In this document: positions 1 to 64,000 of the stretch, in pieces | How positions within the stretch are numbered: position 1 is the first letter of the stretch | How the letters are laid out: each line of letters opens with the position of its first letter | Assembly: GCA_965204755.1 (NCBI GenBank) | Contig: OZ242011.1 | Coordinates: 2,464,001-2,528,000 of the forward strand | Length of the DNA stretch: 64,000 nt | Direction of reading: 5' to 3' | From: Candidatus Marinacidobacterium sp. | GTDB lineage: Bacteria > Acidobacteriota > Vicinamibacteria > Marinacidobacterales > Marinacidobacteraceae | Notes under the pieces: model-generated | Seen by the model: only the letters and a program-made list of their open reading frames with translations | What the model was told of the DNA's origin: nothing | Database searches by the model: none | Made by a program: the position numbers and the translations under genes

Positions 1-5
1 GATTC

Positions 6-530
6 GTGTTCCTTGTACGCCGGATCCGCTTGGCGAAGTGGCCGAAGACCTACACCGAAGCGGCAGCCGGCCGCATTTCTGCGGATGCGATCACTGCCGA
101 CCTCCGCACCTCAGGGAATTGCCTGTCCTTCTGGACCTGCGATCGGGATGACCAGATCGAGAGCGTGGCGCTCGCGATCGCCGCGGCGGCAGACCGACTC
201 GACCGGATCGATGTCGTGTGGATCGAGGATGAGGAGCGCCGATTCTCCCGTTATCGACGGCTCTCGACACCGGGCGAGACACCGGTCGCGGAATGGAGAA
301 CGCGCCATCTGGACATCGCCGGCCTCGATCATGAGGGCTTGGGGGTCGTGGCGTTGGCGGTCGCCCGCTCCATTGCGGCGAAGCGCTGTCGCCGTTTGCC
401 GGCGCTCCGCGTGAAGGAACGGCTCGCAGATGCCGTTTCTGACGGCGCGTTGAGTTTGGATGCGCTCGATCCCCGGATTCGGGACAAAGTTCAGGCGACC
501 GTGGAGAGGCGGGAGGAGCCGCTGTCGTAG
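6..530 (+). CDS. Hypothetical protein (174 aa), lower GC than neighbours
   Basis: Clean ORF with globular composition (LVRRI...ADAITADLRTSGNCLSFW...GETP...HLDI); GTG start near the window edge, so the upstream context is unseen. Confidence 0.75.
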   Translation: MFLVRRIRLAKWPKTYTEAAAGRISADAITADLRTSGNCLSFWTCDRDDQIESVALAIAAAADRLDRIDVVWIEDEERRFSRYRRLSTPGETPVAEWRTRHLDIAGLDHEGLGVVALAVARSIAAKRCRRLPALRVKERLADAVSDGALSLDALDPRIRDKVQATVERREEPLS

Positions 531-554
531 TCGCGGTCTAATCTCCGGTTTCCC

Positions 555-3500
555 ATGCGGCCCCTCGCCCTCCTGCTCCTCCCGGCCGCGGCGGCCCTCG
601 CCCTCGCCCCGGCGGCCCGCGGACAGACACCGCCCCCCGACCCTGACGACCTCCACGCCCTCGAGTGGCGTTTCATCGGCCCCGACGGGAACCGGCTCAG
701 CGCCGCGGTCGGCGTCCCCGGAAACCCGGACATCACCTTCTTCGGCGCGGCTTCCGGCGGCGTCTGGCGCACCGACGACGGCGGCGTCACCTGGGCGCCG
801 GTCTTCGACGACCGGGACGCGGCCTCCATCAGCGCCCTCGCGGTCGCGCCGTCCGACCCGGCGCAGGTCTGGGCCGGAACCGGCGAGACCTTCATCATCC
901 GCCCGGCGCTCGCCATGGGGAACGGGATCTACCGCTCCACCGACGGCGGCCGCTCCTTCCACCACCGGGGCCTCGAAGCCACCGGCCGGATCGCCCGCAT
1001 CCTGGTCCACCCCCGGGACCCCGACCGGGTGTACGCCTGCGCCCTCGGCCACTCCTACTCACCGCAGCCGGAGCGCGGGGTGTACCGGACCACGGACGGC
1101 GGCGCGAACTGGGAACTGGTCCTCCACGCCGACGAACACACCGGCTGCTCCGACCTGGCGCTCGACCTGCGGAACCCGGACCGGATGCTCGCCGGGATGT
1201 GGCAACTCCGGATCGACACCGACGGCCTCCGGAGCGGCGGCCCGGGCAGCGGGATCTACCGCTCCGCCGACGGCGGAGACACCTGGGAACTCCTCTCCGG
1301 CGCCGGAAAGTCCCTCCCCGGCGGGGAAGACCACCCGATCGGGAAGGTCGCGGTGGCCATCGCCCCGAGCGAGCCCGACCGTTGGTACGCCCTGGTCGAG
1401 GACGAGAGCCCCGGCTTCTACCGCTCCGACGACGCCGGCGAGTCCTGGCGGCTCGTCCGCACCGACCACGACCTGGCGGAGCGCGCTCCCTACTATGTCC
1501 GCTTCGCGGTGGACTCCGGGGACGCCGACCGCCTCTACTTCGCCTCGGTGCTCTTCTCCACCTCGGTGGACGGCGGCGCCACGCTGGTGGAGACCTCCTA
1601 CCGGGCCGGCGGCGACAACCACGATGTCTGGGTGGATCCGCTCCTCCCCGGCCGCGTCCTGGTGGCCCACGACGGCGGCGGCAGCATCTCCCTCGACCGG
1701 GGCGCCTCCTGGCGCCGCGTCGTTCCGCCGGTCGCGCAGATGTACCAACTCACCGTGGACGACCGGATCCCCTACCGGGTGTACGGCAACCGCCAGGACG
1801 GCTACTCCTACCGGGGGCCCAGCCGCACGACGGGCGGCGGCATCCCGCTGGCCGCCTGGCAGGGGGTCGGCGGCTGCGAGAGCGGGTGGGCGACGCCGGA
1901 ACCCGGGAACGACCGGTTCGTGTGGTCCGGCTGCTACGACGGCGGCCTCGAGGTGTACGACGACGACACCGGCCACACCCGCGATGTCCGGGTCTGGCCG
2001 GAGGCCGGCTACGGCTGGGCGCCCGCGGACCTCGAAGTCCGCTGGCACTGGAACTTCCCGATGGTCCTGTCGAAGCACGAACCGGGAACCGTCTGGGTGG
2101 GCAGCCAGCAGGTCCACGAGAGCCGCGACCGGGGCCAGTCCTGGCGGCGGATCAGCCCCGACCTCACCACGAACGACAAGTCCCGGCAGCAGGACTCCGG
2201 CGGGGTCACCGTGGACAATCTCTACACCTTCGACGGGGCGGTGCTCTTCGCGCTCGCCGAGTCGCCGCTCGCGCCGGGCCAACTCTGGGCCGGAAGCGTG
2301 GACGGCAAACTCCACCTCACCACCGACGGCGGGGAGACCTGGCTCGACCGGAGCGCCGCGGTCCCGCTGGACGAGGGCGGCCTCGATGTGGAGAGTTGGA
2401 TCAAGTCCATCGAACCGAGCCATCACGATCCGGAGACCGCCTACCTGGCGGTCAGCCGTCACCAGCACGGCGACTTCCGCCCCCACCTGTTCCGCACCCG
2501 CGACCTCGGGGAGACTTGGGAACCCGTCGGCGCCGGCATCCCCGAGTCGCCCTTTTCGTTCGTCCATGTGATTCGCGAAGACCCGAAGCGCGCCGGGATG
2601 CTCTTCGCCGGAACCGAGAACCAGGTCTGGGCCAGCCTCGACGACGGCGGCTCGTGGTTCTCCCTGCGCCGGAACATGCCGCCCGCGCCGATCTACGGCC
2701 TGGCGGTCCAGGCGAGGTTCGACGACCTCGTGGCGGCGACCTACGGGCGCGGCTTCTACATCCTGGACGGCATCGGCCCGCTGCGGGAGATGGCGGCGCC
2801 GACCGACGACCCGTTGCGGGTGTTCGAGCCGCCGCCGGCTTGGCGCTTCCTGCCCCGGCAGGGCCCGAAGACCGAGCCGGGGAGCCTGGTGACCGGGCAG
2901 AATCCGCCCTACGGCGCGGCGATCTCCTACCGCATCGCGGCGGAAGCGGCGTCGGACGACCCGGCGAAGATCGAAATCCTGGACGAGGAGGGGGAGGTCT
3001 TGCGGACGCTCACCGGCCCCGGGGGCGCCGGGCTCCACCGCGTCCACTGGGATCTCCGCCGCGAGGCGCCGAAGCGCGCCACGCTGCGCACCCGCCCTCC
3101 CGACCGGGACTGGGTGCGGCTCGGGGAGGACGGCGAGAGGTCCATCCGCACCTGGGACCTGGACATCTTTCCCGGCTACCGGGGCGCGCTCGTTCCCCCG
3201 GGCGCCTACCGGGCGCGGGTGGCCGCCGCCGGCGAAACGGCCGAAGCCCCGGTCGAGGCGCGGAAGGATCCGGCGTCCGCCGGTACGCCCGAGGACATCC
3301 GGGAGCAGTACCGGTTCCTGCTCGCCATCCACCGGCAACTGGACCGGCTGGCGGAGATCGTGGACGAACTGGAATGGCTCCGGTTCGAGATCGAAGCGCT
3401 CGAGAAGCGTTACGCCGGGGATTCCCGATTCGAGGCGGTGCTGGAGAGCGCCGGCGAGATCGCCGGGACCGCCCTCGCCATCGAGGGGCGGTTCTTCGAT

Positions 3501-3815
3501 GTGGGGTTGACCGGCGCGCGGGAGGACGCCTTCCGGGCGCCGATGCGCCTCTACGGCCGCCTCGGCGCTTTGGCGAACGACGCCGGTTGGGACGGCGCCG
3601 ACTTCCGCCCGACCGACGCGCAGCGCGAGGTGCACCGGATCCTCACCGAGCGCTTCGAGGCGGCGGAGTCGGAGTACCGCCGTCTCACCGAAGAACTTCT
3701 TCCTCCGTTCTGGCGTTCCCTGGCCGAGGCGCGCGCCGCCGCGGCTCGTCCCGAGGAACGCCCGTCCGCTCCTCCGGGGTCGGCCGGCCCGTCCGCGCCG
3801 CCGGAGCCGCGATAA
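555..3815 (+). CDS. Secreted BNR/Asp-box repeat (VPS10/sortilin-like) glycosyl hydrolase-like protein
   Basis: Signal peptide; many S/T-x-D-G-G-x-T/S-W Asp boxes (TDDGGVTW, TTDGGANW, SADGGDTW, SLDDGGSW); WRFIGP N-terminal motif; C-terminal coiled coil. Confidence 0.9.
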   Translation: MRPLALLLLPAAAALALAPAARGQTPPPDPDDLHALEWRFIGPDGNRLSAAVGVPGNPDITFFGAASGGVWRTDDGGVTWAPVFDDRDAASISALAVAPSDPAQVWAGTGETFIIRPALAMGNGIYRSTDGGRSFHHRGLEATGRIARILVHPRDPDRVYACALGHSYSPQPERGVYRTTDGGANWELVLHADEHTGCSDLALDLRNPDRMLAGMWQLRIDTDGLRSGGPGSGIYRSADGGDTWELLSGAGKSLPGGEDHPIGKVAVAIAPSEPDRWYALVEDESPGFYRSDDAGESWRLVRTDHDLAERAPYYVRFAVDSGDADRLYFASVLFSTSVDGGATLVETSYRAGGDNHDVWVDPLLPGRVLVAHDGGGSISLDRGASWRRVVPPVAQMYQLTVDDRIPYRVYGNRQDGYSYRGPSRTTGGGIPLAAWQGVGGCESGWATPEPGNDRFVWSGCYDGGLEVYDDDTGHTRDVRVWPEAGYGWAPADLEVRWHWNFPMVLSKHEPGTVWVGSQQVHESRDRGQSWRRISPDLTTNDKSRQQDSGGVTVDNLYTFDGAVLFALAESPLAPGQLWAGSVDGKLHLTTDGGETWLDRSAAVPLDEGGLDVESWIKSIEPSHHDPETAYLAVSRHQHGDFRPHLFRTRDLGETWEPVGAGIPESPFSFVHVIREDPKRAGMLFAGTENQVWASLDDGGSWFSLRRNMPPAPIYGLAVQARFDDLVAATYGRGFYILDGIGPLREMAAPTDDPLRVFEPPPAWRFLPRQGPKTEPGSLVTGQNPPYGAAISYRIAAEAASDDPAKIEILDEEGEVLRTLTGPGGAGLHRVHWDLRREAPKRATLRTRPPDRDWVRLGEDGERSIRTWDLDIFPGYRGALVPPGAYRARVAAAGETAEAPVEARKDPASAGTPEDIREQYRFLLAIHRQLDRLAEIVDELEWLRFEIEALEKRYAGDSRFEAVLESAGEIAGTALAIEGRFFDVGLTGAREDAFRAPMRLYGRLGALANDAGWDGADFRPTDAQREVHRILTERFEAAESEYRRLTEELLPPFWRSLAEARAAAARPEERPSAPPGSAGPSAPPEPR

Positions 3816-3922
3816 CGGCCTGACCGGATGCCCTCCCCGCCTCTCCGCGCCGCCGCCCGTCCCCGTCCCGCCCGGCGGTTCGTCCGCCCCGCCGCGACCC
3901 ATCCGCGGCCGCCCGCGTCGAG

Positions 3923-5554
3923 TTGACCTCGCCTCCGCCCCCCCGCTTCGGGTTCCGCAACCTGGCGGCCTTCGCCGGGCTCGCGGCGTGGGCCTACTAC
4001 GCGGCGGTCTCCGAGGTGGACCTCGGCCTGCCCGGCGCCTCCGCCCGCGCCCTGATCGAGGGGCTCTCGTGGCAGGCGCTGTGGTTCGTCCCGGTGGGGG
4101 CGCTCTCCGCCCTGGCGCTTCCCCGGCCCCGCTCGCTCTTCTACCACTTGGTCTTCGGCTTCCTGCCGTCGGCGGCCCTCGGCGCGGTGGTCGTGGCGCT
4201 CATCGCCCAGGCCCCGGCGGAGGCCCCCTGGAGCGTCCTGGAGAACCCGACCGCGCCGCCCCTGCTGCCCCTGCTCGCGCCGCTGGCGGGGATGGTCATC
4301 GGGGCGCTCATCGGCCTGGTGCTGGCGCGCGGCGTCGGTTCCGCGCTGATGCTGATCCCGGTGCTGCTGGGGGTCGGGGTCGTCCTGGTGGCGATCGCCG
4401 CGGTGGCGCTCCTGCTGCTCACCGACCGGGTGGCGGTCGCGGAACCGTCCCGCCCGCCTGCGGACGGCGCCCTCTCCGCCCGGCTCCATCCGGGCGCCGG
4501 CGCCGCCGGGATCTCCTCGCTCTTCCAGAGCGCCCTGTTGCTGGAAGACGAGGAGTTGGAACTCGCGGTCTCGCTTCCCTGGGAAGCGCCGCTCCTCGGG
4601 GAGCGGTTCTTCAACTTCACCGCGACCGCGTCTCCCTGGATCGGCGCCACCCAGTTCCACGCCGGACTCCGCACGCTGTCGGTCGGCGGAGTCGGGCTGC
4701 CGCAGAGCGGGGTCCAACTGGCCTCCGACCTCCTGTCCCGTTGGTTGACCGGCGACCCGCTGGCGATGGGCGGCTCCGGCCTGGCGCCGGTGGAGTCGGT
4801 CTGGATGGACGGCTCGCGGGTGCTGGTCCGGCTGGCCGGGGAGGAGGCCGCGGAGGCGCTCGGCGCGCTCGCGCCGTCGGTCTCGTTCTATCTCGACTCG
4901 CTCTCCGGCGAAGCGGACGCCATCCGCGCCCGGCGAAGCCGGCTGGCCGCGGCCGTCGGACGGGCGTTCGCGTTGGCCCGGGGGCGTTCCGCGGAGGAGG
5001 GGGCGTTGGAGCAGAACCGCGCCGTCCTGCTCGCCCTCGGCGCCGCCGGGGGACATCCTTCGCTGCTGAGTCTCGCCGGAATGCCGGCGGCGGTGGAGCC
5101 CGCCCGCCGCCTCGGCGAGTCGCTCGGCCTCACCCTCCACGGGCGGAACGACTGGGCCCGCCATTTCCTGCTGAGCGCCGGACTGACCCAGGTCGGCGAA
5201 GGCGGCCTCACCGCCGGCGCCGGGCTGCTCAAGGAGCGCCTCGACGCCGCCCCCGGCGGGAGCGGCTTTTCGTTCACCGACCTCCTGATGGACGCCGCCG
5301 GCGCCCGCTTCGGCGCCGCCGCCACCGAGGACGAGCCCTCCGCCCGCGCGCTCCAGGCCCGCCTCGCGGAAGGCGTCACCGACGCCGACCTCGCCCCGTC
5401 GCCCATCGGAATCGCCGACCTCGCCCCGCCCGCCGGCGCGGAGGCCGGCGGCCCCCCGGCGGCCGAGTTGCTCGCCATGGAACGCGAGATCGCCCGCCGC
5501 GTGGACGCCCTCCACCTCTACCGCCCCGCCGAACCCCCCGAAGGCGACCGCTGA
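3923..5554 (+). CDS. Membrane protein with about 5 N-terminal TM helices and a C-terminal YfiM-like domain
   Basis: Hydrophobic N-terminal third; C-terminal motif DWARHFLLSA...GLLKERLDA..GGSGFSFTDLLMDAAG; TTG start uncertain. Confidence 0.7.
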   Translation: MTSPPPPRFGFRNLAAFAGLAAWAYYAAVSEVDLGLPGASARALIEGLSWQALWFVPVGALSALALPRPRSLFYHLVFGFLPSAALGAVVVALIAQAPAEAPWSVLENPTAPPLLPLLAPLAGMVIGALIGLVLARGVGSALMLIPVLLGVGVVLVAIAAVALLLLTDRVAVAEPSRPPADGALSARLHPGAGAAGISSLFQSALLLEDEELELAVSLPWEAPLLGERFFNFTATASPWIGATQFHAGLRTLSVGGVGLPQSGVQLASDLLSRWLTGDPLAMGGSGLAPVESVWMDGSRVLVRLAGEEAAEALGALAPSVSFYLDSLSGEADAIRARRSRLAAAVGRAFALARGRSAEEGALEQNRAVLLALGAAGGHPSLLSLAGMPAAVEPARRLGESLGLTLHGRNDWARHFLLSAGLTQVGEGGLTAGAGLLKERLDAAPGGSGFSFTDLLMDAAGARFGAAATEDEPSARALQARLAEGVTDADLAPSPIGIADLAPPAGAEAGGPPAAELLAMEREIARRVDALHLYRPAEPPEGDR

Positions 5555-5703
5555 GGATCCGGGACGAACGACCCGGACGGACGCAGAGGGCGGTCGTGTT
5601 CGTCGCCGCGAGAGTCCCGGTCAGGGACGATCTCCCCTTCGAGTTCGGCGTCACCTTCCATCAGTTGCCGCGGGAATCCGCCGCTCACGGGTACATCCGG
5701 TGA
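5555..5703 (+). pseudogene. Probable C-terminal remnant of a type III Mod methyltransferase
   Basis: Frame reads RIRDERPGRTQRAVVFVAARVPVRDDLPFEFGVTFHQLPRE..*; its TGA overlaps the Res start (GTGATG); resembles the LVFA...GITFCQLP tail recalled for Mod subunits preceding this Res type. Confidence 0.55.
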
Positions 5704-8237
5704 TGGAACTGAAGAAGTACCAGCGTGGGGCGCTGGCCGCGTTCGTCCGGTGGCGGGAAGGGCTGGAGGAAGCGCGGGAAGAAACCGGGAAGCGCGTGGC
5801 GGTGTTGGAGGAGGCGGGGATGTCCGTGTCGGAGGGTGACCGGAATTTCCCGCGCCGGGCGTGGAAGCGGTTCTGCGAAACGGAGGAAGGCGGGGCGCGG
5901 AGGCCGCATGTGGATCGGGCGGACGAGGCCGGGCGTCCGATTCCCCACATCTGCTTCAAGATCCCGACCGGCGGCGGCAAGACGCTCCTCGGCGCGGCGG
6001 CGCTGGGGCGGCTGCGGGAGCAGACCGGCCTCGTCCTGTGGATCGTGCCCAGCCGGGCCATCTACGCGCAGACGAAGGCTGCCTTCTGGAACAAGGAGCA
6101 TCCGTACCGGCAACTCTTGGAGCGGGAAACCGGCGGTCGCGTGAAGGTGCTCGAGAAAGACGACCGGTTCACCGCGAACGACCTCGAACACCACTTCTGC
6201 CTGATGCTCCTGATGCTGCCGGCGGCCAACCGGCAGAAGGGCCGGGAGTTCCTGCGAATGTTCCGCGACTCCGGCCGCTATCCCACGCTCTTCCCCGACG
6301 CCGGCGACGAACCGGCGAACGATGCCCTGCGCGACCGATTCCCGGATCTCGACCTCCATGACGATCATTCGGTCAAACACAGCCTCTTCAATGTGTTCAA
6401 GATGAGCCGGCCGGTGGTCGTCCTCGACGAGGCGCACAAGGCTTACGGAGGCAAGGGCGCGCGGGAATTCGTCCGATCGGTCAACCGCCTCGACCCCCGC
6501 CTGGTGATCGAACTGTCGGCCACGCCGAACGCGGCCGTCAGCAATCTCCTGGTGGACATCTCGGGCGTGGATCTCAAGAAGGAACAGATGATCAAGTTGC
6601 CCGTGGAAGTCACCGCCGTGAGTGACACGGGCTGGCGCGAGACGCTGGCGCTGGCGCACGCCCGCCTCGAGGAGTTGACGGAAGAGGCCGGCGCGCTCGA
6701 AGGCGCCGAGGGACGGTATATCCGGCCCATCGCCGTCGTGCGGGTGGAGCGAACCGGGAAGGACCAGCGTGACGGCGTGCGGGTCCACGCCGAGGATGTG
6801 CGGGAGCGGCTGACTCGCTACCTGGCCGTACCCGAGGAGGCCGTGCGCGTGAAGTCGGCGGCGCAGGACGAAATCGCCCGCGAGGACCTCCTCTCGAAGT
6901 ACTCGCCGGTGCGCTGGATCATCACCAAGGCGGCGTTGATGGAGGGGTGGGACTGCCCCTTCGCCTATCTCCTGGTGATGCTGGACAACACCCGGAGCGA
7001 GCGGGCGCTGACCCAACTCGTCGGCCGGGTGATGCGCCAGCCGTACGCCCGGCGAACGGGCCGGGCCGCGCTCGACCGGTGCTATGTGCATAGTTGGCAG
7101 ACCGCCGTGGACACCGCGATACGCCAGGTCAAGGCCGGACTGGAGCACGAAGGGCTCACCGGCCTCGGCGGCGATGTGACCGCGGTCGGCGCGGCCCTTC
7201 CGGAACGCGTGACGGTGCGCCGCCAAGCAAAATTCCGGAACCGGCAGATCTTCCTGCCCCTGGTGCTCCATCGCCGGGGAGAGGGTGATTGGTCGGATCT
7301 CGACTATCAGCGACACATCCTGCCGGAGATCCCGTGGGGCGATCTCGAAGCCACGGTCGCTTCGGAACTTCCGACCACCCGGGACGGAGCGGTCGCCGAG
7401 ACCGTCGTCGTCGGTCTCGGCGACGAGGAGTCGGAGCCGGCGCGGCGGGCGAAACTCGAAGTGGACACCACGATCACCGTCGAGTGGTTCGCGCGGCAAC
7501 TCGCGGATCTCATCCCGAACCCGTGGCAGTCGGCGCGACTCGCCGGCGAGGTCATCGAACGGCTTCGCGCGCGGCTCGCCGCCCACGACCTCGGGGACGA
7601 CGAGTTCTACGCCCAGCGCCGGGCGCAGTTGTTCGCGCTGCGTCGGGGACTGGAGGAGCAGATCGGATGTTTCGCGGAACAGGTATTCCGGCGCAAGTTG
7701 AAAGACGGTGAGATCCGATTCGATCTCCTGGCCAGCGAGCCGAACTTCCGGGTCGTGGAGGGCTTCGAGCGCGACCTGCTGCCGGACGACCGCACGCTCG
7801 AACGCCGACCGGGCGCACCGGCGCAGAAGAGCCTGTTCGAGGCCCCCATCGAGCGCGATTTCAACGGTCTGGAAAAGAAGTTCGCCTTCTACCTGGACCA
7901 GCGGGCGGCGATCTCGTGGTGGCACCGCGTGGCCGTCCGGCAACAGCACGAGTACTACCTTCGCGGCTGGAACCGGGACCGGATCTGGCCGGACTTCGTC
8001 GCCATGTCGGACGAGCCGGACGGCAGTCGGCGCCTGTTCGTCTTCGAGACGAAAGGGACGCATCTCGAAGGCAACGAGGACACCGAGTACAAGCGCAGCG
8101 TGTTCGCCACGCTCGAGGAGTGGTTGGACCGCGAGGACACTTACGAGTGCGGGGCCGTGGAACTCGAACGGGGCGCGGAGACCGCCAAGTTCCGGCTCGT
8201 GTTCAACGAGGAGCGGTTCGACGAAGCGCTCGCGTGA
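5700..8237 (+). CDS. Type III restriction enzyme Res subunit (SF2 helicase + PD-(D/E)xK nuclease)
   Basis: Walker A PTGGGKT, Walker B LDEAH, LSATP, MEGWD, QLVGRVMR; C-terminal WPDF...FETKG nuclease motif. Confidence 0.88.
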   Translation: MMELKKYQRGALAAFVRWREGLEEAREETGKRVAVLEEAGMSVSEGDRNFPRRAWKRFCETEEGGARRPHVDRADEAGRPIPHICFKIPTGGGKTLLGAAALGRLREQTGLVLWIVPSRAIYAQTKAAFWNKEHPYRQLLERETGGRVKVLEKDDRFTANDLEHHFCLMLLMLPAANRQKGREFLRMFRDSGRYPTLFPDAGDEPANDALRDRFPDLDLHDDHSVKHSLFNVFKMSRPVVVLDEAHKAYGGKGAREFVRSVNRLDPRLVIELSATPNAAVSNLLVDISGVDLKKEQMIKLPVEVTAVSDTGWRETLALAHARLEELTEEAGALEGAEGRYIRPIAVVRVERTGKDQRDGVRVHAEDVRERLTRYLAVPEEAVRVKSAAQDEIAREDLLSKYSPVRWIITKAALMEGWDCPFAYLLVMLDNTRSERALTQLVGRVMRQPYARRTGRAALDRCYVHSWQTAVDTAIRQVKAGLEHEGLTGLGGDVTAVGAALPERVTVRRQAKFRNRQIFLPLVLHRRGEGDWSDLDYQRHILPEIPWGDLEATVASELPTTRDGAVAETVVVGLGDEESEPARRAKLEVDTTITVEWFARQLADLIPNPWQSARLAGEVIERLRARLAAHDLGDDEFYAQRRAQLFALRRGLEEQIGCFAEQVFRRKLKDGEIRFDLLASEPNFRVVEGFERDLLPDDRTLERRPGAPAQKSLFEAPIERDFNGLEKKFAFYLDQRAAISWWHRVAVRQQHEYYLRGWNRDRIWPDFVAMSDEPDGSRRLFVFETKGTHLEGNEDTEYKRSVFATLEEWLDREDTYECGAVELERGAETAKFRLVFNEERFDEALA

Positions 8238-8343
8238 CCCGGTCGTCTCGCCCGGGCGGGCGGTCGAACTCCGGCGGGCATCGGCGGCCTCCGCGGGCTC
8301 CGCGACAGTCGGGAGGCGCCGGTCGAGCGACTGTGTTTCGGCG

Positions 8344-9273
8344 ATGAACCCGCCTCGTCTCCAAGGCGGTCCTGCCCGCGCCGATGACGCGCCGGGGCGT
8401 CGCGCCCGCTCCCTCGCGCCCCTCGCCGCGGGGCTCCTCCTCGGTCTCGTCGCCGGCGGCTGCGGGCGGGATTCCGGGGGCGTCTCCCCGCCCACGGTCG
8501 CCCCGCCCCCCAACCCGCCGACCCCGCCTCCGACCCCGCCTCGGCCGATCCGGTTGCCGGACGGCGCGGACACGGTGTTCCTCCAAGTCGAGTTGTCGGC
8601 GGGGTTCGTCCCCATCGAGTACTCGATCGGCCGGGCGCCGCTCTACCGGCTGACCGTCGCCGGCGACCTGTTCCACGAAGGCCCCACGCCGGAGATCTAC
8701 CCCGGCCCGCTGCTCCCGAACCTCCGGCATTCCCGGCTCCCGGAGACGGCGCTCGATGAAGTCGTCCGCGCGGTCACCGCCACCGCCCTCGCCGAGACCG
8801 ACGACGAGCAGATCCTGGAATACGCCTCCATCATCGCCGACGCGCCCGTCACCACCTTCATCCTCACCGACCGCGCCGGCGAACACCGCCTGGGCGTTTA
8901 CGCCCTGTCCGCCGGGCCGTTCTCCGACCCGCGGGTGGCGCCGCTGAAAGCGCTCTCGGACACCTTGGGGCGGGTGGCCGGGGAAGCCGAAAGCGAGTCC
9001 TGGCGCGGCGACCGACTGCAGGTGTGGGCGCTCCGGTCCGGCCCCTTCCCCGACCCCGACCTGGCGACCGTGGCGCCGTGGCCGCTCGCCGCGCCGCCGG
9101 CGGCGGCCCGCGCCGACTGCCGGGTGCTGGAGGGCGAGGAGGCCTCCCGCCTCTACGCGCTCTTCAACACGGCGAACCACGGCTATCGGTGGGAGCACGA
9201 AGGGACGCGCTACCAACTCGTCCCCCGCGCGCTGTTCCCGGGCGAGGCCGGCTGCGCCGGCGCCGACCCCTGA
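8344..9273 (+). CDS. Hypothetical lipoprotein with Pro-rich linker
   Basis: Hydrophobic stretch ending in a VAGGC lipobox, then PPPNPPTPPPTPP and a globular domain; start reassigned to ATG 8344 and uncertain. Confidence 0.7.
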   Translation: MNPPRLQGGPARADDAPGRRARSLAPLAAGLLLGLVAGGCGRDSGGVSPPTVAPPPNPPTPPPTPPRPIRLPDGADTVFLQVELSAGFVPIEYSIGRAPLYRLTVAGDLFHEGPTPEIYPGPLLPNLRHSRLPETALDEVVRAVTATALAETDDEQILEYASIIADAPVTTFILTDRAGEHRLGVYALSAGPFSDPRVAPLKALSDTLGRVAGEAESESWRGDRLQVWALRSGPFPDPDLATVAPWPLAAPPAAARADCRVLEGEEASRLYALFNTANHGYRWEHEGTRYQLVPRALFPGEAGCAGADP

Positions 9274-9290
9274 GTCCGCGCGGCGCGGAA

Positions 9291-9320
9291 TTGACAGCGC
9301 GCCGCGGCGGGCGTACGAAT
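9291..9320 (+). promoter_or_regulatory. Putative sigma70 promoter for the small protein-heme oxygenase unit
   Basis: Perfect TTGACA (9291-9296), 17-nt spacer, imperfect -10 TACGAAT, about 10 nt before ATG 9330. Confidence 0.5.
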
Positions 9321-9329
9321 TCCACCCCC

Positions 9330-9467
9330 ATGAAACTCCCCTCGTTCCTCAAGGGACGCGCCGGGCGCGCCGTCGCCGGCGGCGCGTTCGCCTTCTTCCT
9401 GATCAAGGGCCTCGTCTGGCTGGCCATCGCCGCCGCCGCGGCCTGGTCGGCTTTCCGCCTCTCGTGA
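9330..9467 (+). CDS. Small single-TM protein (45 aa) with FFLIKGLVWL motif
   Basis: MKLPSFLKGRAGRAVAGGAFAFFLIKGLVWLAIAAAAAWSAFRLS; stop overlaps the next start (GTGA). Confidence 0.7.
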   Translation: MKLPSFLKGRAGRAVAGGAFAFFLIKGLVWLAIAAAAAWSAFRLS

Positions 9468-10155
9468 GCGACCTGACCTCGGCGGCGCGGTCTCCGTCCC
9501 CGGGCGCCGCGCCTCCTCCGGCAGCGGAAAGCGGCGCCGCGGCCGAGCCCGGCCTCGCGGACCTGCTCAAGGAAGCCACCGCGGAAGACCATCGAGCGGC
9601 CGAGGGGCACCCGCTCCAGCAGTCGCTCGTGAACGGAACCGTGTCCCGCGAGAGTTTCGTCGCCTTCCAGGGCCGGGTGCTCCGGCTCCTCCGGGAGTTG
9701 GCGCCGCGCCTCGCCGGCGAAGGAGAGGACTGGGCGCCTTCCGCGCCGCGCTCTCCGGGCACGAGGCGCGCTTGGCCGCCGACCTCGAAGGCCTCGGCCG
9801 GTCGTCGAACGGCGTTCGGCCCCCGGCGCCGAGCGCCGCGCTCGACGAGTTCTTCCGCGCTCTCGACGAAGGGCCGATGCCGGAGGGCGCCCTCGGCGCG
9901 TTCTATGTGATCGAGGGCTCGATGAACGGCAACCGGTTCATCCGCCGCGCCTTGGCCGGCCGCCGCCCCGAGTGGGCGGAGTACCTGACCTACTTCGACC
10001 CGTACGGCGAGGAGCAGCGCGAGCGGTGGATGGGCTTTCGCGAGGCGATCAGCCGGGTCGGCGCGACGCTCGATTCCCCGGCGCCGGCCCTCTCGGCGGC
10101 GCGGGCCACCTTCCGGCTCATCGGCCAACTGGCCGACGAGTCCTCCTCCGCGTAG
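9464..10155 (+). pseudogene. Biliverdin-producing heme oxygenase family protein, split by a 1-nt frameshift near 9735
   Basis: First frame has LKEATAEDHRAAE (proximal His); second frame has FRAALSGHEARLAADL...GAFYVIEGSMNGNRFI (distal helix) and YFDPYG. Confidence 0.8.
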
Positions 10156-10251
10156 CCCTCCGGCTGCCGGGCGCGCCCCGGCGGACGGGCGCTCGCTCCG
10201 CGGCGCGCCCGCCCCCGAAACCACGCCGGGAGGGCGCCCCGGCCGCGTCTT

Positions 10252-11574
10252 CTACAGGTAGTCGGCCTGGTGGGCGGCGATGTGGCGGACGGCTTCGATC
10301 AGCCGATCCACCTCCGCGGGCAGGTTGTAGAAGTGGACCGACGAGCGAACCGCCGCCAGGTCCGGCTTCTCCACGGTGCGGATGAAGATTCCGGCGCGCT
10401 CCATCACCCCGTCCACGATGTTCTTCACCGGGACTTCCCCGATGCTGAAGGTCGTGAGCCCGGCGGACATCCGCGGATCGGTCGGCGTGTAGAGGGTCAC
10501 CCCGGAGGTCTCGGCGAGCGCCTCGCGCAGCGGATCGTTCAACTCCCGGATCCGCGTCTCGATGTTCCCTTGGCCGACCGTCTGCTGCAACTCCACCGCG
10601 GCGCCCATCGCCAGCGCTGACGGCGCGTTCCGCTGGCCGCCGAAGTCGTAGATCCGGGCGCCCTTCTGGTAGTCGCCTTCGTCCTCCTCGGGAACCCAGC
10701 AGTCCGGCCAGATCCGGTCCTGGAGGTCGGAGCGGACATAGGCCATCCCGGTGCCCGTGCCGGCGAGCAGCCACTTCTGCCCCGCGCCGGCGTAGTGGTC
10801 GCACCCCATCTCGCGGAGGTCCACCGGCACCATCCCCACCGGATGGGCGCCGTCCACGGAACTGAGGATCCCGCGCTCCCGGGCGAGGGAACAGAGTTCA
10901 GTCGCCGGCATCATGAGCCCCGTCGGGTAGAGGGCGTGGCTGACCACCAGCGCCCGCGTCCGCTCGGTCATGGCCGCCCGGTAGAGGTCGAGGATCTGCT
11001 CGGGGCTCTCCGGCGGCCAGGGCATCTCGACCCAGCGGATCACGATGCCGCGGCGCTTTTCCAGCGCCCGGTAGATCTGGATCGGCCAGGGGTGCTCGTG
11101 GGGGTTCATGAGCACCTCGTCGCCCTCGCGCCAGTCGAGGCCGTGGGCGAAGACCCGCATCCCCTCGGTCGTGTTCCGGGTGAGCGTGATCTCGCCGGGA
11201 TCGGCGGACAGGAACTCGGCGAGCCGATCGCGCACCCCTTCCCGATCCCGGAACCGGTAGCCGTTGCGCGGATCCTCGGAGACCTCGCGGGCGACGCGCT
11301 CCAGGGTGTCCAGCACGACGCGGGGCGAGGGGCCGAGCGTCCCGTTGTTCATGAAGGTCATGCCGTCGAGCAGGTTGAACTGCCCGCGCACCTTCCACCA
11401 GTACGCCTCGTCCGGCGCGCCGCTCGGCGCCAGGTCGGCCAGCGCCCCGGCGACCGACGGGTTCGGTTCGGCGGCGGCGGCGCCGCGGGGAACCGCCAGT
11501 CCGGCGGCTGCGGCGGAGGAAGCGGCCAGGAAGCCGCGGCGGCTGAATCCGGTTCCGGTTTCCGGGTGGGGCAT
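10252..11574 (-). CDS. Tat-exported class V PLP aminotransferase (isopenicillin N epimerase / cysteine desulfurase-like)
   Basis: SRRGFL twin-arginine signal; MNNGTLGPSP, TRNTTEG, VDGAH, GQKWL (PLP Lys). Confidence 0.9.
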   Translation of the reverse strand: MPHPETGTGFSRRGFLAASSAAAAGLAVPRGAAAAEPNPSVAGALADLAPSGAPDEAYWWKVRGQFNLLDGMTFMNNGTLGPSPRVVLDTLERVAREVSEDPRNGYRFRDREGVRDRLAEFLSADPGEITLTRNTTEGMRVFAHGLDWREGDEVLMNPHEHPWPIQIYRALEKRRGIVIRWVEMPWPPESPEQILDLYRAAMTERTRALVVSHALYPTGLMMPATELCSLARERGILSSVDGAHPVGMVPVDLREMGCDHYAGAGQKWLLAGTGTGMAYVRSDLQDRIWPDCWVPEEDEGDYQKGARIYDFGGQRNAPSALAMGAAVELQQTVGQGNIETRIRELNDPLREALAETSGVTLYTPTDPRMSAGLTTFSIGEVPVKNIVDGVMERAGIFIRTVEKPDLAAVRSSVHFYNLPAEVDRLIEAVRHIAAHQADYL

Positions 11575-11685
11575 GGGGGGCTCCTTCCCGCCCGGCTCGG
11601 CCGCCGGACAGGGGATTGGACGCTACCCGCCCGCCCGCCTCCCGGTCAACCGCCCGGCGCGGCGGCCGCCGATCCCCGGGGGCCG

Positions 11686-12294
11686 TCAGCGCTGGATTTC
11701 GACCTCGGCGGCCTCGCCCAGTCCGAGATAGAGCCGGGTTCGCAGGATGCGCCCCTCGCGGAGCCGGAAGAACACCGCTCCCGGCACGGTCCAGCGCTTC
11801 CCGTCGTCCGTCCGGGTGCCGGCCACCGTGAACTCGGCGGCGACCAGCGGGCCGCCCCAAGGACCCGGACGGCTCGGCCAGACCGCCTCCGAAGTCTCCC
11901 GCGCCGTCGCGACCACCGGCCGCAGCGCGAAGTCCTTCCACTCCGCCAGCAGCCGCTCGAGCATCGAGGCGATCTTCTCCCGCCCCCAGTAGGTGGCGGT
12001 GCCGCGCTGGTGGCCGCCCGCCGGCCCCTGGATGTGGAGGGCGTCTTCCTCGTAGAGGGCGAGGAACTCCTCCCGGCTCTCCGGCGTCCCGTCGAGGTCG
12101 GAGGCCAGCAGGAACCACCGCTCCACCAGCGATTCGGCGCTCGCCTCGCCGGTCTCCGACGGCTCCTGGCGGGCGGCGGGCGCGGGCTCCCGGAACGCCG
12201 GAGCGGCGGCGCCGAGGGTCGCTCCGAGCCCCGAGGCGAAGAGTCCCGCCGCGACGGCCCAGGTCTTCCGGCGCGAACCGGCTTCCGCGAGCAT
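11686..12294 (-). CDS. Secreted NTF2/SnoaL-like domain protein
   Basis: Signal-like N-terminus; FLALYEEDA and terminal GAVFFRLREGRILRTRLY typical of the NTF2 fold; start reassigned to ATG 12294. Confidence 0.65.
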   Translation of the reverse strand: MLAEAGSRRKTWAVAAGLFASGLGATLGAAAPAFREPAPAARQEPSETGEASAESLVERWFLLASDLDGTPESREEFLALYEEDALHIQGPAGGHQRGTATYWGREKIASMLERLLAEWKDFALRPVVATARETSEAVWPSRPGPWGGPLVAAEFTVAGTRTDDGKRWTVPGAVFFRLREGRILRTRLYLGLGEAAEVEIQR

Positions 12295-12454
12295 CTCGGC
12301 CCGGATTATCCCGTTCCCGTCAGCCGCCCCCGGCGAGATCGCCTCGCGGGGCGGCCGCCGGCCGGGGCCGTATCCTCTATCTCCGTCCTCGCCGGCCGCG
12401 GCGCCGGCCGCGAACCGCAAGCCGTCCCCATCGCTCCCGTCCCGTTCCCGCGCC

Positions 12455-13552
12455 GTGAAGAACCCGCTCCGCTCCCGTTGGTTCTCCCGGTTCCTCCTCC
12501 CCGGGTTCTGCTTCCAGTCCATGATCATCGCCGGCGGGTACGGCACCGGGCGGGAACTGGTCGAGTTCTTCACCACCAAAGGAGTCCTCGGGGGGCTGAT
12601 GGGCATGACCCTGGTGACCATGCCGCTCTGGTCGCTCCTCTCCGCGATCGCCTTCGAGACCGCTCGGCGGGCGAAGGCCTTCGACTACCGCAGTTTCTCC
12701 CGCCAACTGCTGGGGCGCGCCGACTGGCTCTACGAGGTCGTCTATGTGGCGGCGATGCTGGTGGTCGTCTCGGTGGTGGCGGCGGCCGGCGGCGAGATCG
12801 TCTCCCGCTCGCTCGGCCTTCCCTACGCCGTCGGCGTGCTCGCCATCCTGGGCGCCGTCGGCTGGTTGGTTTACCGGGGCACCTCCACGGTGGAGCGGTT
12901 CCTCTCGTTCTGGTCACTCGCGCTCTACGCGGTGTACCTGGCCCTGCTGGTCGCCGCCTTCCGCGCCTTCGGCCCGGAGATCTCGGAGGCGGTCCGCGCC
13001 GGAACCGCCACCTCCGACTGGGCCCTGGGCGGCGCGGAGTACATGGCTTACAACATCGGCACCCTCCCGGCGGTCCTCTTCTGCGCCCGGCACCTGGAGA
13101 GCCGGCGCGACGCGCTGGTCGCCGGCGCCTTCGCCGGCTTCATCGGTATCTTCCCGGCCGTGCTGTTCTTCGTGGCGATCTCCGGTTTCTCGGCGGAAGT
13201 CCTGACCGAAGCGGTGCCGTCGGTCTATCTGCTCGAACGGATCGGCTCCCCGCTGCTCGCCTTCGCGTTCCAGATCGTCCTGTTCGCCACCCTGATCGAG
13301 ACCGCCACCAGCCTGATCCACGCCGTGAACGAGCGCGTCGCCCGCGCCCTCGAAGAGCGCCGCCGCGCGCTCCCCGCCGGCTGGCGCCCGGCCGTCTCGA
13401 CCGCGGCGCTCCTGCTTGCGGTCCTCCTCGCGCAGGCGGGCTTGGGGCCGCTGATCGGCATCGGCTACCGGATCCTCACCTACGGCTTCTGGCTGGTCTT
13501 CGTCCTGCCGCTGCTGTTCGTCGGCCTGCCCCGCCTCCTCCGCGCTCGTTGA
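12455..13552 (+). CDS. YkvI-family multi-pass membrane protein
   Basis: IIAGGYGTGRELVEFF signature; about 10 TM segments. Confidence 0.85.
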   Translation: MKNPLRSRWFSRFLLPGFCFQSMIIAGGYGTGRELVEFFTTKGVLGGLMGMTLVTMPLWSLLSAIAFETARRAKAFDYRSFSRQLLGRADWLYEVVYVAAMLVVVSVVAAAGGEIVSRSLGLPYAVGVLAILGAVGWLVYRGTSTVERFLSFWSLALYAVYLALLVAAFRAFGPEISEAVRAGTATSDWALGGAEYMAYNIGTLPAVLFCARHLESRRDALVAGAFAGFIGIFPAVLFFVAISGFSAEVLTEAVPSVYLLERIGSPLLAFAFQIVLFATLIETATSLIHAVNERVARALEERRRALPAGWRPAVSTAALLLAVLLAQAGLGPLIGIGYRILTYGFWLVFVLPLLFVGLPRLLRAR

Positions 13553-13637
13553 GCCCGCCCTCCCGGCCTCGCCGGCCGGTTGCTCCGTTCCCCGAACGAA
13601 CCATCGCCCCGTTCTTCCGAAACAAGGAGTCCCTCCG

Positions 13638-14312
13638 ATGAATCACCCGAAGTCCCTCCTCCCGGCCCTCGCCGTCCTCGGCCTGCTCGCCGCCGTCTCG
13701 GCGCCGCTCGCCTCCACGCCCCCGGAGACCGCGGCCGCCCAGCCGGAGATGACCTTTTTCCTGACCAGCCGCGGCCCCGGTGACGGCGCGAACCTGGGCG
13801 GGCTCGAAGGCGCGGACGCCCACTGCGCCGCGCTCGCCGCCGAGGCCGGCGCGGCCTCCGGCCTGGTCTGGCGCGCCTATCTCGGCGCCTCCGGCATGGA
13901 TCCCCGCGACCGCATCGGCGCCGGCCCCTGGCACAACGCGAACGGCGTGATGGTCGCGGCCGATGTCGCCTCCCTCCACGACGGCAGCGACGCGCTCAGC
14001 AAGGAGAACTCGATCTCCGAGAAGGGCGAGGTGATCAGCGGCCGCGGCGACGAAGTGAACCGGCACGACATCCTGACCGGCGCTTCCGAAGACGGAAGCG
14101 TGTTCATGGACGGCGGCGACGCGATCACCTGCTCCGACTGGAGCAGCAACGCCCCGGACGGCAGCGCCCGGGTGGGGCACCACGACCGGATCGGCGGCGG
14201 CGACAACGGCCCGTCCTGGAATTCGGCCCACAACTCCCGCGGCTGCGGCCAGGAGGACCTCCGGGGCACCGGCGGGGACGGCCTGTTCTACTGCTTCGCC
14301 CACCGCCCCTGA
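13638..14312 (+). CDS. Secreted endostatin/C-type lectin-like domain protein
   Basis: RBS AAGGAG; signal peptide; FFLTS...NLGGLEGADAHC, WRAYL, HDILTG, CSDW, GLFYCFA. Confidence 0.8.
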   Translation: MNHPKSLLPALAVLGLLAAVSAPLASTPPETAAAQPEMTFFLTSRGPGDGANLGGLEGADAHCAALAAEAGAASGLVWRAYLGASGMDPRDRIGAGPWHNANGVMVAADVASLHDGSDALSKENSISEKGEVISGRGDEVNRHDILTGASEDGSVFMDGGDAITCSDWSSNAPDGSARVGHHDRIGGGDNGPSWNSAHNSRGCGQEDLRGTGGDGLFYCFAHRP

Positions 14313-14448
14313 GCCGGCCTCCGGGCGGCTGACACCCCCCGGCCCGGCGCCGACCCGGTCGTCGGTTCCCGGAGGTCCCCTGCGGCCGGCCGGGCGCCCC
14401 GCCGCCCGTTGTGCGGCGGGTCTCCCGGCGCGATGATCCCGGACGCCG

Positions 14449-15738
14449 TTGCCCCTCCTCGCCCCGCCCGCGGCCTCCGCCGCCCAGCCGATCCTCGAAG
14501 TCTTCCAGGAGATGGGGCGCAGCCTCGAGATCGGCCGCACCGCGGACACCGTTCTCGCCGGGATTCGACCCCTGTTCCCCGGCGCCGACCGCGTATCCCT
14601 CACCGTCCTGGCGCTCGACGGCGCGAGCGTCGTCTGCCGGCGCGCGCGGGGCCGGGATGCCGAGTCGGCGCCCGACTGCGCGCCGGGCGAGCCGCTGCCT
14701 CCTCCGGCGGACGGCGCCGCCCATCCGTCCGTCGGCCTGACCCGCCGAGTCCTCGACTCGGGCCGCGCGGAACTGCTGGCCTCGCTGCCGCCACCGGTTC
14801 CGGGCGCCGACCTCGGCGCCGGCACGGCCTCCGCGGTCGCCGCGCCGGTGCTCGGCGCGGGCGGCCGCCGACTCGGCGCCCTCGTGGTCGAGGCGCCGGA
14901 ACCGCATGCGTTCGACTCCGGGAGCCGCCGCGCGCTGCGCACCTACGCCGCCGGCGCGGCGACCGCCCTCGAACGCGTCCTGTTCTACGAGAAGGCCGTC
15001 GAGGGACACCGACTCGTCTCCGAACTCGAAGTCGCCGGCAAGGTGCTCGAGGGCTTGCTCCCGCACCACACCCCCCGGCTCGACGGCTTCGACATCGCCG
15101 CGGTCTATGAGCCGTGCTCCCAGGTCGGCGGCGACTACTACGACTTCGTGCCGCTGGGGGAAGACCGCTGGGGCATCGCCATGGGCGATGTGGCCGGGAA
15201 GGGAATCCCGGCGGCGCTCCTGGTCGCCGCGCTCCGCGCCTCGATCTTCTCGCTGGCGCATTCCAGCCTCGCGCTCCGCGCCATCCTGGCCCGCACGAAC
15301 CGGCTGATCTACGAGTCGGTGGGCGAAAGCCGTTACGCCACGCTCTTCTACGGCGTCCTCGATGTCCCCCTGCGCCGCATCGTGTACATCAACGCCGGCC
15401 ACGCCCCGCCGATCCTCGCCCGCGCGAACGGCGAGATCGAGATGATCCACGCCGGCAGCCTCCCCGTGGGCCTCTTCCCCGCGCCGCGCTACTTCGAACA
15501 GCACCTCCAGTTCGAGGCGGGAGACCTGCTCTGCCTCTACACGGACGGCGTCACCGAGTCCGCCGACCGCTCCGGCGACCTCTTCGGCCGAGAGCGTCTC
15601 GCGGACCTGCTGGTAAGCGAACGCGACCGCGGCGCCCAAGCCGCCGAGATCACCGACCAGGTCCTCCGCGCCGCCCGCCGCTTCCGCGGAGGCGCCCCCG
15701 ACGACGACACGACCGCGCTGGTCCTCCGGGCCCTCTGA
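14449..15738 (+). CDS. GAF + SpoIIE/PP2C serine phosphatase (RsbU-like)
   Basis: VGGDYYDF, MGDVAGKG, NAGH, LYTDGVTE, DDTT motifs preceded by a GAF domain. Confidence 0.92.
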   Translation: MPLLAPPAASAAQPILEVFQEMGRSLEIGRTADTVLAGIRPLFPGADRVSLTVLALDGASVVCRRARGRDAESAPDCAPGEPLPPPADGAAHPSVGLTRRVLDSGRAELLASLPPPVPGADLGAGTASAVAAPVLGAGGRRLGALVVEAPEPHAFDSGSRRALRTYAAGAATALERVLFYEKAVEGHRLVSELEVAGKVLEGLLPHHTPRLDGFDIAAVYEPCSQVGGDYYDFVPLGEDRWGIAMGDVAGKGIPAALLVAALRASIFSLAHSSLALRAILARTNRLIYESVGESRYATLFYGVLDVPLRRIVYINAGHAPPILARANGEIEMIHAGSLPVGLFPAPRYFEQHLQFEAGDLLCLYTDGVTESADRSGDLFGRERLADLLVSERDRGAQAAEITDQVLRAARRFRGGAPDDDTTALVLRAL

Positions 15739-15772
15739 TCCTCGCATCGGCCCGATCCTCTCCACCGGTTCG

Positions 15773-16435
15773 ATGAGCATCGAAAGCCGCTTCGACATCC
15801 CGTTCGTCGCCGCGATGGCCCTGCGGGAAAAACAGGTGCAGCAGAACTACCGCCCGGTGATCGCCGTCCACAAGTGGTTCGCGCGAAGACCCGGCAGCCC
15901 CTTCCGCGCGCATCGGCGCTCCGCTCGCCTTCACCTTCCACCACAACCGACTCGAGGTGTACGCCGCCATCGGCGTAGCGATCCTGGACGCCGGGTTGAC
16001 CTGCACGGCGGCGTTCCCGTGTCCGGCGGAGATGAGCGGTTCCATCCACATCCGGGGAACCCGCTCATCCATTCCGGACACCGTATTCGTCTGTCGCGAG
16101 CCGAGTGTCACCGGCGCCGCGAAGGCGTCGAAGAGCGCCGCCGAAGTCGAGAAGGCGGTCGCGGCCGGTCTCGGGGCCCTGGCCGCCGCCGGGCTCCGCC
16201 CGACGACGGGCGACATTCGCTGCCTCACCTTCGGCCACCTGACCGCTGCCGTCGCTCCTCGCCTGATCCACGATTGGGATACCCGGCTCGATTGCGGCGG
16301 CAAATTGGCTCGCGTCGAGACCGAAGCGCGAGTCTTCGGAGACCCTGAGAGCGTGGCGCGGACCTCGGCTGCCGCCTTCGAGGAACTCTCCGCAGAGCCC
16401 TGCCTTCCGTCCCTGTTCCACCGGAGCGCCGCCGA
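15773..16435 (+). pseudogene. Internally deleted adenine-specific DNA methylase (DUF1156-like N-terminus)
   Basis: N-terminal REKQVQQNYRPVIAVHKWFARRPGS joined out of frame near 15910 to C-terminal PLAFTFHH...CPAEMSGSIHI...DTVFVCR; no SAM-binding or DPPY motif left. Confidence 0.75.
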
Positions 16436-17247
16436 CGGCGTTCGTCGTGCTTCGCGCGATTCTCGGGTTCAGCCCGTCGGAATGGGCCGAGGCCACGGCG
16501 CGGCGCGCGGGCGCCCCTTGTGTCACTCAACAGTTCGCACGCAGTCCGGATCGGCGGATTCGCCTCATGCCTTTTCAGCCAGTACTCGGCCGAAGCGAAA
16601 CTGCCGGCGCGCGCTTACGAATATTCGCCGAAACGGCGTGCGATCTGGTGACTGCCGGCGCTCCCCCGGCGAGCGATGTCCTGGTTCACCGGCTGGAGAA
16701 GGCGGACACCGGGAGCGGTGTTGCCGGAATCCAGCGGTTGGCGCAACTCGGGTATCCGTACGCGGTCTTGTTGTATGAACGATTCCTAGGGCGTCCCTTC
16801 GCCAGTCATCGAGATTCCGTTTCCGAACTCGTCGGCGATGTCCTGGAAACTGCCGTCGAGAGGGTTCTCGCGAACGCCGGCGTCAGTTTTCGCAAGACGG
16901 CTCGGGCAGGGCGGATTCCCGGTTTCGACCAGGCGCCGGACTTCGTCGCGCCGAGCGAGTTCGAACCGCGCGTCGCGATCGAAGCCAAAATCGCGGAAGA
17001 CGACGGAACGGCGCGCGACAAGGTGACTCGGGTGCAGCACTTGGCAAGCCTCGCTCGCGCTCAAGCCGCACCGGGCGGGCCCGGGCGCTTCCAGGTCGTG
17101 GCCGTGATCGGAGGGCGGGGGTCTCGGACCCGGCGGAAGGACCTGAGGAAGCCCCTCCTCGCCACCGAGGGCAAGGTCTTCACCCTGCGCCGGTTGCACC
17201 TCTTGGTGGGGAGCACCGGCTTCGCCGAGTTCGCGGCGGCGCCCTGA
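16436..17247 (+). pseudogene. N-terminally truncated PD-(D/E)xK restriction endonuclease
   Basis: HRDSVSELVGDVLE...QAPDF...IEAKIAEDDGTARDKV; frame begins abruptly at AFVVLRAILGFSPSEW with no RBS, directly behind the methylase remnant. Confidence 0.65.
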
Positions 17248-17288
17248 GATCTCCCGGTCGCCGATCGCGCCTGTCGCCGGCGCGCCGG

Positions 17289-18149
17289 TCAGTCCGAAAA
17301 ACGGCGGAGGAACCGGGTGGTGCGCTCCACCATCTCGTCGAAACTCGCCGCCAGGAAGTAGTAAGGCTGGTACATCGTCGGGTCGTACTCCGTCGCCGCG
17401 GTCGCCTCGGCGGTGTATGGCCGGAGTTCAGCAGTCGCGAAGCGGTCGATCTCGCCGACCGAGGAGAGGATGCCCGCCCCGTAGGCCTTGACCTCGCCGT
17501 CTTCGAGCGCGGCGCCGAACTCCAGGGTGAACCAGTAGGTCCGGGCGATCCGTTCGACTTCCTCGTCGCTCGCCGCCTTCGCGGCGCGGCCGAAGTGGGC
17601 GCTGAGGTCCGCGTAGCCCGGGTGGGCGAACGACGCGGCGTGTCCGACCAGTTCGTGGATCACATCCGGTTCCGGCGTGTAGAGCGGCCGACTGTGGTGC
17701 CGGATGTACTGGGTGGAGAGGAACACCCGGTCGGCGAGGCAAGCGAGGAACGCGCGCGGGGTGACCAGGCCGGCCACCGGCAGCATCCGGAAGCCGGTCG
17801 CCGGGCGGATGCTCCGGTTGACTTCCTCCAACTGGGGAATGCGGTTGCGTTCGAGCGCCACCGCCTCGGCGCATTCCCGGTATTCGGCGCAGGCCCGCTC
17901 CCGGTGACGCGGGTCGAGCAGGGCGTTCACCTCCCGCCAGACCGCCTGCTCTTCCTCGGTGTAGGCGACTTCGGGAACGGGGTCGCCCGGCGAGTAGTCG
18001 AACGCCAGCCGGGCGATCGTGTTTCGGCGCGCCCGGTAGTCCGCGTCGCGGAACCCGGGATGGTCCGGGTCGAGCGGGACGAGTTCCGGCGCCTTCGCCT
18101 CCGGCGGCGCCGGCCTCGGCGGGCCTTGGAGGACGGCGCTTTCCGGCAT
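17289..18149 (-). CDS. phhA: Phenylalanine 4-monooxygenase
   Basis: DHPGF.D..YR.RR, STQYIRH, YTPEPDVIHELVGH, YWFTLEFG, KAYGAGILSS. Confidence 0.95.
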   Translation of the reverse strand: MPESAVLQGPPRPAPPEAKAPELVPLDPDHPGFRDADYRARRNTIARLAFDYSPGDPVPEVAYTEEEQAVWREVNALLDPRHRERACAEYRECAEAVALERNRIPQLEEVNRSIRPATGFRMLPVAGLVTPRAFLACLADRVFLSTQYIRHHSRPLYTPEPDVIHELVGHAASFAHPGYADLSAHFGRAAKAASDEEVERIARTYWFTLEFGAALEDGEVKAYGAGILSSVGEIDRFATAELRPYTAEATAATEYDPTMYQPYYFLAASFDEMVERTTRFLRRFSD

Positions 18150-18216
18150 GGCGGCGCGGGAGTCTATCGGGGGCCGGAGGGCCGCCGCCGACGGGATTCG
18201 GCTTCGGCGCGTCCGC

Positions 18217-19623
18217 TTACAGGAGTCCCGCCGCGAGGAACGCCGCGACTGCCGCCCCGCCGCCCAGCAGCGCGTACGGCAACTGCGTGTTCACATGATC
18301 CACCAGGTCCGAACCGGAGGCCATGGAAGCGATGATCGTGGTGTCCGAGATCGGCGAGCAGTGGTCGCCGAAGATGCCGCCGGAGAGGACCGCGCCGACC
18401 ACCAGCGGCGCGTCCAGCCCCAGCACCGCCACCGACGGCATCGCCAGCGGCAGCATGATGGCGAAAGTGCCCCACGAAGTGCCGGTGGAGAAGGCCATCG
18501 CCGCCGCCGCGCCGAAGAACACCGCCGGCGCGGCCCAGGCCGGGAGCGCCCCCTCCGCCAGCCCGGCGAGGAACACTCCGGTCCCGAGGTCCCGCGCCAC
18601 CCCGGAGATGGCGAAGGCGAGCAGCAGCACGGTGACCACCGGCACCATCCCGGCAGCGCCGCGCAGCACCAGGTCCACGCTCTCGGAGAGGCCGACGGCG
18701 CGCTGCGCCAGCCCGAGCGCCACGGCGCACGCGGTGGCGGCGAGCACCGCCCAGAGCACCGAGACGCCGCCGCTTCCGGCGAGCAGGTCCCCGTCGCCGG
18801 TCACGAACAGGCCGACGAAGATCATGGCGAGCATCACCGCCAGCGGGATCGCCAAGTTTCGCGCCCGGTGGGCGGTCCCCGCCGCCGGCTCGGTGGCGAG
18901 GACTTCGTCCGCGACCAGCGGGCGGGCGCCCTCGCGGAGCACCTGTCCGGTCTCCCGCGCCCGCCGTTGCGCCCGCGCCATCGGACCGAAGTCGCGTCCG
19001 GAGAGCCCGAACCAGAACGCCAGGCCGAGCGCGGCCAGCGCGTAGAAGTTGAAGGGGATGCTCCCCACCAGCGTCCCCACCGCGCCCTCCACGCCGAGCG
19101 TGCCGAGCACGCCGATCACCAGCGCCCCCCAGCCGTTCATCGGGATCAGGATGCAGACCGGCGCCGAAGTCGAGTCGGTCAGGTACGCCAGTTTCTCGCG
19201 CGACAGCCGGAACCGGTCGAACAGCGGACGCGCCGCCGCGCCGCTCACCAGGCAGGTGATCGAAGACTCCACGAAGATCCCGAGCCCCAGGATCAACGCC
19301 AGCGCCTGGGCCCCCCGGGCGCTCCGCACCAGTCCCTTCCCGGTCACCCAGTTCACGAAGCCGCGGACCCCTCCGGTCCGCCCGGCGAGCGCCAGCACGG
19401 CGCCCACCAGCGTGCTGAACAGCAGGATCTCCGCGTTTCCGGAGAACGCGCCGGTGATCCGCGTGACCGAGGCGGCGAGCGCGGAAAAGGGCCGGCCGCC
19501 GGCGAGGACGAGTTCGCCGAGCACCACCCCGGCGAGCAGCGCGAGCACCGCCTGCCGCGTGGCGAGCGCGACCAGGATCGCCAGCACCGGGGGGACGATG
19601 CTGAGCAGGCCGGGATCTTCCAT
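18217..19623 (-). CDS. Na+/H+ antiporter NhaC-family transporter
   Basis: SREKLAYLTDSTSAP, FSTGTSWGTF, GGIFGDHCSPISDTT, HVNTQLPYA. Confidence 0.9.
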   Translation of the reverse strand: MEDPGLLSIVPPVLAILVALATRQAVLALLAGVVLGELVLAGGRPFSALAASVTRITGAFSGNAEILLFSTLVGAVLALAGRTGGVRGFVNWVTGKGLVRSARGAQALALILGLGIFVESSITCLVSGAAARPLFDRFRLSREKLAYLTDSTSAPVCILIPMNGWGALVIGVLGTLGVEGAVGTLVGSIPFNFYALAALGLAFWFGLSGRDFGPMARAQRRARETGQVLREGARPLVADEVLATEPAAGTAHRARNLAIPLAVMLAMIFVGLFVTGDGDLLAGSGGVSVLWAVLAATACAVALGLAQRAVGLSESVDLVLRGAAGMVPVVTVLLLAFAISGVARDLGTGVFLAGLAEGALPAWAAPAVFFGAAAAMAFSTGTSWGTFAIMLPLAMPSVAVLGLDAPLVVGAVLSGGIFGDHCSPISDTTIIASMASGSDLVDHVNTQLPYALLGGGAAVAAFLAAGLL

Positions 19624-19900
19624 GAGGGTCTTGGCGCCGCGTCTTCACCGGGGCCTCGGCGTCGCTCCGGTGTTCGCCGGCTTTCTCCGGGCGCGGGCGG
19701 CGGCGCGTATGAAACCACAGCGCCGCCCGGCGGTACACTCCGCCGCGATCTCCCTCCCGGCGCGCCGCGCTCCCGCGCCGCGCTCCCGAAAGTGCGAACG
19801 GCGGCCCCAGGACCGCCGGTGATCCCCGGTTTCCGGTCGCGCGCCGGTCGGCGGAACCACGCGGAGCGGAGAACCGCCACGAACACCCCCCGGAACTCGC

Positions 19901-21730
19901 TTGGGAGACACACCGCAGGCGCCTTCGCGCGCTGAGGCGCGGGGCGGGGACGGGGCCGGGAGAACCGGCCCGCCGCCCGGCGCCGAAGGCCGTCCGCCGA
20001 ACAAGCGCCCGGGGAACGGCCCGCGGAACGGTCCGCAGAAGAGCGCCGACGGGCGGCGGCGGCGGAAGTCGAGGGCCCCGGCTGCGGAGGGTCGCTCCGG
20101 CGAAGACCGGCCGGCCGCCCCCCTCGCCGAGCGTTCCGCCGGGTCCGGCGACGATCGCGCCGAGTCGGGGGAAGCCGCCCCGTCCGGCGAGGCCGGCGAC
20201 GCGGAACGGCGGTCGGAAGGGCGGGGGGGGCGCCGACGAACGAAGGCTCGGGGCGGGGAGCCGCGCCGCCGGGCCGGCGGCGGCGCGACCTCCGACGAAA
20301 GCGACACCGACGGCGAAACGGCCCCGTCCGCTCGCGGCCGAGGCGGCGGCGACCGCGCGAAGGGCGGCGGCCGGCAACCGGCGCCCCGCCGCCGCTCGGG
20401 CCGGGAGCGGGCGTCCCCGTCGGCGGAGGGGGCGGGCCGGCCCGACCGCTCCGCCGACGCCCGCGTCGGCGAAGTCGAGATCGTCGAGAGCGCTTCGGCG
20501 CTCGAAGCGCTGGCCGACGGGATTCGGCGCGCCGGCGCCTTCGCCCTCGACACCGAGTTCATCCCCGAAAACCGCCTGATCCCGGAACTCGGCCTCGTCC
20601 AGGTGGCGACCGCCGACCGGGAAGCGGTGGTGGATCCGCTGGCGGTCCCCGACCTGAAGCCGCTCTTCGATCTCATCGCCGACCCGGCGGTCCGGAAGGT
20701 CGTCCACTCGGGCAAGCACGACTTCGACATCTTCCACGAACTCGGCGGGGTGGTCCCCCGGAACATCTTCGACACCCAAGTGGCGGCTGCGGTCATCGGC
20801 CACCAGCGCAAACTCCAGATCGCGCTGCGCACCCTCGTCGCCGGCTTCGTGGGCCGCGACCTGTCGAAGCAGGAGCAGATGTCGAACTGGCTGGCCCGCC
20901 CGCTGACCCCCCGGCAGGTCGAATACGCGATCTCGGATGTCCGCTACCTCCTGCCGCTCGAAGCGAAACTCCGCGAGCGCGCCCGTTCGCTCGGCCGCCT
21001 GGAGTGGCTCGAGGAGGAGATGCGCCGCCTCTCGGCGAACGAGTCGTACGGCCCGCCCGCCCCGGAGCAGTACTACCGGGAACTCGACGGCCCCGGCTTC
21101 ACCGCGGAGCAGCGCGGCGCGCTGCGGGCGCTCACCGCCTGGCGCGAGCGGCAGGCGCGGCAGGCGAACCGGCCCCGGGGGAAGATCCTCAAGGACGGCG
21201 TGGTTCGCGACCTGGCCCGCCGGGGCCCCCGGAACGCGGAGCAACTGCTCGCCCCCTATGTGTGGGCGGAAGGCCGGCGTCCGCCCAAGGCCGACCCGAA
21301 GACCGCTTCCCAAGCCCGCCCGGTGCTCCAGAAGAACTCCGCCGCCATTCTCCGGGCGCTCCGCGAGGGCGCCCGGAAGCCGATCCCCTTCACCGGCTCC
21401 GGCCCGGTCGGGCGGCGCCCGGCGCCGGAATCGCTCGCCCTGCTGCTGGAGACCTGGTTGAAATTGCGCGCCACCGAACACGGCGTCGCGCCGGACCTGC
21501 TCGCCACCCAGGAGGAACTCCGCGCCATCGCCGCGGCGTGGCCGAAGGAGGCGAAGGGCGTCCGGGCGCTCGCCGGCTTCCGCCGGCAGATCCTCGGCGA
21601 GGACCTGCTGCTCATCCTCTCCGGCAAGGCGGTGATCCAGGTGGGAGGCAAGAACGCTCCCGCCGACCGACCTCCCATCCGCCTGGCCCGCCTCGGCATG
21701 CTCGGACGCCTGTCCCTGCGATCGTTCTGA
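19901..21730 (+). CDS. rnd: Ribonuclease D (DEDD exonuclease + HRDC) with long low-complexity N-terminal extension
   Basis: ALDTEF, LVQVAT, KVVH, IFDTQVAA, SNWLARPL...YAISDV, WRERQAR; start codon uncertain. Confidence 0.85.
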   Translation: MGDTPQAPSRAEARGGDGAGRTGPPPGAEGRPPNKRPGNGPRNGPQKSADGRRRRKSRAPAAEGRSGEDRPAAPLAERSAGSGDDRAESGEAAPSGEAGDAERRSEGRGGRRRTKARGGEPRRRAGGGATSDESDTDGETAPSARGRGGGDRAKGGGRQPAPRRRSGRERASPSAEGAGRPDRSADARVGEVEIVESASALEALADGIRRAGAFALDTEFIPENRLIPELGLVQVATADREAVVDPLAVPDLKPLFDLIADPAVRKVVHSGKHDFDIFHELGGVVPRNIFDTQVAAAVIGHQRKLQIALRTLVAGFVGRDLSKQEQMSNWLARPLTPRQVEYAISDVRYLLPLEAKLRERARSLGRLEWLEEEMRRLSANESYGPPAPEQYYRELDGPGFTAEQRGALRALTAWRERQARQANRPRGKILKDGVVRDLARRGPRNAEQLLAPYVWAEGRRPPKADPKTASQARPVLQKNSAAILRALREGARKPIPFTGSGPVGRRPAPESLALLLETWLKLRATEHGVAPDLLATQEELRAIAAAWPKEAKGVRALAGFRRQILGEDLLLILSGKAVIQVGGKNAPADRPPIRLARLGMLGRLSLRSF

Positions 21731-21839
21731 TCCTGACCGCGACTCCTCCCGCCCCCGCCTCCGCCCGGTCGGGATCCGCGCCCGGCCGGGCGGTCCCGCG
21801 TCCCGCCTTTCCCGCCGCCACCTCCGGAGGTGACGCCCG

Positions 21840-23153
21840 ATGACCCCGCAACCCTGGTATCGAAAGATGTGGGCGCAGATCGTCCTCGGTCTCGTCCTCG
21901 GCATCCTCTACGGCGTCCTCTCCGCCGGCCTCGGCTGGACGCAGTTCACCGAGAACTACATCGCCCCGTTCGGCACGGTCTTCGTGAACGGCCTGCAGTT
22001 GATCGCGGTGCCGCTGGTCCTCGCCTCGCTGATCGTCGGGGTGGCCTCGCTGAGCGACATGCGGAAGGTCAGCCGCATCGGCGGGAAGACGCTGGCGATC
22101 TATGTGGCCACCACCGCCATGTCGGTGACCATCGGGCTCACCTACGCGAACCTGGTGCGCCCCGGCGACCGGGTTCCGCCGTCCCTTCGCGCCGAACTCG
22201 GCGAGCAGTACCGCGACGCGGCCGCCGGGCGGGAGGGAGCGGCGAACGCCATGATGGAAGAGCGCGGCCCGCTCGCCATCCTGGAGGACATCGTTCCGCC
22301 GAATGTCGTGTCTTCGGCGTCGAGCAACCGGAACATGCTCCAGATCGTGTTCCTGTCGCTGCTGTTCGGGATCGCGCTGATCCGCATCCCCAAGGAGACC
22401 GCGGGCCCGCTGCTGGGCTTTTTCAAGGGGCTGGAAGCGGTGGTGGTCGAGTTCGTGGGGATCGTCATGCGGATCGCGCCGCTCGGGGTGTTCGCCCTGA
22501 TCGCCCGCGCCATCTCCGGGATGGCCGGGGACGACCCCGGGGAGGTGGTCGCGCTGCTCGGCGCGCTCGGCTTCTACTGCCTGGTGGTGGTCGTGGGGCT
22601 CGCGACCCAGATGTTCGTGGTGTACCCGCTGATCCTGAAGTTCTTCACGCCCCTCGGCTGGCGGCGGGTGCTGACCGCCGCCGCCCCGGTGCAACTCGTC
22701 GCCTTCTCCACCAGTTCCAGCGGCGCCACCCTGCCGGTGACCATGCGCCGGGCCCGGCAGATGGGCGTCTCCGAAGAGGTCTCCTCGTTCGTCCTGCCGC
22801 TCGGCGCGACCGTGAACATGGACGGCACCGCCCTCTACCAGGCGGCGGCGGCGCTGTTCATCGCCCAGGCGCTCGGCATCCCGGTGGGGCTCGAGGGCCA
22901 ACTCGCCATCGTGCTGACCGCCGTCCTGGCCTCCATCGGCACCGCCGCGGTGCCCGGCGCCGGCATCATCATGCTGGTCATCATCCTGCAGGCGATCGGC
23001 GTTCCCGCGGAGGGCGTGGCGCTCATCCTGGGCGTGGACCGCTTGCTCGACATGCTGCGGACCGCGACCAATGTGACCGGCGACCTCACCGTCGCCTCGG
23101 TCGTCGCCGCCTCCGAAGAGGGCCAACTCGACCTCGACAACGCCGAGGTCTGA
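21840..23153 (+). CDS. Dicarboxylate/amino acid:cation symporter (DAACS, GltP-like)
   Basis: RBS GGAGGT; AFSTSSSGATLP, LPLGATVNMDGT, SIGTAAVPG, DRLLDMLRT..NVTGD. Confidence 0.95.
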   Translation: MTPQPWYRKMWAQIVLGLVLGILYGVLSAGLGWTQFTENYIAPFGTVFVNGLQLIAVPLVLASLIVGVASLSDMRKVSRIGGKTLAIYVATTAMSVTIGLTYANLVRPGDRVPPSLRAELGEQYRDAAAGREGAANAMMEERGPLAILEDIVPPNVVSSASSNRNMLQIVFLSLLFGIALIRIPKETAGPLLGFFKGLEAVVVEFVGIVMRIAPLGVFALIARAISGMAGDDPGEVVALLGALGFYCLVVVVGLATQMFVVYPLILKFFTPLGWRRVLTAAAPVQLVAFSTSSSGATLPVTMRRARQMGVSEEVSSFVLPLGATVNMDGTALYQAAAALFIAQALGIPVGLEGQLAIVLTAVLASIGTAAVPGAGIIMLVIILQAIGVPAEGVALILGVDRLLDMLRTATNVTGDLTVASVVAASEEGQLDLDNAEV

Positions 23154-23198
23154 GAACGGCCGAGCCCCCGGCGGGTTTCGCGCCCGCCGGGGCGGCGC

Positions 23199-23786
23199 TC
23201 AGTCGAGCGCGCCGGTCTCGATCAGCGCGCCGATCTCCTCGTCGAGGACTTCGCCGACCGGGCCGAAGTAGCGCTTCAGGATCTTCCCGTCCCGATCCAC
23301 CAGGTACTTGGTGGGGTAGCCGAGGAACGGGCCGAAGGCGTCGCGCGCTTCGTCCGACCCCATGACATTCGGGTAGGTGAGCCCCCGCTCGGCCACGAAT
23401 TCCGCGACATCCTCCGCGCTTCCGGACTCGAGGACGATCCCCAGCATCAGGAAGTCCTCGCCCGGGAAGGCTTCCGAGAGGCTTTGCAGGTGCGGCAACT
23501 CGGCGACGCAGGGGACGCACCAGGTGGCCCACAGGTCCACGAGCACCACGCGGCCGGCCCCGGCTTCGCGCAGGTCGAGCGGCTCGCCGTCGTCGGCCCG
23601 GGGCAGGGTCAGCGCCGGCGCTTCGGCGGCGATGCCGCCCCCCGCCGCGCCGCCCCCGCCGGAGTCGTCCGCGGGCGGCGCGCACGCGGAACCGGCGAGC
23701 GCGAATCCGAGGAGGGTGAGCCCGAGCGTGGCGGGGGAAGAGCGGAGGACGAAGTAGCGCACGAGAGGTCTCCCGGGGGTCTCCAC
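23199..23786 (-). CDS. TlpA-family thiol:disulfide oxidoreductase lipoprotein
   Basis: LWATWCVPC CxxC, GYPTKYLVDRDG, LAGSAC lipobox. Confidence 0.9.
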   Translation of the reverse strand: METPGRPLVRYFVLRSSPATLGLTLLGFALAGSACAPPADDSGGGGAAGGGIAAEAPALTLPRADDGEPLDLREAGAGRVVLVDLWATWCVPCVAELPHLQSLSEAFPGEDFLMLGIVLESGSAEDVAEFVAERGLTYPNVMGSDEARDAFGPFLGYPTKYLVDRDGKILKRYFGPVGEVLDEEIGALIETGALD

Positions 23787-23799
23787 CGGCGAAGTCGGT

Positions 23800-24204
23800 T
23801 CAGTTGCGGGGCGGTTGGAGGGTGCGCAGGTAGTGCACCACCTGCCACCGCTCCTCTTCGCTCAGCGTCCGGGCCATCCCCGGCATCGGTTTCCGGCCCT
23901 CGGTGATCTTGTAGAAGAGTTCGCCGTCGGTCATCCGGTCCCGGGCTTCCTCGGTCGAAATGTCCGCCGGCGGCGGCTTGATGAACCGGGTCGCCTTCCC
24001 GTCGCCCTTGGCGGCGTCGCCGTGGCAGGTGGCGCACCGGGCCTGGTAGGCGGTCTTCCCGGCTTCGAGGACCGCGTCGCTGAGGGGCACCGGGTTCTCG
24101 ACGGCCCGGGCCTCGTCCGGGACGAGCCACTCCTCCTGGGCGAGAGCGGCCGCGCCCGAGCAGAGGGAGAAGCAGAGGAGGAGTCGGGGGATTCGCGCGG
24201 GCAT
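23800..24204 (-). CDS. Class I cytochrome c
   Basis: Signal peptide; CATCH heme motif; GELFYKITEG..PMP; WQVVHYLR. Confidence 0.92.
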   Translation of the reverse strand: MPARIPRLLLCFSLCSGAAALAQEEWLVPDEARAVENPVPLSDAVLEAGKTAYQARCATCHGDAAKGDGKATRFIKPPPADISTEEARDRMTDGELFYKITEGRKPMPGMARTLSEEERWQVVHYLRTLQPPRN

Positions 24205-24270
24205 GGGCGTTCTCGCCGGTCGGGCGGCGCGCCCCGGCGGTCGGTGGGTTTCCAATGGGGGAGGGCGGCG

Positions 24271-24999
24271 CTATCCCAGCACCGGCAGGAAGGTCAGGTA
24301 GCGGGAGAGGGCCTGCAGGCTGTCGGTGAACACCAGGACGCCGATCACGATGAGCAACGCTCCGCTGCCGATCTCGATCGCCCGCATCCGGGACTTGATC
24401 TTCCGGGAGATCGAGAGGAACCGGTTCACCGCCAGCCCGGTGAGCAGGAACGGCGCTCCCAGCCCCAGGGAATACACGCTGAGCAGCACGATGCCCTGTC
24501 CGACGGTCTCCCGCTGGGCGGCCAGCACCAGCACCGTGGCCAGAATCGGGCCGATGCAGGGGGACCAGCCGAAGGCGAACGCCAGGCCGATCCCGAAGGA
24601 GCCGATGAGGCCCACCGGTTCCCGGTCGGTGTGGAGGCGCTTTTCCAGGTTCAGGAAGCCGATCCGCAGGACGCCCATCACATGGAGTCCGAACAGCACG
24701 ATCACCGATCCGGCGATCCGGGAGAGCCAGAGCCGGTTCCCGGCGAGCCACTGCCCGGCGTAGGTCGCGGACGCCCCCATCGCCACGAACACGATGGAGA
24801 ACCCGAGCACGAACACCAGCGTGTTGCGCACCACCCGCCGCCGGCGTTCCCGGTACTCCTCGCCGCTCTGCTCGGCGAGTTCGCTCAGCGAAATCCCGGA
24901 GACGAACGACACATAGCCGGGAACGAGCGGCAGCACGCAGGGCGAGATGAACGAGATCACCCCGGCGCCGAGCGCGGTGAGCAGGGTCAGGGCATCCAT
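24271..24999 (-). CDS. ccdA: Cytochrome c biogenesis protein CcdA
   Basis: SFISPCVLPLVPGY and FGWSPCIGPIL; six TM helices; start ATG 24999. Confidence 0.93.
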   Translation of the reverse strand: MDALTLLTALGAGVISFISPCVLPLVPGYVSFVSGISLSELAEQSGEEYRERRRRVVRNTLVFVLGFSIVFVAMGASATYAGQWLAGNRLWLSRIAGSVIVLFGLHVMGVLRIGFLNLEKRLHTDREPVGLIGSFGIGLAFAFGWSPCIGPILATVLVLAAQRETVGQGIVLLSVYSLGLGAPFLLTGLAVNRFLSISRKIKSRMRAIEIGSGALLIVIGVLVFTDSLQALSRYLTFLPVLG

Positions 25000-25433
25000 G
25001 GGGTTCCGGGGCGCGCGACGCGGTTGACGGGCCGTTCGTCTGCGGCGGCCGTCCCGTCGGGAGGACAGGGCAAGCGGGGAAAGATCGACAAGGGGGTCGA
25101 GACCGGCGAAACCCGGTTGCGCCGGCCACCGTCGCGTGGCGGCGGGGCGGAATCGTAGCCGGGAGGTCGGCCCTCCCGATCGGGGGCTCCGCGCGCTGCG
25201 CCTTCGGTTGGCCTCTCGCCGGCGCGCGCCCGAAGTCCGGCTTCCGCCCGCATTCGCGGCCCGTTCCGCCAGCCGGACCGCTCGAGGGCGGCCTCCGGCC
25301 CGCGCGCCGAGGCGACTTTTCCGAAATTCGCCCGTTTCGGCCCGTTTCGTGAGCAGAAATCGTCGGCCATCCGTCCAACTTTTCGTTCGCGCTCCTCCCC
25401 GGACTCCCGAGTCCCAACACGGAAGGCCCCCCA

Positions 25434-27188
25434 ATGAGTTCCCCCGCACCGCCCGCACCCCCTGCCTCGCCCCCGTCCCGGCCCCCGACTTCCGCCCCAC
25501 CGGCCCGGCCGGGCGCCCCCCCGGCCGCCGCTCCGCCGGCCGCTGTCCGCCGGCCGCCGGCCGTTGTCCGCCGGCCCCCGGCCGTTGTCCGCCGGCCCCC
25601 GGCCGTTGTCCGCCGGCCCCCGGCCGCCGAGGCCGCCGGAGCGCCGGCCCCGCCCGGAAGGCCCGCCTCCGCGCGGCGGCTCGCCGCCACCCGCACCGGC
25701 ACCGTGGTCGGAGTGGACGGCCTCACCGTCCGGGTGGAAGTGGACATGCAACTCTCCGCCGACGGGCGGTCGAGCGTCCGCACCGTCGGCCTTCCCGACG
25801 CGGTGGTCCGCGAGGCCCAACAGCGGGTCCACGCGGCCCTCCGCAACGGCGGCTGCGAACCCCCGCCGGCGCACCTGATCGTGAACCTCGCCCCGGCCTC
25901 CGTCCGCAAGGAGGGCTCCGGCTTCGACCTGGCGGTCGCCGTCGGCATCATGGCCGCCGCCGGCCAACTCCCCCGCCGCCGCCTCCCGGAGACGCTCCTG
26001 CTGGGGGAACTCGCCCTCGACGGTTCGCTTCGCCCGGTACGCGGCGCCCTCCCGATCGCCTGGGCCGCGGCGGCCGACGGGCTGAACACCGCAGTCGTCC
26101 CGCCGGAGAACGCCGACGAGGCGGCGCTCGCCCCGGGCCTCGCGGTCCACGCGGCGCCGAGCCTCGGCGCGGCCGCCTCCCTGCTCGCCGCCGCCGAGTT
26201 GCCTCCGGCCCACCGGGCCTCCTCGGCCGCCCCCTCCCCGGCGGCCCCGGCGGTGGATCTCGCCGAGGTCCGGGGCCAGGGCAAGGCCCGCCGCGCCCTC
26301 GAGATCGCCGCCGCCGGCGGCCACAACCTGCTCTTCACCGGCCCGCCGGGCAGCGGCAAGACCCTGCTGGTGAGCGCCCTGCCCGACCTCCTCCCACCGC
26401 TCTCCGCCGAAGAGGCGCTGGAAGTGGCTCGAATCCGCTCCGCCGTCGGCCAACAGCCGACGATCCTCTCCGGTCGGCCGCCGTTTCGCGCCCCCCACCA
26501 CACGATCTCCTACGCCGGCATGGCCGGGGGCGGGCCGGGGCCGGGGCCGGGGGAAATCACGCTCGCCCACCGGGGGGTCCTCTTCCTCGACGAACTCCCC
26601 GAATTCCGGCGCTCCGTGCTCGAGTGCCTGCGGCAGCCGCTCGAGAGCGGCGAGATCCACATCGGCCGCGCCCGCCAATCGGTCCGCTTCCCCGCCCGGT
26701 TCATGCTGGTCGCGGCGATGAACCCCTGTCCCTGCGGCTTCGACGGCGACGAGGGCCGCCCCTGCTCCTGCACCCCGTCCGCGATCGCCCGCTACCGCTC
26801 CCGGATCTCCGGGCCGCTCCTCGACCGGATGGACATCCACCTCACGGTGCGCCCGGTGCGGTCGAAGGAAGTGCTCGGCCGGGGTCCGGCGGAGTCCACC
26901 GCCGCGGTCCGGGAGCGGGTCGCCCGGGCCCGGTCGGCGCGATGGCAACGGTTCCGCCGCGCCCTTCCCCGGCGCCCGCCGACCGTCGCGGAACTGCGCC
27001 GGGCCTGCCGCGCCGAGGGGCCGTTCCGCTCGCTGGTCACCTGGGCGATGGACGGTCTGGGCATGTCCGCCCGCGCCGTCACCCGGGCCTTCCGGGTGGC
27101 CCGGACGATCGCTGACCTGGCCGGTTCGGCGGACATCGAACCCCTCCACCTGGAGGAGGCCCTGGCCTTCCGGCGGGTGGAGCGATGA
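25434..27188 (+). CDS. comM: YifB/ComM Mg-chelatase-like AAA+ ATPase
   Basis: VGLPDAVVREA, NLAPA..RKEGSGFDL, GPPGSGKT, FRAPHHT, GEITLAHRGVLFLDE, AAMNPCPCG, ARTIADL. Confidence 0.92.
   Translation: MSSPAPPAPPASPPSRPPTSAPPARPGAPPAAAPPAAVRRPPAVVRRPPAVVRRPPAVVRRPPAAEAAGAPAPPGRPASARRLAATRTGTVVGVDGLTVRVEVDMQLSADGRSSVRTVGLPDAVVREAQQRVHAALRNGGCEPPPAHLIVNLAPASVRKEGSGFDLAVAVGIMAAAGQLPRRRLPETLLLGELALDGSLRPVRGALPIAWAAAADGLNTAVVPPENADEAALAPGLAVHAAPSLGAAASLLAAAELPPAHRASSAAPSPAAPAVDLAEVRGQGKARRALEIAAAGGHNLLFTGPPGSGKTLLVSALPDLLPPLSAEEALEVARIRSAVGQQPTILSGRPPFRAPHHTISYAGMAGGGPGPGPGEITLAHRGVLFLDELPEFRRSVLECLRQPLESGEIHIGRARQSVRFPARFMLVAAMNPCPCGFDGDEGRPCSCTPSAIARYRSRISGPLLDRMDIHLTVRPVRSKEVLGRGPAESTAAVRERVARARSARWQRFRRALPRRPPTVAELRRACRAEGPFRSLVTWAMDGLGMSARAVTRAFRVARTIADLAGSADIEPLHLEEALAFRRVER
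25536..25626 (+). repeat. 21-bp tandem repeat (CCGGCCGTTGTCCGCCGGCCC, about 4.3 copies)
   Basis: Directly visible; encodes PAVVRRP repeats in the ComM N-terminal extension. Confidence 0.9.
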
Positions 27189-27240
27189 CCCCCGCCGCGC
27201 CGCCTCCGCGCCCGGCGGCCCGGCCCCTTCCGCTAAGTCG

Positions 27241-27249
27241 TGGTAGAAT
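27241..27249 (+). promoter_or_regulatory. Extended -10 promoter element for M23-secA-guaB
   Basis: TGgTAGAAT 14 nt upstream of ATG 27264. Confidence 0.55.
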
Positions 27250-27263
27250 CTGGAATTCGCTTT

Positions 27264-28238
27264 ATGCCAAGTCTCGATTCGAGCCGGCTGCGGCGCCTCG
27301 GCGGGGCCCTGTTCCGCCGGTTCTCGCAGCCGCTGCTCCGGCGATTCCTGGGGCCGACCGACGAGCGGGATTCCATCCGCGTCGTCGTTTTCGGCGCCGG
27401 CGGCCGGACACCGACAGAATACCGGCTCGGGGCCGAGAGGTTCCGGCGCAGCAGGCGGATCGCCGCCGCGGCGCTCGGCGCGGCGCTGCTGGTCGGCGCG
27501 CACTACGCCTATCTCCTCGTCGCCCCCCATGCCGGATCCGAGGCGCTCATCGAGGAGCGCGACCTGCTCCGGGAGCAGGGGCTCGGCTACGCCCGGGACA
27601 CCGAGCGGATGGCCGGCCGCATCGAGGCGCTCGAGGTGCAGATGCGGAAGTTGGCGGTGCTCGCCGGGGCGGATCCGCTGCCCGACCGGGCGGCGGGGAT
27701 CGGCGGGGCGGTGGACGCTTCGACCGGCTACGACTATGTGAGCGACCGCATCGAGGACCTCTCGAGCCGCATCGCCCGGCTCGACCAGCAGGGCTTGGCG
27801 CTCGAGCGGAGCATGCGGGAGAAGACCCGGCTGCTCGCCTCCACGCCGTCGGTCTGGCCGCTGCGCGGCTACATCGCCTCCGGCTACGGCCGGCGGAGCG
27901 ACCCGTTCACCGGCGAGATCGAGTGGCACCAGGGGGTGGACATCGTCGCCAGCCCGGGCGCGCCGGTGCGCACCACCGCCGACGGGGTGGTGCTCGAGGC
28001 CGCCACTTCCCCGACCTTCGGCAAGAATGTGGTCGTCTCCCACGGGTTCGGCGCGGTGACGCGCTACGCCCACCTCTCGCAGATCGAGGTTCGCCGCGGG
28101 CAGCGGCTGCGCCGCGGCCAGATGGTCGGCCGCGTGGGGAACACCGGCCGCAGCCGGGCCCCCCACCTCCACTACGAGGTGTGGCTGAACGGACGCGCCC
28201 AGGACCCTCTCGACCACATCGTGGACTACACGCGGTAG
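27264..28238 (+). CDS. M23 family metallopeptidase (TM + coiled coil + LytM domain)
   Basis: TPSVWP, HQGVD, TRYAHL, VGNTGRS..PHLHYEV. Confidence 0.92.
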   Translation: MPSLDSSRLRRLGGALFRRFSQPLLRRFLGPTDERDSIRVVVFGAGGRTPTEYRLGAERFRRSRRIAAAALGAALLVGAHYAYLLVAPHAGSEALIEERDLLREQGLGYARDTERMAGRIEALEVQMRKLAVLAGADPLPDRAAGIGGAVDASTGYDYVSDRIEDLSSRIARLDQQGLALERSMREKTRLLASTPSVWPLRGYIASGYGRRSDPFTGEIEWHQGVDIVASPGAPVRTTADGVVLEAATSPTFGKNVVVSHGFGAVTRYAHLSQIEVRRGQRLRRGQMVGRVGNTGRSRAPHLHYEVWLNGRAQDPLDHIVDYTR

Positions 28239-28340
28239 CGCCGCGCTGCCGACCCCCCGGAGCCCTTCCTCCCGCGCGCGGGGCCCGGAGGGGCGCCGCG
28301 TCTCCCGCGCTTCGGTCCGCCCCGAGCCGCCGCTGACCTG

Positions 28341-31175
<2,835 letters not shown>

Positions 31176-31215
31176 CCTCGCGAAACGCGGCCGGCCCGGC
31201 GCCCGAGGACCGGCG

Positions 31216-32709
31216 ATGAGCGGGGAAGCGCTCGAGGCCGCGCTGACCTTCGACGATGTCCTGCTGAAGCCGCGCTACTCGGCGGTGCTGCCCGCGGAGT
31301 GCGCGGTGCGGAGCCGGTTCAGCCGGCGGATCGAACTGGCGTCGCCGGTGGTGAGCGCCGCGATGGACACCGTGACCGAAGCCCGTCTCGCCATCGCCAT
31401 CGCCCAGTTGGGCGGCATCGGGGTGATCCACCGCAACCTCCCGGTGGAGAGCCAGGCGGCGGAAGTCGCGAAGGTGAAGCGCGCCCAGGGAGGGATGGTG
31501 GTGGAGCCGGTCGGCGTCCGCTCGGACGCCCCGGTCGCCGAGGCCGTCCGCCTGATGGAGCGCCACGGCATCTCCGGCCTGCTGGTCACCGACGACGGCG
31601 GCCGCCTGGTGGGCATCCTCACGCACCGGGACCTCCGTTTCGACTCGGACGGCGACCTCGAGGTCAGCGACCTGATGACGCGCGACCCCCACACCGTCAC
31701 CCTCTCCGAGGCGCTCGACGACGAGCGGGTCCTCGACGAGGCCAAGGCGATCCTCCACCGCCACCGGGTGGAGAAGTTGCCCGTGGTGGACGAGCGCGGC
31801 GCCCCGGCCGGGCTGCTCACCTTCAAGGACATCCAGAAGGCCAAGGAGTACCCGGACGCCACCCGCGACGAGCGCGGCCGGCTGCGCTGCGCGGCGGCGG
31901 TCGGGGTCGGGGACGCGGCGCTCGCCCGCGCCGAGGCGCTCGCCGAGCGCGAAGTGGACGCGATCGTCGTGGACACCGCCCACGGCCACACCGAGAGCGT
32001 CCTCGACACCGTCCGCCGGCTCAAGGAGATGCTCGAGCGGCGGGGTCGCTCCTCGGTGGATGTGGTGGCCGGGAACATCGCCACCGCCGCCGCCGCCCGG
32101 GACCTGATCGAGGCCGGCGCCGACGGCGTGAAAGTGGGGATGGGCCCCGGCTCGATCTGCACCACCCGCGTGGTCGCCGGCACCGGGATGCCGCAATTCA
32201 CGGCCATCCGGAATGCCCGCGAGACCACCGCCGGCGCGGACGCGCCCCTGATCGCCGACGGCGGCATCCGGTTCAGCGGCGACATCGTGAAGGCCGTCGC
32301 CGCCGGCGCGGACAGCGTGATGATCGGCAACCTCCTCGCCGGCGCCGACGAGAGCCCGGGCGAGACCATCCTCTACCAAGGGCGCGCCTTCAAGAGTTAC
32401 CGCGGGATGGGCTCGCTCGGAGCGATGAGCGGCCACACCGCCGACCGCTACCAGCAGGCCGGCCGCGAGCGCTCCGGCCTGGTCCCGGAGGGGATCGAGG
32501 GGCGCGTCCCCACCAAGGGGCCGCTCGCCGGCGTGGTGCAGCAACTCATCGGGGGGCTCCGCTCCGGGATGGGCTACGCCGGATGCCGCAGCGTCCCCGA
32601 ACTCCAGCAGCGGGCCGAATTCGTACGGGTGACCGGCGCCGGCCAGCGGGAGGGCCACGCCCACGATGTGGTCGTCACCAAGGAAGCCCCGAACTACCGG
32701 CTGGAGTAG
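31216..32709 (+). CDS. guaB: IMP dehydrogenase
   Basis: [20 protein letters not shown] pair, [26 protein letters not shown]. Confidence 0.98.
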
Positions 32710-33814
32710 CCGCGCGGCGCCGCGGCGCTCCTTCCGGCCCGCGCTGCCCGCCGCCGGCGCCCTCGCGGTCCTCTGCGCTGCGGTTTCGCCGGGCTGCCGG
32801 GCCGCCGGCCAGGCCCCGCTGATCACGGTCTATGTCCCGGACATCGCGGTCTCGCTGCCGCTCCCCCAGGGCTGGACATCCGCCTCGGACCAGCAGGGCG
32901 GCTTCCGCATGACCACCTTCACCGGCCCTTCGGTGGATGTGCCGGACCGGGACGGCATCCAGGTGCAGGTCATGGCCGGCCCGGCGCCCGAGGGCTCCTC
33001 GCTCCGGGAAGTGGCCGACCGGTTCTACATCGGGGGCCAGACGGTGCTCTCCGAGCGGCCCTTCCGCTTCGGCGAAGAGGAGGGCCGGGTCTGGACCTTC
33101 GAGTTCGAGCGCCGGCCGCAGGCCGGCCGGCTGCTGCTCCTCGAGTCCGGCGGCCTCCTCTACGGGGTCTTCACCACCGGCGAGTCCCGAAGCGTCCTCG
33201 CCTACGGGCCGACCCTCGACCGGATGTACGCCGGCTTCGCCCTCGAATCCGCCGGCCATTTCGAGACCTATTCCGATCCGGTGTTCGACCTGGAGGTCCG
33301 CCACCCCCGCAGTTGGACCCGGTCCCATGTGCTCCGGGAAGCGGATTCCACGCTGTTCGTCGGCTTCCGCAGCCCGCCGCTCGCCGTGGAGGCGGCCGGG
33401 GCGACGGTGCACGCCACGCTCGAAGTGACGGTGCGCGCCGCCGAACCGGGGGCGACGCTCGAGACCTTCTACTCCGAGTCGGTGGCCGCGCTCGGCGACA
33501 ATTACCGGATGCTCCGGCACGATGTCCTGGACGAGGGCCGCGGCATCGCCGTGCTCTACTCGGTGGAGACCCAACTCGCCGACTACCTCGAGTGGGTGAT
33601 CTACAACTTCGTGGACGGGCGCGCCTACCTCTACCGCTTCCACTGCCTCAACCGGTTGTACCGGGCCATCCAGCCCTGGCTCGGCGAGATCGCCGCCGGC
33701 TTCCGGCGAGGCGGCGCCCCTCCCGCGGAGACCCTTCCCCTCCCGGACGAGCCGGAGGAGACCTTCCCGTCCGGCGGCGCCCCGGCGGCGGCCGCTCCCG
33801 GCGCCCGATCATGA
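32666..33814 (+). CDS. Hypothetical exported protein with two PsbP/DcrB-like repeats
   Basis: Signal-like segment; two similar units (SLPLPQGW...; EVRHPRSW...); start uncertain, may lie downstream of the guaB stop. Confidence 0.6.
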   Translation: MWSSPRKPRTTGWSSRAAPRRSFRPALPAAGALAVLCAAVSPGCRAAGQAPLITVYVPDIAVSLPLPQGWTSASDQQGGFRMTTFTGPSVDVPDRDGIQVQVMAGPAPEGSSLREVADRFYIGGQTVLSERPFRFGEEEGRVWTFEFERRPQAGRLLLLESGGLLYGVFTTGESRSVLAYGPTLDRMYAGFALESAGHFETYSDPVFDLEVRHPRSWTRSHVLREADSTLFVGFRSPPLAVEAAGATVHATLEVTVRAAEPGATLETFYSESVAALGDNYRMLRHDVLDEGRGIAVLYSVETQLADYLEWVIYNFVDGRAYLYRFHCLNRLYRAIQPWLGEIAAGFRRGGAPPAETLPLPDEPEETFPSGGAPAAAAPGARS

Positions 33815-36216
33815 GACCCGGCTTCCGGCGGCTCCTCTCCTTCCTGGCGGTCTCCGCCCTGTTCCTGCCGGCCGCGCTCCGGGGGGAACCGGGCCTCTCC
33901 CGGCCGGCCGGTCCGCCGCAGACCGCCCGCTCCCCGGAGCAGGCCGGAGCGGACGCGCCCCCGAACGAGGAGGCGTCCGGGCCCCGGCAGACCGGTAACG
34001 GCGCGGCCCGCGGCGGCTCGGCCGCCGGCGCCGCCGCCGCGGTCCTGGCCCTGCCGCCGCCGAAGGCGGTCTCGCCCTCCTCCGCCCAACTGCGCGGGAT
34101 GCCCCGGGAGGCCCGGGTGGCGGCGCTCGAGGCCCGCTCCTGGGAAATCCGCGCCGAGCCGGCCGGGGAGCCGATCTCGGTGGACGGCTGGCTCGACGAG
34201 GCCGCCTGGGAGCGCGCCGAGCCGGTGGGCGACTTCTACGAACGCGAGACCCGCGAGGGGCTCCCCTCCACCGAGTCCACGATCGTCCGGGTCCTCTACG
34301 ACGACGAGAACCTCTACTTCGGTTTCTACTGCACCCTGGACGACGCCGGGGAACATCGCCCGCGAACGATGTTCCGCGACGAGAACATCGCCAGCGACGA
34401 CGCGGTGGCGATCATGCTCGACGCCTACAACGACCGGCGAAGCGCCGTCTTCCTCGCGACGAACGCGAACGGCATCCTCTTCGACATGAGCCAGAACGGG
34501 CAGGGCCCGCGCACCCGCAACCTGGACTGGGACACGATCTGGGAGTCCCGCGGCCAACACCTGCCCGGCGGTTGGACCGCCGAAGTCCGCATTCCGCTGA
34601 AGTCGCTCCGCTTCCGTCCGCCGGCGCCCGGCGAACCGGCGGTCTTCGGCGTGGGCTTCAAGCGGAACATCCCGATGAAGACGGAAGAGGTGTACTGGCC
34701 CTTCGTCGGGAACGACTCCACTTGGTACCGCCCGTCCGAACTCGGGAGACTCACCGGTCTCGAGGGCATCCGTCCGGGACGCAATGTGGAGATCCGCCCG
34801 TACGGCCTGGGCTCGTTGACCGGCGGCGCCGAGTGGGAGGGGGAAGCCCGCCGCACCGACGGCGGCCTCGACCTGAAGTGGGGGATCACTCCCGGCCTCA
34901 CCGCCGACTTCACCTGGAACACCGACTTCGCGCAGGAAGAGGTGGACGACCTCCAGATCAACTTCAGCCGCTTCTCCCTCCGCTTTCCCGAGAAACGCCA
35001 GATCTTCCTGGAAGGCCAGCGCAACTTCCAGTTCGGGGAACGCCGCGACGCGGACATCGTCTTCACCCGCCGCATCGGCCTCTCCGACGACGGCGAGGCG
35101 GTCCCCATCCTCGGCGGCGGCCGCCTCTCCGGCCGGCAGGGCGCCTACACCCTGGGCCTCATGGGGATGGCGACCGCCGCCACCGGCGACCTCCCGGCGG
35201 AGCGGTTCACCGTCGCCCGGATGCGGCGCGACCTCTTTTCTCGCTCGACGGTGGGCGCGGTCTTCACCGACCGCTCGGGCGGCGGCGCCTTCAACCGGGT
35301 GGTCGGAGTGGACACCAGTCTGTTCTTCCGCGATGTCTGGACCTTCGAGGGCGTCTGGGCGCGCGTCTTCGACAGCGCAGACGGCCTGGAGACGGCCCCG
35401 GCGGAAAACCGGGGTCTGGTCAGCGGCCGCCTCTCCTACGACTCGGACCTGCTGGGCGCCACCGCCAAGTTCATCGAGATCGGCGACGGGTTCGATCCCG
35501 GAATCGGCTTCATCCGCCGGGACGCGATGCGGAAGATATACACGCGCGCCCGGATCTCGCCCCGGCCGGGCGCCGCCTGGCTCCGGCAAGTGCACCTCGA
35601 GGCCAACATGCAGCGGATCACGGACTTGCAGAACGAGCCGGAAACCCGCCGGGTGAACCTCCAGGGCCGCGCCACGCTGGAGAGCGGCGACGAATTCTCG
35701 GTGGAGGTCAGCGACATGCACGAGAGGACCGCCTACGACTACACGCTGAACGAGGTGCTCGTACCCGCCGGCGACTACCTCTTCCGCCGATACCAGTTCT
35801 CCTTCAACACCTACTACCGCCGCTACGCCTCGATGCGCGCCAGTTACGAGGCCGGCGGTTTCTGGGGAGGCGAGCGCGACATCTGGTCGTTCGGCGGCAA
35901 CTACCGGGTGAACCGCAACTTCGGCCTGGACGGCAACTATTCCTACAACCGCGTGCGGCTGCCGCTCGGCGACTTCGACACCCACCTGGTCTCCACCCGG
36001 ATGCGGCTCGCCTTCCGCAACGACCTGGTGCTCCTGGGTTTGTTCCAGTACAACCAGGCGACGGGCGACCTGGCATCCAATGTGAGGTTCCACTGGATCC
36101 CCAAGCCGGGCGCGGATGTCTTCGTGGTCTATACCGAGTTGGACGAGTGGGCCGAGGTCTTCTTCGCCAAGAACCGCAGCCTCTCGGTGAAGTTGAACTA
36201 CCTGTTCCGACTTTGA
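33811..36216 (+). CDS. CBM9-like + DUF5916 outer-membrane protein
   Basis: ISVDGWLDEAAW, VLYDDENLYF, WTAEVRIP..SLRF, NTDFAQEEVD, FPEKRQIFLEG, C-terminal KLNYLFRL; start ATG 33811 overlaps the upstream stop. Confidence 0.85.
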   Translation: MRPGFRRLLSFLAVSALFLPAALRGEPGLSRPAGPPQTARSPEQAGADAPPNEEASGPRQTGNGAARGGSAAGAAAAVLALPPPKAVSPSSAQLRGMPREARVAALEARSWEIRAEPAGEPISVDGWLDEAAWERAEPVGDFYERETREGLPSTESTIVRVLYDDENLYFGFYCTLDDAGEHRPRTMFRDENIASDDAVAIMLDAYNDRRSAVFLATNANGILFDMSQNGQGPRTRNLDWDTIWESRGQHLPGGWTAEVRIPLKSLRFRPPAPGEPAVFGVGFKRNIPMKTEEVYWPFVGNDSTWYRPSELGRLTGLEGIRPGRNVEIRPYGLGSLTGGAEWEGEARRTDGGLDLKWGITPGLTADFTWNTDFAQEEVDDLQINFSRFSLRFPEKRQIFLEGQRNFQFGERRDADIVFTRRIGLSDDGEAVPILGGGRLSGRQGAYTLGLMGMATAATGDLPAERFTVARMRRDLFSRSTVGAVFTDRSGGGAFNRVVGVDTSLFFRDVWTFEGVWARVFDSADGLETAPAENRGLVSGRLSYDSDLLGATAKFIEIGDGFDPGIGFIRRDAMRKIYTRARISPRPGAAWLRQVHLEANMQRITDLQNEPETRRVNLQGRATLESGDEFSVEVSDMHERTAYDYTLNEVLVPAGDYLFRRYQFSFNTYYRRYASMRASYEAGGFWGGERDIWSFGGNYRVNRNFGLDGNYSYNRVRLPLGDFDTHLVSTRMRLAFRNDLVLLGLFQYNQATGDLASNVRFHWIPKPGADVFVVYTELDEWAEVFFAKNRSLSVKLNYLFRL

Positions 36217-36299
36217 TCCCGGAACCGGCGCCGGGTGTCGTCGGACGCCGCCGCTCTCCGCTCCCGCCGGGAACGCGGCTTGCATCGTTCGGAGGCGCC

Positions 36300-38342
36300 A
36301 TGTCGAAAACCGCACCGTCTTCCCCGTTCGCTCCCTTTCCCTCCCGGCGCCGCCGGTCACCGGCTTCGCTTCCGCCGCGCCGCCGCCTCCCGCTCCGGGC
36401 GGCCCCGGCCGCCCTCGCGGCGCTGACCGCGGCGTTCCTCGCGCCCGCGACGGAAGCGGCGGCCCAAGGGTTCCGCTTCCGCGCGGAGGCCACGCGCGTG
36501 CTGGTGGATGTGCTCGTGCTCGACGGTGACGGAAACCCCGTTCCCGGGCTCGGCGTGTCCGACTTCGTTCTGCTCGAAGACGGCGAGTCCCAGCAGGTGG
36601 CGAGCGTCGAAGTCGTGGACTGGGAGCGCTACACGGTTTCCGACGAAGCGGCCCCGGAAGGAACTCCGGGCGCCCCGGCGCCGGTGGCCGCGGCGGAAGC
36701 CGACCTCGCGGCGGCGGCGAGCGAGACCCCCCGCCGTTTCGTGATCGTCTTCAACCGCCGGCGAGCCGACCCGGTGAACCTGCGCCGGGCGAAGCGCGGC
36801 CTCGAGGAGTTCGTAACGAACCACATGGTGGACGGCGACGAGACGATGCTCATCGAGTTCGCGAACACCGTCCGCGTCCTCCAGGAGTTCTCCTCCGGGA
36901 AACAGGAGACGCTGGCCTCGGTCCGGCGCATCGTTCCCGGCACTTACGAGAGCCCCGTCGGGCCGGAGATGGACGCCCGCGAGTCGTTCGAAATGCTCTA
37001 CGCGCTCTCCGAGGCGCTCGAACCGGTGGACGGCCGCAAGATCGTGGTGCTCTTCTCCATCGGCCTCGACACCTTCGCCGATCCCCGCGCCCGCATCGAT
37101 ACCTCCGCCGGAGAGGCGGTCGAGGAGTTCCCCGGGCGTAACCAACTCGACGAGTCGAACTCCCTGTTCGCCGCCATCCGCCAGTTGAACCACGCGAACG
37201 CCACCCTCTACACCGTGGATCTCGAAGGCGTGTACGGCAACGAGAACCGGATCCTGACCGCCAGCCTGAACGAGTTCGATGTGTTAGGGAACGAACTCCC
37301 CATCGAGCCGGACGACCCCCTCGCCCGGATGGAGATGGCGGCGAACATCCCCGCCGAAGGCGGCGCCGCCTCGCTCGCCATCGCCACCGGCGGGGAGTAC
37401 TACGCAAACACCACGAACTTCGCCGTTCCGCTCGGCCGCATCGGCCGCCAGAACGAGTTGTACTACCTGCTGAGTTTCTCGCCGCGGAACACCGAACTCG
37501 ACGGCTCCTACCGCGAGATCGAAGTGCGCGTGGAAGGCCGCCCCGACTACCGGGTGGTCGCCCGCCCCGGCTACTTCGCGCGGGAGCGGAGGGGCGCGGC
37601 GCCGGCACCGGAGACCGTCGCCCGAGGCGAGCACGGCTACGCCCTGCCGGAGAACCTCCACACTTACGCCTACCTGCTGAACGCCGTTCCGGGCGGCGCT
37701 TTCGCGGCGCTCCACGCCGCCCTGCCGGAAACCGGCATCGGGGAAGACGCGGAGTTGGGTCTGCGGGTGCTCGACGCCGGGGGCGCGGTCCTCGCCGAGG
37801 CCGGGGGCCGGGTGGACCGGGAGCGGTTCTGGGTCTCCGGCGCGGCGCCGCTGCCCGCCGGTGAACACCGCCTGGAGATCCTGGTCGGCGACGGCGGAGG
37901 CGCACCGGGCGGCAGCCTCCGTTCGGCCTCGATCATGCTCACCGTTCCGGCGGACTACGGCGCCTCGTTTTCGGTGTCCAGCGTCTTCCCGTTCGTCGCC
38001 GAGTCCGAGGGGCAGGGCCCCGGCCCGCCGGTACGCCCGATCGCCTCCTTCGCCGCCGGCGAGGCGGCTCGCGTGGGCCTCTTCGTGTTTCCCGGCCGCG
38101 AGGACCCGGCGGCCGGCGTCCGCGTCTCCTACGAAGTGCGGAACGAACGCGGCGAAGTCGTCGTCGAGGCGGAGCGCCCCGACCTGTTCCCGCTCGACCC
38201 CGCGCGGGCGGACGGCATCCCGCTCCTCCTGGGAGTGGACACCTCCGGGCTCGGCGGCGCGCGATACACCCTGCTCGTCCGGGTAACGGAAGCCGGCGGG
38301 GAACGCACCGCCGCCTCGGAACTCGAATTCCAGATCCGCTGA
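36300..38342 (+). CDS. VWA-domain protein (Acidobacterial VWFA-related), copy 1
   Basis: RBS GGAGG; FRAEATRVLVDVLVLD.DGNPVPGL..SDF, GRKIVVLFS, LAIATGG, YYLLSF, VVARPGYFA. Confidence 0.85.
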   Translation: MSKTAPSSPFAPFPSRRRRSPASLPPRRRLPLRAAPAALAALTAAFLAPATEAAAQGFRFRAEATRVLVDVLVLDGDGNPVPGLGVSDFVLLEDGESQQVASVEVVDWERYTVSDEAAPEGTPGAPAPVAAAEADLAAAASETPRRFVIVFNRRRADPVNLRRAKRGLEEFVTNHMVDGDETMLIEFANTVRVLQEFSSGKQETLASVRRIVPGTYESPVGPEMDARESFEMLYALSEALEPVDGRKIVVLFSIGLDTFADPRARIDTSAGEAVEEFPGRNQLDESNSLFAAIRQLNHANATLYTVDLEGVYGNENRILTASLNEFDVLGNELPIEPDDPLARMEMAANIPAEGGAASLAIATGGEYYANTTNFAVPLGRIGRQNELYYLLSFSPRNTELDGSYREIEVRVEGRPDYRVVARPGYFARERRGAAPAPETVARGEHGYALPENLHTYAYLLNAVPGGAFAALHAALPETGIGEDAELGLRVLDAGGAVLAEAGGRVDRERFWVSGAAPLPAGEHRLEILVGDGGGAPGGSLRSASIMLTVPADYGASFSVSSVFPFVAESEGQGPGPPVRPIASFAAGEAARVGLFVFPGREDPAAGVRVSYEVRNERGEVVVEAERPDLFPLDPARADGIPLLLGVDTSGLGGARYTLLVRVTEAGGERTAASELEFQIR

Positions 38343-38383
38343 CCCTCCGGGGGCAGCGGGTCCGGTCACCGGGCAGCGTCGAG

Positions 38384-40288
38384 ATGCGGGCTTCCACCGC
38401 GGGCCGCCGCCGGCGCGGGTCGGCCGCCCTCTTCGCCGCGCTGTCGTTCCTCGCGGTTGCGGCGCCCGCGGCGGGGCAGGGGTTCCGCTTCCGCGCCGAC
38501 GCCACGCGGGTGTTGGTGGACGCGCTGGTCCTCGATGCGGCGGGCGATCCGATCCCGGGGCTCCGCGCGGCCGATTTCCGCCTGTTCGAGGACGGCGCGG
38601 AGCAGCGGATCGCCTCCGTCGAAGTCGTCGGCGCCGGCCCCCCGTTCGCGCCCGGTTCGGGCCCGCTTCCGAGCGCGGCGACGGATCGGTCCGCTGCGGA
38701 TCGAGGCCCGACTCCCCGCCGCTTCGTGATCGTCTTCAACCGGCGCCAGGCGGACCCGGTGAGACTCCGCCGGGCCAAGCGCGGCCTGCTGGAGTTCCTG
38801 GAGAACGACGCGCGGCCGGACGACGAGACCATGATCCTCGACCTCGGCGCCTCGCTCCGGGTGCTCCGGGAGTTGGGAACCGGCAAGGAGGAGGCGCTCG
38901 CGGCCGCGCGCCGGATCGTCCCCGGCGGCATCTCCACCGCGGTCGGCGGCGGCCGCGACGCCCGCGACTCGTTCCGCCTGATCGCCGCCCTCGGCGACGC
39001 CCTCGAGCCCCTGGACGGCCGCAAGATCGTGGTCCTCTTCTCGGTGGGCCTCGAAGCCTTCGCCGGCCCGGGCGCGCGCGGCCCGTTCGGCCGCCGCCGC
39101 TTCGGGGAGGGGAACGCGCTGTTCGCCGCGATCCGCCAGTTGAACCACGCGAACGCCACGCTCTACGCGGTGGACCTCGAAGGGGTCTTCGGCAACGAAG
39201 ACTTCATCCTCAAGGCCCATCCGGACGGCCCGAGTGATTCCTTCGCCGATCCCTCCTTCGTGTCCACCGCGGACGCGAACTTCCCCGGCGGCGACCCGAT
39301 GGGCGGCGACGCCGCCTCGCTCGCCGTCTCCACCGGCGGCGAGTACTACCCGAACTCCACGAACTTCGCCGTCCCGCTCGCCCGCATCGCCCGCCAGAAC
39401 TCGCTCTACTACCTGCTCACCTACTCCCCCGAGCGCGCCGAACTCGACGACTCCTACCGCCGCCTGGAGGTGCGGGTCCCCGGCCGCCGGGGCGCGCGGG
39501 TGGTCTCGCGCCCCGGCTACTTCGCCCGGGAGCGGCGCGGCGCCTCCCCCGCGAAGGCTGTCTCCCGCGGCGACCACGGATACGCCCTGCCGGAGAGTCT
39601 CCATACCTACGCCTACCTGCTCTACGCCGTCCCCGGCGGGGCGTTCGCGGCCCTCCACGCGGCCCTTCCGGAGTCCCGGCTGGCCGAACCCGGCGAGGCG
39701 TCCCTCCGGGTGCTGGATTCCGGGGGCGGGGTTCTCGCCGCGTCCGACGGCCCGGTGGACCGGCGCCGCTTCTGGGTCTCCGGCGCCGCGCCGCTTCCGG
39801 CCGGCGAGCATCGCTTCGAGGTCTCGGCGGCCCCCGGCGACGGCGGGCCGGCGGACGGTCTTCTCCGCCCGGTCTCGACCGAACTCGTCGTCCCGGCGGA
39901 CTACGGCGGCGCCTTCTCCCTGTCGAGCGTCTTTCCCTTCGCGGCGGAGTCCGACGCCGCCGGCGCCGGCCCCCCGGTGCGCCCGGTCGCCGCGTTCGCC
40001 GCCGGCGAGCCGGCTCGATTCGGGTTCTTCGCCTTCCCCGGCCGCCGCGACCCGCCGGAGCGGGTTCGGCTGTCCTACCGGGTCCGCGGCGAACGGGGCG
40101 AGATGGTGGTCGAGGCGGATCGCCCGGGGCTCGTCACCCTCGACCCGGCCCGGCTCGAAGGCGTCCCGCTCCGGTTGGAGGTGGACACCGCCGGCTGGGT
40201 CGCCGCCCGCTACACGCTGGTCGTTCGGGTTGCGGAAGCGGACGGCCCGCGCGCCGCCGCCTCGGAACTCGACTTCGAGGTCCGCTGA
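38384..40288 (+). CDS. VWA-domain protein, tandem paralog copy 2
   Basis: Same motif series; long near-identical blocks with copy 1 (e.g. LFAAIRQLNHANATLY, AVPGGAFAALHAALPE). Confidence 0.85.
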   Translation: MRASTAGRRRRGSAALFAALSFLAVAAPAAGQGFRFRADATRVLVDALVLDAAGDPIPGLRAADFRLFEDGAEQRIASVEVVGAGPPFAPGSGPLPSAATDRSAADRGPTPRRFVIVFNRRQADPVRLRRAKRGLLEFLENDARPDDETMILDLGASLRVLRELGTGKEEALAAARRIVPGGISTAVGGGRDARDSFRLIAALGDALEPLDGRKIVVLFSVGLEAFAGPGARGPFGRRRFGEGNALFAAIRQLNHANATLYAVDLEGVFGNEDFILKAHPDGPSDSFADPSFVSTADANFPGGDPMGGDAASLAVSTGGEYYPNSTNFAVPLARIARQNSLYYLLTYSPERAELDDSYRRLEVRVPGRRGARVVSRPGYFARERRGASPAKAVSRGDHGYALPESLHTYAYLLYAVPGGAFAALHAALPESRLAEPGEASLRVLDSGGGVLAASDGPVDRRRFWVSGAAPLPAGEHRFEVSAAPGDGGPADGLLRPVSTELVVPADYGGAFSLSSVFPFAAESDAAGAGPPVRPVAAFAAGEPARFGFFAFPGRRDPPERVRLSYRVRGERGEMVVEADRPGLVTLDPARLEGVPLRLEVDTAGWVAARYTLVVRVAEADGPRAAASELDFEVR

Positions 40289-40335
40289 CTCCTGCCGGCG
40301 GAGACCTTCGAGCGCGTCCCTCCCGGGAATTGCCG

Positions 40336-41064
40336 ATGATCCTCCTCACGCCGCTCTCCCTCCTGGCCGCCCCGGTCTTCCTCGCTCCCGCCGCGCAGCC
40401 GGACGGCTACACCGTCCGCCACTCGACGGCGTCCCCGGCGGCGCTTCTCGCCGCCGGCGCTCCGGAGTGGGACTCCGCCGACGCCGTCGCTTGGGGGCCG
40501 CCGCCCTACGAGACCCGGTTCCGGGCGCTCTGGAGCGGCGCCGGCCTCCACCTGAGGTTCGACGCCGCCGACGACGCCCCCTGGCACACGATGACCCGCC
40601 GCGACGCCCCGATCTGGGAGGAGGAGGCGGTGGAGATCTTCCTCGACTCCGAGGACGACGGCCGCTACCTCGAAGTGGAACTCAGCCCGGCGAATGTGGT
40701 CTGCGACCTCCGCCGCGCCGCCCCGGGATCGGCCGCGGCGGACCCCATCCCGGTTCCTTCGGGCGTCATGGACCGCGGATTCGATGTCGCCGGCCTGGAG
40801 ACCGCCGCCGTCCGCACCGCCGCCGGCTGGACCGGGACCCTGTTCCTCCCTTGGGCCGGCCTCGGCCGTTCGGGCCCGCCCCCGCCGGGGACCGCGCTCC
40901 CCTTCAATGTCTTCCGGATCAAGCGCCCCGGCGGCCCGGAGGCCCCGGCGGAGGGAGCGATCTTCGCCGCCTGGGCCGACACCGGAAGCCCGAGTTTCCA
41001 TGTCCCGGAGGCCTTCCGCCCGATGCGCTTCGCCGCGCCCCCGCCTTCCGCCCGGCCCGACTGA
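40336..41064 (+). CDS. CBM9-like (DOMON-type) carbohydrate-binding protein
   Basis: TRFRALWS, RDAPIWEEEAVEIFLD, YLEVELSP.N, NVFRIK, SFHVPEAF. Confidence 0.8.
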   Translation: MILLTPLSLLAAPVFLAPAAQPDGYTVRHSTASPAALLAAGAPEWDSADAVAWGPPPYETRFRALWSGAGLHLRFDAADDAPWHTMTRRDAPIWEEEAVEIFLDSEDDGRYLEVELSPANVVCDLRRAAPGSAAADPIPVPSGVMDRGFDVAGLETAAVRTAAGWTGTLFLPWAGLGRSGPPPPGTALPFNVFRIKRPGGPEAPAEGAIFAAWADTGSPSFHVPEAFRPMRFAAPPPSARPD

Positions 41065-41228
41065 CCGGGACGCGGTTCGGCCGGCCTCGGGCGCCGCTTG
41101 GTCCTTCGGGTCGCGGCGCGAGCGGATATAGCCTCCCTTTTCCCCGAAACCGCGGGCGCGGTCCGGCCCTCCCCGGCCGCCGCGCTCCGCTGTCCCCGCC
41201 TTCCCCCTTCACCGGGAAACCCTTCCGT

Positions 41229-44200
41229 ATGCCGCCGACCCTTCTTCGCTTCCCCTTCGCTTCCCCTGCGGCCGCCGCACTTGTCCTTGCGGCCCTCGCC
41301 GCGCCGGCCGCGGCGCAGGACGAGCCGGAGCGGGTGCGGGTCCGGGAAGGGGAACTGACGCTCCCGACCTACGACCTCCTTCCCGACGACCCGAATCCGC
41401 AGTTTCGGGAGACCGACGGCTCGATCGTCTATCCCTACACGATGCAGGACAACCTGGGTTCGGAGCGCCGTCCCCGGGTCTGGCGCGCCTTCTTCCTAGA
41501 GAACGAGTACTTGGAGGTCGCCTGCCTCCCCGAGATCGGCGGGCGCATCCAGTGGGTGCTCGACAAGCGGCGGAACGAACAGATGTTCTACGACAACCGG
41601 GTCATCCGCCCCGGCCTCATCGCGCTCCGGGGCGCCTGGGTCTCCGGCGGGATCGAGTGGAACCGCGGGCCGCAGGGACACACCGTCACCAGTTACTCGC
41701 CGGTGAATGTGACCGGCGTCGAGAACGCGGACGGCTCCGCCACCTTGGTCATCGGCGAGGTGGAGCAGACCTTCCGCACCGGCTGGGAGGTGCGCCTTAC
41801 GCTCCGTCCGGGCGTGGCCCGGCTGGACGAGGCCATCCGGCTGTTCAACCCGACGCCGCTTCCGCATCCCTACTACTTCTGGAACAACACCGCCTTCCCC
41901 CAGCGGCCCGGCACCCGGTTCATCTACCCGATGTCCCTGGCCAGCGACCACTTCGGCACGACCTTCTACCGCTGGCCGGAGAACGACGGCGTGGATCTCA
42001 CCCGGCTGCCGAACTACCCGGAACCCACTTCCATCTTCGCCTACCGCTCGGTGGCGGACTTCTTCGGGGCCTACGACTCCGGAACCGACCGCGGCATCGT
42101 CCAGACCGCCGACCACCGGGAACTCCCGGGGAAGAAGGGGTGGACCTGGGGGCAGGGGGACGACGGCGCGGTGAACCAGCGGGCGCTCACCGACGAGGAC
42201 GGCCCCTACATCGAAGTCCAGAGCGGGCCGCTGCCCACCCAGTCGGACTACGCCTGGCTCCATCCGGGCCAGACCGTCTCCTGGGAGGAGCAGTGGACCC
42301 CGGTCTTCGGACTCGGCGAGGGCTTCGAGTACGCGACGCAGGACCTGGTGGTGGAGCGGGTGTCCGGCGCCGGCGGCAACCGGTTCCTCTTCCTCGCGTC
42401 CCGGGCGCTCCCCGGCGCCGCGATCACCTTGGGGAGCGGGGACGCGGCGGAAACGCGCCGGGCGGACCTGACTCCGGAATCCGTCTTCGCGTTTTCGACT
42501 GCCGAGGGAGGGTCGGGCTTCTCCGCCCGGCCCGGCGAACCGGTGGAAGTCGAGGTCTCCTGGCGCGGCGAGACCGTCCTCGCGTACCGCTCGCCGCTCC
42601 GGGTTCCGGTCGAGGAGCCGCCGCCGCTGCCGGAGCCGGTCGAGCCGGCGACCGCGGAAGCCGCCTTCGCCGCCGGGGAACGCGCCGACAAGGCGCTCGA
42701 CCGCGCCGCGGCCCGCGACTTCTACGAACGCGCCCTCGCCTTCGCGCCCGACCACGCGGACGCCGCAGTGGCCTCGGCGGTCCTCGACCTGAAGGCGGCG
42801 CGTTTCGAGGAGGCCGCGGATCGCTTGGCGGCGGTCGCCGAGGCGGACCCGGAACACGGCCGCGCCCGGTTCCTCCACGGCGTGGCCCGCTTCCAACTCG
42901 ACGACTTCCCCGGCGCGCTGGACTCGGCGATGCTCGCCACCCGCCTCGCCGGGGTGGAGGCGGTCGCCTGGCGGCTGGCCGGCCGCGCCCGGATGCGTCT
43001 CGGCGAGCCGCGCCGCGCCGCGGCGGCCTTCGCCCGGGCGGAAACGGCCGGCGACCGCCCCCGAAGCGCCGAACTCCGCCACTTCGCCCTCTTCGCCGCC
43101 GGCGACCGGGAGGCGGCCGCCGCCTGGGCCGACGAGCGGATCGCCGCCGGAACGATCCGCCTGGCCCCTTGGGCCCTCCGCCTGCTCACCGCCGACGACG
43201 CCGAGCGCCGCGCCGCCGCCGCCCGCTCGCTTTCGGCGCTGGCGGGCGAGCCCGACTACGCGGTCACCGAACTCCTGACCGGTCTCGCCTCGCTGGATCT
43301 CGCCGACTCCGCGCTCGACCTGCTGGAGTCGCTCCGCGCCGAGGGGTTCGCTCCGAGTCCGACCCTCTGGTTCCACGCCGCCGCCTGGGCGGACACCCCC
43401 GACGACCGCGACCGCTTCCTCGACCAGGCTCTCGACGCGCCGCTCGAGCATGTGTTCCCGTCGCGACCGGAGTCGCTGCCCGTCCTTCGCGCCGCGGCGG
43501 ACCGCCGCCCGGCCGCCGCCGCCCCCCGCCTCCTTCTCGGCCACCTGCTCGGCGCCCTCGGCCGTTACGAGGAAGCCGCGGTCGCCTGGGAGGCCGCCGC
43601 ACACCTCGATCCCGGCCTCTCCACCGCCCACCGCTCGCTGGCGATGTTCCACTGGAAGATCGAGGACCGCCCGGCGGCCGCCGAGCGCCGCTTCCGCCTG
43701 GCCCGGGCCGCCCGACCGGACGACCAGACTCTCGCCCGCGACCTCGCCCGCCTCCTGCTGGCGTCCGGCCGCCCGGCCGCCGCCGCGGAGGCCTTGGCCC
43801 CGTTCCGCTCCGGCGTTCGCCGCCGGCACGATGTGACCATCGAACTGGCCCGCGCCCTGAACGCCACCGGCCGGTTCGACGAGACGGTCGCGATGCTCGA
43901 CGCCGCCGAAGTGAACTTCCGCGAAGGCGACGCCACGATCTGGCGCCTGTTCTCCGAGGCCCACATCGAACTCGGCCGCCGCGCCCTCGCAGAGTCCGAC
44001 CCCGCCGCCGCCCTCACCCACTTCGACCGGGCGCTCACCTATCCGGAGAGCCTCGGCGTGGGCCGCCCCCACCGCCCCGCCGAGGCCCGCGCCCGGTGGT
44101 TCCGCGCCGAAGCCCTCCGCGCCCTCGGCCGCGACAGCGATGCCGCCGCCGCCCTCGCCGCCTGCTCCGAGGGCCACGAGTTCCCGGCCGGCCCGTTCGC

Positions 44201-44246
44201 CGACGAACAATCCCTCTACCTCCACCGCTGCGCCGCCGCCCGCTGA
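41229..44246 (+). CDS. DUF5107 domain + TPR repeat protein
   Basis: YPYTMQD, LENEYL...PEIGGRI, GAWVSGGIEWN, PGKKGWTWG, GPYIEVQSG, followed by TPR helices; start ATG 41229. Confidence 0.85.
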   Translation: MPPTLLRFPFASPAAAALVLAALAAPAAAQDEPERVRVREGELTLPTYDLLPDDPNPQFRETDGSIVYPYTMQDNLGSERRPRVWRAFFLENEYLEVACLPEIGGRIQWVLDKRRNEQMFYDNRVIRPGLIALRGAWVSGGIEWNRGPQGHTVTSYSPVNVTGVENADGSATLVIGEVEQTFRTGWEVRLTLRPGVARLDEAIRLFNPTPLPHPYYFWNNTAFPQRPGTRFIYPMSLASDHFGTTFYRWPENDGVDLTRLPNYPEPTSIFAYRSVADFFGAYDSGTDRGIVQTADHRELPGKKGWTWGQGDDGAVNQRALTDEDGPYIEVQSGPLPTQSDYAWLHPGQTVSWEEQWTPVFGLGEGFEYATQDLVVERVSGAGGNRFLFLASRALPGAAITLGSGDAAETRRADLTPESVFAFSTAEGGSGFSARPGEPVEVEVSWRGETVLAYRSPLRVPVEEPPPLPEPVEPATAEAAFAAGERADKALDRAAARDFYERALAFAPDHADAAVASAVLDLKAARFEEAADRLAAVAEADPEHGRARFLHGVARFQLDDFPGALDSAMLATRLAGVEAVAWRLAGRARMRLGEPRRAAAAFARAETAGDRPRSAELRHFALFAAGDREAAAAWADERIAAGTIRLAPWALRLLTADDAERRAAAARSLSALAGEPDYAVTELLTGLASLDLADSALDLLESLRAEGFAPSPTLWFHAAAWADTPDDRDRFLDQALDAPLEHVFPSRPESLPVLRAAADRRPAAAAPRLLLGHLLGALGRYEEAAVAWEAAAHLDPGLSTAHRSLAMFHWKIEDRPAAAERRFRLARAARPDDQTLARDLARLLLASGRPAAAAEALAPFRSGVRRRHDVTIELARALNATGRFDETVAMLDAAEVNFREGDATIWRLFSEAHIELGRRALAESDPAAALTHFDRALTYPESLGVGRPHRPAEARARWFRAEALRALGRDSDAAAALAACSEGHEFPAGPFADEQSLYLHRCAAAR

Positions 44247-44368
44247 CCTCCGGCCGCGCCGGCCCCGCGGAGCGCGGACGGATCCGGAGCGGTTCATCTC
44301 TTCTGCTGCCGGGCCGAAGATCGATGACTCTCCGCTGTCCGAGCCCTTTTTTGCTACCGGGATGCAAT

Positions 44369-44411
44369 GGGTGAAATAATCTACGCATTCACTTTGCGTT
44401 ATTATTAGCCC
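44369..44411. promoter_or_regulatory. AT-rich imperfect inverted repeat (probable promoter/operator) upstream of the AlbA_2 gene
   Basis: GGGTGAAATAATCTACGCA...TGCGTTATTATTAGCCC immediately before ATG 44412. Confidence 0.5.
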
Positions 44412-46145
44412 ATGGCGCGGGAACTGGAACTCACTCCGATCATCGCTCGCCTGGACGGAAGTCCGGCCGACGCGCTTGAGTTCGATCACTTGGAATTCAA
44501 GTCGTGGGCGCCCGCCCCCGACGACCGGAAGCGGCGGGTCCGGGCCCTTCGCGAGTCCGTGGTCGCGATGGCGAACGCCAGCGGCGGAACGATCGTCCTC
44601 GGAGTGGCCGACCGCAAGAGCACGCGAGCCGAGGCGATCCACGGCGTCGGCGATCTCGACGGCGATCTCCTTCGCCGCGACATCTACGACGGCACCGACC
44701 CTCACATCCTCGTGGACCTGGAGTCGCTGGAGGTGCCGGAAGGGCGCTTGCTCGCATTGCGAGTGCCTCGCGGCATCCCGCCCCACACCACGACGGACGG
44801 CGTAGCGAGGATTCGGGTCGGCAAGGAGTCCAAACCACTCACGGGTTCGCACCTGGCGCTTCTCGCGTCCACCCGCGCCGGTCTCGACTCGACGGCGCAG
44901 TTGGTGAAGGACGCTGAATTCGCGGATCTTGATCTCGCCCAACTCAACCGCCTACGGGAGGAGATCTCAGCGAACGAGAGCGACTCTGGCCTCGTCCGCC
45001 TGTCCGATCGGCGCTTGCTCGAGGCGCTGGGCTTGGCCGACGGAAGCGACCTGACACTCGCCGCCATCCTGCTGTTCGGGAAGCCGACGGCCCTCGCCCG
45101 GTTCGCGCCGACCCACGATTTCATCTTCGTTCGGCGGGCCGACGACACGCGCTACGAGGCCCGACGAGACCTCCGCGCGCCGCTCCTGCAGACCCTCGAC
45201 GAGGTGGCGGAACTCATCCGGAACCACACCGGACTGACCACGGTTTCGGTGAGCGGGCTTCGGGACCTGGAGATTCGGGATGTCGGCCCTTGGGTCGCGC
45301 GGGAAGCCATCCTCAACGCGGTCACGCACCGCGACTATTTCCCCCGGCAGTCCGTTCTCGTTTCGCTGTATCCGGATCGGCTGGAGGTCACGAGTCCGGG
45401 CGGTTTTCCGGGAGGGGTCACCGCGGAGAATGTGATCCGCCATCCACCCGTTCGCCGGAACAGCCTGTTGGCGAATGTCTTTCGGGATATCGGACTCGTG
45501 GACCGCGTCGGGCAGGGCGTGGACCGCATCTACACCGAGTTGCTCCGAGCCGGAAAACCCCGCCCTTACTACGGCGGCGCCTCGGATTTCGTGCGACTGA
45601 CTCTGCCGACGCGGACCGATCCCGAAATCGTTCGGTTCCTCGACTCGGAAGATCGGCGCGGCAGCCGCTTCGGCCTCGATGACCTGCTCGTGTTCGATGC
45701 CCTGAGGGAAACCGAGGAGATCGATCGCTGGTCGGGGGCAAAAATCCTTCAGACCGACGACACCGAGGCGGCGCGCCGACTCGCCTCTCTTCGCCGGGAC
45801 GGTCATCTCGTAGCGCGCGGAAGGGGCCGCGGGACGAAGTATCGACTCGCCGAGACGCTCCGCAGCGTCTTCGCGCGGACTCTCTTCGAGCGGCCGGCAG
45901 CCGAAGAGGACGAGCGGCGGCGTGTCCTGTCGGTGCTGGCCCGGGGTGACCGGTTGACGAACGCCCAAGTGAGACGCCTGATTGCCGGCTCACGCAACAG
46001 CGCCTTGCTGATGATGCGAACGCTCTGCCGGGAGGGGTTCGCCGTGATGGAGGGAACGCGCGGCGGCGCCTACTACATCGCCGGTCCGAATCTCACGGTC
46101 GAGCCGGACGAGCGCCATCGATCCGGGAACCGACGCTCGGCGTGA
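44412..46145 (+). CDS. AlbA_2 (Schlafen-like) + HATPase_c_4 + winged-HTH protein
   Basis: LEFKSW, VAMANASGGTIVLGVAD; REAILNAVTHRDY, SPGGF, RNSLLANVF, GQGVDRI; C-terminal GRGRGTKY HTH. Confidence 0.88.
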   Translation: MARELELTPIIARLDGSPADALEFDHLEFKSWAPAPDDRKRRVRALRESVVAMANASGGTIVLGVADRKSTRAEAIHGVGDLDGDLLRRDIYDGTDPHILVDLESLEVPEGRLLALRVPRGIPPHTTTDGVARIRVGKESKPLTGSHLALLASTRAGLDSTAQLVKDAEFADLDLAQLNRLREEISANESDSGLVRLSDRRLLEALGLADGSDLTLAAILLFGKPTALARFAPTHDFIFVRRADDTRYEARRDLRAPLLQTLDEVAELIRNHTGLTTVSVSGLRDLEIRDVGPWVAREAILNAVTHRDYFPRQSVLVSLYPDRLEVTSPGGFPGGVTAENVIRHPPVRRNSLLANVFRDIGLVDRVGQGVDRIYTELLRAGKPRPYYGGASDFVRLTLPTRTDPEIVRFLDSEDRRGSRFGLDDLLVFDALRETEEIDRWSGAKILQTDDTEAARRLASLRRDGHLVARGRGRGTKYRLAETLRSVFARTLFERPAAEEDERRRVLSVLARGDRLTNAQVRRLIAGSRNSALLMMRTLCREGFAVMEGTRGGAYYIAGPNLTVEPDERHRSGNRRSA

Positions 46146-46193
46146 GCGTCGGCGGGTAACGCTGCCTCCGCGGAGTGCGGCCCTCGGCCGCCC

Positions 46194-47456
46194 TCAGCGC
46201 GGGAGCAGGCGGACCGGGTAGTGCTTGATGCCGCGGATGAAGTTGGAGCGGAGGCGCGCCGGCGGCCCGAGCGGCTCCACCGCGCGCACCTGCCGCAGCA
46301 ACTCCTCGAGGGTGACCCGGACTTCCAGCCGGGCGAGCCAGGCGCCGAGGCAGAAGTGGCGTCCGGCGCCGAAGGCGAGGTGCGGGTTCGGTTCGCGCCG
46401 CAGGTCGAGGCGGTCCGGCTCGGGGAAGACCTCGGGATCGCGGTTGGCGGCGATGTACCAGAGCACCGCCCGATCGCCCGGCCGCATCCTCGCTCCTTCG
46501 AAGTCCAACTCGCGGGTGACCGTCCGCCGGAAATGCATGGTCACCGAGGTCCAGCGCAGGATCTCCTCGACTGCCGATTCGACGAATGCCCGATCCTCCC
46601 GGCCTGCTTCGAGTTCCCGGAGCGCGGCCGGATGTTCCAGCAGCGCCTCGAGACCCACCGACAGCGTGTGGCGCGTCGTTTCGTTCCCGGCCACGATCAG
46701 CAGGAGGAAGAAGTTCTGGAACTCCAACTCGGAGAGCGGCCGGTCGCCGGTCTCGGCCGAGAGCATCCCGGAGAGCACATCGTCGGTGGGGCGGCGAAGC
46801 CGCTCCGCCCGCGCCCGCTTCGCGTACTCGAACACCGACCGCGCCGCCGGACTGCGAAACGGCAGCAGCCGGAACGCCTCGGTGTCCTCCCGGTCCACCA
46901 CGGCGAGCGAGTACTCCGGGTCGGCGTTGGAAATGAGCGCGTCGCCCCACTCCACGAGTCGGCCGGCGTCTTCTTCGGGAACGCCGAGGATCCGGCAGAG
47001 CATCCGGATCGGCAACTCGCGCGCCACCTCTTCCACGAAGTCCACTTCGCCCTGCTCCACCGCCTGGCGGACGACTCCCTCCGCCAGCGCGCGCACCGCT
47101 TCCTCTCGTTCGGCGATGGCCCGGCGCGAAAAGCCCGCCCCCACCAGCCGCCGGAGCCGCGCGTGCTCCGCCCCGTCGTACTCCATCATCGTCCGGCGCG
47201 CCTCGAGTTCTTCCTCGTCCAACTGCTCCAGGCGGATCCCGGAGGCGCAGGAGAAATCCCGCGGCGTCGTCCCGGCGCGGAACACCTGCGCGTGGCGGGT
47301 CAGCGCCCAGAATCCCTCCCCGTCCGCCTCCTCGACCCACGCCGGGCTCCCTTCCGCCCGCATCCGGGCGAAGAGCGCCCACGGCACGCCCTGCGTGTAG
47401 GTGTCGTGGGAGACGATGGCGCCGTACGCCGCCGCCTCCCGGTCCATCGCGCCCAT
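46194..47456 (-). CDS. Cytochrome P450 (CYP125/142-like)
   Basis: AGNETT, EEILRW, HFRRT, PHLAFGAGRHFCLG, RLRSNFIRGIK. Confidence 0.93.
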   Translation of the reverse strand: MGAMDREAAAYGAIVSHDTYTQGVPWALFARMRAEGSPAWVEEADGEGFWALTRHAQVFRAGTTPRDFSCASGIRLEQLDEEELEARRTMMEYDGAEHARLRRLVGAGFSRRAIAEREEAVRALAEGVVRQAVEQGEVDFVEEVARELPIRMLCRILGVPEEDAGRLVEWGDALISNADPEYSLAVVDREDTEAFRLLPFRSPAARSVFEYAKRARAERLRRPTDDVLSGMLSAETGDRPLSELEFQNFFLLLIVAGNETTRHTLSVGLEALLEHPAALRELEAGREDRAFVESAVEEILRWTSVTMHFRRTVTRELDFEGARMRPGDRAVLWYIAANRDPEVFPEPDRLDLRREPNPHLAFGAGRHFCLGAWLARLEVRVTLEELLRQVRAVEPLGPPARLRSNFIRGIKHYPVRLLPR

Positions 47457-47499
47457 CGTTCGCCGGCAGTGGATGGTACGCGCGGGCTGCTAATCTCGC

Positions 47500-48273
47500 G
47501 TGCTCGCCGTGCGGCCGCCGAGCAAGATCCTGTGCGTCCACCTCAACTACCGCAGCCGCGTCGAAGAGTTCGGCGCCCGGCTGCCGGCCGCGCCGACCTA
47601 CTTCATGAAGCCGCCCAGCGCGCTCCTCGGCGACGGTGAGCCGGTGGTGCGCCCCCCGGGTTGCCGCTACCTCAATTTCGAGGGGGAGATCGTGGCCGTG
47701 ATCGGGCCGCCGGACGGGGCGCCGCCCCCGGGCTGGCGCTGCCGGAACATCGAGCCGGAGGACGCCGGGCGCTTCATCCACGGTTACACGGTCGGCAACG
47801 ACTTCGGCCTCCACGACTTCCGGGACACCGACGCCGGCTCGATGCTCCGCGTGAAAGGCGCCGACACCCTCTGTCCCGTTCTCGACGCCGCCGGCGCCCC
47901 CTGGGATTTCCGCGGCCGGACGATCCGTACTTCGGTGAACGGCGAAGTCCGCCAATCCGGCTCCACGGACGAGATGCGCTGGGACCCCCACTACCTGGTG
48001 GCCGATCTCTCCCGCACCCACACCCTGCTCCCCGGCGACTTGGTGTTCACGGGAACCCCCGCCGGCTCCCGCCCGGTCGAGCCCGGCGACGAAGTGGTCG
48101 TGGAGGTGGAGGGCCTCGGTCGCCTCCGCAACCCGGTCGTCGAGACCGGGCCGCCCCTCCCGTCCGGCTACGGCGCCCAGCCCACCGACTCCGAGGAAGT
48201 GCGTTCCACCGCCTTCGGCGGCGACTGGGAATTCCGCGGCGCGCGGCCCCCGCGGAAGGACTCCGCCCGATGA
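47500..48273 (+). CDS. Fumarylacetoacetate hydrolase family protein
   Basis: SKILCVHLNY, YFMKPPS, NFEGEI, GYTVGND, KGADT, PGDLVFTGTP. Confidence 0.92.
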   Translation: MLAVRPPSKILCVHLNYRSRVEEFGARLPAAPTYFMKPPSALLGDGEPVVRPPGCRYLNFEGEIVAVIGPPDGAPPPGWRCRNIEPEDAGRFIHGYTVGNDFGLHDFRDTDAGSMLRVKGADTLCPVLDAAGAPWDFRGRTIRTSVNGEVRQSGSTDEMRWDPHYLVADLSRTHTLLPGDLVFTGTPAGSRPVEPGDEVVVEVEGLGRLRNPVVETGPPLPSGYGAQPTDSEEVRSTAFGGDWEFRGARPPRKDSAR

Positions 48274-49064
48274 GCGCGAACGCCGCCCGCCCCCGGATCG
48301 GCCTCACCTCCTGGAAGCGCCCGGTGAAGACCCAGGTCGGCGACCCGGAGCAACTCTTCACCCTCGCCGAGGAGTATGTGGACGCCGTCCGGCGCGCCGG
48401 CGGCCTCCCGGTGATCCTGCCCCCGGCGCCGCTGGCCGCCGCCGCCGAAGCGATGGCCATGCTCGACGGCCTGATCCTGACCGGAGGCGGCGACATCGCC
48501 CCTGCCGCTTACGCGGCCCGGGACGAAGGCGTCAGCCTCGATGTGGACCCGGCCGAGGACGCCTGGGACATCGCCCTGGTCGCCGCCGCCCGGGACGCCG
48601 GGAAACCCTTCTTCGGCATCTGCCGAGGAATGCAGGTCCTGAATGTGGCCTTGGGGGGCACGCTCCGGCAGGACATCTGCGGCACCGAGACCCACCCGCC
48701 GATCTCCGAGGTCCCCGCCGAGGCGGTGGGTTTCCGCCACCCGGTCGCGATCTACCCCGGCACCCGCCTGCACCGCTTGCTAGACGCCTCCGAACTCTCG
48801 GTGAACAGCATCCACCACCAGGCGGTGGCGCAGCTCGGCGACGGACTGCGCCCCGCCGCCGAAGCCCCGGACGGCACCGTGGAGGCCCTGGAGTACGACG
48901 ACTCCCGAAACGGCGCTTCGTGGTCGGCGCTCGCCGTCCAGTGGCACCCGGAACGCCTCCCCGAAGGCCCCGACCAACGCCTCTTCGACGACCTCCTCGA
49001 ACGCGCGGCCCGCGCGTCCGTGGCTCGCGGCATCGGCATGGCGCTGCCGGGAGCCACGCCATAG
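48270..49064 (+). CDS. Gamma-glutamyl-gamma-aminobutyrate hydrolase family protein (peptidase C26, PuuD-like)
   Basis: GLILTGGGD, GICRGMQVLNVALGGTL, VNSIHHQA, VQWHPE; ATG 48270 overlaps the upstream stop. Confidence 0.92.
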   Translation: MSANAARPRIGLTSWKRPVKTQVGDPEQLFTLAEEYVDAVRRAGGLPVILPPAPLAAAAEAMAMLDGLILTGGGDIAPAAYAARDEGVSLDVDPAEDAWDIALVAAARDAGKPFFGICRGMQVLNVALGGTLRQDICGTETHPPISEVPAEAVGFRHPVAIYPGTRLHRLLDASELSVNSIHHQAVAQLGDGLRPAAEAPDGTVEALEYDDSRNGASWSALAVQWHPERLPEGPDQRLFDDLLERAARASVARGIGMALPGATP

Positions 49065-49075
49065 ACTTGGCTGGG

Positions 49076-49336
49076 ATGTTCGATATTCGCCGGGGCCCCA
49101 TACCGACTTGGCATCTCTTCCTGCGCGGAATGGGCAGCCTGATGGAGATCTGGCCGCCGCCGGGTCGTCTCACGGAACTGGTTCCGGAAGAGACCCCGGC
49201 GGAGGCGTTCGGGGCTTACCGGGCGGAGATCGAGGATTGCCTCCGGGAGGCTTTCGGGCAGTGGGAAATGGCGCCGCCGACAGATGAGGACGAGGGGGTC
49301 GAAGCCCCGCCGGCAGATCGCCGAGAATCCGTCTGA
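49076..49336 (+). CDS. Small hypothetical protein upstream of the DUF2335 gene
   Basis: MFDIRRGPIPTWHLFLRGMGSLMEIWP...; lower GC; TAGACT -10-like hexamer at about 49062. Confidence 0.5.
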   Translation: MFDIRRGPIPTWHLFLRGMGSLMEIWPPPGRLTELVPEETPAEAFGAYRAEIEDCLREAFGQWEMAPPTDEDEGVEAPPADRRESV

Positions 49337-49381
49337 CGCCGCGCGTCCGCCCGCTGCGGCCGCCGCCGGGGAGCGCTCGGC

Positions 49382-49771
49382 CGCCTCCCTGACCCAACGC
49401 GGACACTGATTCGGGTTCAGGCGCCTCTGCCTCCGTCGCAAGTACGCCGCGGTTACGAGGAGGTCGTCCCCGGCGCCGGCGAGCGCATTCTCGCCATGGC
49501 GGAACGGGCGCAGTCGGACGCCCACTCCGCTCGCCGGTTCGGTCTCGAACACGCCGATCGCTACCTGCGCCGCGGCCAGTTCTTCGGGTTCTTCGCCTCC
49601 TTGGTCGCCTTCGCCGTCGTCGGTTTCGCGGCCTACCACGGGCGGGAGGTGGTCGCCTCCATCGTCGGTGGATCCACTGTTGTCGGCTTGGTCATCGCCT
49701 TCGTCGCAACCGGCCGCAACGGATCATCCGCCGCGCCCGGAGCGCCGGACCCGACCGATGACCTCACCTGA
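49382..49771 (+). CDS. DUF2335-family membrane protein, 5' end possibly frameshifted
   Basis: APLPPS..RGYEEVVPGAGERILAMAE..Q followed by RGQFFG and two TM helices; the motif lies upstream of the first in-frame ATG (49496). Confidence 0.7.
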   Translation, partial: RLPDPTRTLIRVQAPLPPSQVRRGYEEVVPGAGERILAMAERAQSDAHSARRFGLEHADRYLRRGQFFGFFASLVAFAVVGFAAYHGREVVASIVGGSTVVGLVIAFVATGRNGSSAAPGAPDPTDDLT

Positions 49772-49871
49772 CCGCCGCCGCCGCGCGTCGTGAGCAGCAG
49801 GCGAAGGCCGCCGCCGGCGATGCATCCATCGCCGGCGCCCGCCGTCCCGCCGCTCGGGAACCTCGACCGGT

Positions 49872-50291
49872 TCAGTCCTCGTCGGGGACCAGGCGGCCCG
49901 CCGTATGCGCCGCGAGGCGCGCGGATTCCCGGGCGCGGTCGGCGTCCGGTTTCGCGTAGTAGTCCGAGGGCGTGAGGTCGTCGCCGCCGTAGAAGGCGAG
50001 TTCCCGGTCCTTGCGGAGTTCGCGGGACGCCTCCATGAGTCGGGCCAGGGTTTCGCTGTCGAGACCCGGCGGGAGTCGTTCCCGGTGTTCGGCGAGCACC
50101 GGGGATACATCGTGGACCCGCGGCGGCGCGATTCCAGCCGCGTAGAGGAGCCCCTTCAGCGCGAGTTCGACGACCTCCTGCGACTCCCGGACGACATCGG
50201 CCCAACTCCCGGCTTCGTGGAGCGCGTCCAACGCCGCGAGGCGCGCGAGCGCCCGGCGCCGGTGGTCGGCGGCGAGCGCCCGGTTGCGCAC
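49872..50291 (-). CDS. HEPN domain protein
   Basis: VVRESQEVVELALKGLL, PRVHDV, RKDRELAFYG. Confidence 0.88.
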   Translation of the reverse strand: MRNRALAADHRRRALARLAALDALHEAGSWADVVRESQEVVELALKGLLYAAGIAPPRVHDVSPVLAEHRERLPPGLDSETLARLMEASRELRKDRELAFYGGDDLTPSDYYAKPDADRARESARLAAHTAGRLVPDED

Positions 50292-50292
50292 C

Positions 50293-50877
50293 TCAGCCGG
50301 CGACCCAGTACGGCTGTCCGTGCGCGGTCCGCCGCCTCCACCGCCCCTCCGCCGCCGCCCGCCGCACGGCGGTCAGCGCCTCGGACACCCGCCCGTTGCG
50401 CTCGAAGACGACGACGCCCTCCAACGCCGCCTCCCCCCAGAGGACGCTCGGCGAGTCCTCGGCGGGGAGGTGGACGAAGTGCGGATCCACTTCCGGGCCC
50501 CGGGCGGCCCGCCCGACCGCGGCGTCCCAGCGCCGGCGCAGGCCGCGCGTGATCGGCGTCGCGTCTTCGACCGCGAACAGCACATCGAGGTCGGAGTCGG
50601 CGCGCGCGTCGCCCCGGACCCGGGACCCGAACAGCACGACGCCCACCAGCGCCTCGGCCAGGACCTCTTCTCCCCGGGCCGGGAGGTCGGCCGGCGCTTC
50701 GGCGAAGGCCCGGCCGGCGGCCCCGAGCGCCAAGCGCCGCGCGCAGTACTCGTTGAAGGACAGCCCCGCCTCCCGGGCTTCGGCATCGAGTCGCCGGTGC
50801 AGCCCCGGCGGGGCGCGCAGCAGGAATCGTCCCGACTTGGCGGCCGGCGCTTCCGGCGCGGTCTCCGACATTCCCAT
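50293..50877 (-). CDS. HicB-like RHH + minimal nucleotidyltransferase (MNT) fusion
   Basis: SGRFLLRAPPGLHRRL..EA...GLSFNEYC (HicB-like) fused to LFGSRVRGDA..DSDLDVL; C-terminal HGQPYW. Confidence 0.88.
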   Translation of the reverse strand: MGMSETAPEAPAAKSGRFLLRAPPGLHRRLDAEAREAGLSFNEYCARRLALGAAGRAFAEAPADLPARGEEVLAEALVGVVLFGSRVRGDARADSDLDVLFAVEDATPITRGLRRRWDAAVGRAARGPEVDPHFVHLPAEDSPSVLWGEAALEGVVVFERNGRVSEALTAVRRAAAEGRWRRRTAHGQPYWVAG

Positions 50878-50879
50878 AG

Positions 50880-50909
50880 CGATATCAATACGAAGTGAAA
50901 ATGATATCA
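50880..50909. promoter_or_regulatory. Paired GATATC-core palindromes, probable autoregulatory operator of MNT-HEPN
   Basis: CGATATCA (50880-50887) and TGATATCA (50902-50909) in an AT-rich patch directly before the MNT start. Confidence 0.65.
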
Positions 50910-52199
50910 CCCGCCGCGCGGCGAGCGCCCGGGGATCGCGCGGCGCTCCTCGTCCTCGCGTCGGCTTCCCGGCGCCCGCGGGGCACCGCCCGCCCGCGCC
51001 CGGGCGCCCGGCGTGGCCGGCGCCGGAGAGTCGGAGCGGGAGACCGCGGCGGCGAGTTCGCGGAGGCCGATGGCCTCGACGCCCGGCGAGAGGGGAAACC
51101 GGGCGTCGCCCGGATACACGAGGAACGCCCGTTCCGGGGAGAGGTCGGCGGCGGCGGAGCGGAACCCGCGCGACAGCCGCGGCGCCGCTCCGCGCTTCAC
51201 CTCGATCGCCCAGGGCCGCGGCCGCCCCGGCAGTTCCAGCACCAGGTCGCATTCGGCGCCGTGCGAGGTCCGGTAGAACGATGCCGCGGTTCCCCTCGGC
51301 GCGGCCGCGATCAGGTTCTCGATCACGAAACCTTCCCAACTGCCGCCCACGACCGGGTGCCCGAGCAGCGCCGGGTACTCGCCGATCCCCAGGAGCGCGT
51401 GCGCCAGGCCGCTGTCGCGGATATAGACCTTCGGACTCTTGACCAACCGCTTCCCGAGGTTGGCGGCGCAGGGCGGCAGCCGCCGCACGAAGAGCAGGTC
51501 CACGAGGAGGCCGAGGTAGCGGTTCACGGTGCGGGTGTCCATGCCGAGGCCCGCCGCGATCGCGGCGCCGCTCCAGAGCCCGCCCTGCCGGTGCGCCAGC
51601 ATCGTCCAGAGCCGGCGCATCTTCTCGTGGGCGACGAAGACGCCGAACTGCGGCAGGTCGCGCGCGAGGATCGAGGTGAGAAAGTCCTCCCGCCACTCGA
51701 GGCTTGTGGGGTCGTCCTTCGCGAGGAAACTCTCCGGCAGGCCCCCGCGCAGCCAGAGGACTCGCTCGGCTTCCCCGTCCCGGGCCGCTTCGAGCACATC
51801 GAACGGCCCCAGTTCCAGCGGGGCGAGGCGGCCGGCCAGACTCCGGGTCTGGCGGAGCAGCGAGGCCGAGGCGGACCCGAGCAGCAGGTAGCGTCCGGTT
51901 CGCCGCCCGCTCCGCCGCCCCCGGTCTATGGCGCCGCGGAGTTCACCGAAGATCTCCGGCGCCTGGCGCACCTCGTCGAGCACGACCAGCCGATCCCGGT
52001 GGAAGTCGAGGAACTCCTGGGGCTCGGCGACCTGCGCCCGGTCGCGGGCGTTTTCCAGGTCGAGATAGACGGAGTCGCGCGCCGCCGAGATCGCCAGGGC
52101 GAGCGTGGTCTTGCCGGTCTGGCGGAGGCCGACCAGTCCTACGGCCGGCTGCCGCGAGAGAGCCGCCTCGACCGCGGAGGCGAGCCGACGAGAAATCAT
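50907..52199 (-). CDS. AAA_14 ATPase + DUF4143 protein
   Basis: GLRQTGKTT, LDEV, LLGSAS, LAGR, RGGLPE, KRLVKSPKVYIRDSGL, WEGFV, ECDLV, IEVK. Confidence 0.9.
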   Translation of the reverse strand: MISRRLASAVEAALSRQPAVGLVGLRQTGKTTLALAISAARDSVYLDLENARDRAQVAEPQEFLDFHRDRLVVLDEVRQAPEIFGELRGAIDRGRRSGRRTGRYLLLGSASASLLRQTRSLAGRLAPLELGPFDVLEAARDGEAERVLWLRGGLPESFLAKDDPTSLEWREDFLTSILARDLPQFGVFVAHEKMRRLWTMLAHRQGGLWSGAAIAAGLGMDTRTVNRYLGLLVDLLFVRRLPPCAANLGKRLVKSPKVYIRDSGLAHALLGIGEYPALLGHPVVGGSWEGFVIENLIAAAPRGTAASFYRTSHGAECDLVLELPGRPRPWAIEVKRGAAPRLSRGFRSAAADLSPERAFLVYPGDARFPLSPGVEAIGLRELAAAVSRSDSPAPATPGARARAGGAPRAPGSRREDEERRAIPGRSPRGG

Positions 52200-52237
52200 C
52201 CGTGTAAATCATACATAACGATGTAGATATTTCACGG
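52200..52237. promoter_or_regulatory. AT-rich imperfect inverted repeat upstream of the AAA_14-DUF4143 gene
   Basis: CCGTGTAAATCATACAT aacg ATGTAGATATTTCACGG abutting the start codon. Confidence 0.55.
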
Positions 52238-52358
52238 TTGCCAAACCCGACGATGCGGTCGCGCTCGGCGGAGGCGCGCCGCCTCGACCGTGTGCGCGGT
52301 CCGTCCTCCGGCCGGCGCCGGGCGGCCCGCGGTCAGCGGCGGCGCCGCGGCGCCCGGC

Positions 52359-52736
52359 CTACAGGAGGCCCAGTTTCAACTTGGCGGCGTCGCTCATCTT
52401 GTCCGGGTTCCACGGCGGCTCCCAGACCAGGTCCACGCGCACCGAGGAGACGCCCTCCACCCGGCCGACCTTCTGCTCCACTTCCGGCGGAAGCGTTCCG
52501 GCCACGGGACAGGCCGGCGAGGTGAGGGTCATCTCGACCGCCACCTTGCCCTCGTCGTCGGCTTCGACCCGGTACACCAGGCCGAGTTCGTAGATGTCCA
52601 CCGGGATCTCCGGGTCGTAGCAGGTCTGCAGGACGGCGATGACGCGGTCACGCAGCGGGGCTTCGCCGCTCTCCGGGGCGGTCTCTTCGGCGGCGGCGGC
52701 CGCCGTCGGCGTCGCTTCGGTCATGGGGTCTGTCAT
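52359..52736 (-). CDS. sufT: SUF system Fe-S assembly protein (DUF59/SufT)
   Basis: YDPEIPVDIYELGLVY, MTLTSPACPVAG, WEPPW; RBS AAAGGA. Confidence 0.92.
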   Translation of the reverse strand: MTDPMTEATPTAAAAAEETAPESGEAPLRDRVIAVLQTCYDPEIPVDIYELGLVYRVEADDEGKVAVEMTLTSPACPVAGTLPPEVEQKVGRVEGVSSVRVDLVWEPPWNPDKMSDAAKLKLGLL

Positions 52737-52859
52737 GGGGTCTCTTTCCTTTCGTCGGTCGGAATCAGGAGCGGCGGTCGAGGGGCCGGAACGGCGCCGA
52801 CGCGAGATCGGCCCGCCGTGCCGCCGACCGGTCGGCCGCGCCGACAACGCCGACGCCGG

Positions 52860-53345
52860 TCATTCCGTGGTGGCCACCGCGCCGCTCTCTTCGAGCGCCG
52901 CCCGGAGCGTGTGCCAGGCCAGCGTCGCGCACTTCACCCGCGCCGGATAGTCGCGCACGCCGCTGAACACGCTCAACTTTCCGAGCGCGCCACCCGGTTC
53001 GTCCGCACCCGTTTCGTCCCCGCCGGCTTCCCCCTCGCCGGAGGCGAGCCGGCGGAACGCCTCGACGAGTTCCAGCGCCTTCGCTTCCTCCCGGCCGGGC
53101 AGCGCCTCGGTCAGGAGCGAGGCGGAGGCGGTGGAGATCGCGCAGCCCTCGCCGGTGAACGCGGCCTGCTCCACCACGCCGTCCTCCACGCGCAGGAACA
53201 GCCGGAGCCGGTCGCCGCACAGCGGGTTGAACCCGTCGGCGGTCCGGTTCGCCCCTTCGAGGGCGCCGTAGTTCCGCGGCTTCCGGCTGTGGTCGAGGAT
53301 GACCTCCCGGTAGAGGTCGCGCAACTCGGCGGCGACGGCGTTCAC
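52860..53345 (-). CDS. sufU: SUF system NifU-like scaffold/sulfur acceptor
   Basis: LYREVILDH, NPLCGD, GCAISTAS, RVKCATLAWH. Confidence 0.95.
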   Translation of the reverse strand: MNAVAAELRDLYREVILDHSRKPRNYGALEGANRTADGFNPLCGDRLRLFLRVEDGVVEQAAFTGEGCAISTASASLLTEALPGREEAKALELVEAFRRLASGEGEAGGDETGADEPGGALGKLSVFSGVRDYPARVKCATLAWHTLRAALEESGAVATTE

Positions 53346-53428
53346 GGGCGGGGCCCCGGCGGACTCACGAACGGGACGCCGGCGGACTCACGGGCGGGGG
53401 CGGACTCACGGGCGCCGGCGGGCTCACG
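53342..53428. repeat. Degenerate short direct repeats (GCGGACTCACG) between sufS and sufU
   Basis: TCACG at 53342, 53365, 53388, 53406 and 53424. Confidence 0.75.
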
Positions 53429-54662
53429 GGCGGAAGATCCCGATGGCGGTTCGGAGCCCGTCGGCCAGCCGTTCCGCTTCCTCTTCGGTGTTGTAGAGCC
53501 CGAACGAGGCGCGCACCGTCGCCGGAACCCCGAACCGCTCCATCAGCGGCTGCGCGCAGTGGTGCCCGGTGCGGACGCAGACGCCCTCCCGGTCGAGCAC
53601 CGTCCCCAGGTCGTGCGGGTGGATCCCCTCGACGGTGAAGGAAACGACCGCCGCTTTCCCCGGCGCGGTCCCGACGACCCGGACGCCCGGAATCTCCGCG
53701 AGCAGCCGCTCGGTCCGCTCGCGCAGCCGCTCTTCGTGGGCGGCGACCGCCTCCACGCCGAGGGCGTCGAGGTAGTCGGCGGCCGCCGCCAGCCCCACCG
53801 GGCCGGAGATGTTCGGCGTGCCGGCCTCGAACTTGGCCGGGGGATCCGCGTAGGTGGTCCCTTCGATCCGCACGCTGCGGATCATCTCGCCGCCGCCCTG
53901 GTACGGCGGGAGTCGCTCGAGCAGGTCCTTCCGGCCCCAGAGGACGCCGATCCCGGAGGGGCCGTACATCTTGTGCCCGGACACCGCGTAGAGGTCGCAG
54001 CCCAGGTCCGGCGCCGCGACGCGCAGGTGCGGGGCCGCCTGCGCCCCGTCCACGACGACGAACGCGCCGTTCTCCCGCGCCGTCGCCGCCATCTCCCGCA
54101 CCGGGTTCACCGTCCCCAGCGCGTTCGAGACATGCACCAGCGAAACGATCTTCACGCGGGGCGTCAGCCGGCGGCGGAAGTCGTCGAGGTCGAGTTCGCC
54201 GGCGTCGGTGACCGAAACCGCCGAGACCCGGGCGCCGATCGGCTCGGCGACCATCTGCCAGGGCACGATGTTGGAGTGGTGCTCCATCTCGGTGATCAGC
54301 ACTTCGTCGCCCTCGCGGAGCGCGTGGCGCCCGAGGCAGGAGGCCGCGAGGTTCAACCCCTCGGTGGCCCCGCGCACGAAGACGATCTCCTCCGGGGACT
54401 CCGCGGAGAGGAAGGCCGCCATCCGCGTCCGCGCCTGCTCGTACTGCCGGGTGGCCCGTTCCGACAGGACATGGACGCCACGGTGGATGTTCGCGTAGCC
54501 GGTCTCGTACATCCGGTTCACGGCGTCGAGCACCGCCCGCGGCTTCTGGGCGCTCGCCGCGTTGTCCAGGTAGGCGATCTCCTTCCCCCGCGCCTGCTGG
54601 CTCAGGATCGGGAAGTCGCCGCGGACCCGCTCCAGGTCGTACGCCGGGGCCGCGCCGCTCAT
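53424..54662 (-). CDS. sufS: Cysteine desulfurase SufS
   Basis: YLDNAASAQKP, ANIHRG, MEHHSNIVPW, DGAQA, SGHKMYGP, RTGHHCAQP. Confidence 0.97.
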   Translation of the reverse strand: MSGAAPAYDLERVRGDFPILSQQARGKEIAYLDNAASAQKPRAVLDAVNRMYETGYANIHRGVHVLSERATRQYEQARTRMAAFLSAESPEEIVFVRGATEGLNLAASCLGRHALREGDEVLITEMEHHSNIVPWQMVAEPIGARVSAVSVTDAGELDLDDFRRRLTPRVKIVSLVHVSNALGTVNPVREMAATARENGAFVVVDGAQAAPHLRVAAPDLGCDLYAVSGHKMYGPSGIGVLWGRKDLLERLPPYQGGGEMIRSVRIEGTTYADPPAKFEAGTPNISGPVGLAAAADYLDALGVEAVAAHEERLRERTERLLAEIPGVRVVGTAPGKAAVVSFTVEGIHPHDLGTVLDREGVCVRTGHHCAQPLMERFGVPATVRASFGLYNTEEEAERLADGLRTAIGIFRP

Positions 54663-56032
54663 GCCGGGGCCTCGCTCCACCGGGGCCGCATCGCCGCGAG
54701 TTCGGCCTCCGCGAGGGCGCGCACCGGCGCCGCGCCGGCCCGTTCGATGACTTCGCCGGCGAACGCCCGGATGAGGATCTCCCGCGAGTCCATCGCCCCG
54801 AGGCCGCGCGAGCGGAGGTAGAAGAGGGCGTCTTCGTCGAGCCGGCCGATCGCCGCGCCGTGAGCGCACTTCACATCGTCGGCGTTGATCTCCAGCCGGG
54901 GGCGGGTGTGCGTCTCCGCGCGGCGGGAGAGCAGCAGCGTCCGGTTCGCCTGCGCGGCGTCGGTCCCCACCGCCCCGGGAGTCACCACCACCTTCCCGTC
55001 GAACACCGCCCGCGCCCCCTCGGCCAGCACGCTCTTGAACAGTTGCCGACTCGAGCCGCGCGGCGCGGCGTGGACCACCAGCGTGTGGTGGTCGGCCGCG
55101 GCGGCCCCGGCGCCGAGGAACAGCCCGTTCAACTCGGCGTCCGCGCCTTCCGACCGGAGGAGCGCCCGCGCTTCGATGCGGGAACGGCCGGCCCCGAGCG
55201 AGAACACCGCGCACCGGAGGCGCGCGTCCCGCCCCAGTTCGAAGGTGACCCGCCCGGTGTGGGCGACCCGTTCCGGTTCCCGGTCCAGCCGGAGGTAGTG
55301 GAGTTCCGCGTTCTCGCCGATCCGGCAGAACGCGCTCGGATTCGTCCACCCGGAGTCCGCGCCGCCCTCGCCGCCCTCGCCGCGCTCGCCGCCCTCGTGC
55401 GCCTCGATCACCACCGCCCGGCTGCCCGCCCCCAGTTCGACGATGAATCGGGGGTGGAGCATCCGTTCCGCGCCCGGTTCCCCGCTGCGGCTCGAATGGA
55501 GCAGCACCGGCGGGCAGTCGGCGTCCGCGGGGACTTCGAGGCGCGCGCCGCAGTCGGAGAGCGCCGCGTTCAGCGTTTCCAGCGGGTGGGCGAGTGCGCC
55601 CTCCGCGTCCGCTTCGGGCCCGTTCCCGCCGGACTCGGCGCCCGCCCCGTCCTCCCCGAACCTAGCGGCGCCGGGGGAGAGGGCCGCGCCGCCCCGGCCG
55701 AAGGCCTCGATGTTCACCCCGCCACCGACTGGAGCGGAAACCGACTCCACCAGCCCGTTCCGCAGCCGGACGGCGTCCGCGAACCCCTCCGTCCAGTCCG
55801 GCGGCGTCCCGTTCGCCGGCGGGGCCCCTTCGAACGGACGGTAGAGCGCCTTGGTCAGGTCGAGACCGGAGTGTCTCCAGTCCTCGTCCCCGGCGGTGGG
55901 GAACCCGCCGCGCGCGAAGAACTCCCCGACCAACCGCCGGCGCCGCGTCCCCTCCGCCCCTGCCTCCATCCGCCCGGCGCAGTCGAGGTAGTGCGGCTCG
56001 GCGCCCCGGCCGGGCCCCGACTCCGAAGGCAT
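54659..56032 (-). CDS. sufD: Fe-S cluster assembly protein SufD
   Basis: FPT..EDWRH, AVFDGK, TDAAQ, PRLEINADDVKCAHGA, LFYLRSRG. Confidence 0.95.
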   Translation of the reverse strand: MPSESGPGRGAEPHYLDCAGRMEAGAEGTRRRRLVGEFFARGGFPTAGDEDWRHSGLDLTKALYRPFEGAPPANGTPPDWTEGFADAVRLRNGLVESVSAPVGGGVNIEAFGRGGAALSPGAARFGEDGAGAESGGNGPEADAEGALAHPLETLNAALSDCGARLEVPADADCPPVLLHSSRSGEPGAERMLHPRFIVELGAGSRAVVIEAHEGGERGEGGEGGADSGWTNPSAFCRIGENAELHYLRLDREPERVAHTGRVTFELGRDARLRCAVFSLGAGRSRIEARALLRSEGADAELNGLFLGAGAAAADHHTLVVHAAPRGSSRQLFKSVLAEGARAVFDGKVVVTPGAVGTDAAQANRTLLLSRRAETHTRPRLEINADDVKCAHGAAIGRLDEDALFYLRSRGLGAMDSREILIRAFAGEVIERAGAAPVRALAEAELAAMRPRWSEAPA

Positions 56033-56052
56033 CGCGCGGCCGGGGTGTCCGC

Positions 56053-56817
56053 TCAGACCGCGGCCGGCTCGAGCGGCTTCCCGTACCCCTCGCGTTCGAG
56101 CCGCAGCGCGAGTTCGCCGCCGCCCGAATCCACGATCCGGCCGCCCTGCAGCACATGCACCCGGTCGGGGACGATGTGGTTCAGCAGCCGCTGGTAGTGG
56201 GTGATCACGAGGAACGAGCGCTCCGGCGACCGCATCCGGTTCACGCCGTCGGCGACGATGCGGAGCGCGTCGATGTCCAGCCCGGAGTCGGTCTCGTCCA
56301 GCACCGCGAGCGTCGGCTCCAGCACCGACAACTGGAGGATTTCGTTCCGCTTCTTCTCGCCGCCGGAGAAGCCCTCGTTCACCGGCCGCTTCACCAGGTC
56401 GGCGTCGAAGTCCAGCGCCTTCACCCGCTCCCGCATCAACGAGAGGAAGTCCACTGCGTCGAGTTCCGGCAGGCCCCGGTGCCTGCGCACTTCGTTGAGC
56501 GCCGCCTTGAGGAAGTAGGTGTTGTTGACCCCGGGGATCTCCACCGGATACTGGAACGCGAGGAACACGCCCCGGCGGGCGCGCTCCTCCGGCTCTGCCT
56601 CCGTCAGGTCCTCGCCCCGGTAGCGGATCGTCCCGGCGGTGATCTCGTAGCCCTCGCGTCCGGCGATCACATGCGCCAGCGTGCTCTTGCCGGAGCCGTT
56701 CGGGCCCATGACCGCGTGCGTCTCCCCCGGCGGGATCTCCAGATCGAGCCCGCGCAGGATCGGTTTGCCGGAGGCGGCGACTTCGAGCCCGCGGATCTCG
56801 AGCAGCGGCGGACTCAC
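56053..56817 (-). CDS. sufC: Fe-S cluster assembly ATPase SufC
   Basis: [54 protein letters not shown]; GTG start overlapping the sufB stop. Confidence 0.97.
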
Positions 56818-58295
56818 CCCACGGCTCCTTCGAGGCTCACGCCCAGCAGTTTCTGCGCTTCCACCGCGAACTCCATCGGCAACTCGGACAGAACTTCCCG
56901 CGCGAACCCGTTGACGATGAGCGAGACCGCCTCTTCCGGGTCGAGCCCGCGCTGGCGGCAGTAGAACAACTGGTCCTCGCCGATGCGGGAGGTGCTGGCC
57001 TCGTGTTCGAGTTGGGCGTCCGGGTTGGCCACATCTATATAAGGGACCGTGTGGGCGCCGCAGTCCGGGCCGATGAGCAGCGAGTCGCACTGCGAGAAGT
57101 TGCGCGCCCGGTCCGCTCCGGGAAGCACCTTGACCTGGCCCCGGTAGGTGTTCTGGCCCCGGCCGGCGGAGATGCCCTTCGAGATGATGGTGCTCCGGGT
57201 GTTCTTCCCGATGTGGATCATCTTGGTGCCGGTGTCCGCCTGCTGGCGGTTCGCGGTGATGGCCACCGAGTAGAACTCGCCCACCGAGTCGTCCCCGACC
57301 AGCAGGCAACTCGGGTACTTCCAGGTGATCGCCGAGCCGGTCTCCACCTGCGTCCAGGAGATGCGCGACCGGGCGCCGGCGCACTTTCCCCGCTTGGTGA
57401 CGAAGTTGTAGATGCCCCCGACGCCGTCCTTGTCTCCCGGATACCAGTTCTGCACCGTCGAGTACTTGATGCGGGCGTCCTCGAGCGCGACCAGTTCCAC
57501 CACCGCGGCGTGCAGTTGGTTCTCGTCCCGCATCGGCGCGGTGCAGCCTTCGAGGTAACTCACTTCGCTGCCCCGGTCGGCCACGATGAGCGTGCGTTCG
57601 AACTGGCCGGTCTCGGACGCGTTGATCCGGAAGTAGGTCGAGAGTTCCATCGGGCAGCGGACGCCCGGCGGGATATAGACGAAGGACCCGTCGGAGAACA
57701 CCGCGGAGTTCAGGCAGGCGAAGAAGTTGTCCGAGTGCGGCACGACCGTTCCCAGGTATCGGCGCACCAGGTCCGGGTGCTCCCGGACCGCTTCCGAGAA
57801 ACTGCAGAAGACGATCCCCAGGTCGGCCAGTTTGGCCTTGAAGGTGGTCGCCACCGACACGCTGTCGAACACCGCGTCCACCGCGACTCCGGCCAGCCGC
57901 TGCTGCTCGGCCAGCGGAATGCCCAGTTTCTCGTAGGTGGCGCGGAGTTCCGGGTCGATGTCGTCGAGGCTCTTCGGGCCGTCGGCCACCGCGCTCTTCG
58001 GCGCCGCGTAGTAGCGGATCTCGTCGTAGCGGATCGGCGGATAGGAGACCTTGGCCCAGTTCGGCTCTTCCATCTCCAGCCAGATGCGGTAGGCGGCGAG
58101 CCGCCAGTCGAGCAGCCACTCCGGCTCCTCTTTCTTCGAGGAGATGAGGCGGACGACTTCTTCGGAGAGTCCCGGGGGGATCGTCTCGGTTTCGATGTCG
58201 GTGACGAACCCGTAGGCGTACTCGCGCTCGACGAGGTTCTTGACCTCGTCGGCGCCGAGTTGTTTCCGGGGTTCGACGGCGGCGGCGTTCGGCAT
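56814..58295 (-). CDS. sufB: Fe-S cluster assembly protein SufB
   Basis: [60 protein letters not shown]. Confidence 0.98.
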
Positions 58296-58314
58296 GGGAT
58301 CTACGGGAGGGGAC

Positions 58315-58857
58315 TCAGCCCGCCGCTCCGGCGGCGGGGGGCGACGGGGAGGCGCTCGGCAGGCGCGGGAAGGCCGCGCGGGCGGGGGGCGGCGCCGGCG
58401 CGGCGGCCTCCGGCGGGGCAGGGGAGTCGTCGGGGAACTCCTCGGGAAAGTCCGCGCCGGGCAGCAGGTGCGAGAGCGTCAGGCGGGAGAGCGTCCTGGC
58501 CACCAGGTCGTGGACCCGTTGGAGCGGCCCGCGCACGCAGCAGGTCGGGGTGAGCGAGCAGTTGTGCTCGTCGAGGCCGCATTCCACGAGCGCCAGCGGC
58601 CCCTCCACGGCCTCGATGACCTCGATGAGCGGGACTTCGCCCGGGGGCCGGGCCAGCCGATACCCCCCCAGGACTCCCTGGCGCGTGCTGACCAGTCCCG
58701 CTCGCCGCAGCCCCTGCAGGATCTTGGCGATCAGGTCCGCCGGGAGACCCCGGCCGGCGGCGACCCGCCGCGCGCTGAGCGTCTCGTCAGCCGGGAGCGC
58801 CGCCAGGTCCGAAAGAGCCATCAGGGCGTAGTCGGTGCTCCGGGAGAGACGGATCAT
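58315..58857 (-). CDS. Rrf2-family (IscR/SufR-like) transcriptional regulator
   Basis: TDYAL, KILQGL..AGLV...[16 protein letters not shown], Cys cluster [16 protein letters not shown]. Confidence 0.93.
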
Positions 58858-59081
58858 GAAAGTGGGCGGAGTGGCGTGGGGCGGGAACGGGGAGAAGCGC
58901 GGGGAGAAGGTCGGGAAGGAGGGCGGGCGAGAGGCGGCGACCCCGGGGCGGGAGGAGGGGAGCGACCCGGCGCGGAGCCGCGTCGAAACGGAGCGCCCGG
59001 CCCCCGGCTCTCCGGGGGTTCGGCCCCGGCGGGGCCGTCGGGGAACTGGGAAGGAACGACGCCGGGCTCGATCGCCCGGTG

Positions 59082-59132
59082 AATTGCGACCCGAAGAGTC
59101 CTATTTTACCTGCGCCCCGGCGGGGCGGTCAA
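59082..59132 (-). promoter_or_regulatory. suf operon promoter with overlapping IscR-type operator
   Basis: Minus strand TTGACC (59127-59132)-N18-TAAAAT (59103-59108); overlapping AATTGC-GAC-N7-GTC-CTATTT (59082-59106). Confidence 0.7.
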
Positions 59133-59259
59133 ACCCCGTTGGCGCGCTCCCGCCGGGCGCGGCCCGTTCCCGAACCGTCTCCCCGAACTGTCTCGTTGCC
59201 GCCGGAACGGTAGCCGCGCCGCGCCTCCCCTCCGCCGGCTTCGTACACTGCCTCGCCGC

Positions 59260-60159
59260 ATGGCGCGCCGCCCCGCTCCCGCCCCGCCTGCCGGAACCCC
59301 GGCCGGGACCCCGGCCGACGCCTCGGCCGGGGCCGCGTCCGACCCCGCCGTCCGGCGGGACCGCCGAACCAGGCGCGGCCGCGGCCCTTGGGCGGCCCCG
59401 AAGACCGCCCGCGCCGCGACCCGCCGGGATTCCGAGCCCGGCGACGGTCCGGAACCGGCCGCCCCGGACCCCGGGGCGCCGGACTGGAAGCGGGCGACCG
59501 CCGCCCTCTCGCGGCGCGACCCGGCGCTCCGCGCCCTGATCCGGCGCGTCGGCCCCTGCACGCTCGCGCCCCGCGAGAACTCCTTCGGCGGGCTGGCCGG
59601 CGCCATCGTCGCCCAGCAGATCTCCGCCGCCGCCGCCACCACGATCCACACCCGCCTCTGGAGCCTCACCGGCGGCCGCCCGCCGACGCCGGAGGACCTC
59701 CTGCGCCGCCGCGAGACGACGCTCCGGCGGGTGGGCCTCTCCCGCCAGAAGATCGCCTACCTCCGCGACCTGGCCCGCCGGGTCCGCGACGGCGTCCTCG
59801 ACTTGGCGGCGCTCCCCGGCCTCCCCGACGACGAAGTGCGCCGGGAACTCACCGCCGTCCGCGGGATCGGCCGGTGGACCGCCGACATGCACCTCATCTT
59901 CACCCTGAACCGCCCCGATGTGTTCGCTCCGGGCGACGCCGCCGTCCTCGCCGCCATGCGCGACCTCTACCGCCTCCCGGAAGACGCCCCCGCCGAGACC
60001 TACGAGGAAATCAGCGCCCGCTGGCGCCCCTACCGCAGCGTCGGCGTCTGGTACATGTACGAACACCTCCACGCCCTCCGCGCCGCCGCCCGCGGGGCGC
60101 CCCCGCCGGCGCCGCGCGACCGGGCGGCGCCGGCTACACTCACGGGCAACCGTGGGTGA
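59260..60159 (+). CDS. DNA-3-methyladenine glycosylase II family (AlkA-like, HhH-GPD)
   Basis: AIVAQQIS..AA, GLSRQK..Y, LTAVRGIGRWTADM, RPDVF..GD, WRPYRS; start uncertain. Confidence 0.9.
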   Translation: MARRPAPAPPAGTPAGTPADASAGAASDPAVRRDRRTRRGRGPWAAPKTARAATRRDSEPGDGPEPAAPDPGAPDWKRATAALSRRDPALRALIRRVGPCTLAPRENSFGGLAGAIVAQQISAAAATTIHTRLWSLTGGRPPTPEDLLRRRETTLRRVGLSRQKIAYLRDLARRVRDGVLDLAALPGLPDDEVRRELTAVRGIGRWTADMHLIFTLNRPDVFAPGDAAVLAAMRDLYRLPEDAPAETYEEISARWRPYRSVGVWYMYEHLHALRAAARGAPPPAPRDRAAPATLTGNRG

Positions 60160-60325
60160 ACCTCGAACCTTGAACCTGTCTTTTTCTACTCAAGGAGTCG
60201 AGGCCATTGCGCTGGCGACCTCACCGGCGCTTCCCCGCGCGGGAAGCGCGATTCGGGGCTCTGAGGCCCCCCTTTTCGACCGCGGCTTCGGCCGCCGGAA
60301 CCTCCGCGGCGACTCGCGGAGGCGG
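60147..60325 (+). ncRNA. Candidate structured RNA/leader of unknown family
   Basis: TACACT -10-like hexamer at 60135-60140 followed by five consecutive hairpins including a cUUCGg tetraloop; no known family recognised. Confidence 0.4.
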
Positions 60326-60376
60326 CCGCCGGCCCGGCCCGCCGGCCTTCCCGTCCGCCAACCACCGGAGGCCGGC

Positions 60377-60727
60377 ATGCCCCGGTTCCTGATCGTCGTG
60401 GCCGCTGTCGGCGGACTCTGCGGGGTGGCCGCGCTGCTGCTCGGCGTCCTCGCCCTGCCCATGGGGCTACCGGCGCCCCTGCTCGCCGAGCGGCTCTACA
60501 GCCAAGTCTCGCTCCACCTCTGGTTCGTCGAAATCCTCCTGATCCTGGTCGCCGTCGGCGCGGCGGTCTTCGGGTTGGCCGGCTACCAGTCCATCCGGGA
60601 AGTCGCCGCCACAATGGCCCGCGCCGAGGCCCGCCGCGTGGCCTCGGCGCAAATGGTGGAACACCGCAGGAGCCTTCGCCGCGGCCTCGGCGAGGGGGAG
60701 ACCAACGACGAGAAAGGAACGGAGTAA
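60377..60727 (+). CDS. Small two-TM hypothetical protein
   Basis: RBS GGAGG; two hydrophobic helices, then FGLAGYQSIREVAATMARAEA helix; stop 5 nt before the IrrE-like gene. Confidence 0.75.
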   Translation: MPRFLIVVAAVGGLCGVAALLLGVLALPMGLPAPLLAERLYSQVSLHLWFVEILLILVAVGAAVFGLAGYQSIREVAATMARAEARRVASAQMVEHRRSLRRGLGEGETNDEKGTE

Positions 60728-60732
60728 CGCCC

Positions 60733-61215
60733 ATGGCCCTGCCCAAGATCCACATGGAGATCATCCGCGAGTACCAGCGGAAGGTGCCGGTCGCGGTGGA
60801 CGAGATCGCGAAGGAACTCGGGCTGAAGTCGTACTGGGGGATCTGGGACAACGGCGCGTCCGGCCGCATCGCCAAGGACCGGAAGAAGGGCGGGAAGAGC
60901 GGTTACGCCCTCATCGTCAACCGGGACCACTCGCCGGAGCGCCGGCGGTTCACCGTCGCCCACCAGATCGCCCACTTCCTCATGCACAAGAAGGAAATGG
61001 GCGACAGCCTTGTCGACGACTCGCTCTACCGGAGCAAACTGGGCGGCCCGTACGAAGTGGCGGCCAACGACTTCGCGGCCTGGCTCCTCATGCCCTGGAA
61101 CATGATCCTGCACGAAGTGGCCTGCGGCGCGGAGACCGTCGAGAAGTTGGCGAAGATCTTCCAAGTCTCCAACAGTTGCATGGCCGTTCGCCTCGGCTTC
61201 CCGTTCGAGGACTGA
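60733..61215 (+). CDS. ImmA/IrrE-family (peptidase M78-like) protein, copy 1, HExxH changed to HQIAH
   Basis: PVAVDEIAKELGL, ASGRI, IVN..HSPERRRFTVAHQIAHFLMH, E..ANDFAAWLLMP, LAKIFQVS..MAVRL. Confidence 0.9.
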   Translation: MALPKIHMEIIREYQRKVPVAVDEIAKELGLKSYWGIWDNGASGRIAKDRKKGGKSGYALIVNRDHSPERRRFTVAHQIAHFLMHKKEMGDSLVDDSLYRSKLGGPYEVAANDFAAWLLMPWNMILHEVACGAETVEKLAKIFQVSNSCMAVRLGFPFED

Positions 61216-61257
61216 CCGGGCCGGTGCAAGATCGCCCGGCCTCGCGCCGGGCCGGCG

Positions 61258-61317
61258 TCGGTCCGGCCGCTTCGCGACCCGGAGGCAGGGCTTGCCGGTC
61301 TTCCGGCCTTCGGGGGA
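61258..61317 (-). pseudogene. Decayed duplicate of the peroxiredoxin 3' end
   Basis: 51/60 nt match to 61973-62032; reads SPEGRKTGKPCLRVAKRPDR versus FPEGWKTVKPYLRVVKQPD*. Confidence 0.85.
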
Positions 61318-61417
61318 CCCGCCCTTCGCGCCGCCGCCCGCCGCCCGCCGGCCGCGGCCGCGCCTCCGCTGCCGGCGGCGGGATGCCGACCATGAGTAGA
61401 GTGACGGGGGAACACCC

Positions 61418-61900
61418 ATGACCATGCCCAAGACCCACATGGAGATCATCCACGAGTACCAGCGGACGCTGCCGGTCGCGGTGGACGAGATCGCGAAGGA
61501 ACTCGGGCTGAAGTCGTACCGGGGGATCTGGGACAACGGCGCGTCCGGCCGCATCGCCAAGGACCGGAAGAAGGGCGGGAAGAGCGGGTACGCCCTCATC
61601 GTCAACCGGGACCACTCGCCGGAGCGCCGGCGGTTCACCGTCGCCCACCAGATCGCCCACTTCCTCATGCACCAGAAGGAAATGGGCGACAGCCTCGTCG
61701 ACGACTCGCTCTACCGGAGCAAACTCGGCGGCCGGTACGAAGGCGAGGCGAACGACTTCGCGGCCTGGCTCCTCATGCCCTGGAACATGATCCTGCACGA
61801 GGTGGCCTGCGGCGCGGAGACCGTCGAGAAGTTGGCGAAGATCTTCCAGGTCTCCAACAGTTGCATGGCCGTCCGCCTCGGCTTCCCCTTCGAGGACTGA
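61418..61900 (+). CDS. ImmA/IrrE-family protein, copy 2, also HQIAH
   Basis: About 20 nt and 11 aa differences from copy 1 over 483 nt (manual count). Confidence 0.9.
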   Translation: MTMPKTHMEIIHEYQRTLPVAVDEIAKELGLKSYRGIWDNGASGRIAKDRKKGGKSGYALIVNRDHSPERRRFTVAHQIAHFLMHQKEMGDSLVDDSLYRSKLGGRYEGEANDFAAWLLMPWNMILHEVACGAETVEKLAKIFQVSNSCMAVRLGFPFED

Positions 61901-61941
61901 CCCGGTCGGCGCGGGATCGCCCGGCCCCGCGCCGGGCGGGC

Positions 61942-61977
61942 GGCGTCAGTGGCGGGCGTCAGTGGGCGGGCGTCAGT
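61942..61977. repeat. GGCGTCAGT x3 spanning the peroxiredoxin stop codon
   Basis: Copies at 61942, 61955 and 61969. Confidence 0.75.
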
Positions 61978-62632
61978 CCGGCTGTTTCACGACCCGGAGG
62001 TAGGGCTTGACGGTCTTCCAGCCCTCGGGGAAGCGCTCGCGGGCCGCTTCGTCCGAGACGGCGGGGACGATGATGCAGTCCTCGCCGGCCTTCCAGTCCG
62101 CCGGGGTGGCGACCTGGTGCTTCGCGGTGAGTTGGAGCGAGTCCACCACGCGAAGCAACTCGTCGAAGTTGCGGCCGGTGGCCATCGGGTAGGTGAGGAT
62201 CAGCCGGATCCGCTTGTCCGGCCCGATGATGAAGACGCAGCGCACGGTCAGGTTGTCCGCCGCCGTCCGCTCCCCGGCGCGCCCGAGCGCGTTCGGATGG
62301 ATCATGTCGTACAACTTGGAGACCCGCAGGTCCTCGTCGCCGATCATCGGGAAGTCGGGGGCGGCGCCCTGCGTCTCCTCGATGTCCTTCGACCAGGCGC
62401 GGTGGTCCTCCACCGAGTCCACGCTCAGCCCGATGAGCCGGACGCCGCGCCGCTCGAACTCCGGCTTCAGCCGGGCGGCGGTCCCGAGTTCGGTGGTGCA
62501 GACCGGGGTGAAGTCCTTGGGGTGGGAGAAGAGGATCGCCCAGGAGTCGCCGAGCCACTCGTGGAAGCGGATCTCCCCGTCGGTGGTGTCCTGGGTGAAG
62601 TCGGGGGCGACATCTCCGATGCGCAGCGCCAT
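61973..62632 (-). CDS. 1-Cys peroxiredoxin (Prx6 family)
   Basis: FSHPKDFTPVCTTE, GLSVDS, TVRCVFII, YPMATGRNFDELLR, VATPADW, KPYLR; RBS AAGGAG. Confidence 0.96.
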   Translation of the reverse strand: MALRIGDVAPDFTQDTTDGEIRFHEWLGDSWAILFSHPKDFTPVCTTELGTAARLKPEFERRGVRLIGLSVDSVEDHRAWSKDIEETQGAAPDFPMIGDEDLRVSKLYDMIHPNALGRAGERTAADNLTVRCVFIIGPDKRIRLILTYPMATGRNFDELLRVVDSLQLTAKHQVATPADWKAGEDCIIVPAVSDEAARERFPEGWKTVKPYLRVVKQPD

Positions 62633-62724
62633 GGCGGAACTCCTTGGGTCGGGCCGAATGAGGGGCCCTCGGGGGGCCGGCGTTCCCCGCCGTCCCGGGG
62701 GGACGATCGGGGGCGCCGCCGACT

Positions 62725-63708
62725 CTACCGCGCCGCCCGGCGGCCGGCCTCGCCGGGATCGGGCCGCGCCGCGGCGGACACTCCCGCCGCCATCCCCAAG
62801 TCGAAGAGGCGCTCCGCCCGATCCTCGAAGCGCTCCCGCCAAGCCAACTTCGCCAGCCAGGCCCCGGGGATGCCGCTTCGCCCCCACAGCGCCCCGGCCA
62901 ACTGGCCGGTCACCGCGCCCACCGTGTCGGCGTCGCCGCCGAGGTTGACCGCCTCGACCACCGCCTCCCGGAACGAGCCGGCCCGGGAGACCGCCCACAG
63001 CGCCGCCTCCAGCGTGTGGATCACATAGCCGCTGGAGGAGATCCCGTCCCGCGTCTTCTCCCGGAACGAGCCGGCGGCGATTTCGGCCACCCCGCCCCCG
63101 GCCCGGCCCTCCCGGGGGCGCAGCACGGTGTCCGCCGGGGCGCCGGCGATCGCCTCCACCAGCAATTCGACGAAGTACGCGCACGCTTCCACCGCCTCCT
63201 CCGCGCCGTGCGTGGTCCGGCTCTGGAGCCGGGCGGCGGCCTGCGCCGCCGGGAGGTCGCTCCACCAGCGGACTGCCACCGGGGAGAGCCGCATCAGCGA
63301 CCCGTTCCCCGCCGAGCGCGGATCCGCGCTCCCGGCCAGCGGCGCCCCGGTCCGCTCGAACCGGGCGAGCGCCGCCGCCGTCGTCCCCCCGATGTCGAAG
63401 CAGTGTCCGGTGGCCGAGTTCTCGCCGTCCTTCCACCAGCGGACGAATCTCCTCATCAGGTCCCCGGGGTCGAGGCCCCGCTCCGCGCCGCCCTCGACCA
63501 GGGAGTCCGCGAGGCAGAGCGCCATGCTCGTATCGTCGGTCCACTCTCCCGCCGCCAGCCCGAACGGCCCACCGCCGACGAGGTCGGTGACCCGCGGAAC
63601 GCTGTCCCGCGCCGCGAATTCGAGGGTCGTTCCCAGCGCGTCCCCGACCGCCAGCCCGAGCAGGGCGCCGACGGCCCGATCCTTCGCCGCCGCTTCCTCC
63701 GGTCGCAT
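62725..63708 (-). CDS. ADP-ribosylglycohydrolase family protein
   Basis: GLAVGDALG, GEWTDDTSMA, CFDIG, AGNGSLMR, SGYVIHTLEAA, NLGGDADTVGAVTGQLAG; start 63708 or up to 63945. Confidence 0.93.
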   Translation of the reverse strand: MRPEEAAAKDRAVGALLGLAVGDALGTTLEFAARDSVPRVTDLVGGGPFGLAAGEWTDDTSMALCLADSLVEGGAERGLDPGDLMRRFVRWWKDGENSATGHCFDIGGTTAAALARFERTGAPLAGSADPRSAGNGSLMRLSPVAVRWWSDLPAAQAAARLQSRTTHGAEEAVEACAYFVELLVEAIAGAPADTVLRPREGRAGGGVAEIAAGSFREKTRDGISSSGYVIHTLEAALWAVSRAGSFREAVVEAVNLGGDADTVGAVTGQLAGALWGRSGIPGAWLAKLAWRERFEDRAERLFDLGMAAGVSAAARPDPGEAGRRAAR

Positions 63709-64000
63709 CGCCGCCGCGGATTCTCCCACCGGGGCAGGTGAGGGGCCCGGCCGGGCCCGGACGGCCCCGGCGGATGCCGCCGCCCGCCGCCCGCCGCCCG
63801 CCGCCCCGCCGGCGGCGCTTCCCGCTTTCGGCGGCGCTCTCCGCCGCCGGCGGGGCTCCGCACATGCGGCGGCGCTCCGCGCTTCCGGCCGGCGCTTCCC
63901 GCGTTCGGCGGGGCTCCCCGCCACCGCCGGCGCTCCTGACATCATTTCCGCGCGCCGCCCCGCCGGAACCGCGCCCCGGGCGGCCCGCCCGGCCGCCCGG

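Follow-up and report, generated by a model that had tools for sequence, protein, structure and literature searches.

Two words are nearly absent from an ordinary stretch of chromosome

What has removed the words AGCT and ACGT from this Candidatus Marinacidobacterium chromosome, and does the manner of their loss point to selection or to mutation? The window (the whole stretch of 64,000 nucleotides analysed here, positions 1 to 64000) is ordinary chromosome in which both words are nearly gone on both strands, as judged from word counts and from the Pfam content of 28 ORFs, which include SecA, IMPDH, SufBD, purine and amino-acid enzymes, and a few defence-like genes. The first-pass annotation of this sequence had reported one AGCT and no ACGT, against about 150 copies of each expected from base composition. 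Exact counting returns the same one and 0 copies, places the AGCT at the same spot (48832-48835), and yields a compositional expectation of 160.3 for each word. A second-order Markov model expects 111.3 AGCT and 95.2 ACGT, and the Poisson probabilities of the observed counts are 5e-47 and 5e-42, respectively. In 8-kb blocks of the window there are 0 copies of each word where 9-16 are expected, the single AGCT being the sole exception. Judged from its position and from GC3, this lone copy lies on the forward strand in frame 2, the word starting at codon position 2 in CAG CTC (Gln-Leu), within a high-GC3 ORF at 47661-49064 (frame-wise GC3 0.86-0.94). Other palindromes are present in the window as had been described: CTAG occurs several times (4 copies), and GATC (417), TCGA (476), GTAC (99), and TGCA (61) are common. 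CTAG is itself about 10-fold under its Markov value of 45 in the window.

The depletion extends to the whole 3.98-Mb genome, which has a GC content of 72%. Exact k-mer counting, the check that the first-pass annotation had proposed, puts both words far below Markov and codon-shuffled expectation alike: the genome contains 332 AGCT where 7,446 are Markov-expected (0.045) and 265 ACGT where 7,147 are Markov-expected (0.037), and ACGT and AGCT are the lowest two among the 256 4-mers. All 6-mer contexts of AGCT and ACGT are equally rare, so the target of the depletion is the 4-mer itself. A second avoided site in the genome is GTMKAC, with 553 copies against 2,751 expected. The loss is not confined to genes, since short inter-ORF gaps (734 gaps, 97.5 kb) hold 14 AGCT against 121 expected and 4 ACGT against 119 expected, decreases of 9-fold and 30-fold, respectively.

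Codon choice is rerouted around both words

The rerouting of codon pairs that had been claimed for the window proves to be real genome-wide in a set of 1,852 high-GC3 ORFs, obtained with a crude GC3-based ORF caller and with the first 60 codons trimmed. For example, Asp-Val pairs use GAC 16 times and GAT 1,637 times. Similarly, the C-ending and T-ending codons preceding Val number 10 versus 688 for Asn, 5 versus 542 for His, and 8 versus 712 for Tyr. Glu-Leu pairs appear as GAA-CTN (3,000) or GAG-TTR (1,035) and as GAG-CTN in 13 instances, and the Ser codon preceding T is AGT in 1,226 cases and AGC in 14. Likewise, GCT after A accounts for 10 of 5,125 Ala codons (0.2%) versus 3-11% after other bases, and CGT after A for 12 of 4,371 codons of its amino acid (0.3%). 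Synonymous codon choice has thus been reshaped as the first-pass annotation proposed, accessory-looking genes of the window included, and the depletion is both specific to the two words and specific to the lineage.

Every reading frame is affected. Relative to codon-shuffled expectation, AGCT is observed 14 times for 1,239 in frame 1, 32 for 4,405 in frame 2, and 10 for 206 in frame 3; the corresponding values for ACGT are 17 for 1,301, 39 for 3,123, and 12 for 189. Summed over all coding frames, this amounts to 56 AGCT against 5,850 expected and 68 ACGT against 4,613, a decrease of about 100-fold, and frame 2 supplies about 70% of the expected coding sites.

The words were lost from ancestral sites in one genus

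Which relatives share the loss? We sampled 39 relatives of this genome (G000), and both depletions are common to G000 and one relative of the same genus (G001) only. The purge in G001 is weaker, with 17 AGCT and 16 ACGT in 80 kb, and in the regions of four outgroup genomes that are syntenic to the window each word numbers 162-257 per 80 kb. In two other genera, represented by G005 and G007, ACGT is depleted and AGCT is not (ACGT samples of 4/25, 3/29, and 2/21 in G005 and of 8/28 and 6/29 in G007). The remaining 36 of the 39 relatives are near expectation, the lowest value being 27/57 for AGCT in one sample of G014.

A site was taken as ancestral if two or more outgroups retain it, which gave 49 AGCT and 59 ACGT sites. 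G000 has lost all of them (49/49 and 59/59), and G001 has lost 49/49 AGCT and 56/59 ACGT. Seventeen control 4-mers are retained at 19-64% of positions in the same comparison. The replacements were something other than the central CG/GC transitions at 17/49 AGCT and 30/59 ACGT ancestral sites. Where two synonymous escapes (AACT or AGTT) were available, G000 and G001 made the same choice at 20 of 33 ancestral sites; about 17 of 33 would be expected, by our own estimate, had the choices been independent, which suggests that the pressure went on separately in both lineages.

The sites that remain are located as constraint or recent arrival predicts. Of 597 residual sites, 401 fall in 49 clusters that total 248 kb and are mostly 59-69% GC. 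The single rRNA operon holds 24 AGCT and 6 ACGT, and its 16S gene retains GACGTCAAGTC; tRNA genes hold 27 AGCT and 5 ACGT, and a repeated 12-mer array holds 69 AGCT.

Selection on the word and the case for restriction

The depletion of frame-3 and non-ORF sites and the non-transitions among the ancestral replacements point to selection on the word and not to a single type of mutation. We propose that AGCT and ACGT are counter-selected as words in this genus and that the agent is most likely restriction by orthodox Type II activities, a reading to which we assign a probability of roughly two in three. Specifically, the lineage would have carried, or continually met, endonuclease activities recognising AGCT and ACGT over a long time. 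Each site would pose a small risk of self-cutting whenever methylation lags, and mutations that destroy sites would therefore be favoured. Removal would be mostly synonymous because proteins must be kept, with the choice of change set by the genetic code and by the strong third-position preference for G or C. Sites bound to a function, as in rRNA, tRNAs, and the repeated binding-site-like motif, would persist, and recently acquired DNA would still bear both words. The responsible enzymes may be present in a form that is not recognised or may have been lost recently. The first-pass annotation had invoked long-standing restriction or methylation together with a deamination signature; restriction pressure is retained as the best available explanation, and the deamination signature is not.

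Restriction-site avoidance is reportedly the subject of earlier work by Gelfand and Koonin and by Rocha et al. According to Rusinov et al. 2015 (PMC4687349), about 50% of 1,774 cases show avoidance caused by an orthodox Type II system, the effect being greater when the system is long-resident, and avoidance can outlast the loss of its system. The present case resembles Type II avoidance in that short palindromes fall far below Markov expectation in a lineage-specific manner that differs between close relatives, and in that the pattern can outlive its system and constrained and newly acquired DNA retains sites. It departs from the usual case in that two 4-bp words are affected at once, at about 0.04 of expectation genome-wide and 0.01 in coding DNA, which is extreme for a 4-Mb genome of 72% GC, and in that no cognate systems were found among those compared here, while the EcoRII-type system that this genome also carries is unaccompanied by avoidance. 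On the best reading, then, this is the known phenomenon of restriction-site selection in extreme form, lineage-specific as R-M repertoires are.

Does the genome encode the enzymes? C5 methyltransferases had been predicted to be encoded elsewhere in the genome, and six such genes are present; for five of them a Vsr gene lies no more than about 5 kb away. R-M matches across the genome comprise 28 PF01555, 14 PF02384, 18 PF07669, 6 PF02086, and 6 Vsr. Among these, no AluI-like, MaeII/HpyCH4IV-like, or multispecific enzyme could be tied to AGCT or ACGT; the family libraries gave only generic names such as 'C-5 cytosine methylase' and 'Type II methyltransferase'. Five methylases or cassettes were compared across genomes and none was assignable to either word as a cognate pair, two being family-wide and three having homologues in undepleted outside genomes or contigs. 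Homologous metagenome contigs speak against the trio of ORF260 (DUF6339-like), the C5 methylase MT6, and Vsr: of 47 contigs of at least 5 kb encoding an ORF260 relative, 42 carry an MT6-like methylase (44-64% identity), and the set shows neither ACGT depletion nor a common avoided palindrome. Against the cassette MT3-PDC-M33A-PDC-M33B-DUF6339-Vsr stands its presence, with a 60%-identical methylase, in G298 and G389 as well, where AGCT and ACGT are normal. Across 41 searched genomes, a PF01555 methylase (1033879-1035120) is present in precisely the four that are poor in ACGT, but a 66%-identical copy in G113 coexists with a normal ACGT count, and the methylase has no adjacent nuclease gene. The G005 copy of this methylase is a fragment only. 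NCBIfam and PADLOC models of Type II nucleases gave no convincing match in methylase-adjacent ORFs (sets of 15, 15, 68, and 37), the matches near methylases being EcoRII, one Type III nuclease, and weak ones. Since many Type II nucleases belong to no recognisable family, a missing nuclease is weak evidence. In addition, the genome encodes an EcoRII-like nuclease together with a C5 methylase and Vsr, and CCWGG, the target of EcoRII-type systems, is found 13,097 times against 13,983 expected (0.94). Thus, possession of an intact-looking system does not ensure avoidance.

Alternative explanations

Could the words be counter-selected by something besides a resident classical R-M pair? An unrecognised 4-bp defence nuclease, neighbours' enzymes met repeatedly as cells of a dense community exchange DNA, or a process like that in pandoraviruses would each be of this kind. 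According to Poirot et al. (bioRxiv 10.1101/712018), clade A pandoraviruses, with genomes of up to 2.5 Mb, have eliminated AGCT wholly; digestion and PacBio data led to the rejection of R-M explanations, and the authors leave the loss unexplained. The likeness to our case lies in the complete or near-complete loss of AGCT from a large GC-rich genome through varied, non-directed replacements in one clade. The outcome of the cross-genome comparison of methylases and cassettes and the near-independent escapes of G000 and G001 also agree with a non-classical agent, and, as a lead only, runs labelled as marine or sponge metagenomes hold 66-86% of the rRNA-operon words. However, pandoraviruses are eukaryotic viruses for which that preprint gives abundant ACGT (about 5,800-6,200 copies), whereas here a methylase-rich bacterium has lost both words. 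Two palindromic 4-mers, strict specificity, a patchy distribution among genera, and many methylases fit ordinary Type II avoidance. We therefore regard a non-classical agent as possible but unlikely. A more specific version, that the purge comes from a yet-unrecognised 4-bp restriction or defence activity that is not of AluI or MaeII type, acting through a methylase-linked cassette (C5 methylase, DUF6339, PDC-M33A/B, Vsr) or as community pressure, seems to us somewhat more doubtful still.

Alternatively, both words might carry 5mC and, like CpG in vertebrate genomes, erode as the methylated bases deaminate spontaneously (C>T, G>A), with no selection on the word itself; the Dcm/Vsr biology of enterobacteria is the bacterial point of reference. 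The six C5 methylases, the presence of Vsr, and the central CG/GC transitions, which are the commonest replacements, are shared with such decay, and AGT replaces AGC before T in 1,226 cases against 261 expected. The first-pass annotation had read the C->T products as a mutational signature. In frame 2, however, the genetic code limits synonymous exits to NAC>NAT, NAG>NAA, and CTR>TTR, so a transition is the sole synonymous escape there, as it is for AGC, and the same products are expected under selection. Because the dominant frames allow no other synonymous escape, transition products are non-diagnostic. Thr-T codons (ACGT in frame 1), where three synonymous codons are free, are more telling: ACC is used 2,764 times, ACT 786 times, and the deamination product ACA 71 times. 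Polarising the substitutions with relatives, as had been suggested, gave central transitions at 32/49 AGCT and 29/59 ACGT ancestral sites and ACA at 0/24 ancestral Thr-T sites. In non-ORF DNA, ATGT/ACAT show no excess (ratio 0.84), and the one partial exception is a mild excess of AGTT/AACT (1.69). Thus no C>T or G>A excess beyond what the genetic code demands was seen at Thr-T codons, at ancestral Thr-T sites, or in non-ORF ATGT/ACAT. Decay of 5mC also predicts that sites whose transitions are non-synonymous be retained, yet in frame 3, where neither C>T nor G>A is ever synonymous and either could remove a site only through an amino-acid change, depletion is still 16-20-fold. It further predicts parallel decay of other 5mC words, yet CCWGG, with a C5 methylase of its own, is neither depleted nor accompanied by an excess of deamination products. 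Vsr repairs the T:G mismatches that arise from 5mC deamination, and its proximity to most of the C5 methylases argues in the same direction. Finally, a 100-fold depletion, far stronger than decay of the CpG type, would require sites to be lost about 100 times as fast as they are gained. We consider deamination improbable as the cause.

Long-read consensus errors concentrate at methylated motifs, but the idea that base-calling errors rewrote both words can practically be dismissed, given that the replacements are frame-aware, mostly synonymous, and include G>C and G>T, that sites are retained in rRNA and tRNA genes, and that relatives assembled independently, one of them in 410 contigs, show the depletion too.

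Implications

The purge of AGCT and ACGT in this genus provides a very clean natural case of "taboo words", in which the coding DNA of a 4-Mb genome retains two 4-bp palindromes at about 1% of their expected number. Undepleted sister genera offer a reference for the ancestral state, and the system permits the speed and routes of word loss to be measured. The distortion of codon usage is likewise measurable, as particular contexts make rare codons such as GAT, AGT, GAA, and TTG obligatory. The places where function beats the pressure (rRNA, tRNA, and the repeated motif) can be mapped, and leftover sites are markers of recently acquired DNA. In practical terms, barriers of AluI and MaeII type are to be expected when cloning or transforming this lineage. 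The value of the finding would rise considerably should the enzymes prove non-classical, and were the agent itself non-classical, the genus would give the still unexplained elimination of AGCT in pandoraviruses a bacterial counterpart that is tractable.

Results

What has been lost, and over what distance? The near-absence of AGCT and ACGT that the first-pass annotation claimed for the window holds up on exact counting. The window (G000:C1 2464001-2528000) contains one AGCT (48832-48835) and no ACGT, against 160 of each expected from base composition and 111 and 95, respectively, expected from a second-order Markov model (Poisson probabilities ~5e-47 and ~5e-42); save for that single AGCT, both words are missing from all eight of its 8-kb blocks. 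The depletion is confirmed and highly significant, and it is not peculiar to the window. Throughout the genome that contains it (G000; a single contig of 3,975,858 bp, 71.7% GC) there are 265 ACGT against 7,147 expected and 332 AGCT against 7,446, making these the two most under-represented of the 256 tetranucleotides; CTAG follows, with 385 against 2,942. All hexamer contexts of both words are equally rare, and the avoided unit is therefore the 4-mer. The gaps between open reading frames (734 short gaps, 97.5 kb) contain 14 AGCT against 121 and 4 ACGT against 119.

Open reading frames were called by a crude in-house GC3-based rule (1,905 ORFs, 70% of the genome), and codon statistics were computed on 1,852 ORFs with the first 60 codons trimmed off. 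AGCT starting at codon positions 1, 2 and 3 (frames 1-3) occurs 14, 32 and 10 times against codon-shuffled expectations of 1,239, 4,405 and 206, and ACGT occurs 17, 39 and 12 times against 1,301, 3,123 and 189. The rerouting of codon pairs, first seen by eye, is likewise a genome-wide property of these ORFs. For example, GAC, AAC, CAC and TAC precede Val 16, 10, 5 and 8 times, versus 1,637, 688, 542 and 712 times for their T-ending synonyms, which outside this context account for just 6-15% of use. Leu following Glu, Lys or Gln is spelled NAA-CTN or NAG-TTR. Ser ahead of T is AGT in 1,226 instances and AGC in 14. After A, GCT falls to 0.2% of Ala codons (3-11% after other bases) and CGT to 0.3% of Arg codons (3-9%). 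Thr ahead of T is ACC 2,764 times, ACT 786 times and ACA 71 times. Genome-wide, the share of ACT among Thr codons is 21.6% when the next codon starts with T and 0.6-5.9% otherwise, so part of the displaced ACG goes via G>T to a rare T-ending codon and not to ACC alone.

Among 39 relatives of the same order, sampled at 2.5-20 kb, only the same-genus G001 is depleted in both words. G005 and G007, which represent two further genera of the family, are poor in ACGT only (confirmed by second samples plus one more locus: G005 4/25, 3/29, 2/21; G007 8/28, 6/29), and in the remaining 36 both words are near expectation. Over the 80 kb that is syntenic with the window, AGCT and ACGT number 17 and 16 in G001, versus 162-257 of each in four outgroup genomes. 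Codon alignments spanning 26 kb were built for 16 syntenic genes, with G004, G008, G014 and G018 as outgroups to G000 and G001. At sites common to at least two outgroups, 0/49 AGCT and 0/59 ACGT survive in G000, and 0/49 and 3/59 in G001; seventeen control 4-mers survive at 19-64% of equivalent positions. The choice between AACT and AGTT as the escape from AGCT agrees between G000 and G001 in 20 cases and differs in 13, which hints at parallel loss without proving it, as the two states can interconvert through AATT. A SecA tree of 23 of 25 genomes (all except G033 and G025) does not settle whether the ACGT-poor genera belong to a single clade (supports 0.34-0.39). Among named genomes, the best SecA matches are MAGs labelled Acidobacteriota, with identities no higher than 65%. 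Elsewhere in the phylum, the 2.1-Mb genome G293 (~37-40% GC) looks poor in many 4-bp palindromes together; in small samples totalling only ~17 kb (L386-L388, L380), ACGT (1/15), GGCC, CATG, TCGA, CGCG and AGCT all look scarce.

Which enzymes could have exerted such pressure? The search for C5 methyltransferases that the first-pass annotation proposed returned six PF00145 genes in G000 (MT1-MT6), alongside matches to PF01555 (28), PF02384 (14), PF07669 (18), PF02086 (6) and Vsr (6), the last of which repairs T:G arising from 5mC deamination. The candidate methylases MT2, MT3, MT4 and MT6 lie at 1860840-1861886, 1262788-1263828, 2392933-2394102 and ~1519900-1521071. DNA methylase and defence genes are unusually abundant in this genome. 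Genes of the MADS3, PtuAB, DUF1156, IteA, DGQHR, SoFic and HEC types lie near its methylases. The window itself encodes two adjacent 160-aa IrrE-like (Peptidase_M78) paralogues on the plus strand (60733-61215 and 61418-61900), whose GC is unusually low at the first and second codon positions.

MT1 adjoins an EcoRII-like nuclease. Nuclease and methylase look intact (G000:C1 1048601-1051082, L001), and a Vsr gene lies ~2.5 kb away, yet CCWGG is unavoided (0.94). Either the system arrived recently or its self-toxicity is low. The MT5 region (2903799-2908435, L139) encodes a C5 methylase with Vsr, adjoining a protein of 804 aa whose match to the BbrUII/HgiDII family is weak (70 bits, where the cut-off is 550). 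This match would fit the 5-fold, genome-wide avoidance of GTMKAC (553 vs 2,751) and GTCGAC (416 vs 2,076); CTATAG is also rare genome-wide (9 vs 66). With the target specificities that we take EcoRII and BbrUII/HgiDII to have, MT1 and MT5 have plausible targets other than AGCT and ACGT. Of the ORFs examined next to methylases, none was matched convincingly by a Type II nuclease model.

Follow-up of five methylases or cassettes tied none of them to either word. The ORF260-MT6-Vsr cassette (G000:C1 1518922-1521781, L140:5922-8781) consists, in order, of the DUF6339-like ORF260, the methylase and Vsr, and occurs in the ACGT-poor genomes G000 and G005, with a distant version in G001. Cassettes of this type are widespread in metagenome contigs (80 loci, L205-L284). 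Among 47 contigs of at least 5 kb with an ORF260 relative, 42 carry an MT6-like methylase and none is depleted in ACGT, for which reason MT6 was set aside as the ACGT methylase; nor do the 47 share a commonly avoided word or palindrome. The N-terminal extension of the 726-aa MT6 ORF (~350 residues, G000:C1 1518891-1519900) is a spurious alternative frame, and its 60% 'identity' in a relative reflects conservation of the real gene that it overlaps; with GC at 72%, G000 has alternative frames without stops, which produce long spurious ORFs. ORF260 (240 aa) has no PADLOC match and no PDB sequence match. Its AlphaFold model (pLDDT 92.6) is all-alpha, a Foldseek search of the PDB at a threshold of E<=0.001 returns nothing, and the top Z from VIA-align, 6.6, is within helical noise; thus, as modelled, ORF260 does not look like a PD-(D/E)xK nuclease.

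The conserved MT3 cassette (MT3-PDC-M33A-PDC-M33B-DUF6339-Vsr; G000:C1 1259158-1263828, minus strand, L137:3155-7828) is confined to G000 and G001 among 41 genomes searched. Further loci are in G001 (L141), G298 (L168, L172) and G389 (L165, L174, L186), and it was set aside as an AGCT system because G298 and G389 have the same five genes with normal AGCT and ACGT. The G000 copy has an in-frame TGA in the DUF6339 gene, a truncated Vsr gene and an IS1634-family transposase inserted just downstream of DUF6339, on whose far side the DUF6339 tail is repeated and Vsr is intact. The PADLOC candidate system PDC-M33 seems to include DUF6339, though it is not listed there.

Two of the five, a PF01555 methylase at 2357113 and a Type II methylase at 304621, are conserved throughout the family, non-depleted members included. 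A further PF01555 methylase, at 2194157, is shared with genus g6, in three genomes that are not depleted. The last of the five, the PF01555 methylase at 1033879-1035120, occurs in exactly the four ACGT-poor genomes of 41 searched (as a 125-residue fragment in G005), with no nuclease gene among its neighbours. It was set aside as the ACGT enzyme because G113 has a 66% identical copy and normal ACGT counts; G084, of the same genus as G113 but without the gene, looks no different. Members of this methylase family are very common at 63-72% identity, under generic names only. X2, a 330-aa neighbour of MT2, has a weak PADLOC REase_II match (E 2e-4) and >1,200 unnamed homologues; searches of 400 genomes of the phylum and of viral contigs found no homologue.

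Discussion

We propose, with a probability of about 0.65, that both words were lost through selection against restriction sites. Avoidance of orthodox Type II sites is given for ~50% of 1,774 site-genome cases in PMC4687349, which describes it as stronger for long-resident systems and as sometimes outlasting loss of the system. The purge in G000 is an extreme-degree case of this known phenomenon. In the literature searched, largely without subscription journals, we found no prior description of a bacterium that avoids AGCT and ACGT jointly.

As no enzyme could be tied to either word, some room is left for a non-classical agent, which we nevertheless consider unlikely. The closest parallel for AGCT is the clade-A pandoraviruses, described as having lost AGCT completely, with restriction-modification explanations tested and rejected (bioRxiv 10.1101/712018). 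ACGT is reported as abundant there, whereas G000 has lost both words.

Still less probable is that deamination of 5mC, not selection, drove the loss. The C>T substitutes had been read by the first-pass annotation as a deamination signature, but they are not diagnostic of one because the genetic code forces those transitions in frame 2, where most of the expected sites lie: NAC-GTN has no synonymous change but the transition, and the synonymous exits from NAG-CTN are the two transitions alone. AGC likewise reaches another Ser codon in a single step only as AGT. Third positions match the outgroups at only 55-60%, and with synonymous sites near saturation the replacement spectrum mostly mirrors choice at equilibrium, not individual mutations. 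The contexts that are informative speak against deamination as the driver. Before T, where Thr has three free alternatives, the deamination product ACA is used 71 times against 2,764 for ACC and 786 for ACT, and at 24 ancestral ACG-T sites it appears in neither G000 nor G001, although at equilibrium its scarcity does not strictly exclude deamination. At frame-3 sites a transition removes the word only with an amino-acid change, yet depletion is 16-20-fold. In non-ORF DNA a modest excess of AGTT/AACT (1.69) favours deamination, but ATGT/ACAT show none (0.84). The frame-3 and non-ORF results together require selection against the word itself. Furthermore, a Vsr gene lies within ~5 kb of five of the six C5 methylase genes, and CCWGG stands at 0.94 of expectation despite the adjoining EcoRII-like nuclease and C5 methylase. 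Finally, a base-calling artefact is excluded, as replacements keep reading frames, RNA genes retain their sites and the pattern recurs in independently assembled relatives.

Where do the two words persist? Of 597 residual sites, 401 fall in 49 clusters totalling 248 kb, mostly of 59-69% GC, and 194 of 398 10-kb bins have none. The single rRNA operon (24 AGCT, 6 ACGT) forms the biggest cluster, and its 16S gene retains GACGTCAAGTC; tRNA genes hold 27 AGCT and 5 ACGT. As a lead rather than a finding, the words of the rRNA operon occur mostly in runs labelled marine or sponge metagenome; the reported enrichment of restriction-modification systems in sponge symbionts is, equally, a lead.

The AT-rich 12-mer AATTGTGTATAG has 100 copies in G000 and is followed by CT in 69, which supply a fifth of all AGCT remaining in the genome. 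Its nine loci (L368-L376; G000:C1 357894-358232, 756031-756420, 1207950-1208339, 1659955-1660352, 2045499-2045907, 2895447-2895804, 2970772-2971125, 3119130-3119618 and 3494175-3494697) each comprise two same-orientation arrays of 4-8 copies, spaced by ~20-31 bp, around a ~200 bp segment. They look like iteron or operator arrays; an Rfam search of these loci matched no family but one unrelated tRNA. From their locations, constraint and recent arrival explain most of the sites that remain. The cell must now tolerate ~600 of them, and so either these sites are methylated or the nucleases are gone.

Follow-up and report, generated by a model that had tools for sequence, protein, structure and literature searches.

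The peptidases of the ImmA/IrrE type are understood as cutters of helix-turn-helix (HTH) repressors. The locus described here, from a Candidatus Marinacidobacterium sp. genome (contig OZ242011.1, positions 2,464,001 to 2,528,000; this whole stretch of 64,000 nucleotides is hereafter the window), encodes two such proteins without a catalytic glutamate, behind a gene for a small membrane protein. One critical question to be answered is what a peptidase of this kind may do beside such a partner. The parts of the locus and its flanks are:

60082–61974, + strand: inserted cassette segment, absent from genome G001 of the same genus, holding the leader, the membrane-protein gene and two M78 genes
60130–60376, + strand: leader, with nucleotide homology to the leaders of loci L004 and L006
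60377–60727, + strand: membrane-protein gene, 116 aa; an ORF with no Pfam family above cut-off
60733–61215, + strand: M78 copy A, 160 aa, HQIAH; matches PF06114
61249–61315, − strand: relic of the 3′-end of the peroxiredoxin (Prx) gene, non-coding; 87% identical to 61964–62030
61418–61900, + strand: M78 copy B, 160 aa, HQIAH; matches PF06114
59260–60159, + strand: flank, outside the module; AlkA-like HhH-GPD glycosylase gene (PF00730, E 4.8e-15)
61973–62632, − strand: flank, outside the module; 1-Cys-type peroxiredoxin gene (NCBIfam PRK13189, E 9.6e-59)

The ORFs are as the original prediction had them: two 160-aa M78 genes reading HQIAH, preceded by the gene for a two-helix membrane protein, which ends 5 nt before copy A, and by a hairpin-rich leader of ~230 nt. 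The absence of an HTH repressor is likewise borne out. No HTH ORF adjoins the cassette in the window or at loci L003, L004 and L006, where the membrane-protein gene occupies that place, and the membrane protein and M78 form a real module. The sole regulator in the vicinity, judged from the ORF list by eye, is an Rrf2-type ORF of the suf operon.

In G001 the AlkA and Prx genes are adjacent, with a spacer of 119 nt. A blastn comparison of this junction (G001:C1:1378400-1379000) with the window aligns only 59826–60081 (85%) and 61975–62200 (86%); the window cassette is a 1.9-kb insertion at the AlkA-like/Prx junction, and the final ~26 codons of the AlkA-like gene fall within the inserted segment. 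Because the cassette was inserted between genes that are neighbors in G001, its repair and redox surroundings are incidental, and the meaning first attached to damage and stress genes nearby is lost. Neither the AlkA nor the Prx family recurs beside 80 related loci.

The leader carries a −10-like TACACT (60135–60140), three GAACCTN heptads (60158–60178), hairpins at 60161–60203, 60203–60216, and 60227–60249, and a terminator-like GGGGC..GCCCC (60255–60270) and then CCTTTTCG; GGAGG precedes the membrane-gene ATG by 6 nt. Its folding energy of −114.7 kcal/mol (z = −1.93) was equalled in 7 of 200 shuffles, and a consensus fold from three sequences comprises 34 pairs, three with compensatory changes. 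A scan of 59900–62100 for consensus promoters and terminators returned no promoter and one terminator-like site (1.2 expected), with none in the leader, and Rfam gave nothing at E ≤ 1 for loci L001, L003, L004, and L005. The leader is common only to the paralogous or orthologous loci L004 (72% identity to the window leader over 138 nt, E 7e-16) and L006. A search for it as a repeated element in 28 family genomes matched only the L004 leader, the rest being short GC-rich stretches. An upstream ORF within it (TTG at 60207 to TGA at 60392) was rejected, although the same register is open in L004 and L006: its GC2 is 0.67–0.83 and its GC3 0.77–0.79, versus a GC3 of 0.89–0.94 in real genes; 4-nt indels separate the window from L004; and differences by codon position number 6, 10, and 12.

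Between copies A and B, 11 of 160 residues and 20 of 483 nt are different. The tandem unit repeats every 685 nt, with 96% identity between 60719–61018 and 61404–61703, while the relic and its counterpart start 715 nt apart, a 30-nt indel offset; by blastn the relic is 87.3% identical across 55 nt. Of the divergences originally quoted, ~4% for the coding copies stands, and that of the non-coding Prx tail becomes ~13% rather than 15%. A tandem repeat of 96% identity could in principle be mis-assembled, but the joint at which 61424 goes back to 60740 is carried by contigs of two runs, X1 and X3, each from a different study. In addition, 20 positions distinguish the copies, and other assemblies contain both A-like and B-like proteins. 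The duplication is real, and we give an assembly artefact practically no credence. Contigs from runs X6 and X11 exit at 61257 into the Prx-side spacer and represent the single-copy form; in all, the locus was found in contigs from four studies.

Both M78 proteins match PF06114 (Peptidase_M78) well above its cut-off of 22 bits (copy A, E 1.8e-18, 67 bits; copy B, E 7.4e-19, 68.2 bits). Each reads H77-Q78-I-A-H81, encoded by CAC CAG ATC GCC CAC (CAC GAG at its start in the paralogues), with the Q78 codon at 60964–60966 in copy A and 61649–61651 in copy B. Neither copy has the full HExxH with its catalytic Glu, residue 78 being Gln. E108 (codon 61054–61056 in copy A) is kept in both; its counterpart in the alignment is the third zinc ligand of CapP, E129 in the numbering given in the available part of the CapP report. 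The original contention that the metal ligands are retained (H77, H81, E108) and the catalytic Glu lost is thus upheld. The E98Q form of CapP is described as catalytically dead in that part of the source, and the HQ proteins, judged by their sequence, could at most bind a partner.

The model of copy A (pLDDT 92.7) has an IrrE-like fold; the top Foldseek matches are CapP (7t5t), IrrE (3dti), and PprI (8sln), all at probability 1.0, with a TM-score of 0.66 normalised to the query and 0.40 normalised to the targets, which are 240–291 aa long. Against PDB CapP 7t5t the match has an E value of 4.7e-10. The padloc capP profile (E 1.2e-24) is matched over positions 9–150 of 242 and unmatched over 151–242; the M78 proteins stop at residue 160 and have no GAF domain. 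The padloc RmrA models match in their peptidase part only (E down to 2e-12, positions ~180–290 of 357–400), and the 160-aa proteins have no N-terminal extension of the RmrA type. The padloc gop model does not match the peptidase.

HExxH is intact in 19 of 19 copies in relatives and in 83 of 83 copies at the 80 related loci, and of 208 other subfamily sequences 97% have Glu at the catalytic position. Of the best 150 representatives, 143 have the motif and seven have lost part of it, most of these lacking parts of the YRS motif as well. HQ is confined to a narrow sponge/marine lineage (≥90% identity), which forms one clade of five rows in the tree; a second, independent HQIAH lineage (P0096) is 37% identical. 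The proposal that HQxxH defines a clade tied to the membrane gene accordingly gives way, the linkage being a property of the HExxH subfamily as a whole (73 of 80 loci). A scan of metagenome contigs for DNA of the HQ lineage produced 159 pattern matches and no confirmed one. The window copy is a recent, lineage-specific, secondary copy of a widespread cassette, in which the Glu-to-Gln change (GAG to CAG) came first and the tandem duplication, together with the Prx 3′-end, later.

Both M78 ORFs look maintained, as had been proposed. Between A and B there are nine synonymous and 11 non-synonymous changes, giving a dN/dS of 0.33 (binomial P = 0.019 under neutrality for ≤11 non-synonymous of 20), a value that rests on 20 differences between two copies and that gene conversion could distort. 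Family-conserved residues are kept at 30 of 34 columns, and the three changes besides Q are conservative; across the HQ clade there are four to five deviations at such columns versus a median of one. Reading frames are open in all five HQ proteins and in all 11 variants of the membrane protein, and one protein, P0001, looks mosaic, with some parts A-like and others B-like. In a quick tree the stem branch of the HQ clade measures 0.42 versus 0.41 for its sister G001_L006b.

The membrane protein has two transmembrane segments (TM1, ~residues 2–25; TM2, ~45–69) and the motif G69-Y70-Q; TM2 is followed by a predicted long cytoplasmic helix to ~residue 106 and then an acidic tail, which varies fast between strains. 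The model (pLDDT 78) places helices at 2–25 and 33–106. Ten variants at 75–88% identity are all open, one group having an in-frame 4-aa deletion. No Pfam family is found above cut-off (Phage_holin_3_6 reaches 15.9 bits where 28.4 are required), and there is no match to a padloc family or in the phage collection. In the Protein Atlas the protein falls near unnamed clusters at 0.90–0.92, with recognition below the mark, which is a lead only. Co-folding of M78 with the membrane-protein tail (residues 62–116, own alignments) gave scores of 0.37, 0.02, and 0.37, and a control gave 0.18. No fusion of the two proteins occurs among the best 150 representatives, where the long proteins bear HTH or zinc-ribbon extensions.

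With a membrane-protein HMM (A6), 70 of the 80 related loci have one and only one ORF hit each, a count that iteration raises to 73; at 70 loci the hit is immediately upstream and on the same strand. Among the seven misses, three have no upstream DNA and one has a decayed relic. These loci span Acidobacteriota, Proteobacteria, and other phyla. The present genome holds two further copies, L003 and L004, with the same pairing, as do L006–L009 and L019 in relatives, and the M78 subfamily is present in nine of 41 related genomes. In G001, arrays of two and three catalytically intact peptidase genes stand behind one membrane gene. Upstream, no Pfam family is present in more than two of 71 loci; downstream, a Beta protein follows in 19 of 73 and an IS1595 transposase in seven of 73. 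Twenty of the 80 loci form one clade with padloc 'beta' after the peptidase (E 3.7e-54), often with 'cll'; Beta (PF14350) and cll are absent from the window cassette and its clade, and in the window Prx is the next gene. Immediately downstream of L004 are DrmA (E 2.9e-261) and DrmC (E 5e-80). Plasmids account for three records, and in the phage collection 19 records have partial, distant M78 matches, none covering 80%. The small inner-membrane protein and a minimal M78 of ~160 aa, with neither GAF domain nor HTH partner, are a conserved, self-contained two-gene cassette, the stop of the first gene and the start of the second lying a few bases apart. It crosses phyla, stands among unrelated genes at scattered places, and is present in three copies in this genome. 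The differing neighbors and the insertion of the window copy point to an autonomous, mobile-like spread. No paper pairing a membrane protein with a bare M78 was found in the literature, and the supplementary NetFlax Dataset S1 and Table S1 of the CapH/CapP preprint may contain pairs of this kind.

The best explanation, which we hold tentatively and would stop short of calling probable, is by analogy that of a RosmerTA-type toxin–antitoxin or abortive-infection pair, with the HQ peptidase as a non-cleaving binder of a membrane effector. The cassette would act as such a pair, the membrane protein being a membrane-perturbing effector that the peptidase controls via its cytoplasmic helix and tail. 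The HQ form would not cleave; if active at all it would be a zinc-bound binder, a natural substrate trap, which neutralises or shields the membrane partner, and the second copy would add dosage. An antitoxin acting on a membrane effector had been among the functions suggested at the outset, and it comes nearest to known systems; the function itself is argued by analogy. In the available part of the RosmerTA work, a Zn-peptidase antitoxin is described with diverse toxins, one of them depolarising membranes via a membrane-localised C-terminal region, and the accessible text on the ImmA node gives toxin-first order for 58% of its pairs. The G001 arrays of intact peptidases behind one membrane gene are easier to reconcile with a neutraliser than with a toxin. 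Against this explanation, the toxicity of the effector is an analogy for a protein with no family above cut-off and no phage match, RmrA antitoxins usually have an HTH and ~370–400 aa with only their peptidase part matching here, and the HQ clade strays from conserved columns more than the median sequence. Moreover, the near-universal HExxH (97%) implies that catalysis matters for the normal cassette, so that a Glu-less copy may just be disabled.

Were that so, the twins might be a decaying remnant in which catalysis is lost and pseudogenisation under way, the apparent constraint reflecting recent history and gene conversion. The Q itself, the four to five deviations in the HQ clade, the erosion seen elsewhere in the family (the seven representatives with part of HExxH lost, mostly with YRS losses), and the position of an inserted copy in a symbiont-type genome with two intact paralogous cassettes all agree with decay. 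We nevertheless judge it unlikely: five peptidase and 11 membrane-protein variants contain no stop or frameshift and the membrane-protein indel is in frame, neutrality is disfavored (P = 0.019), the non-coding relic has fallen to 87% identity while the coding copies are still at 96%, and the HQ stem branch is no longer than that of its sister. A disarmed activator likewise ought to decay, yet both M78 ORFs and the membrane ORF are intact and dN/dS is low, which weighs against a protease-gated effector, whose tail a triggered M78 would cut to release pores. There the twins would either serve no purpose or act as dominant-negative decoys that counter the two paralogous peptidases with activity. 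This reading draws on the retention of the motif by 143 of the best 150 representatives and by 83 of 83 copies, from which it would follow that the normal cassette needs cleavage, on the long cytoplasmic helix and fast-varying acidic tail, and on the defence genes in the context. The part of PMC12642450 available describes a widespread defence logic in which small pore-forming partners (Pepco, EACC1) are licensed by proteolysis, although the modules described there use sensor-fused serine or cysteine proteases, whereas here a bare 160-aa domain has no sensor; the G001 arrays of active copies would also be of no obvious use to an activator. On balance it appears improbable. Slightly more doubtful, in our view, is that the HQ twins are selected, dosage-amplified substrate-trap decoys protecting the cell from the two active paralogous cassettes, the pair being an undescribed phylum-spanning conflict cassette whose peptidase would recognise its membrane-perturbing partner by the cytoplasmic helix.

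The roles might also be reversed, with M78 as the toxin and the membrane protein as antitoxin or anchor, the Glu-to-Gln change then being the usual first step of toxin inactivation. COG2856 was reportedly predicted as a toxin partner of Xre by Makarova in 2009, and repeated loss of catalytic residues (seven of the best 150) is often shown by toxins. As far as the accessible portions of the sources go, antitoxin-first is the commonest order across type II pairs, and in PD-lambda-2 the HTH-peptidase is itself the toxic component, toxic when expressed alone; in the RosmerTA work, however, the peptidase is the antitoxin. The two and three intact HExxH copies per membrane gene in G001 would overload one antitoxin, and both genes should drift once the toxin is inactivated, yet they look constrained. 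We regard this reversal as decidedly unlikely. The original prediction further proposed a pseudoprotease that senses ssDNA or damage in the manner of CapP and IrrE and is functionally linked to the neighboring repair and redox genes. CapP and IrrE/PprI are indeed the best profile and fold matches, and the paralogous cassette L004 precedes a DISARM operon; CapH/CapP-like pairs are reported beside DISARM in the source text available. The structural basis is absent, however: in CapP and PprI, according to the parts of those reports at hand, the ssDNA groove sits between the peptidase and GAF domains, and without a GAF domain, with capP matched only over 9–150 of 242 and a target-normalised TM-score of 0.40, there is no such groove. 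The XRE partner is lacking, the neighbors are incidental, with the AlkA–Prx junction intact in G001, and AlkA or Prx does not recur at related loci. Such a sensor is very improbable.

The main value of the locus lies in the link, seen at no fewer than 73 loci of several phyla, between a family-less small membrane protein and a minimal ImmA/IrrE peptidase; Beta joins the pair in one clade, and in this genus the pair stands at the head of a DISARM operon. M78 with a membrane-protein partner would widen the ImmA/IrrE picture, and the pair is a candidate family of toxin–antitoxin or abortive-infection systems. In the HQ lineage nature supplies a ready "trap" mutant for the question whether binding alone suffices; if the decoy reading were true, P0096 would point to a path that enzymes repeatedly take to become regulators, and if the twins are merely decaying copies, the locus is ordinary.

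By comparison with known systems, the Pepco and EACC1 modules share a small protein beside a protease and, in the part of PMC12642450 available, cleavage-licensed membrane damage. They use sensor-fused serine or cysteine proteases and beta-barrel or EACC1 folds, whereas here a metallopeptidase accompanies an alpha-helical hairpin; no homology of the window cassette to these modules was found. CapP (with CapH) and IrrE/PprI (with DdrO) are closest in sequence and fold and share the HExxH...E layout of the metal site. The window proteins differ in having no GAF domain, Q for the catalytic Glu, no cysteine in the loop that bears the cysteine switch of CapP, and a membrane protein as partner in place of an XRE-family substrate gene. 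PD-lambda-2 and P4 gop-beta-cII are approached by the sister clade, where the set of membrane gene, M78, and Beta, often with cll, parallels the HigB-like, HTH-M78, and Beta genes of PD-lambda-2 as given in the accessible part of its description; the window clade has neither Beta nor cll, and its first gene encodes a membrane protein, not a HigB-like one. Lastly, RosmerTA (toxin RmrT, antitoxin RmrA; NetFlax ImmA node 'D25') differs in that RmrA, in the portion of the report available, often has an N-terminal HTH, whereas the window proteins are bare 160-aa domains that do not match the RmrA profiles of 357–400 positions over their full length, lack the catalytic Glu, and have a membrane partner outside padloc and Pfam families. 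Nevertheless, like the present cassette, RosmerTA is a tight two-gene pair with an M78 partner, and the same portion of the report describes diverse partners, a common toxin-first order, and defence contexts.

The cassette in the window joins a small membrane-protein gene to a minimal Peptidase_M78 gene that is present twice, as copies A and B. The locus is arranged as follows.

59260-60159, + strand: AlkA-like HhH-GPD gene, first in order, on the 5′ flank
about 60130-60376, + strand: leader, non-coding
60377-60727, + strand: membrane-protein gene, 116 aa
60733-61215, + strand: M78 gene A, starting five bases past the membrane-gene stop
between M78 genes A and B: spacer of 200 nt, with a Prx 3′-end relic at 61249-61315
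61418-61900, + strand: M78 gene B
61973-62632, − strand: peroxiredoxin (Prx) gene, convergent with the cassette
− strand: ADP-ribosylglycohydrolase gene, convergent, with the Prx gene

ORF translations read by eye also revealed a suf-type Fe-S assembly operon at 53424-58857 (−), including an Rrf2-type regulator ORF (58315-58857).

The two M78 proteins score well over the PF06114 cut-off, differ from each other at 11 of 160 residues, and both read HQIAH, the codon being CAG where the four paralogues examined all have GAG. The tandem unit measures 685 nt and is 96% identical in its coding parts and 87% in the Prx relic. An assembly artefact, a possibility left open by the original prediction, is ruled out by contigs from two studies (runs X1 and X3), in which a junction returning from 61424 to 60740 is present. 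In contigs of runs X6 and X11, sequence entering from the AlkA flank or from the membrane gene reaches 61257 and goes on into Prx-side spacer; these represent a single-copy form whose insertion site is the same. The duplication, for which the evidence from runs consists of contigs throughout, is thus real and polymorphic. The runs in which the locus occurs are sponge/marine ones. A protein collection contains three further HQIAH proteins (90-94% identical), of which two resemble A and the third resembles B around residues 106-110.

The module extends well beyond the HQ clade, its Glu-less variant. This genome carries two more copies, at loci L003 and L004 (~50% identity), both HEIGH and both preceded by a homologous membrane-protein gene. 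The subfamily is present in 9 of 41 related genomes, and HExxH is kept by each of the 19 distinct copies found there besides those of the window. A scan in which every species was represented by one genome yielded 425 confirmed relatives; carriers of the HExxH cassette in it include culturable ones, for example strains of Caulobacter, Sphingobium, and Rhizobium. In 70 of the best 80 loci of these relatives (73 after iteration) a membrane-protein profile picked out a single ORF, and in 70 the match lay directly upstream of M78 on the same strand; among the loci missed, three have no upstream DNA and one has a decayed relic. The possibility that HQxxH defines the clade linked to the membrane gene is therefore dismissed, since linkage extends to 73 of 80 loci whose 83 M78 copies are all HExxH. 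The best 150 representatives from a set of 1.84 billion clustered proteins include 143 with HExxH intact, one without the first His, and six in which Glu has been replaced (twice by A and once each by K, Q, H, and D). Those counted as Glu-less apart from the window lineage are P0039, P0063, P0068, P0096, P0109, P0165, and P0143. P0096, the Gln representative, shares just 37% identity with the window protein, and its Gln is therefore of independent origin. N-terminal Xre-type or zinc-ribbon/MqsA-like extensions occur in 9 or 10 long members of the 150 (P0048, P0105, P0118, P0120, P0125, P0142, P0144, P0146, P0172), and none of the long representatives is fused to a membrane domain; the subfamily therefore swaps a fused DNA-binding domain with a separate membrane partner. 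In G001, a genome of the same genus, a single membrane gene precedes three tandem M78 genes at L019/L033, and another precedes two at L006/L026, all HExxH. Tandem M78 amplification recurs in this genus and was not observed in the other 78 loci.

No model for the membrane-protein family exists in Pfam, NCBIfam, or padloc, and the sources label it hypothetical. We found no description of its pairing with M78 in the literature, supplementary tables, which might list such pairs, lying outside our view. The predicted structure is a hairpin of two helices, the second of which extends ~35 residues into the cytoplasm. Among the differences listed between the window and X6/X11, a cluster falls at 60567-60662, the part of the membrane gene that codes for the cytoplasmic helix and tail; at the sequence level, the tail seems to evolve fast.

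In a quick tree (careful search unfinished), from which five duplicate loci and short matches were omitted, the HQ sequences, five in number, fall into a single clade with support of 100 and a stem of 0.42. Sister to this clade are P0004 and, from G001 locus L006, the second peptidase; the first L006 peptidase groups with L004. L004 and L006 are syntenic, both lying upstream of DrmA/DrmC, and the window leader is homologous to theirs. As the AlkA-like and Prx genes are adjacent in G001, where homology to the window stops at 60081 and resumes at 61975, the window cassette is a secondary inserted copy. Its repair and redox neighbours, originally read as a damage/stress context, are consequently uninformative on function, and neither the AlkA nor the Prx family recurs beside the 80 other loci. 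Beta protein (19/73) and IS1595 transposases (7/73) aside, both counted among downstream genes, the neighbours of these loci are unrelated housekeeping genes. The last ~26 AlkA-like codons (60082-60159) belong to the segment absent from G001; the insertion thus remodelled the AlkA-like C-terminus, and the putative cassette promoter sits inside this coding tail.

Common to the leaders of three loci are a -10-like TAnnnT, four hairpins, and a GGGG-N-CCCC stem with a T-rich stretch 3′ of it; in the window the last of these hairpins lies at 60255-60278. Compensatory changes affect 3 of 34 consensus pairs. The fold of the leader, described as structured in the original prediction, is only modestly better than that of shuffles (z = -1.93), and Rfam and consensus scans gave no match. 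Judged from sequence, it is a conserved 5′ region restricted to this genus. Reading it as an ORF was rejected. Three tandem heptads, GAACCTN, lie at 60158-60178, 3′ of a -10-like TACACT (60135-60140); similar GAAC/TTGA repeats are kept in the L004 and L006 leaders. The heptads may be an operator or -35-like elements.

At L004/L025 (G000:C1, about 3,599,000-3,619,000) the paralogous HExxH cassette immediately precedes DrmA (E 2.9e-261) and DrmC (E 5e-80), with which it shares the strand; the MmeI-like gene upstream of the cassette appears split by a DDE transposase. In 20 loci, one clade of the peptidase tree (L072, L076, L077, L083-L085, L087, L089-L091, L094, L095, L097, L098, L100-L105), the order is membrane gene, M78, and Beta protein (PF14350), with a convergent padloc 'cll' gene in about half. 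This clade resembles a version of PD-lambda-2/gop-beta-cII with a membrane protein.

We infer that the cassette is a toxin-antitoxin or abortive-infection-type pair, because its genes are closely spaced, it is scattered autonomously, genomes carry it in several copies, and it keeps company with defence genes (DISARM here, Beta/cll in the sister clade). RosmerTA adds a precedent: a Zn-peptidase antitoxin, in one case with a membrane-depolarising toxin. The cytoplasmic tail of the membrane protein (residues ~66-116) would be the part through which the peptidase controls it. As their catalytic base is replaced by Gln, the window proteins would bind without cutting, neutraliser or decoy being their most economical role. 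Rival readings make the cassette a protease-gated effector, or reverse the roles of peptidase and membrane protein.

A further rival is that the HQ copy is plain decay; the original prediction suggested that both ORFs are being maintained. Copies A and B differ by 9 synonymous and 11 non-synonymous changes (dN/dS 0.33; P = 0.019 for ≤11 non-synonymous of 20 under neutrality). HQ proteins retain 30 of 34 columns conserved at ≥85% in 208 other sequences, the changes being E78Q, I→L, L→M, and A→C; the median number of deviating columns per sequence is one. Membrane-protein variants of 75-88% identity are open in 10 of 10 cases, one group having an in-frame four-residue deletion. These figures argue for continued constraint on the HQ pair, although the counts are small and the two copies have probably undergone gene conversion.

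The M78 model is confident (pLDDT 92.7) and superposes on CapP, IrrE, and PprI, the same three that a sequence-profile search retrieves. The family-invariant loop DDxLYRS (residues 92-101; 61006-61035 in copy A; predicted β-strand 92-95) corresponds in position to the cysteine-switch loop of CapP. Part of YRS has also gone from most of the other Glu-less representatives, which suggests that the motif belongs to the catalytic or autoinhibitory machinery. E98Q inactivates CapP, according to a 2022 preprint. In CapP and PprI, according to a 2026 preprint, ssDNA is bound between the peptidase and GAF domains; the window protein, unlike these two, has no GAF domain and consists of the peptidase with a small helical subdomain.
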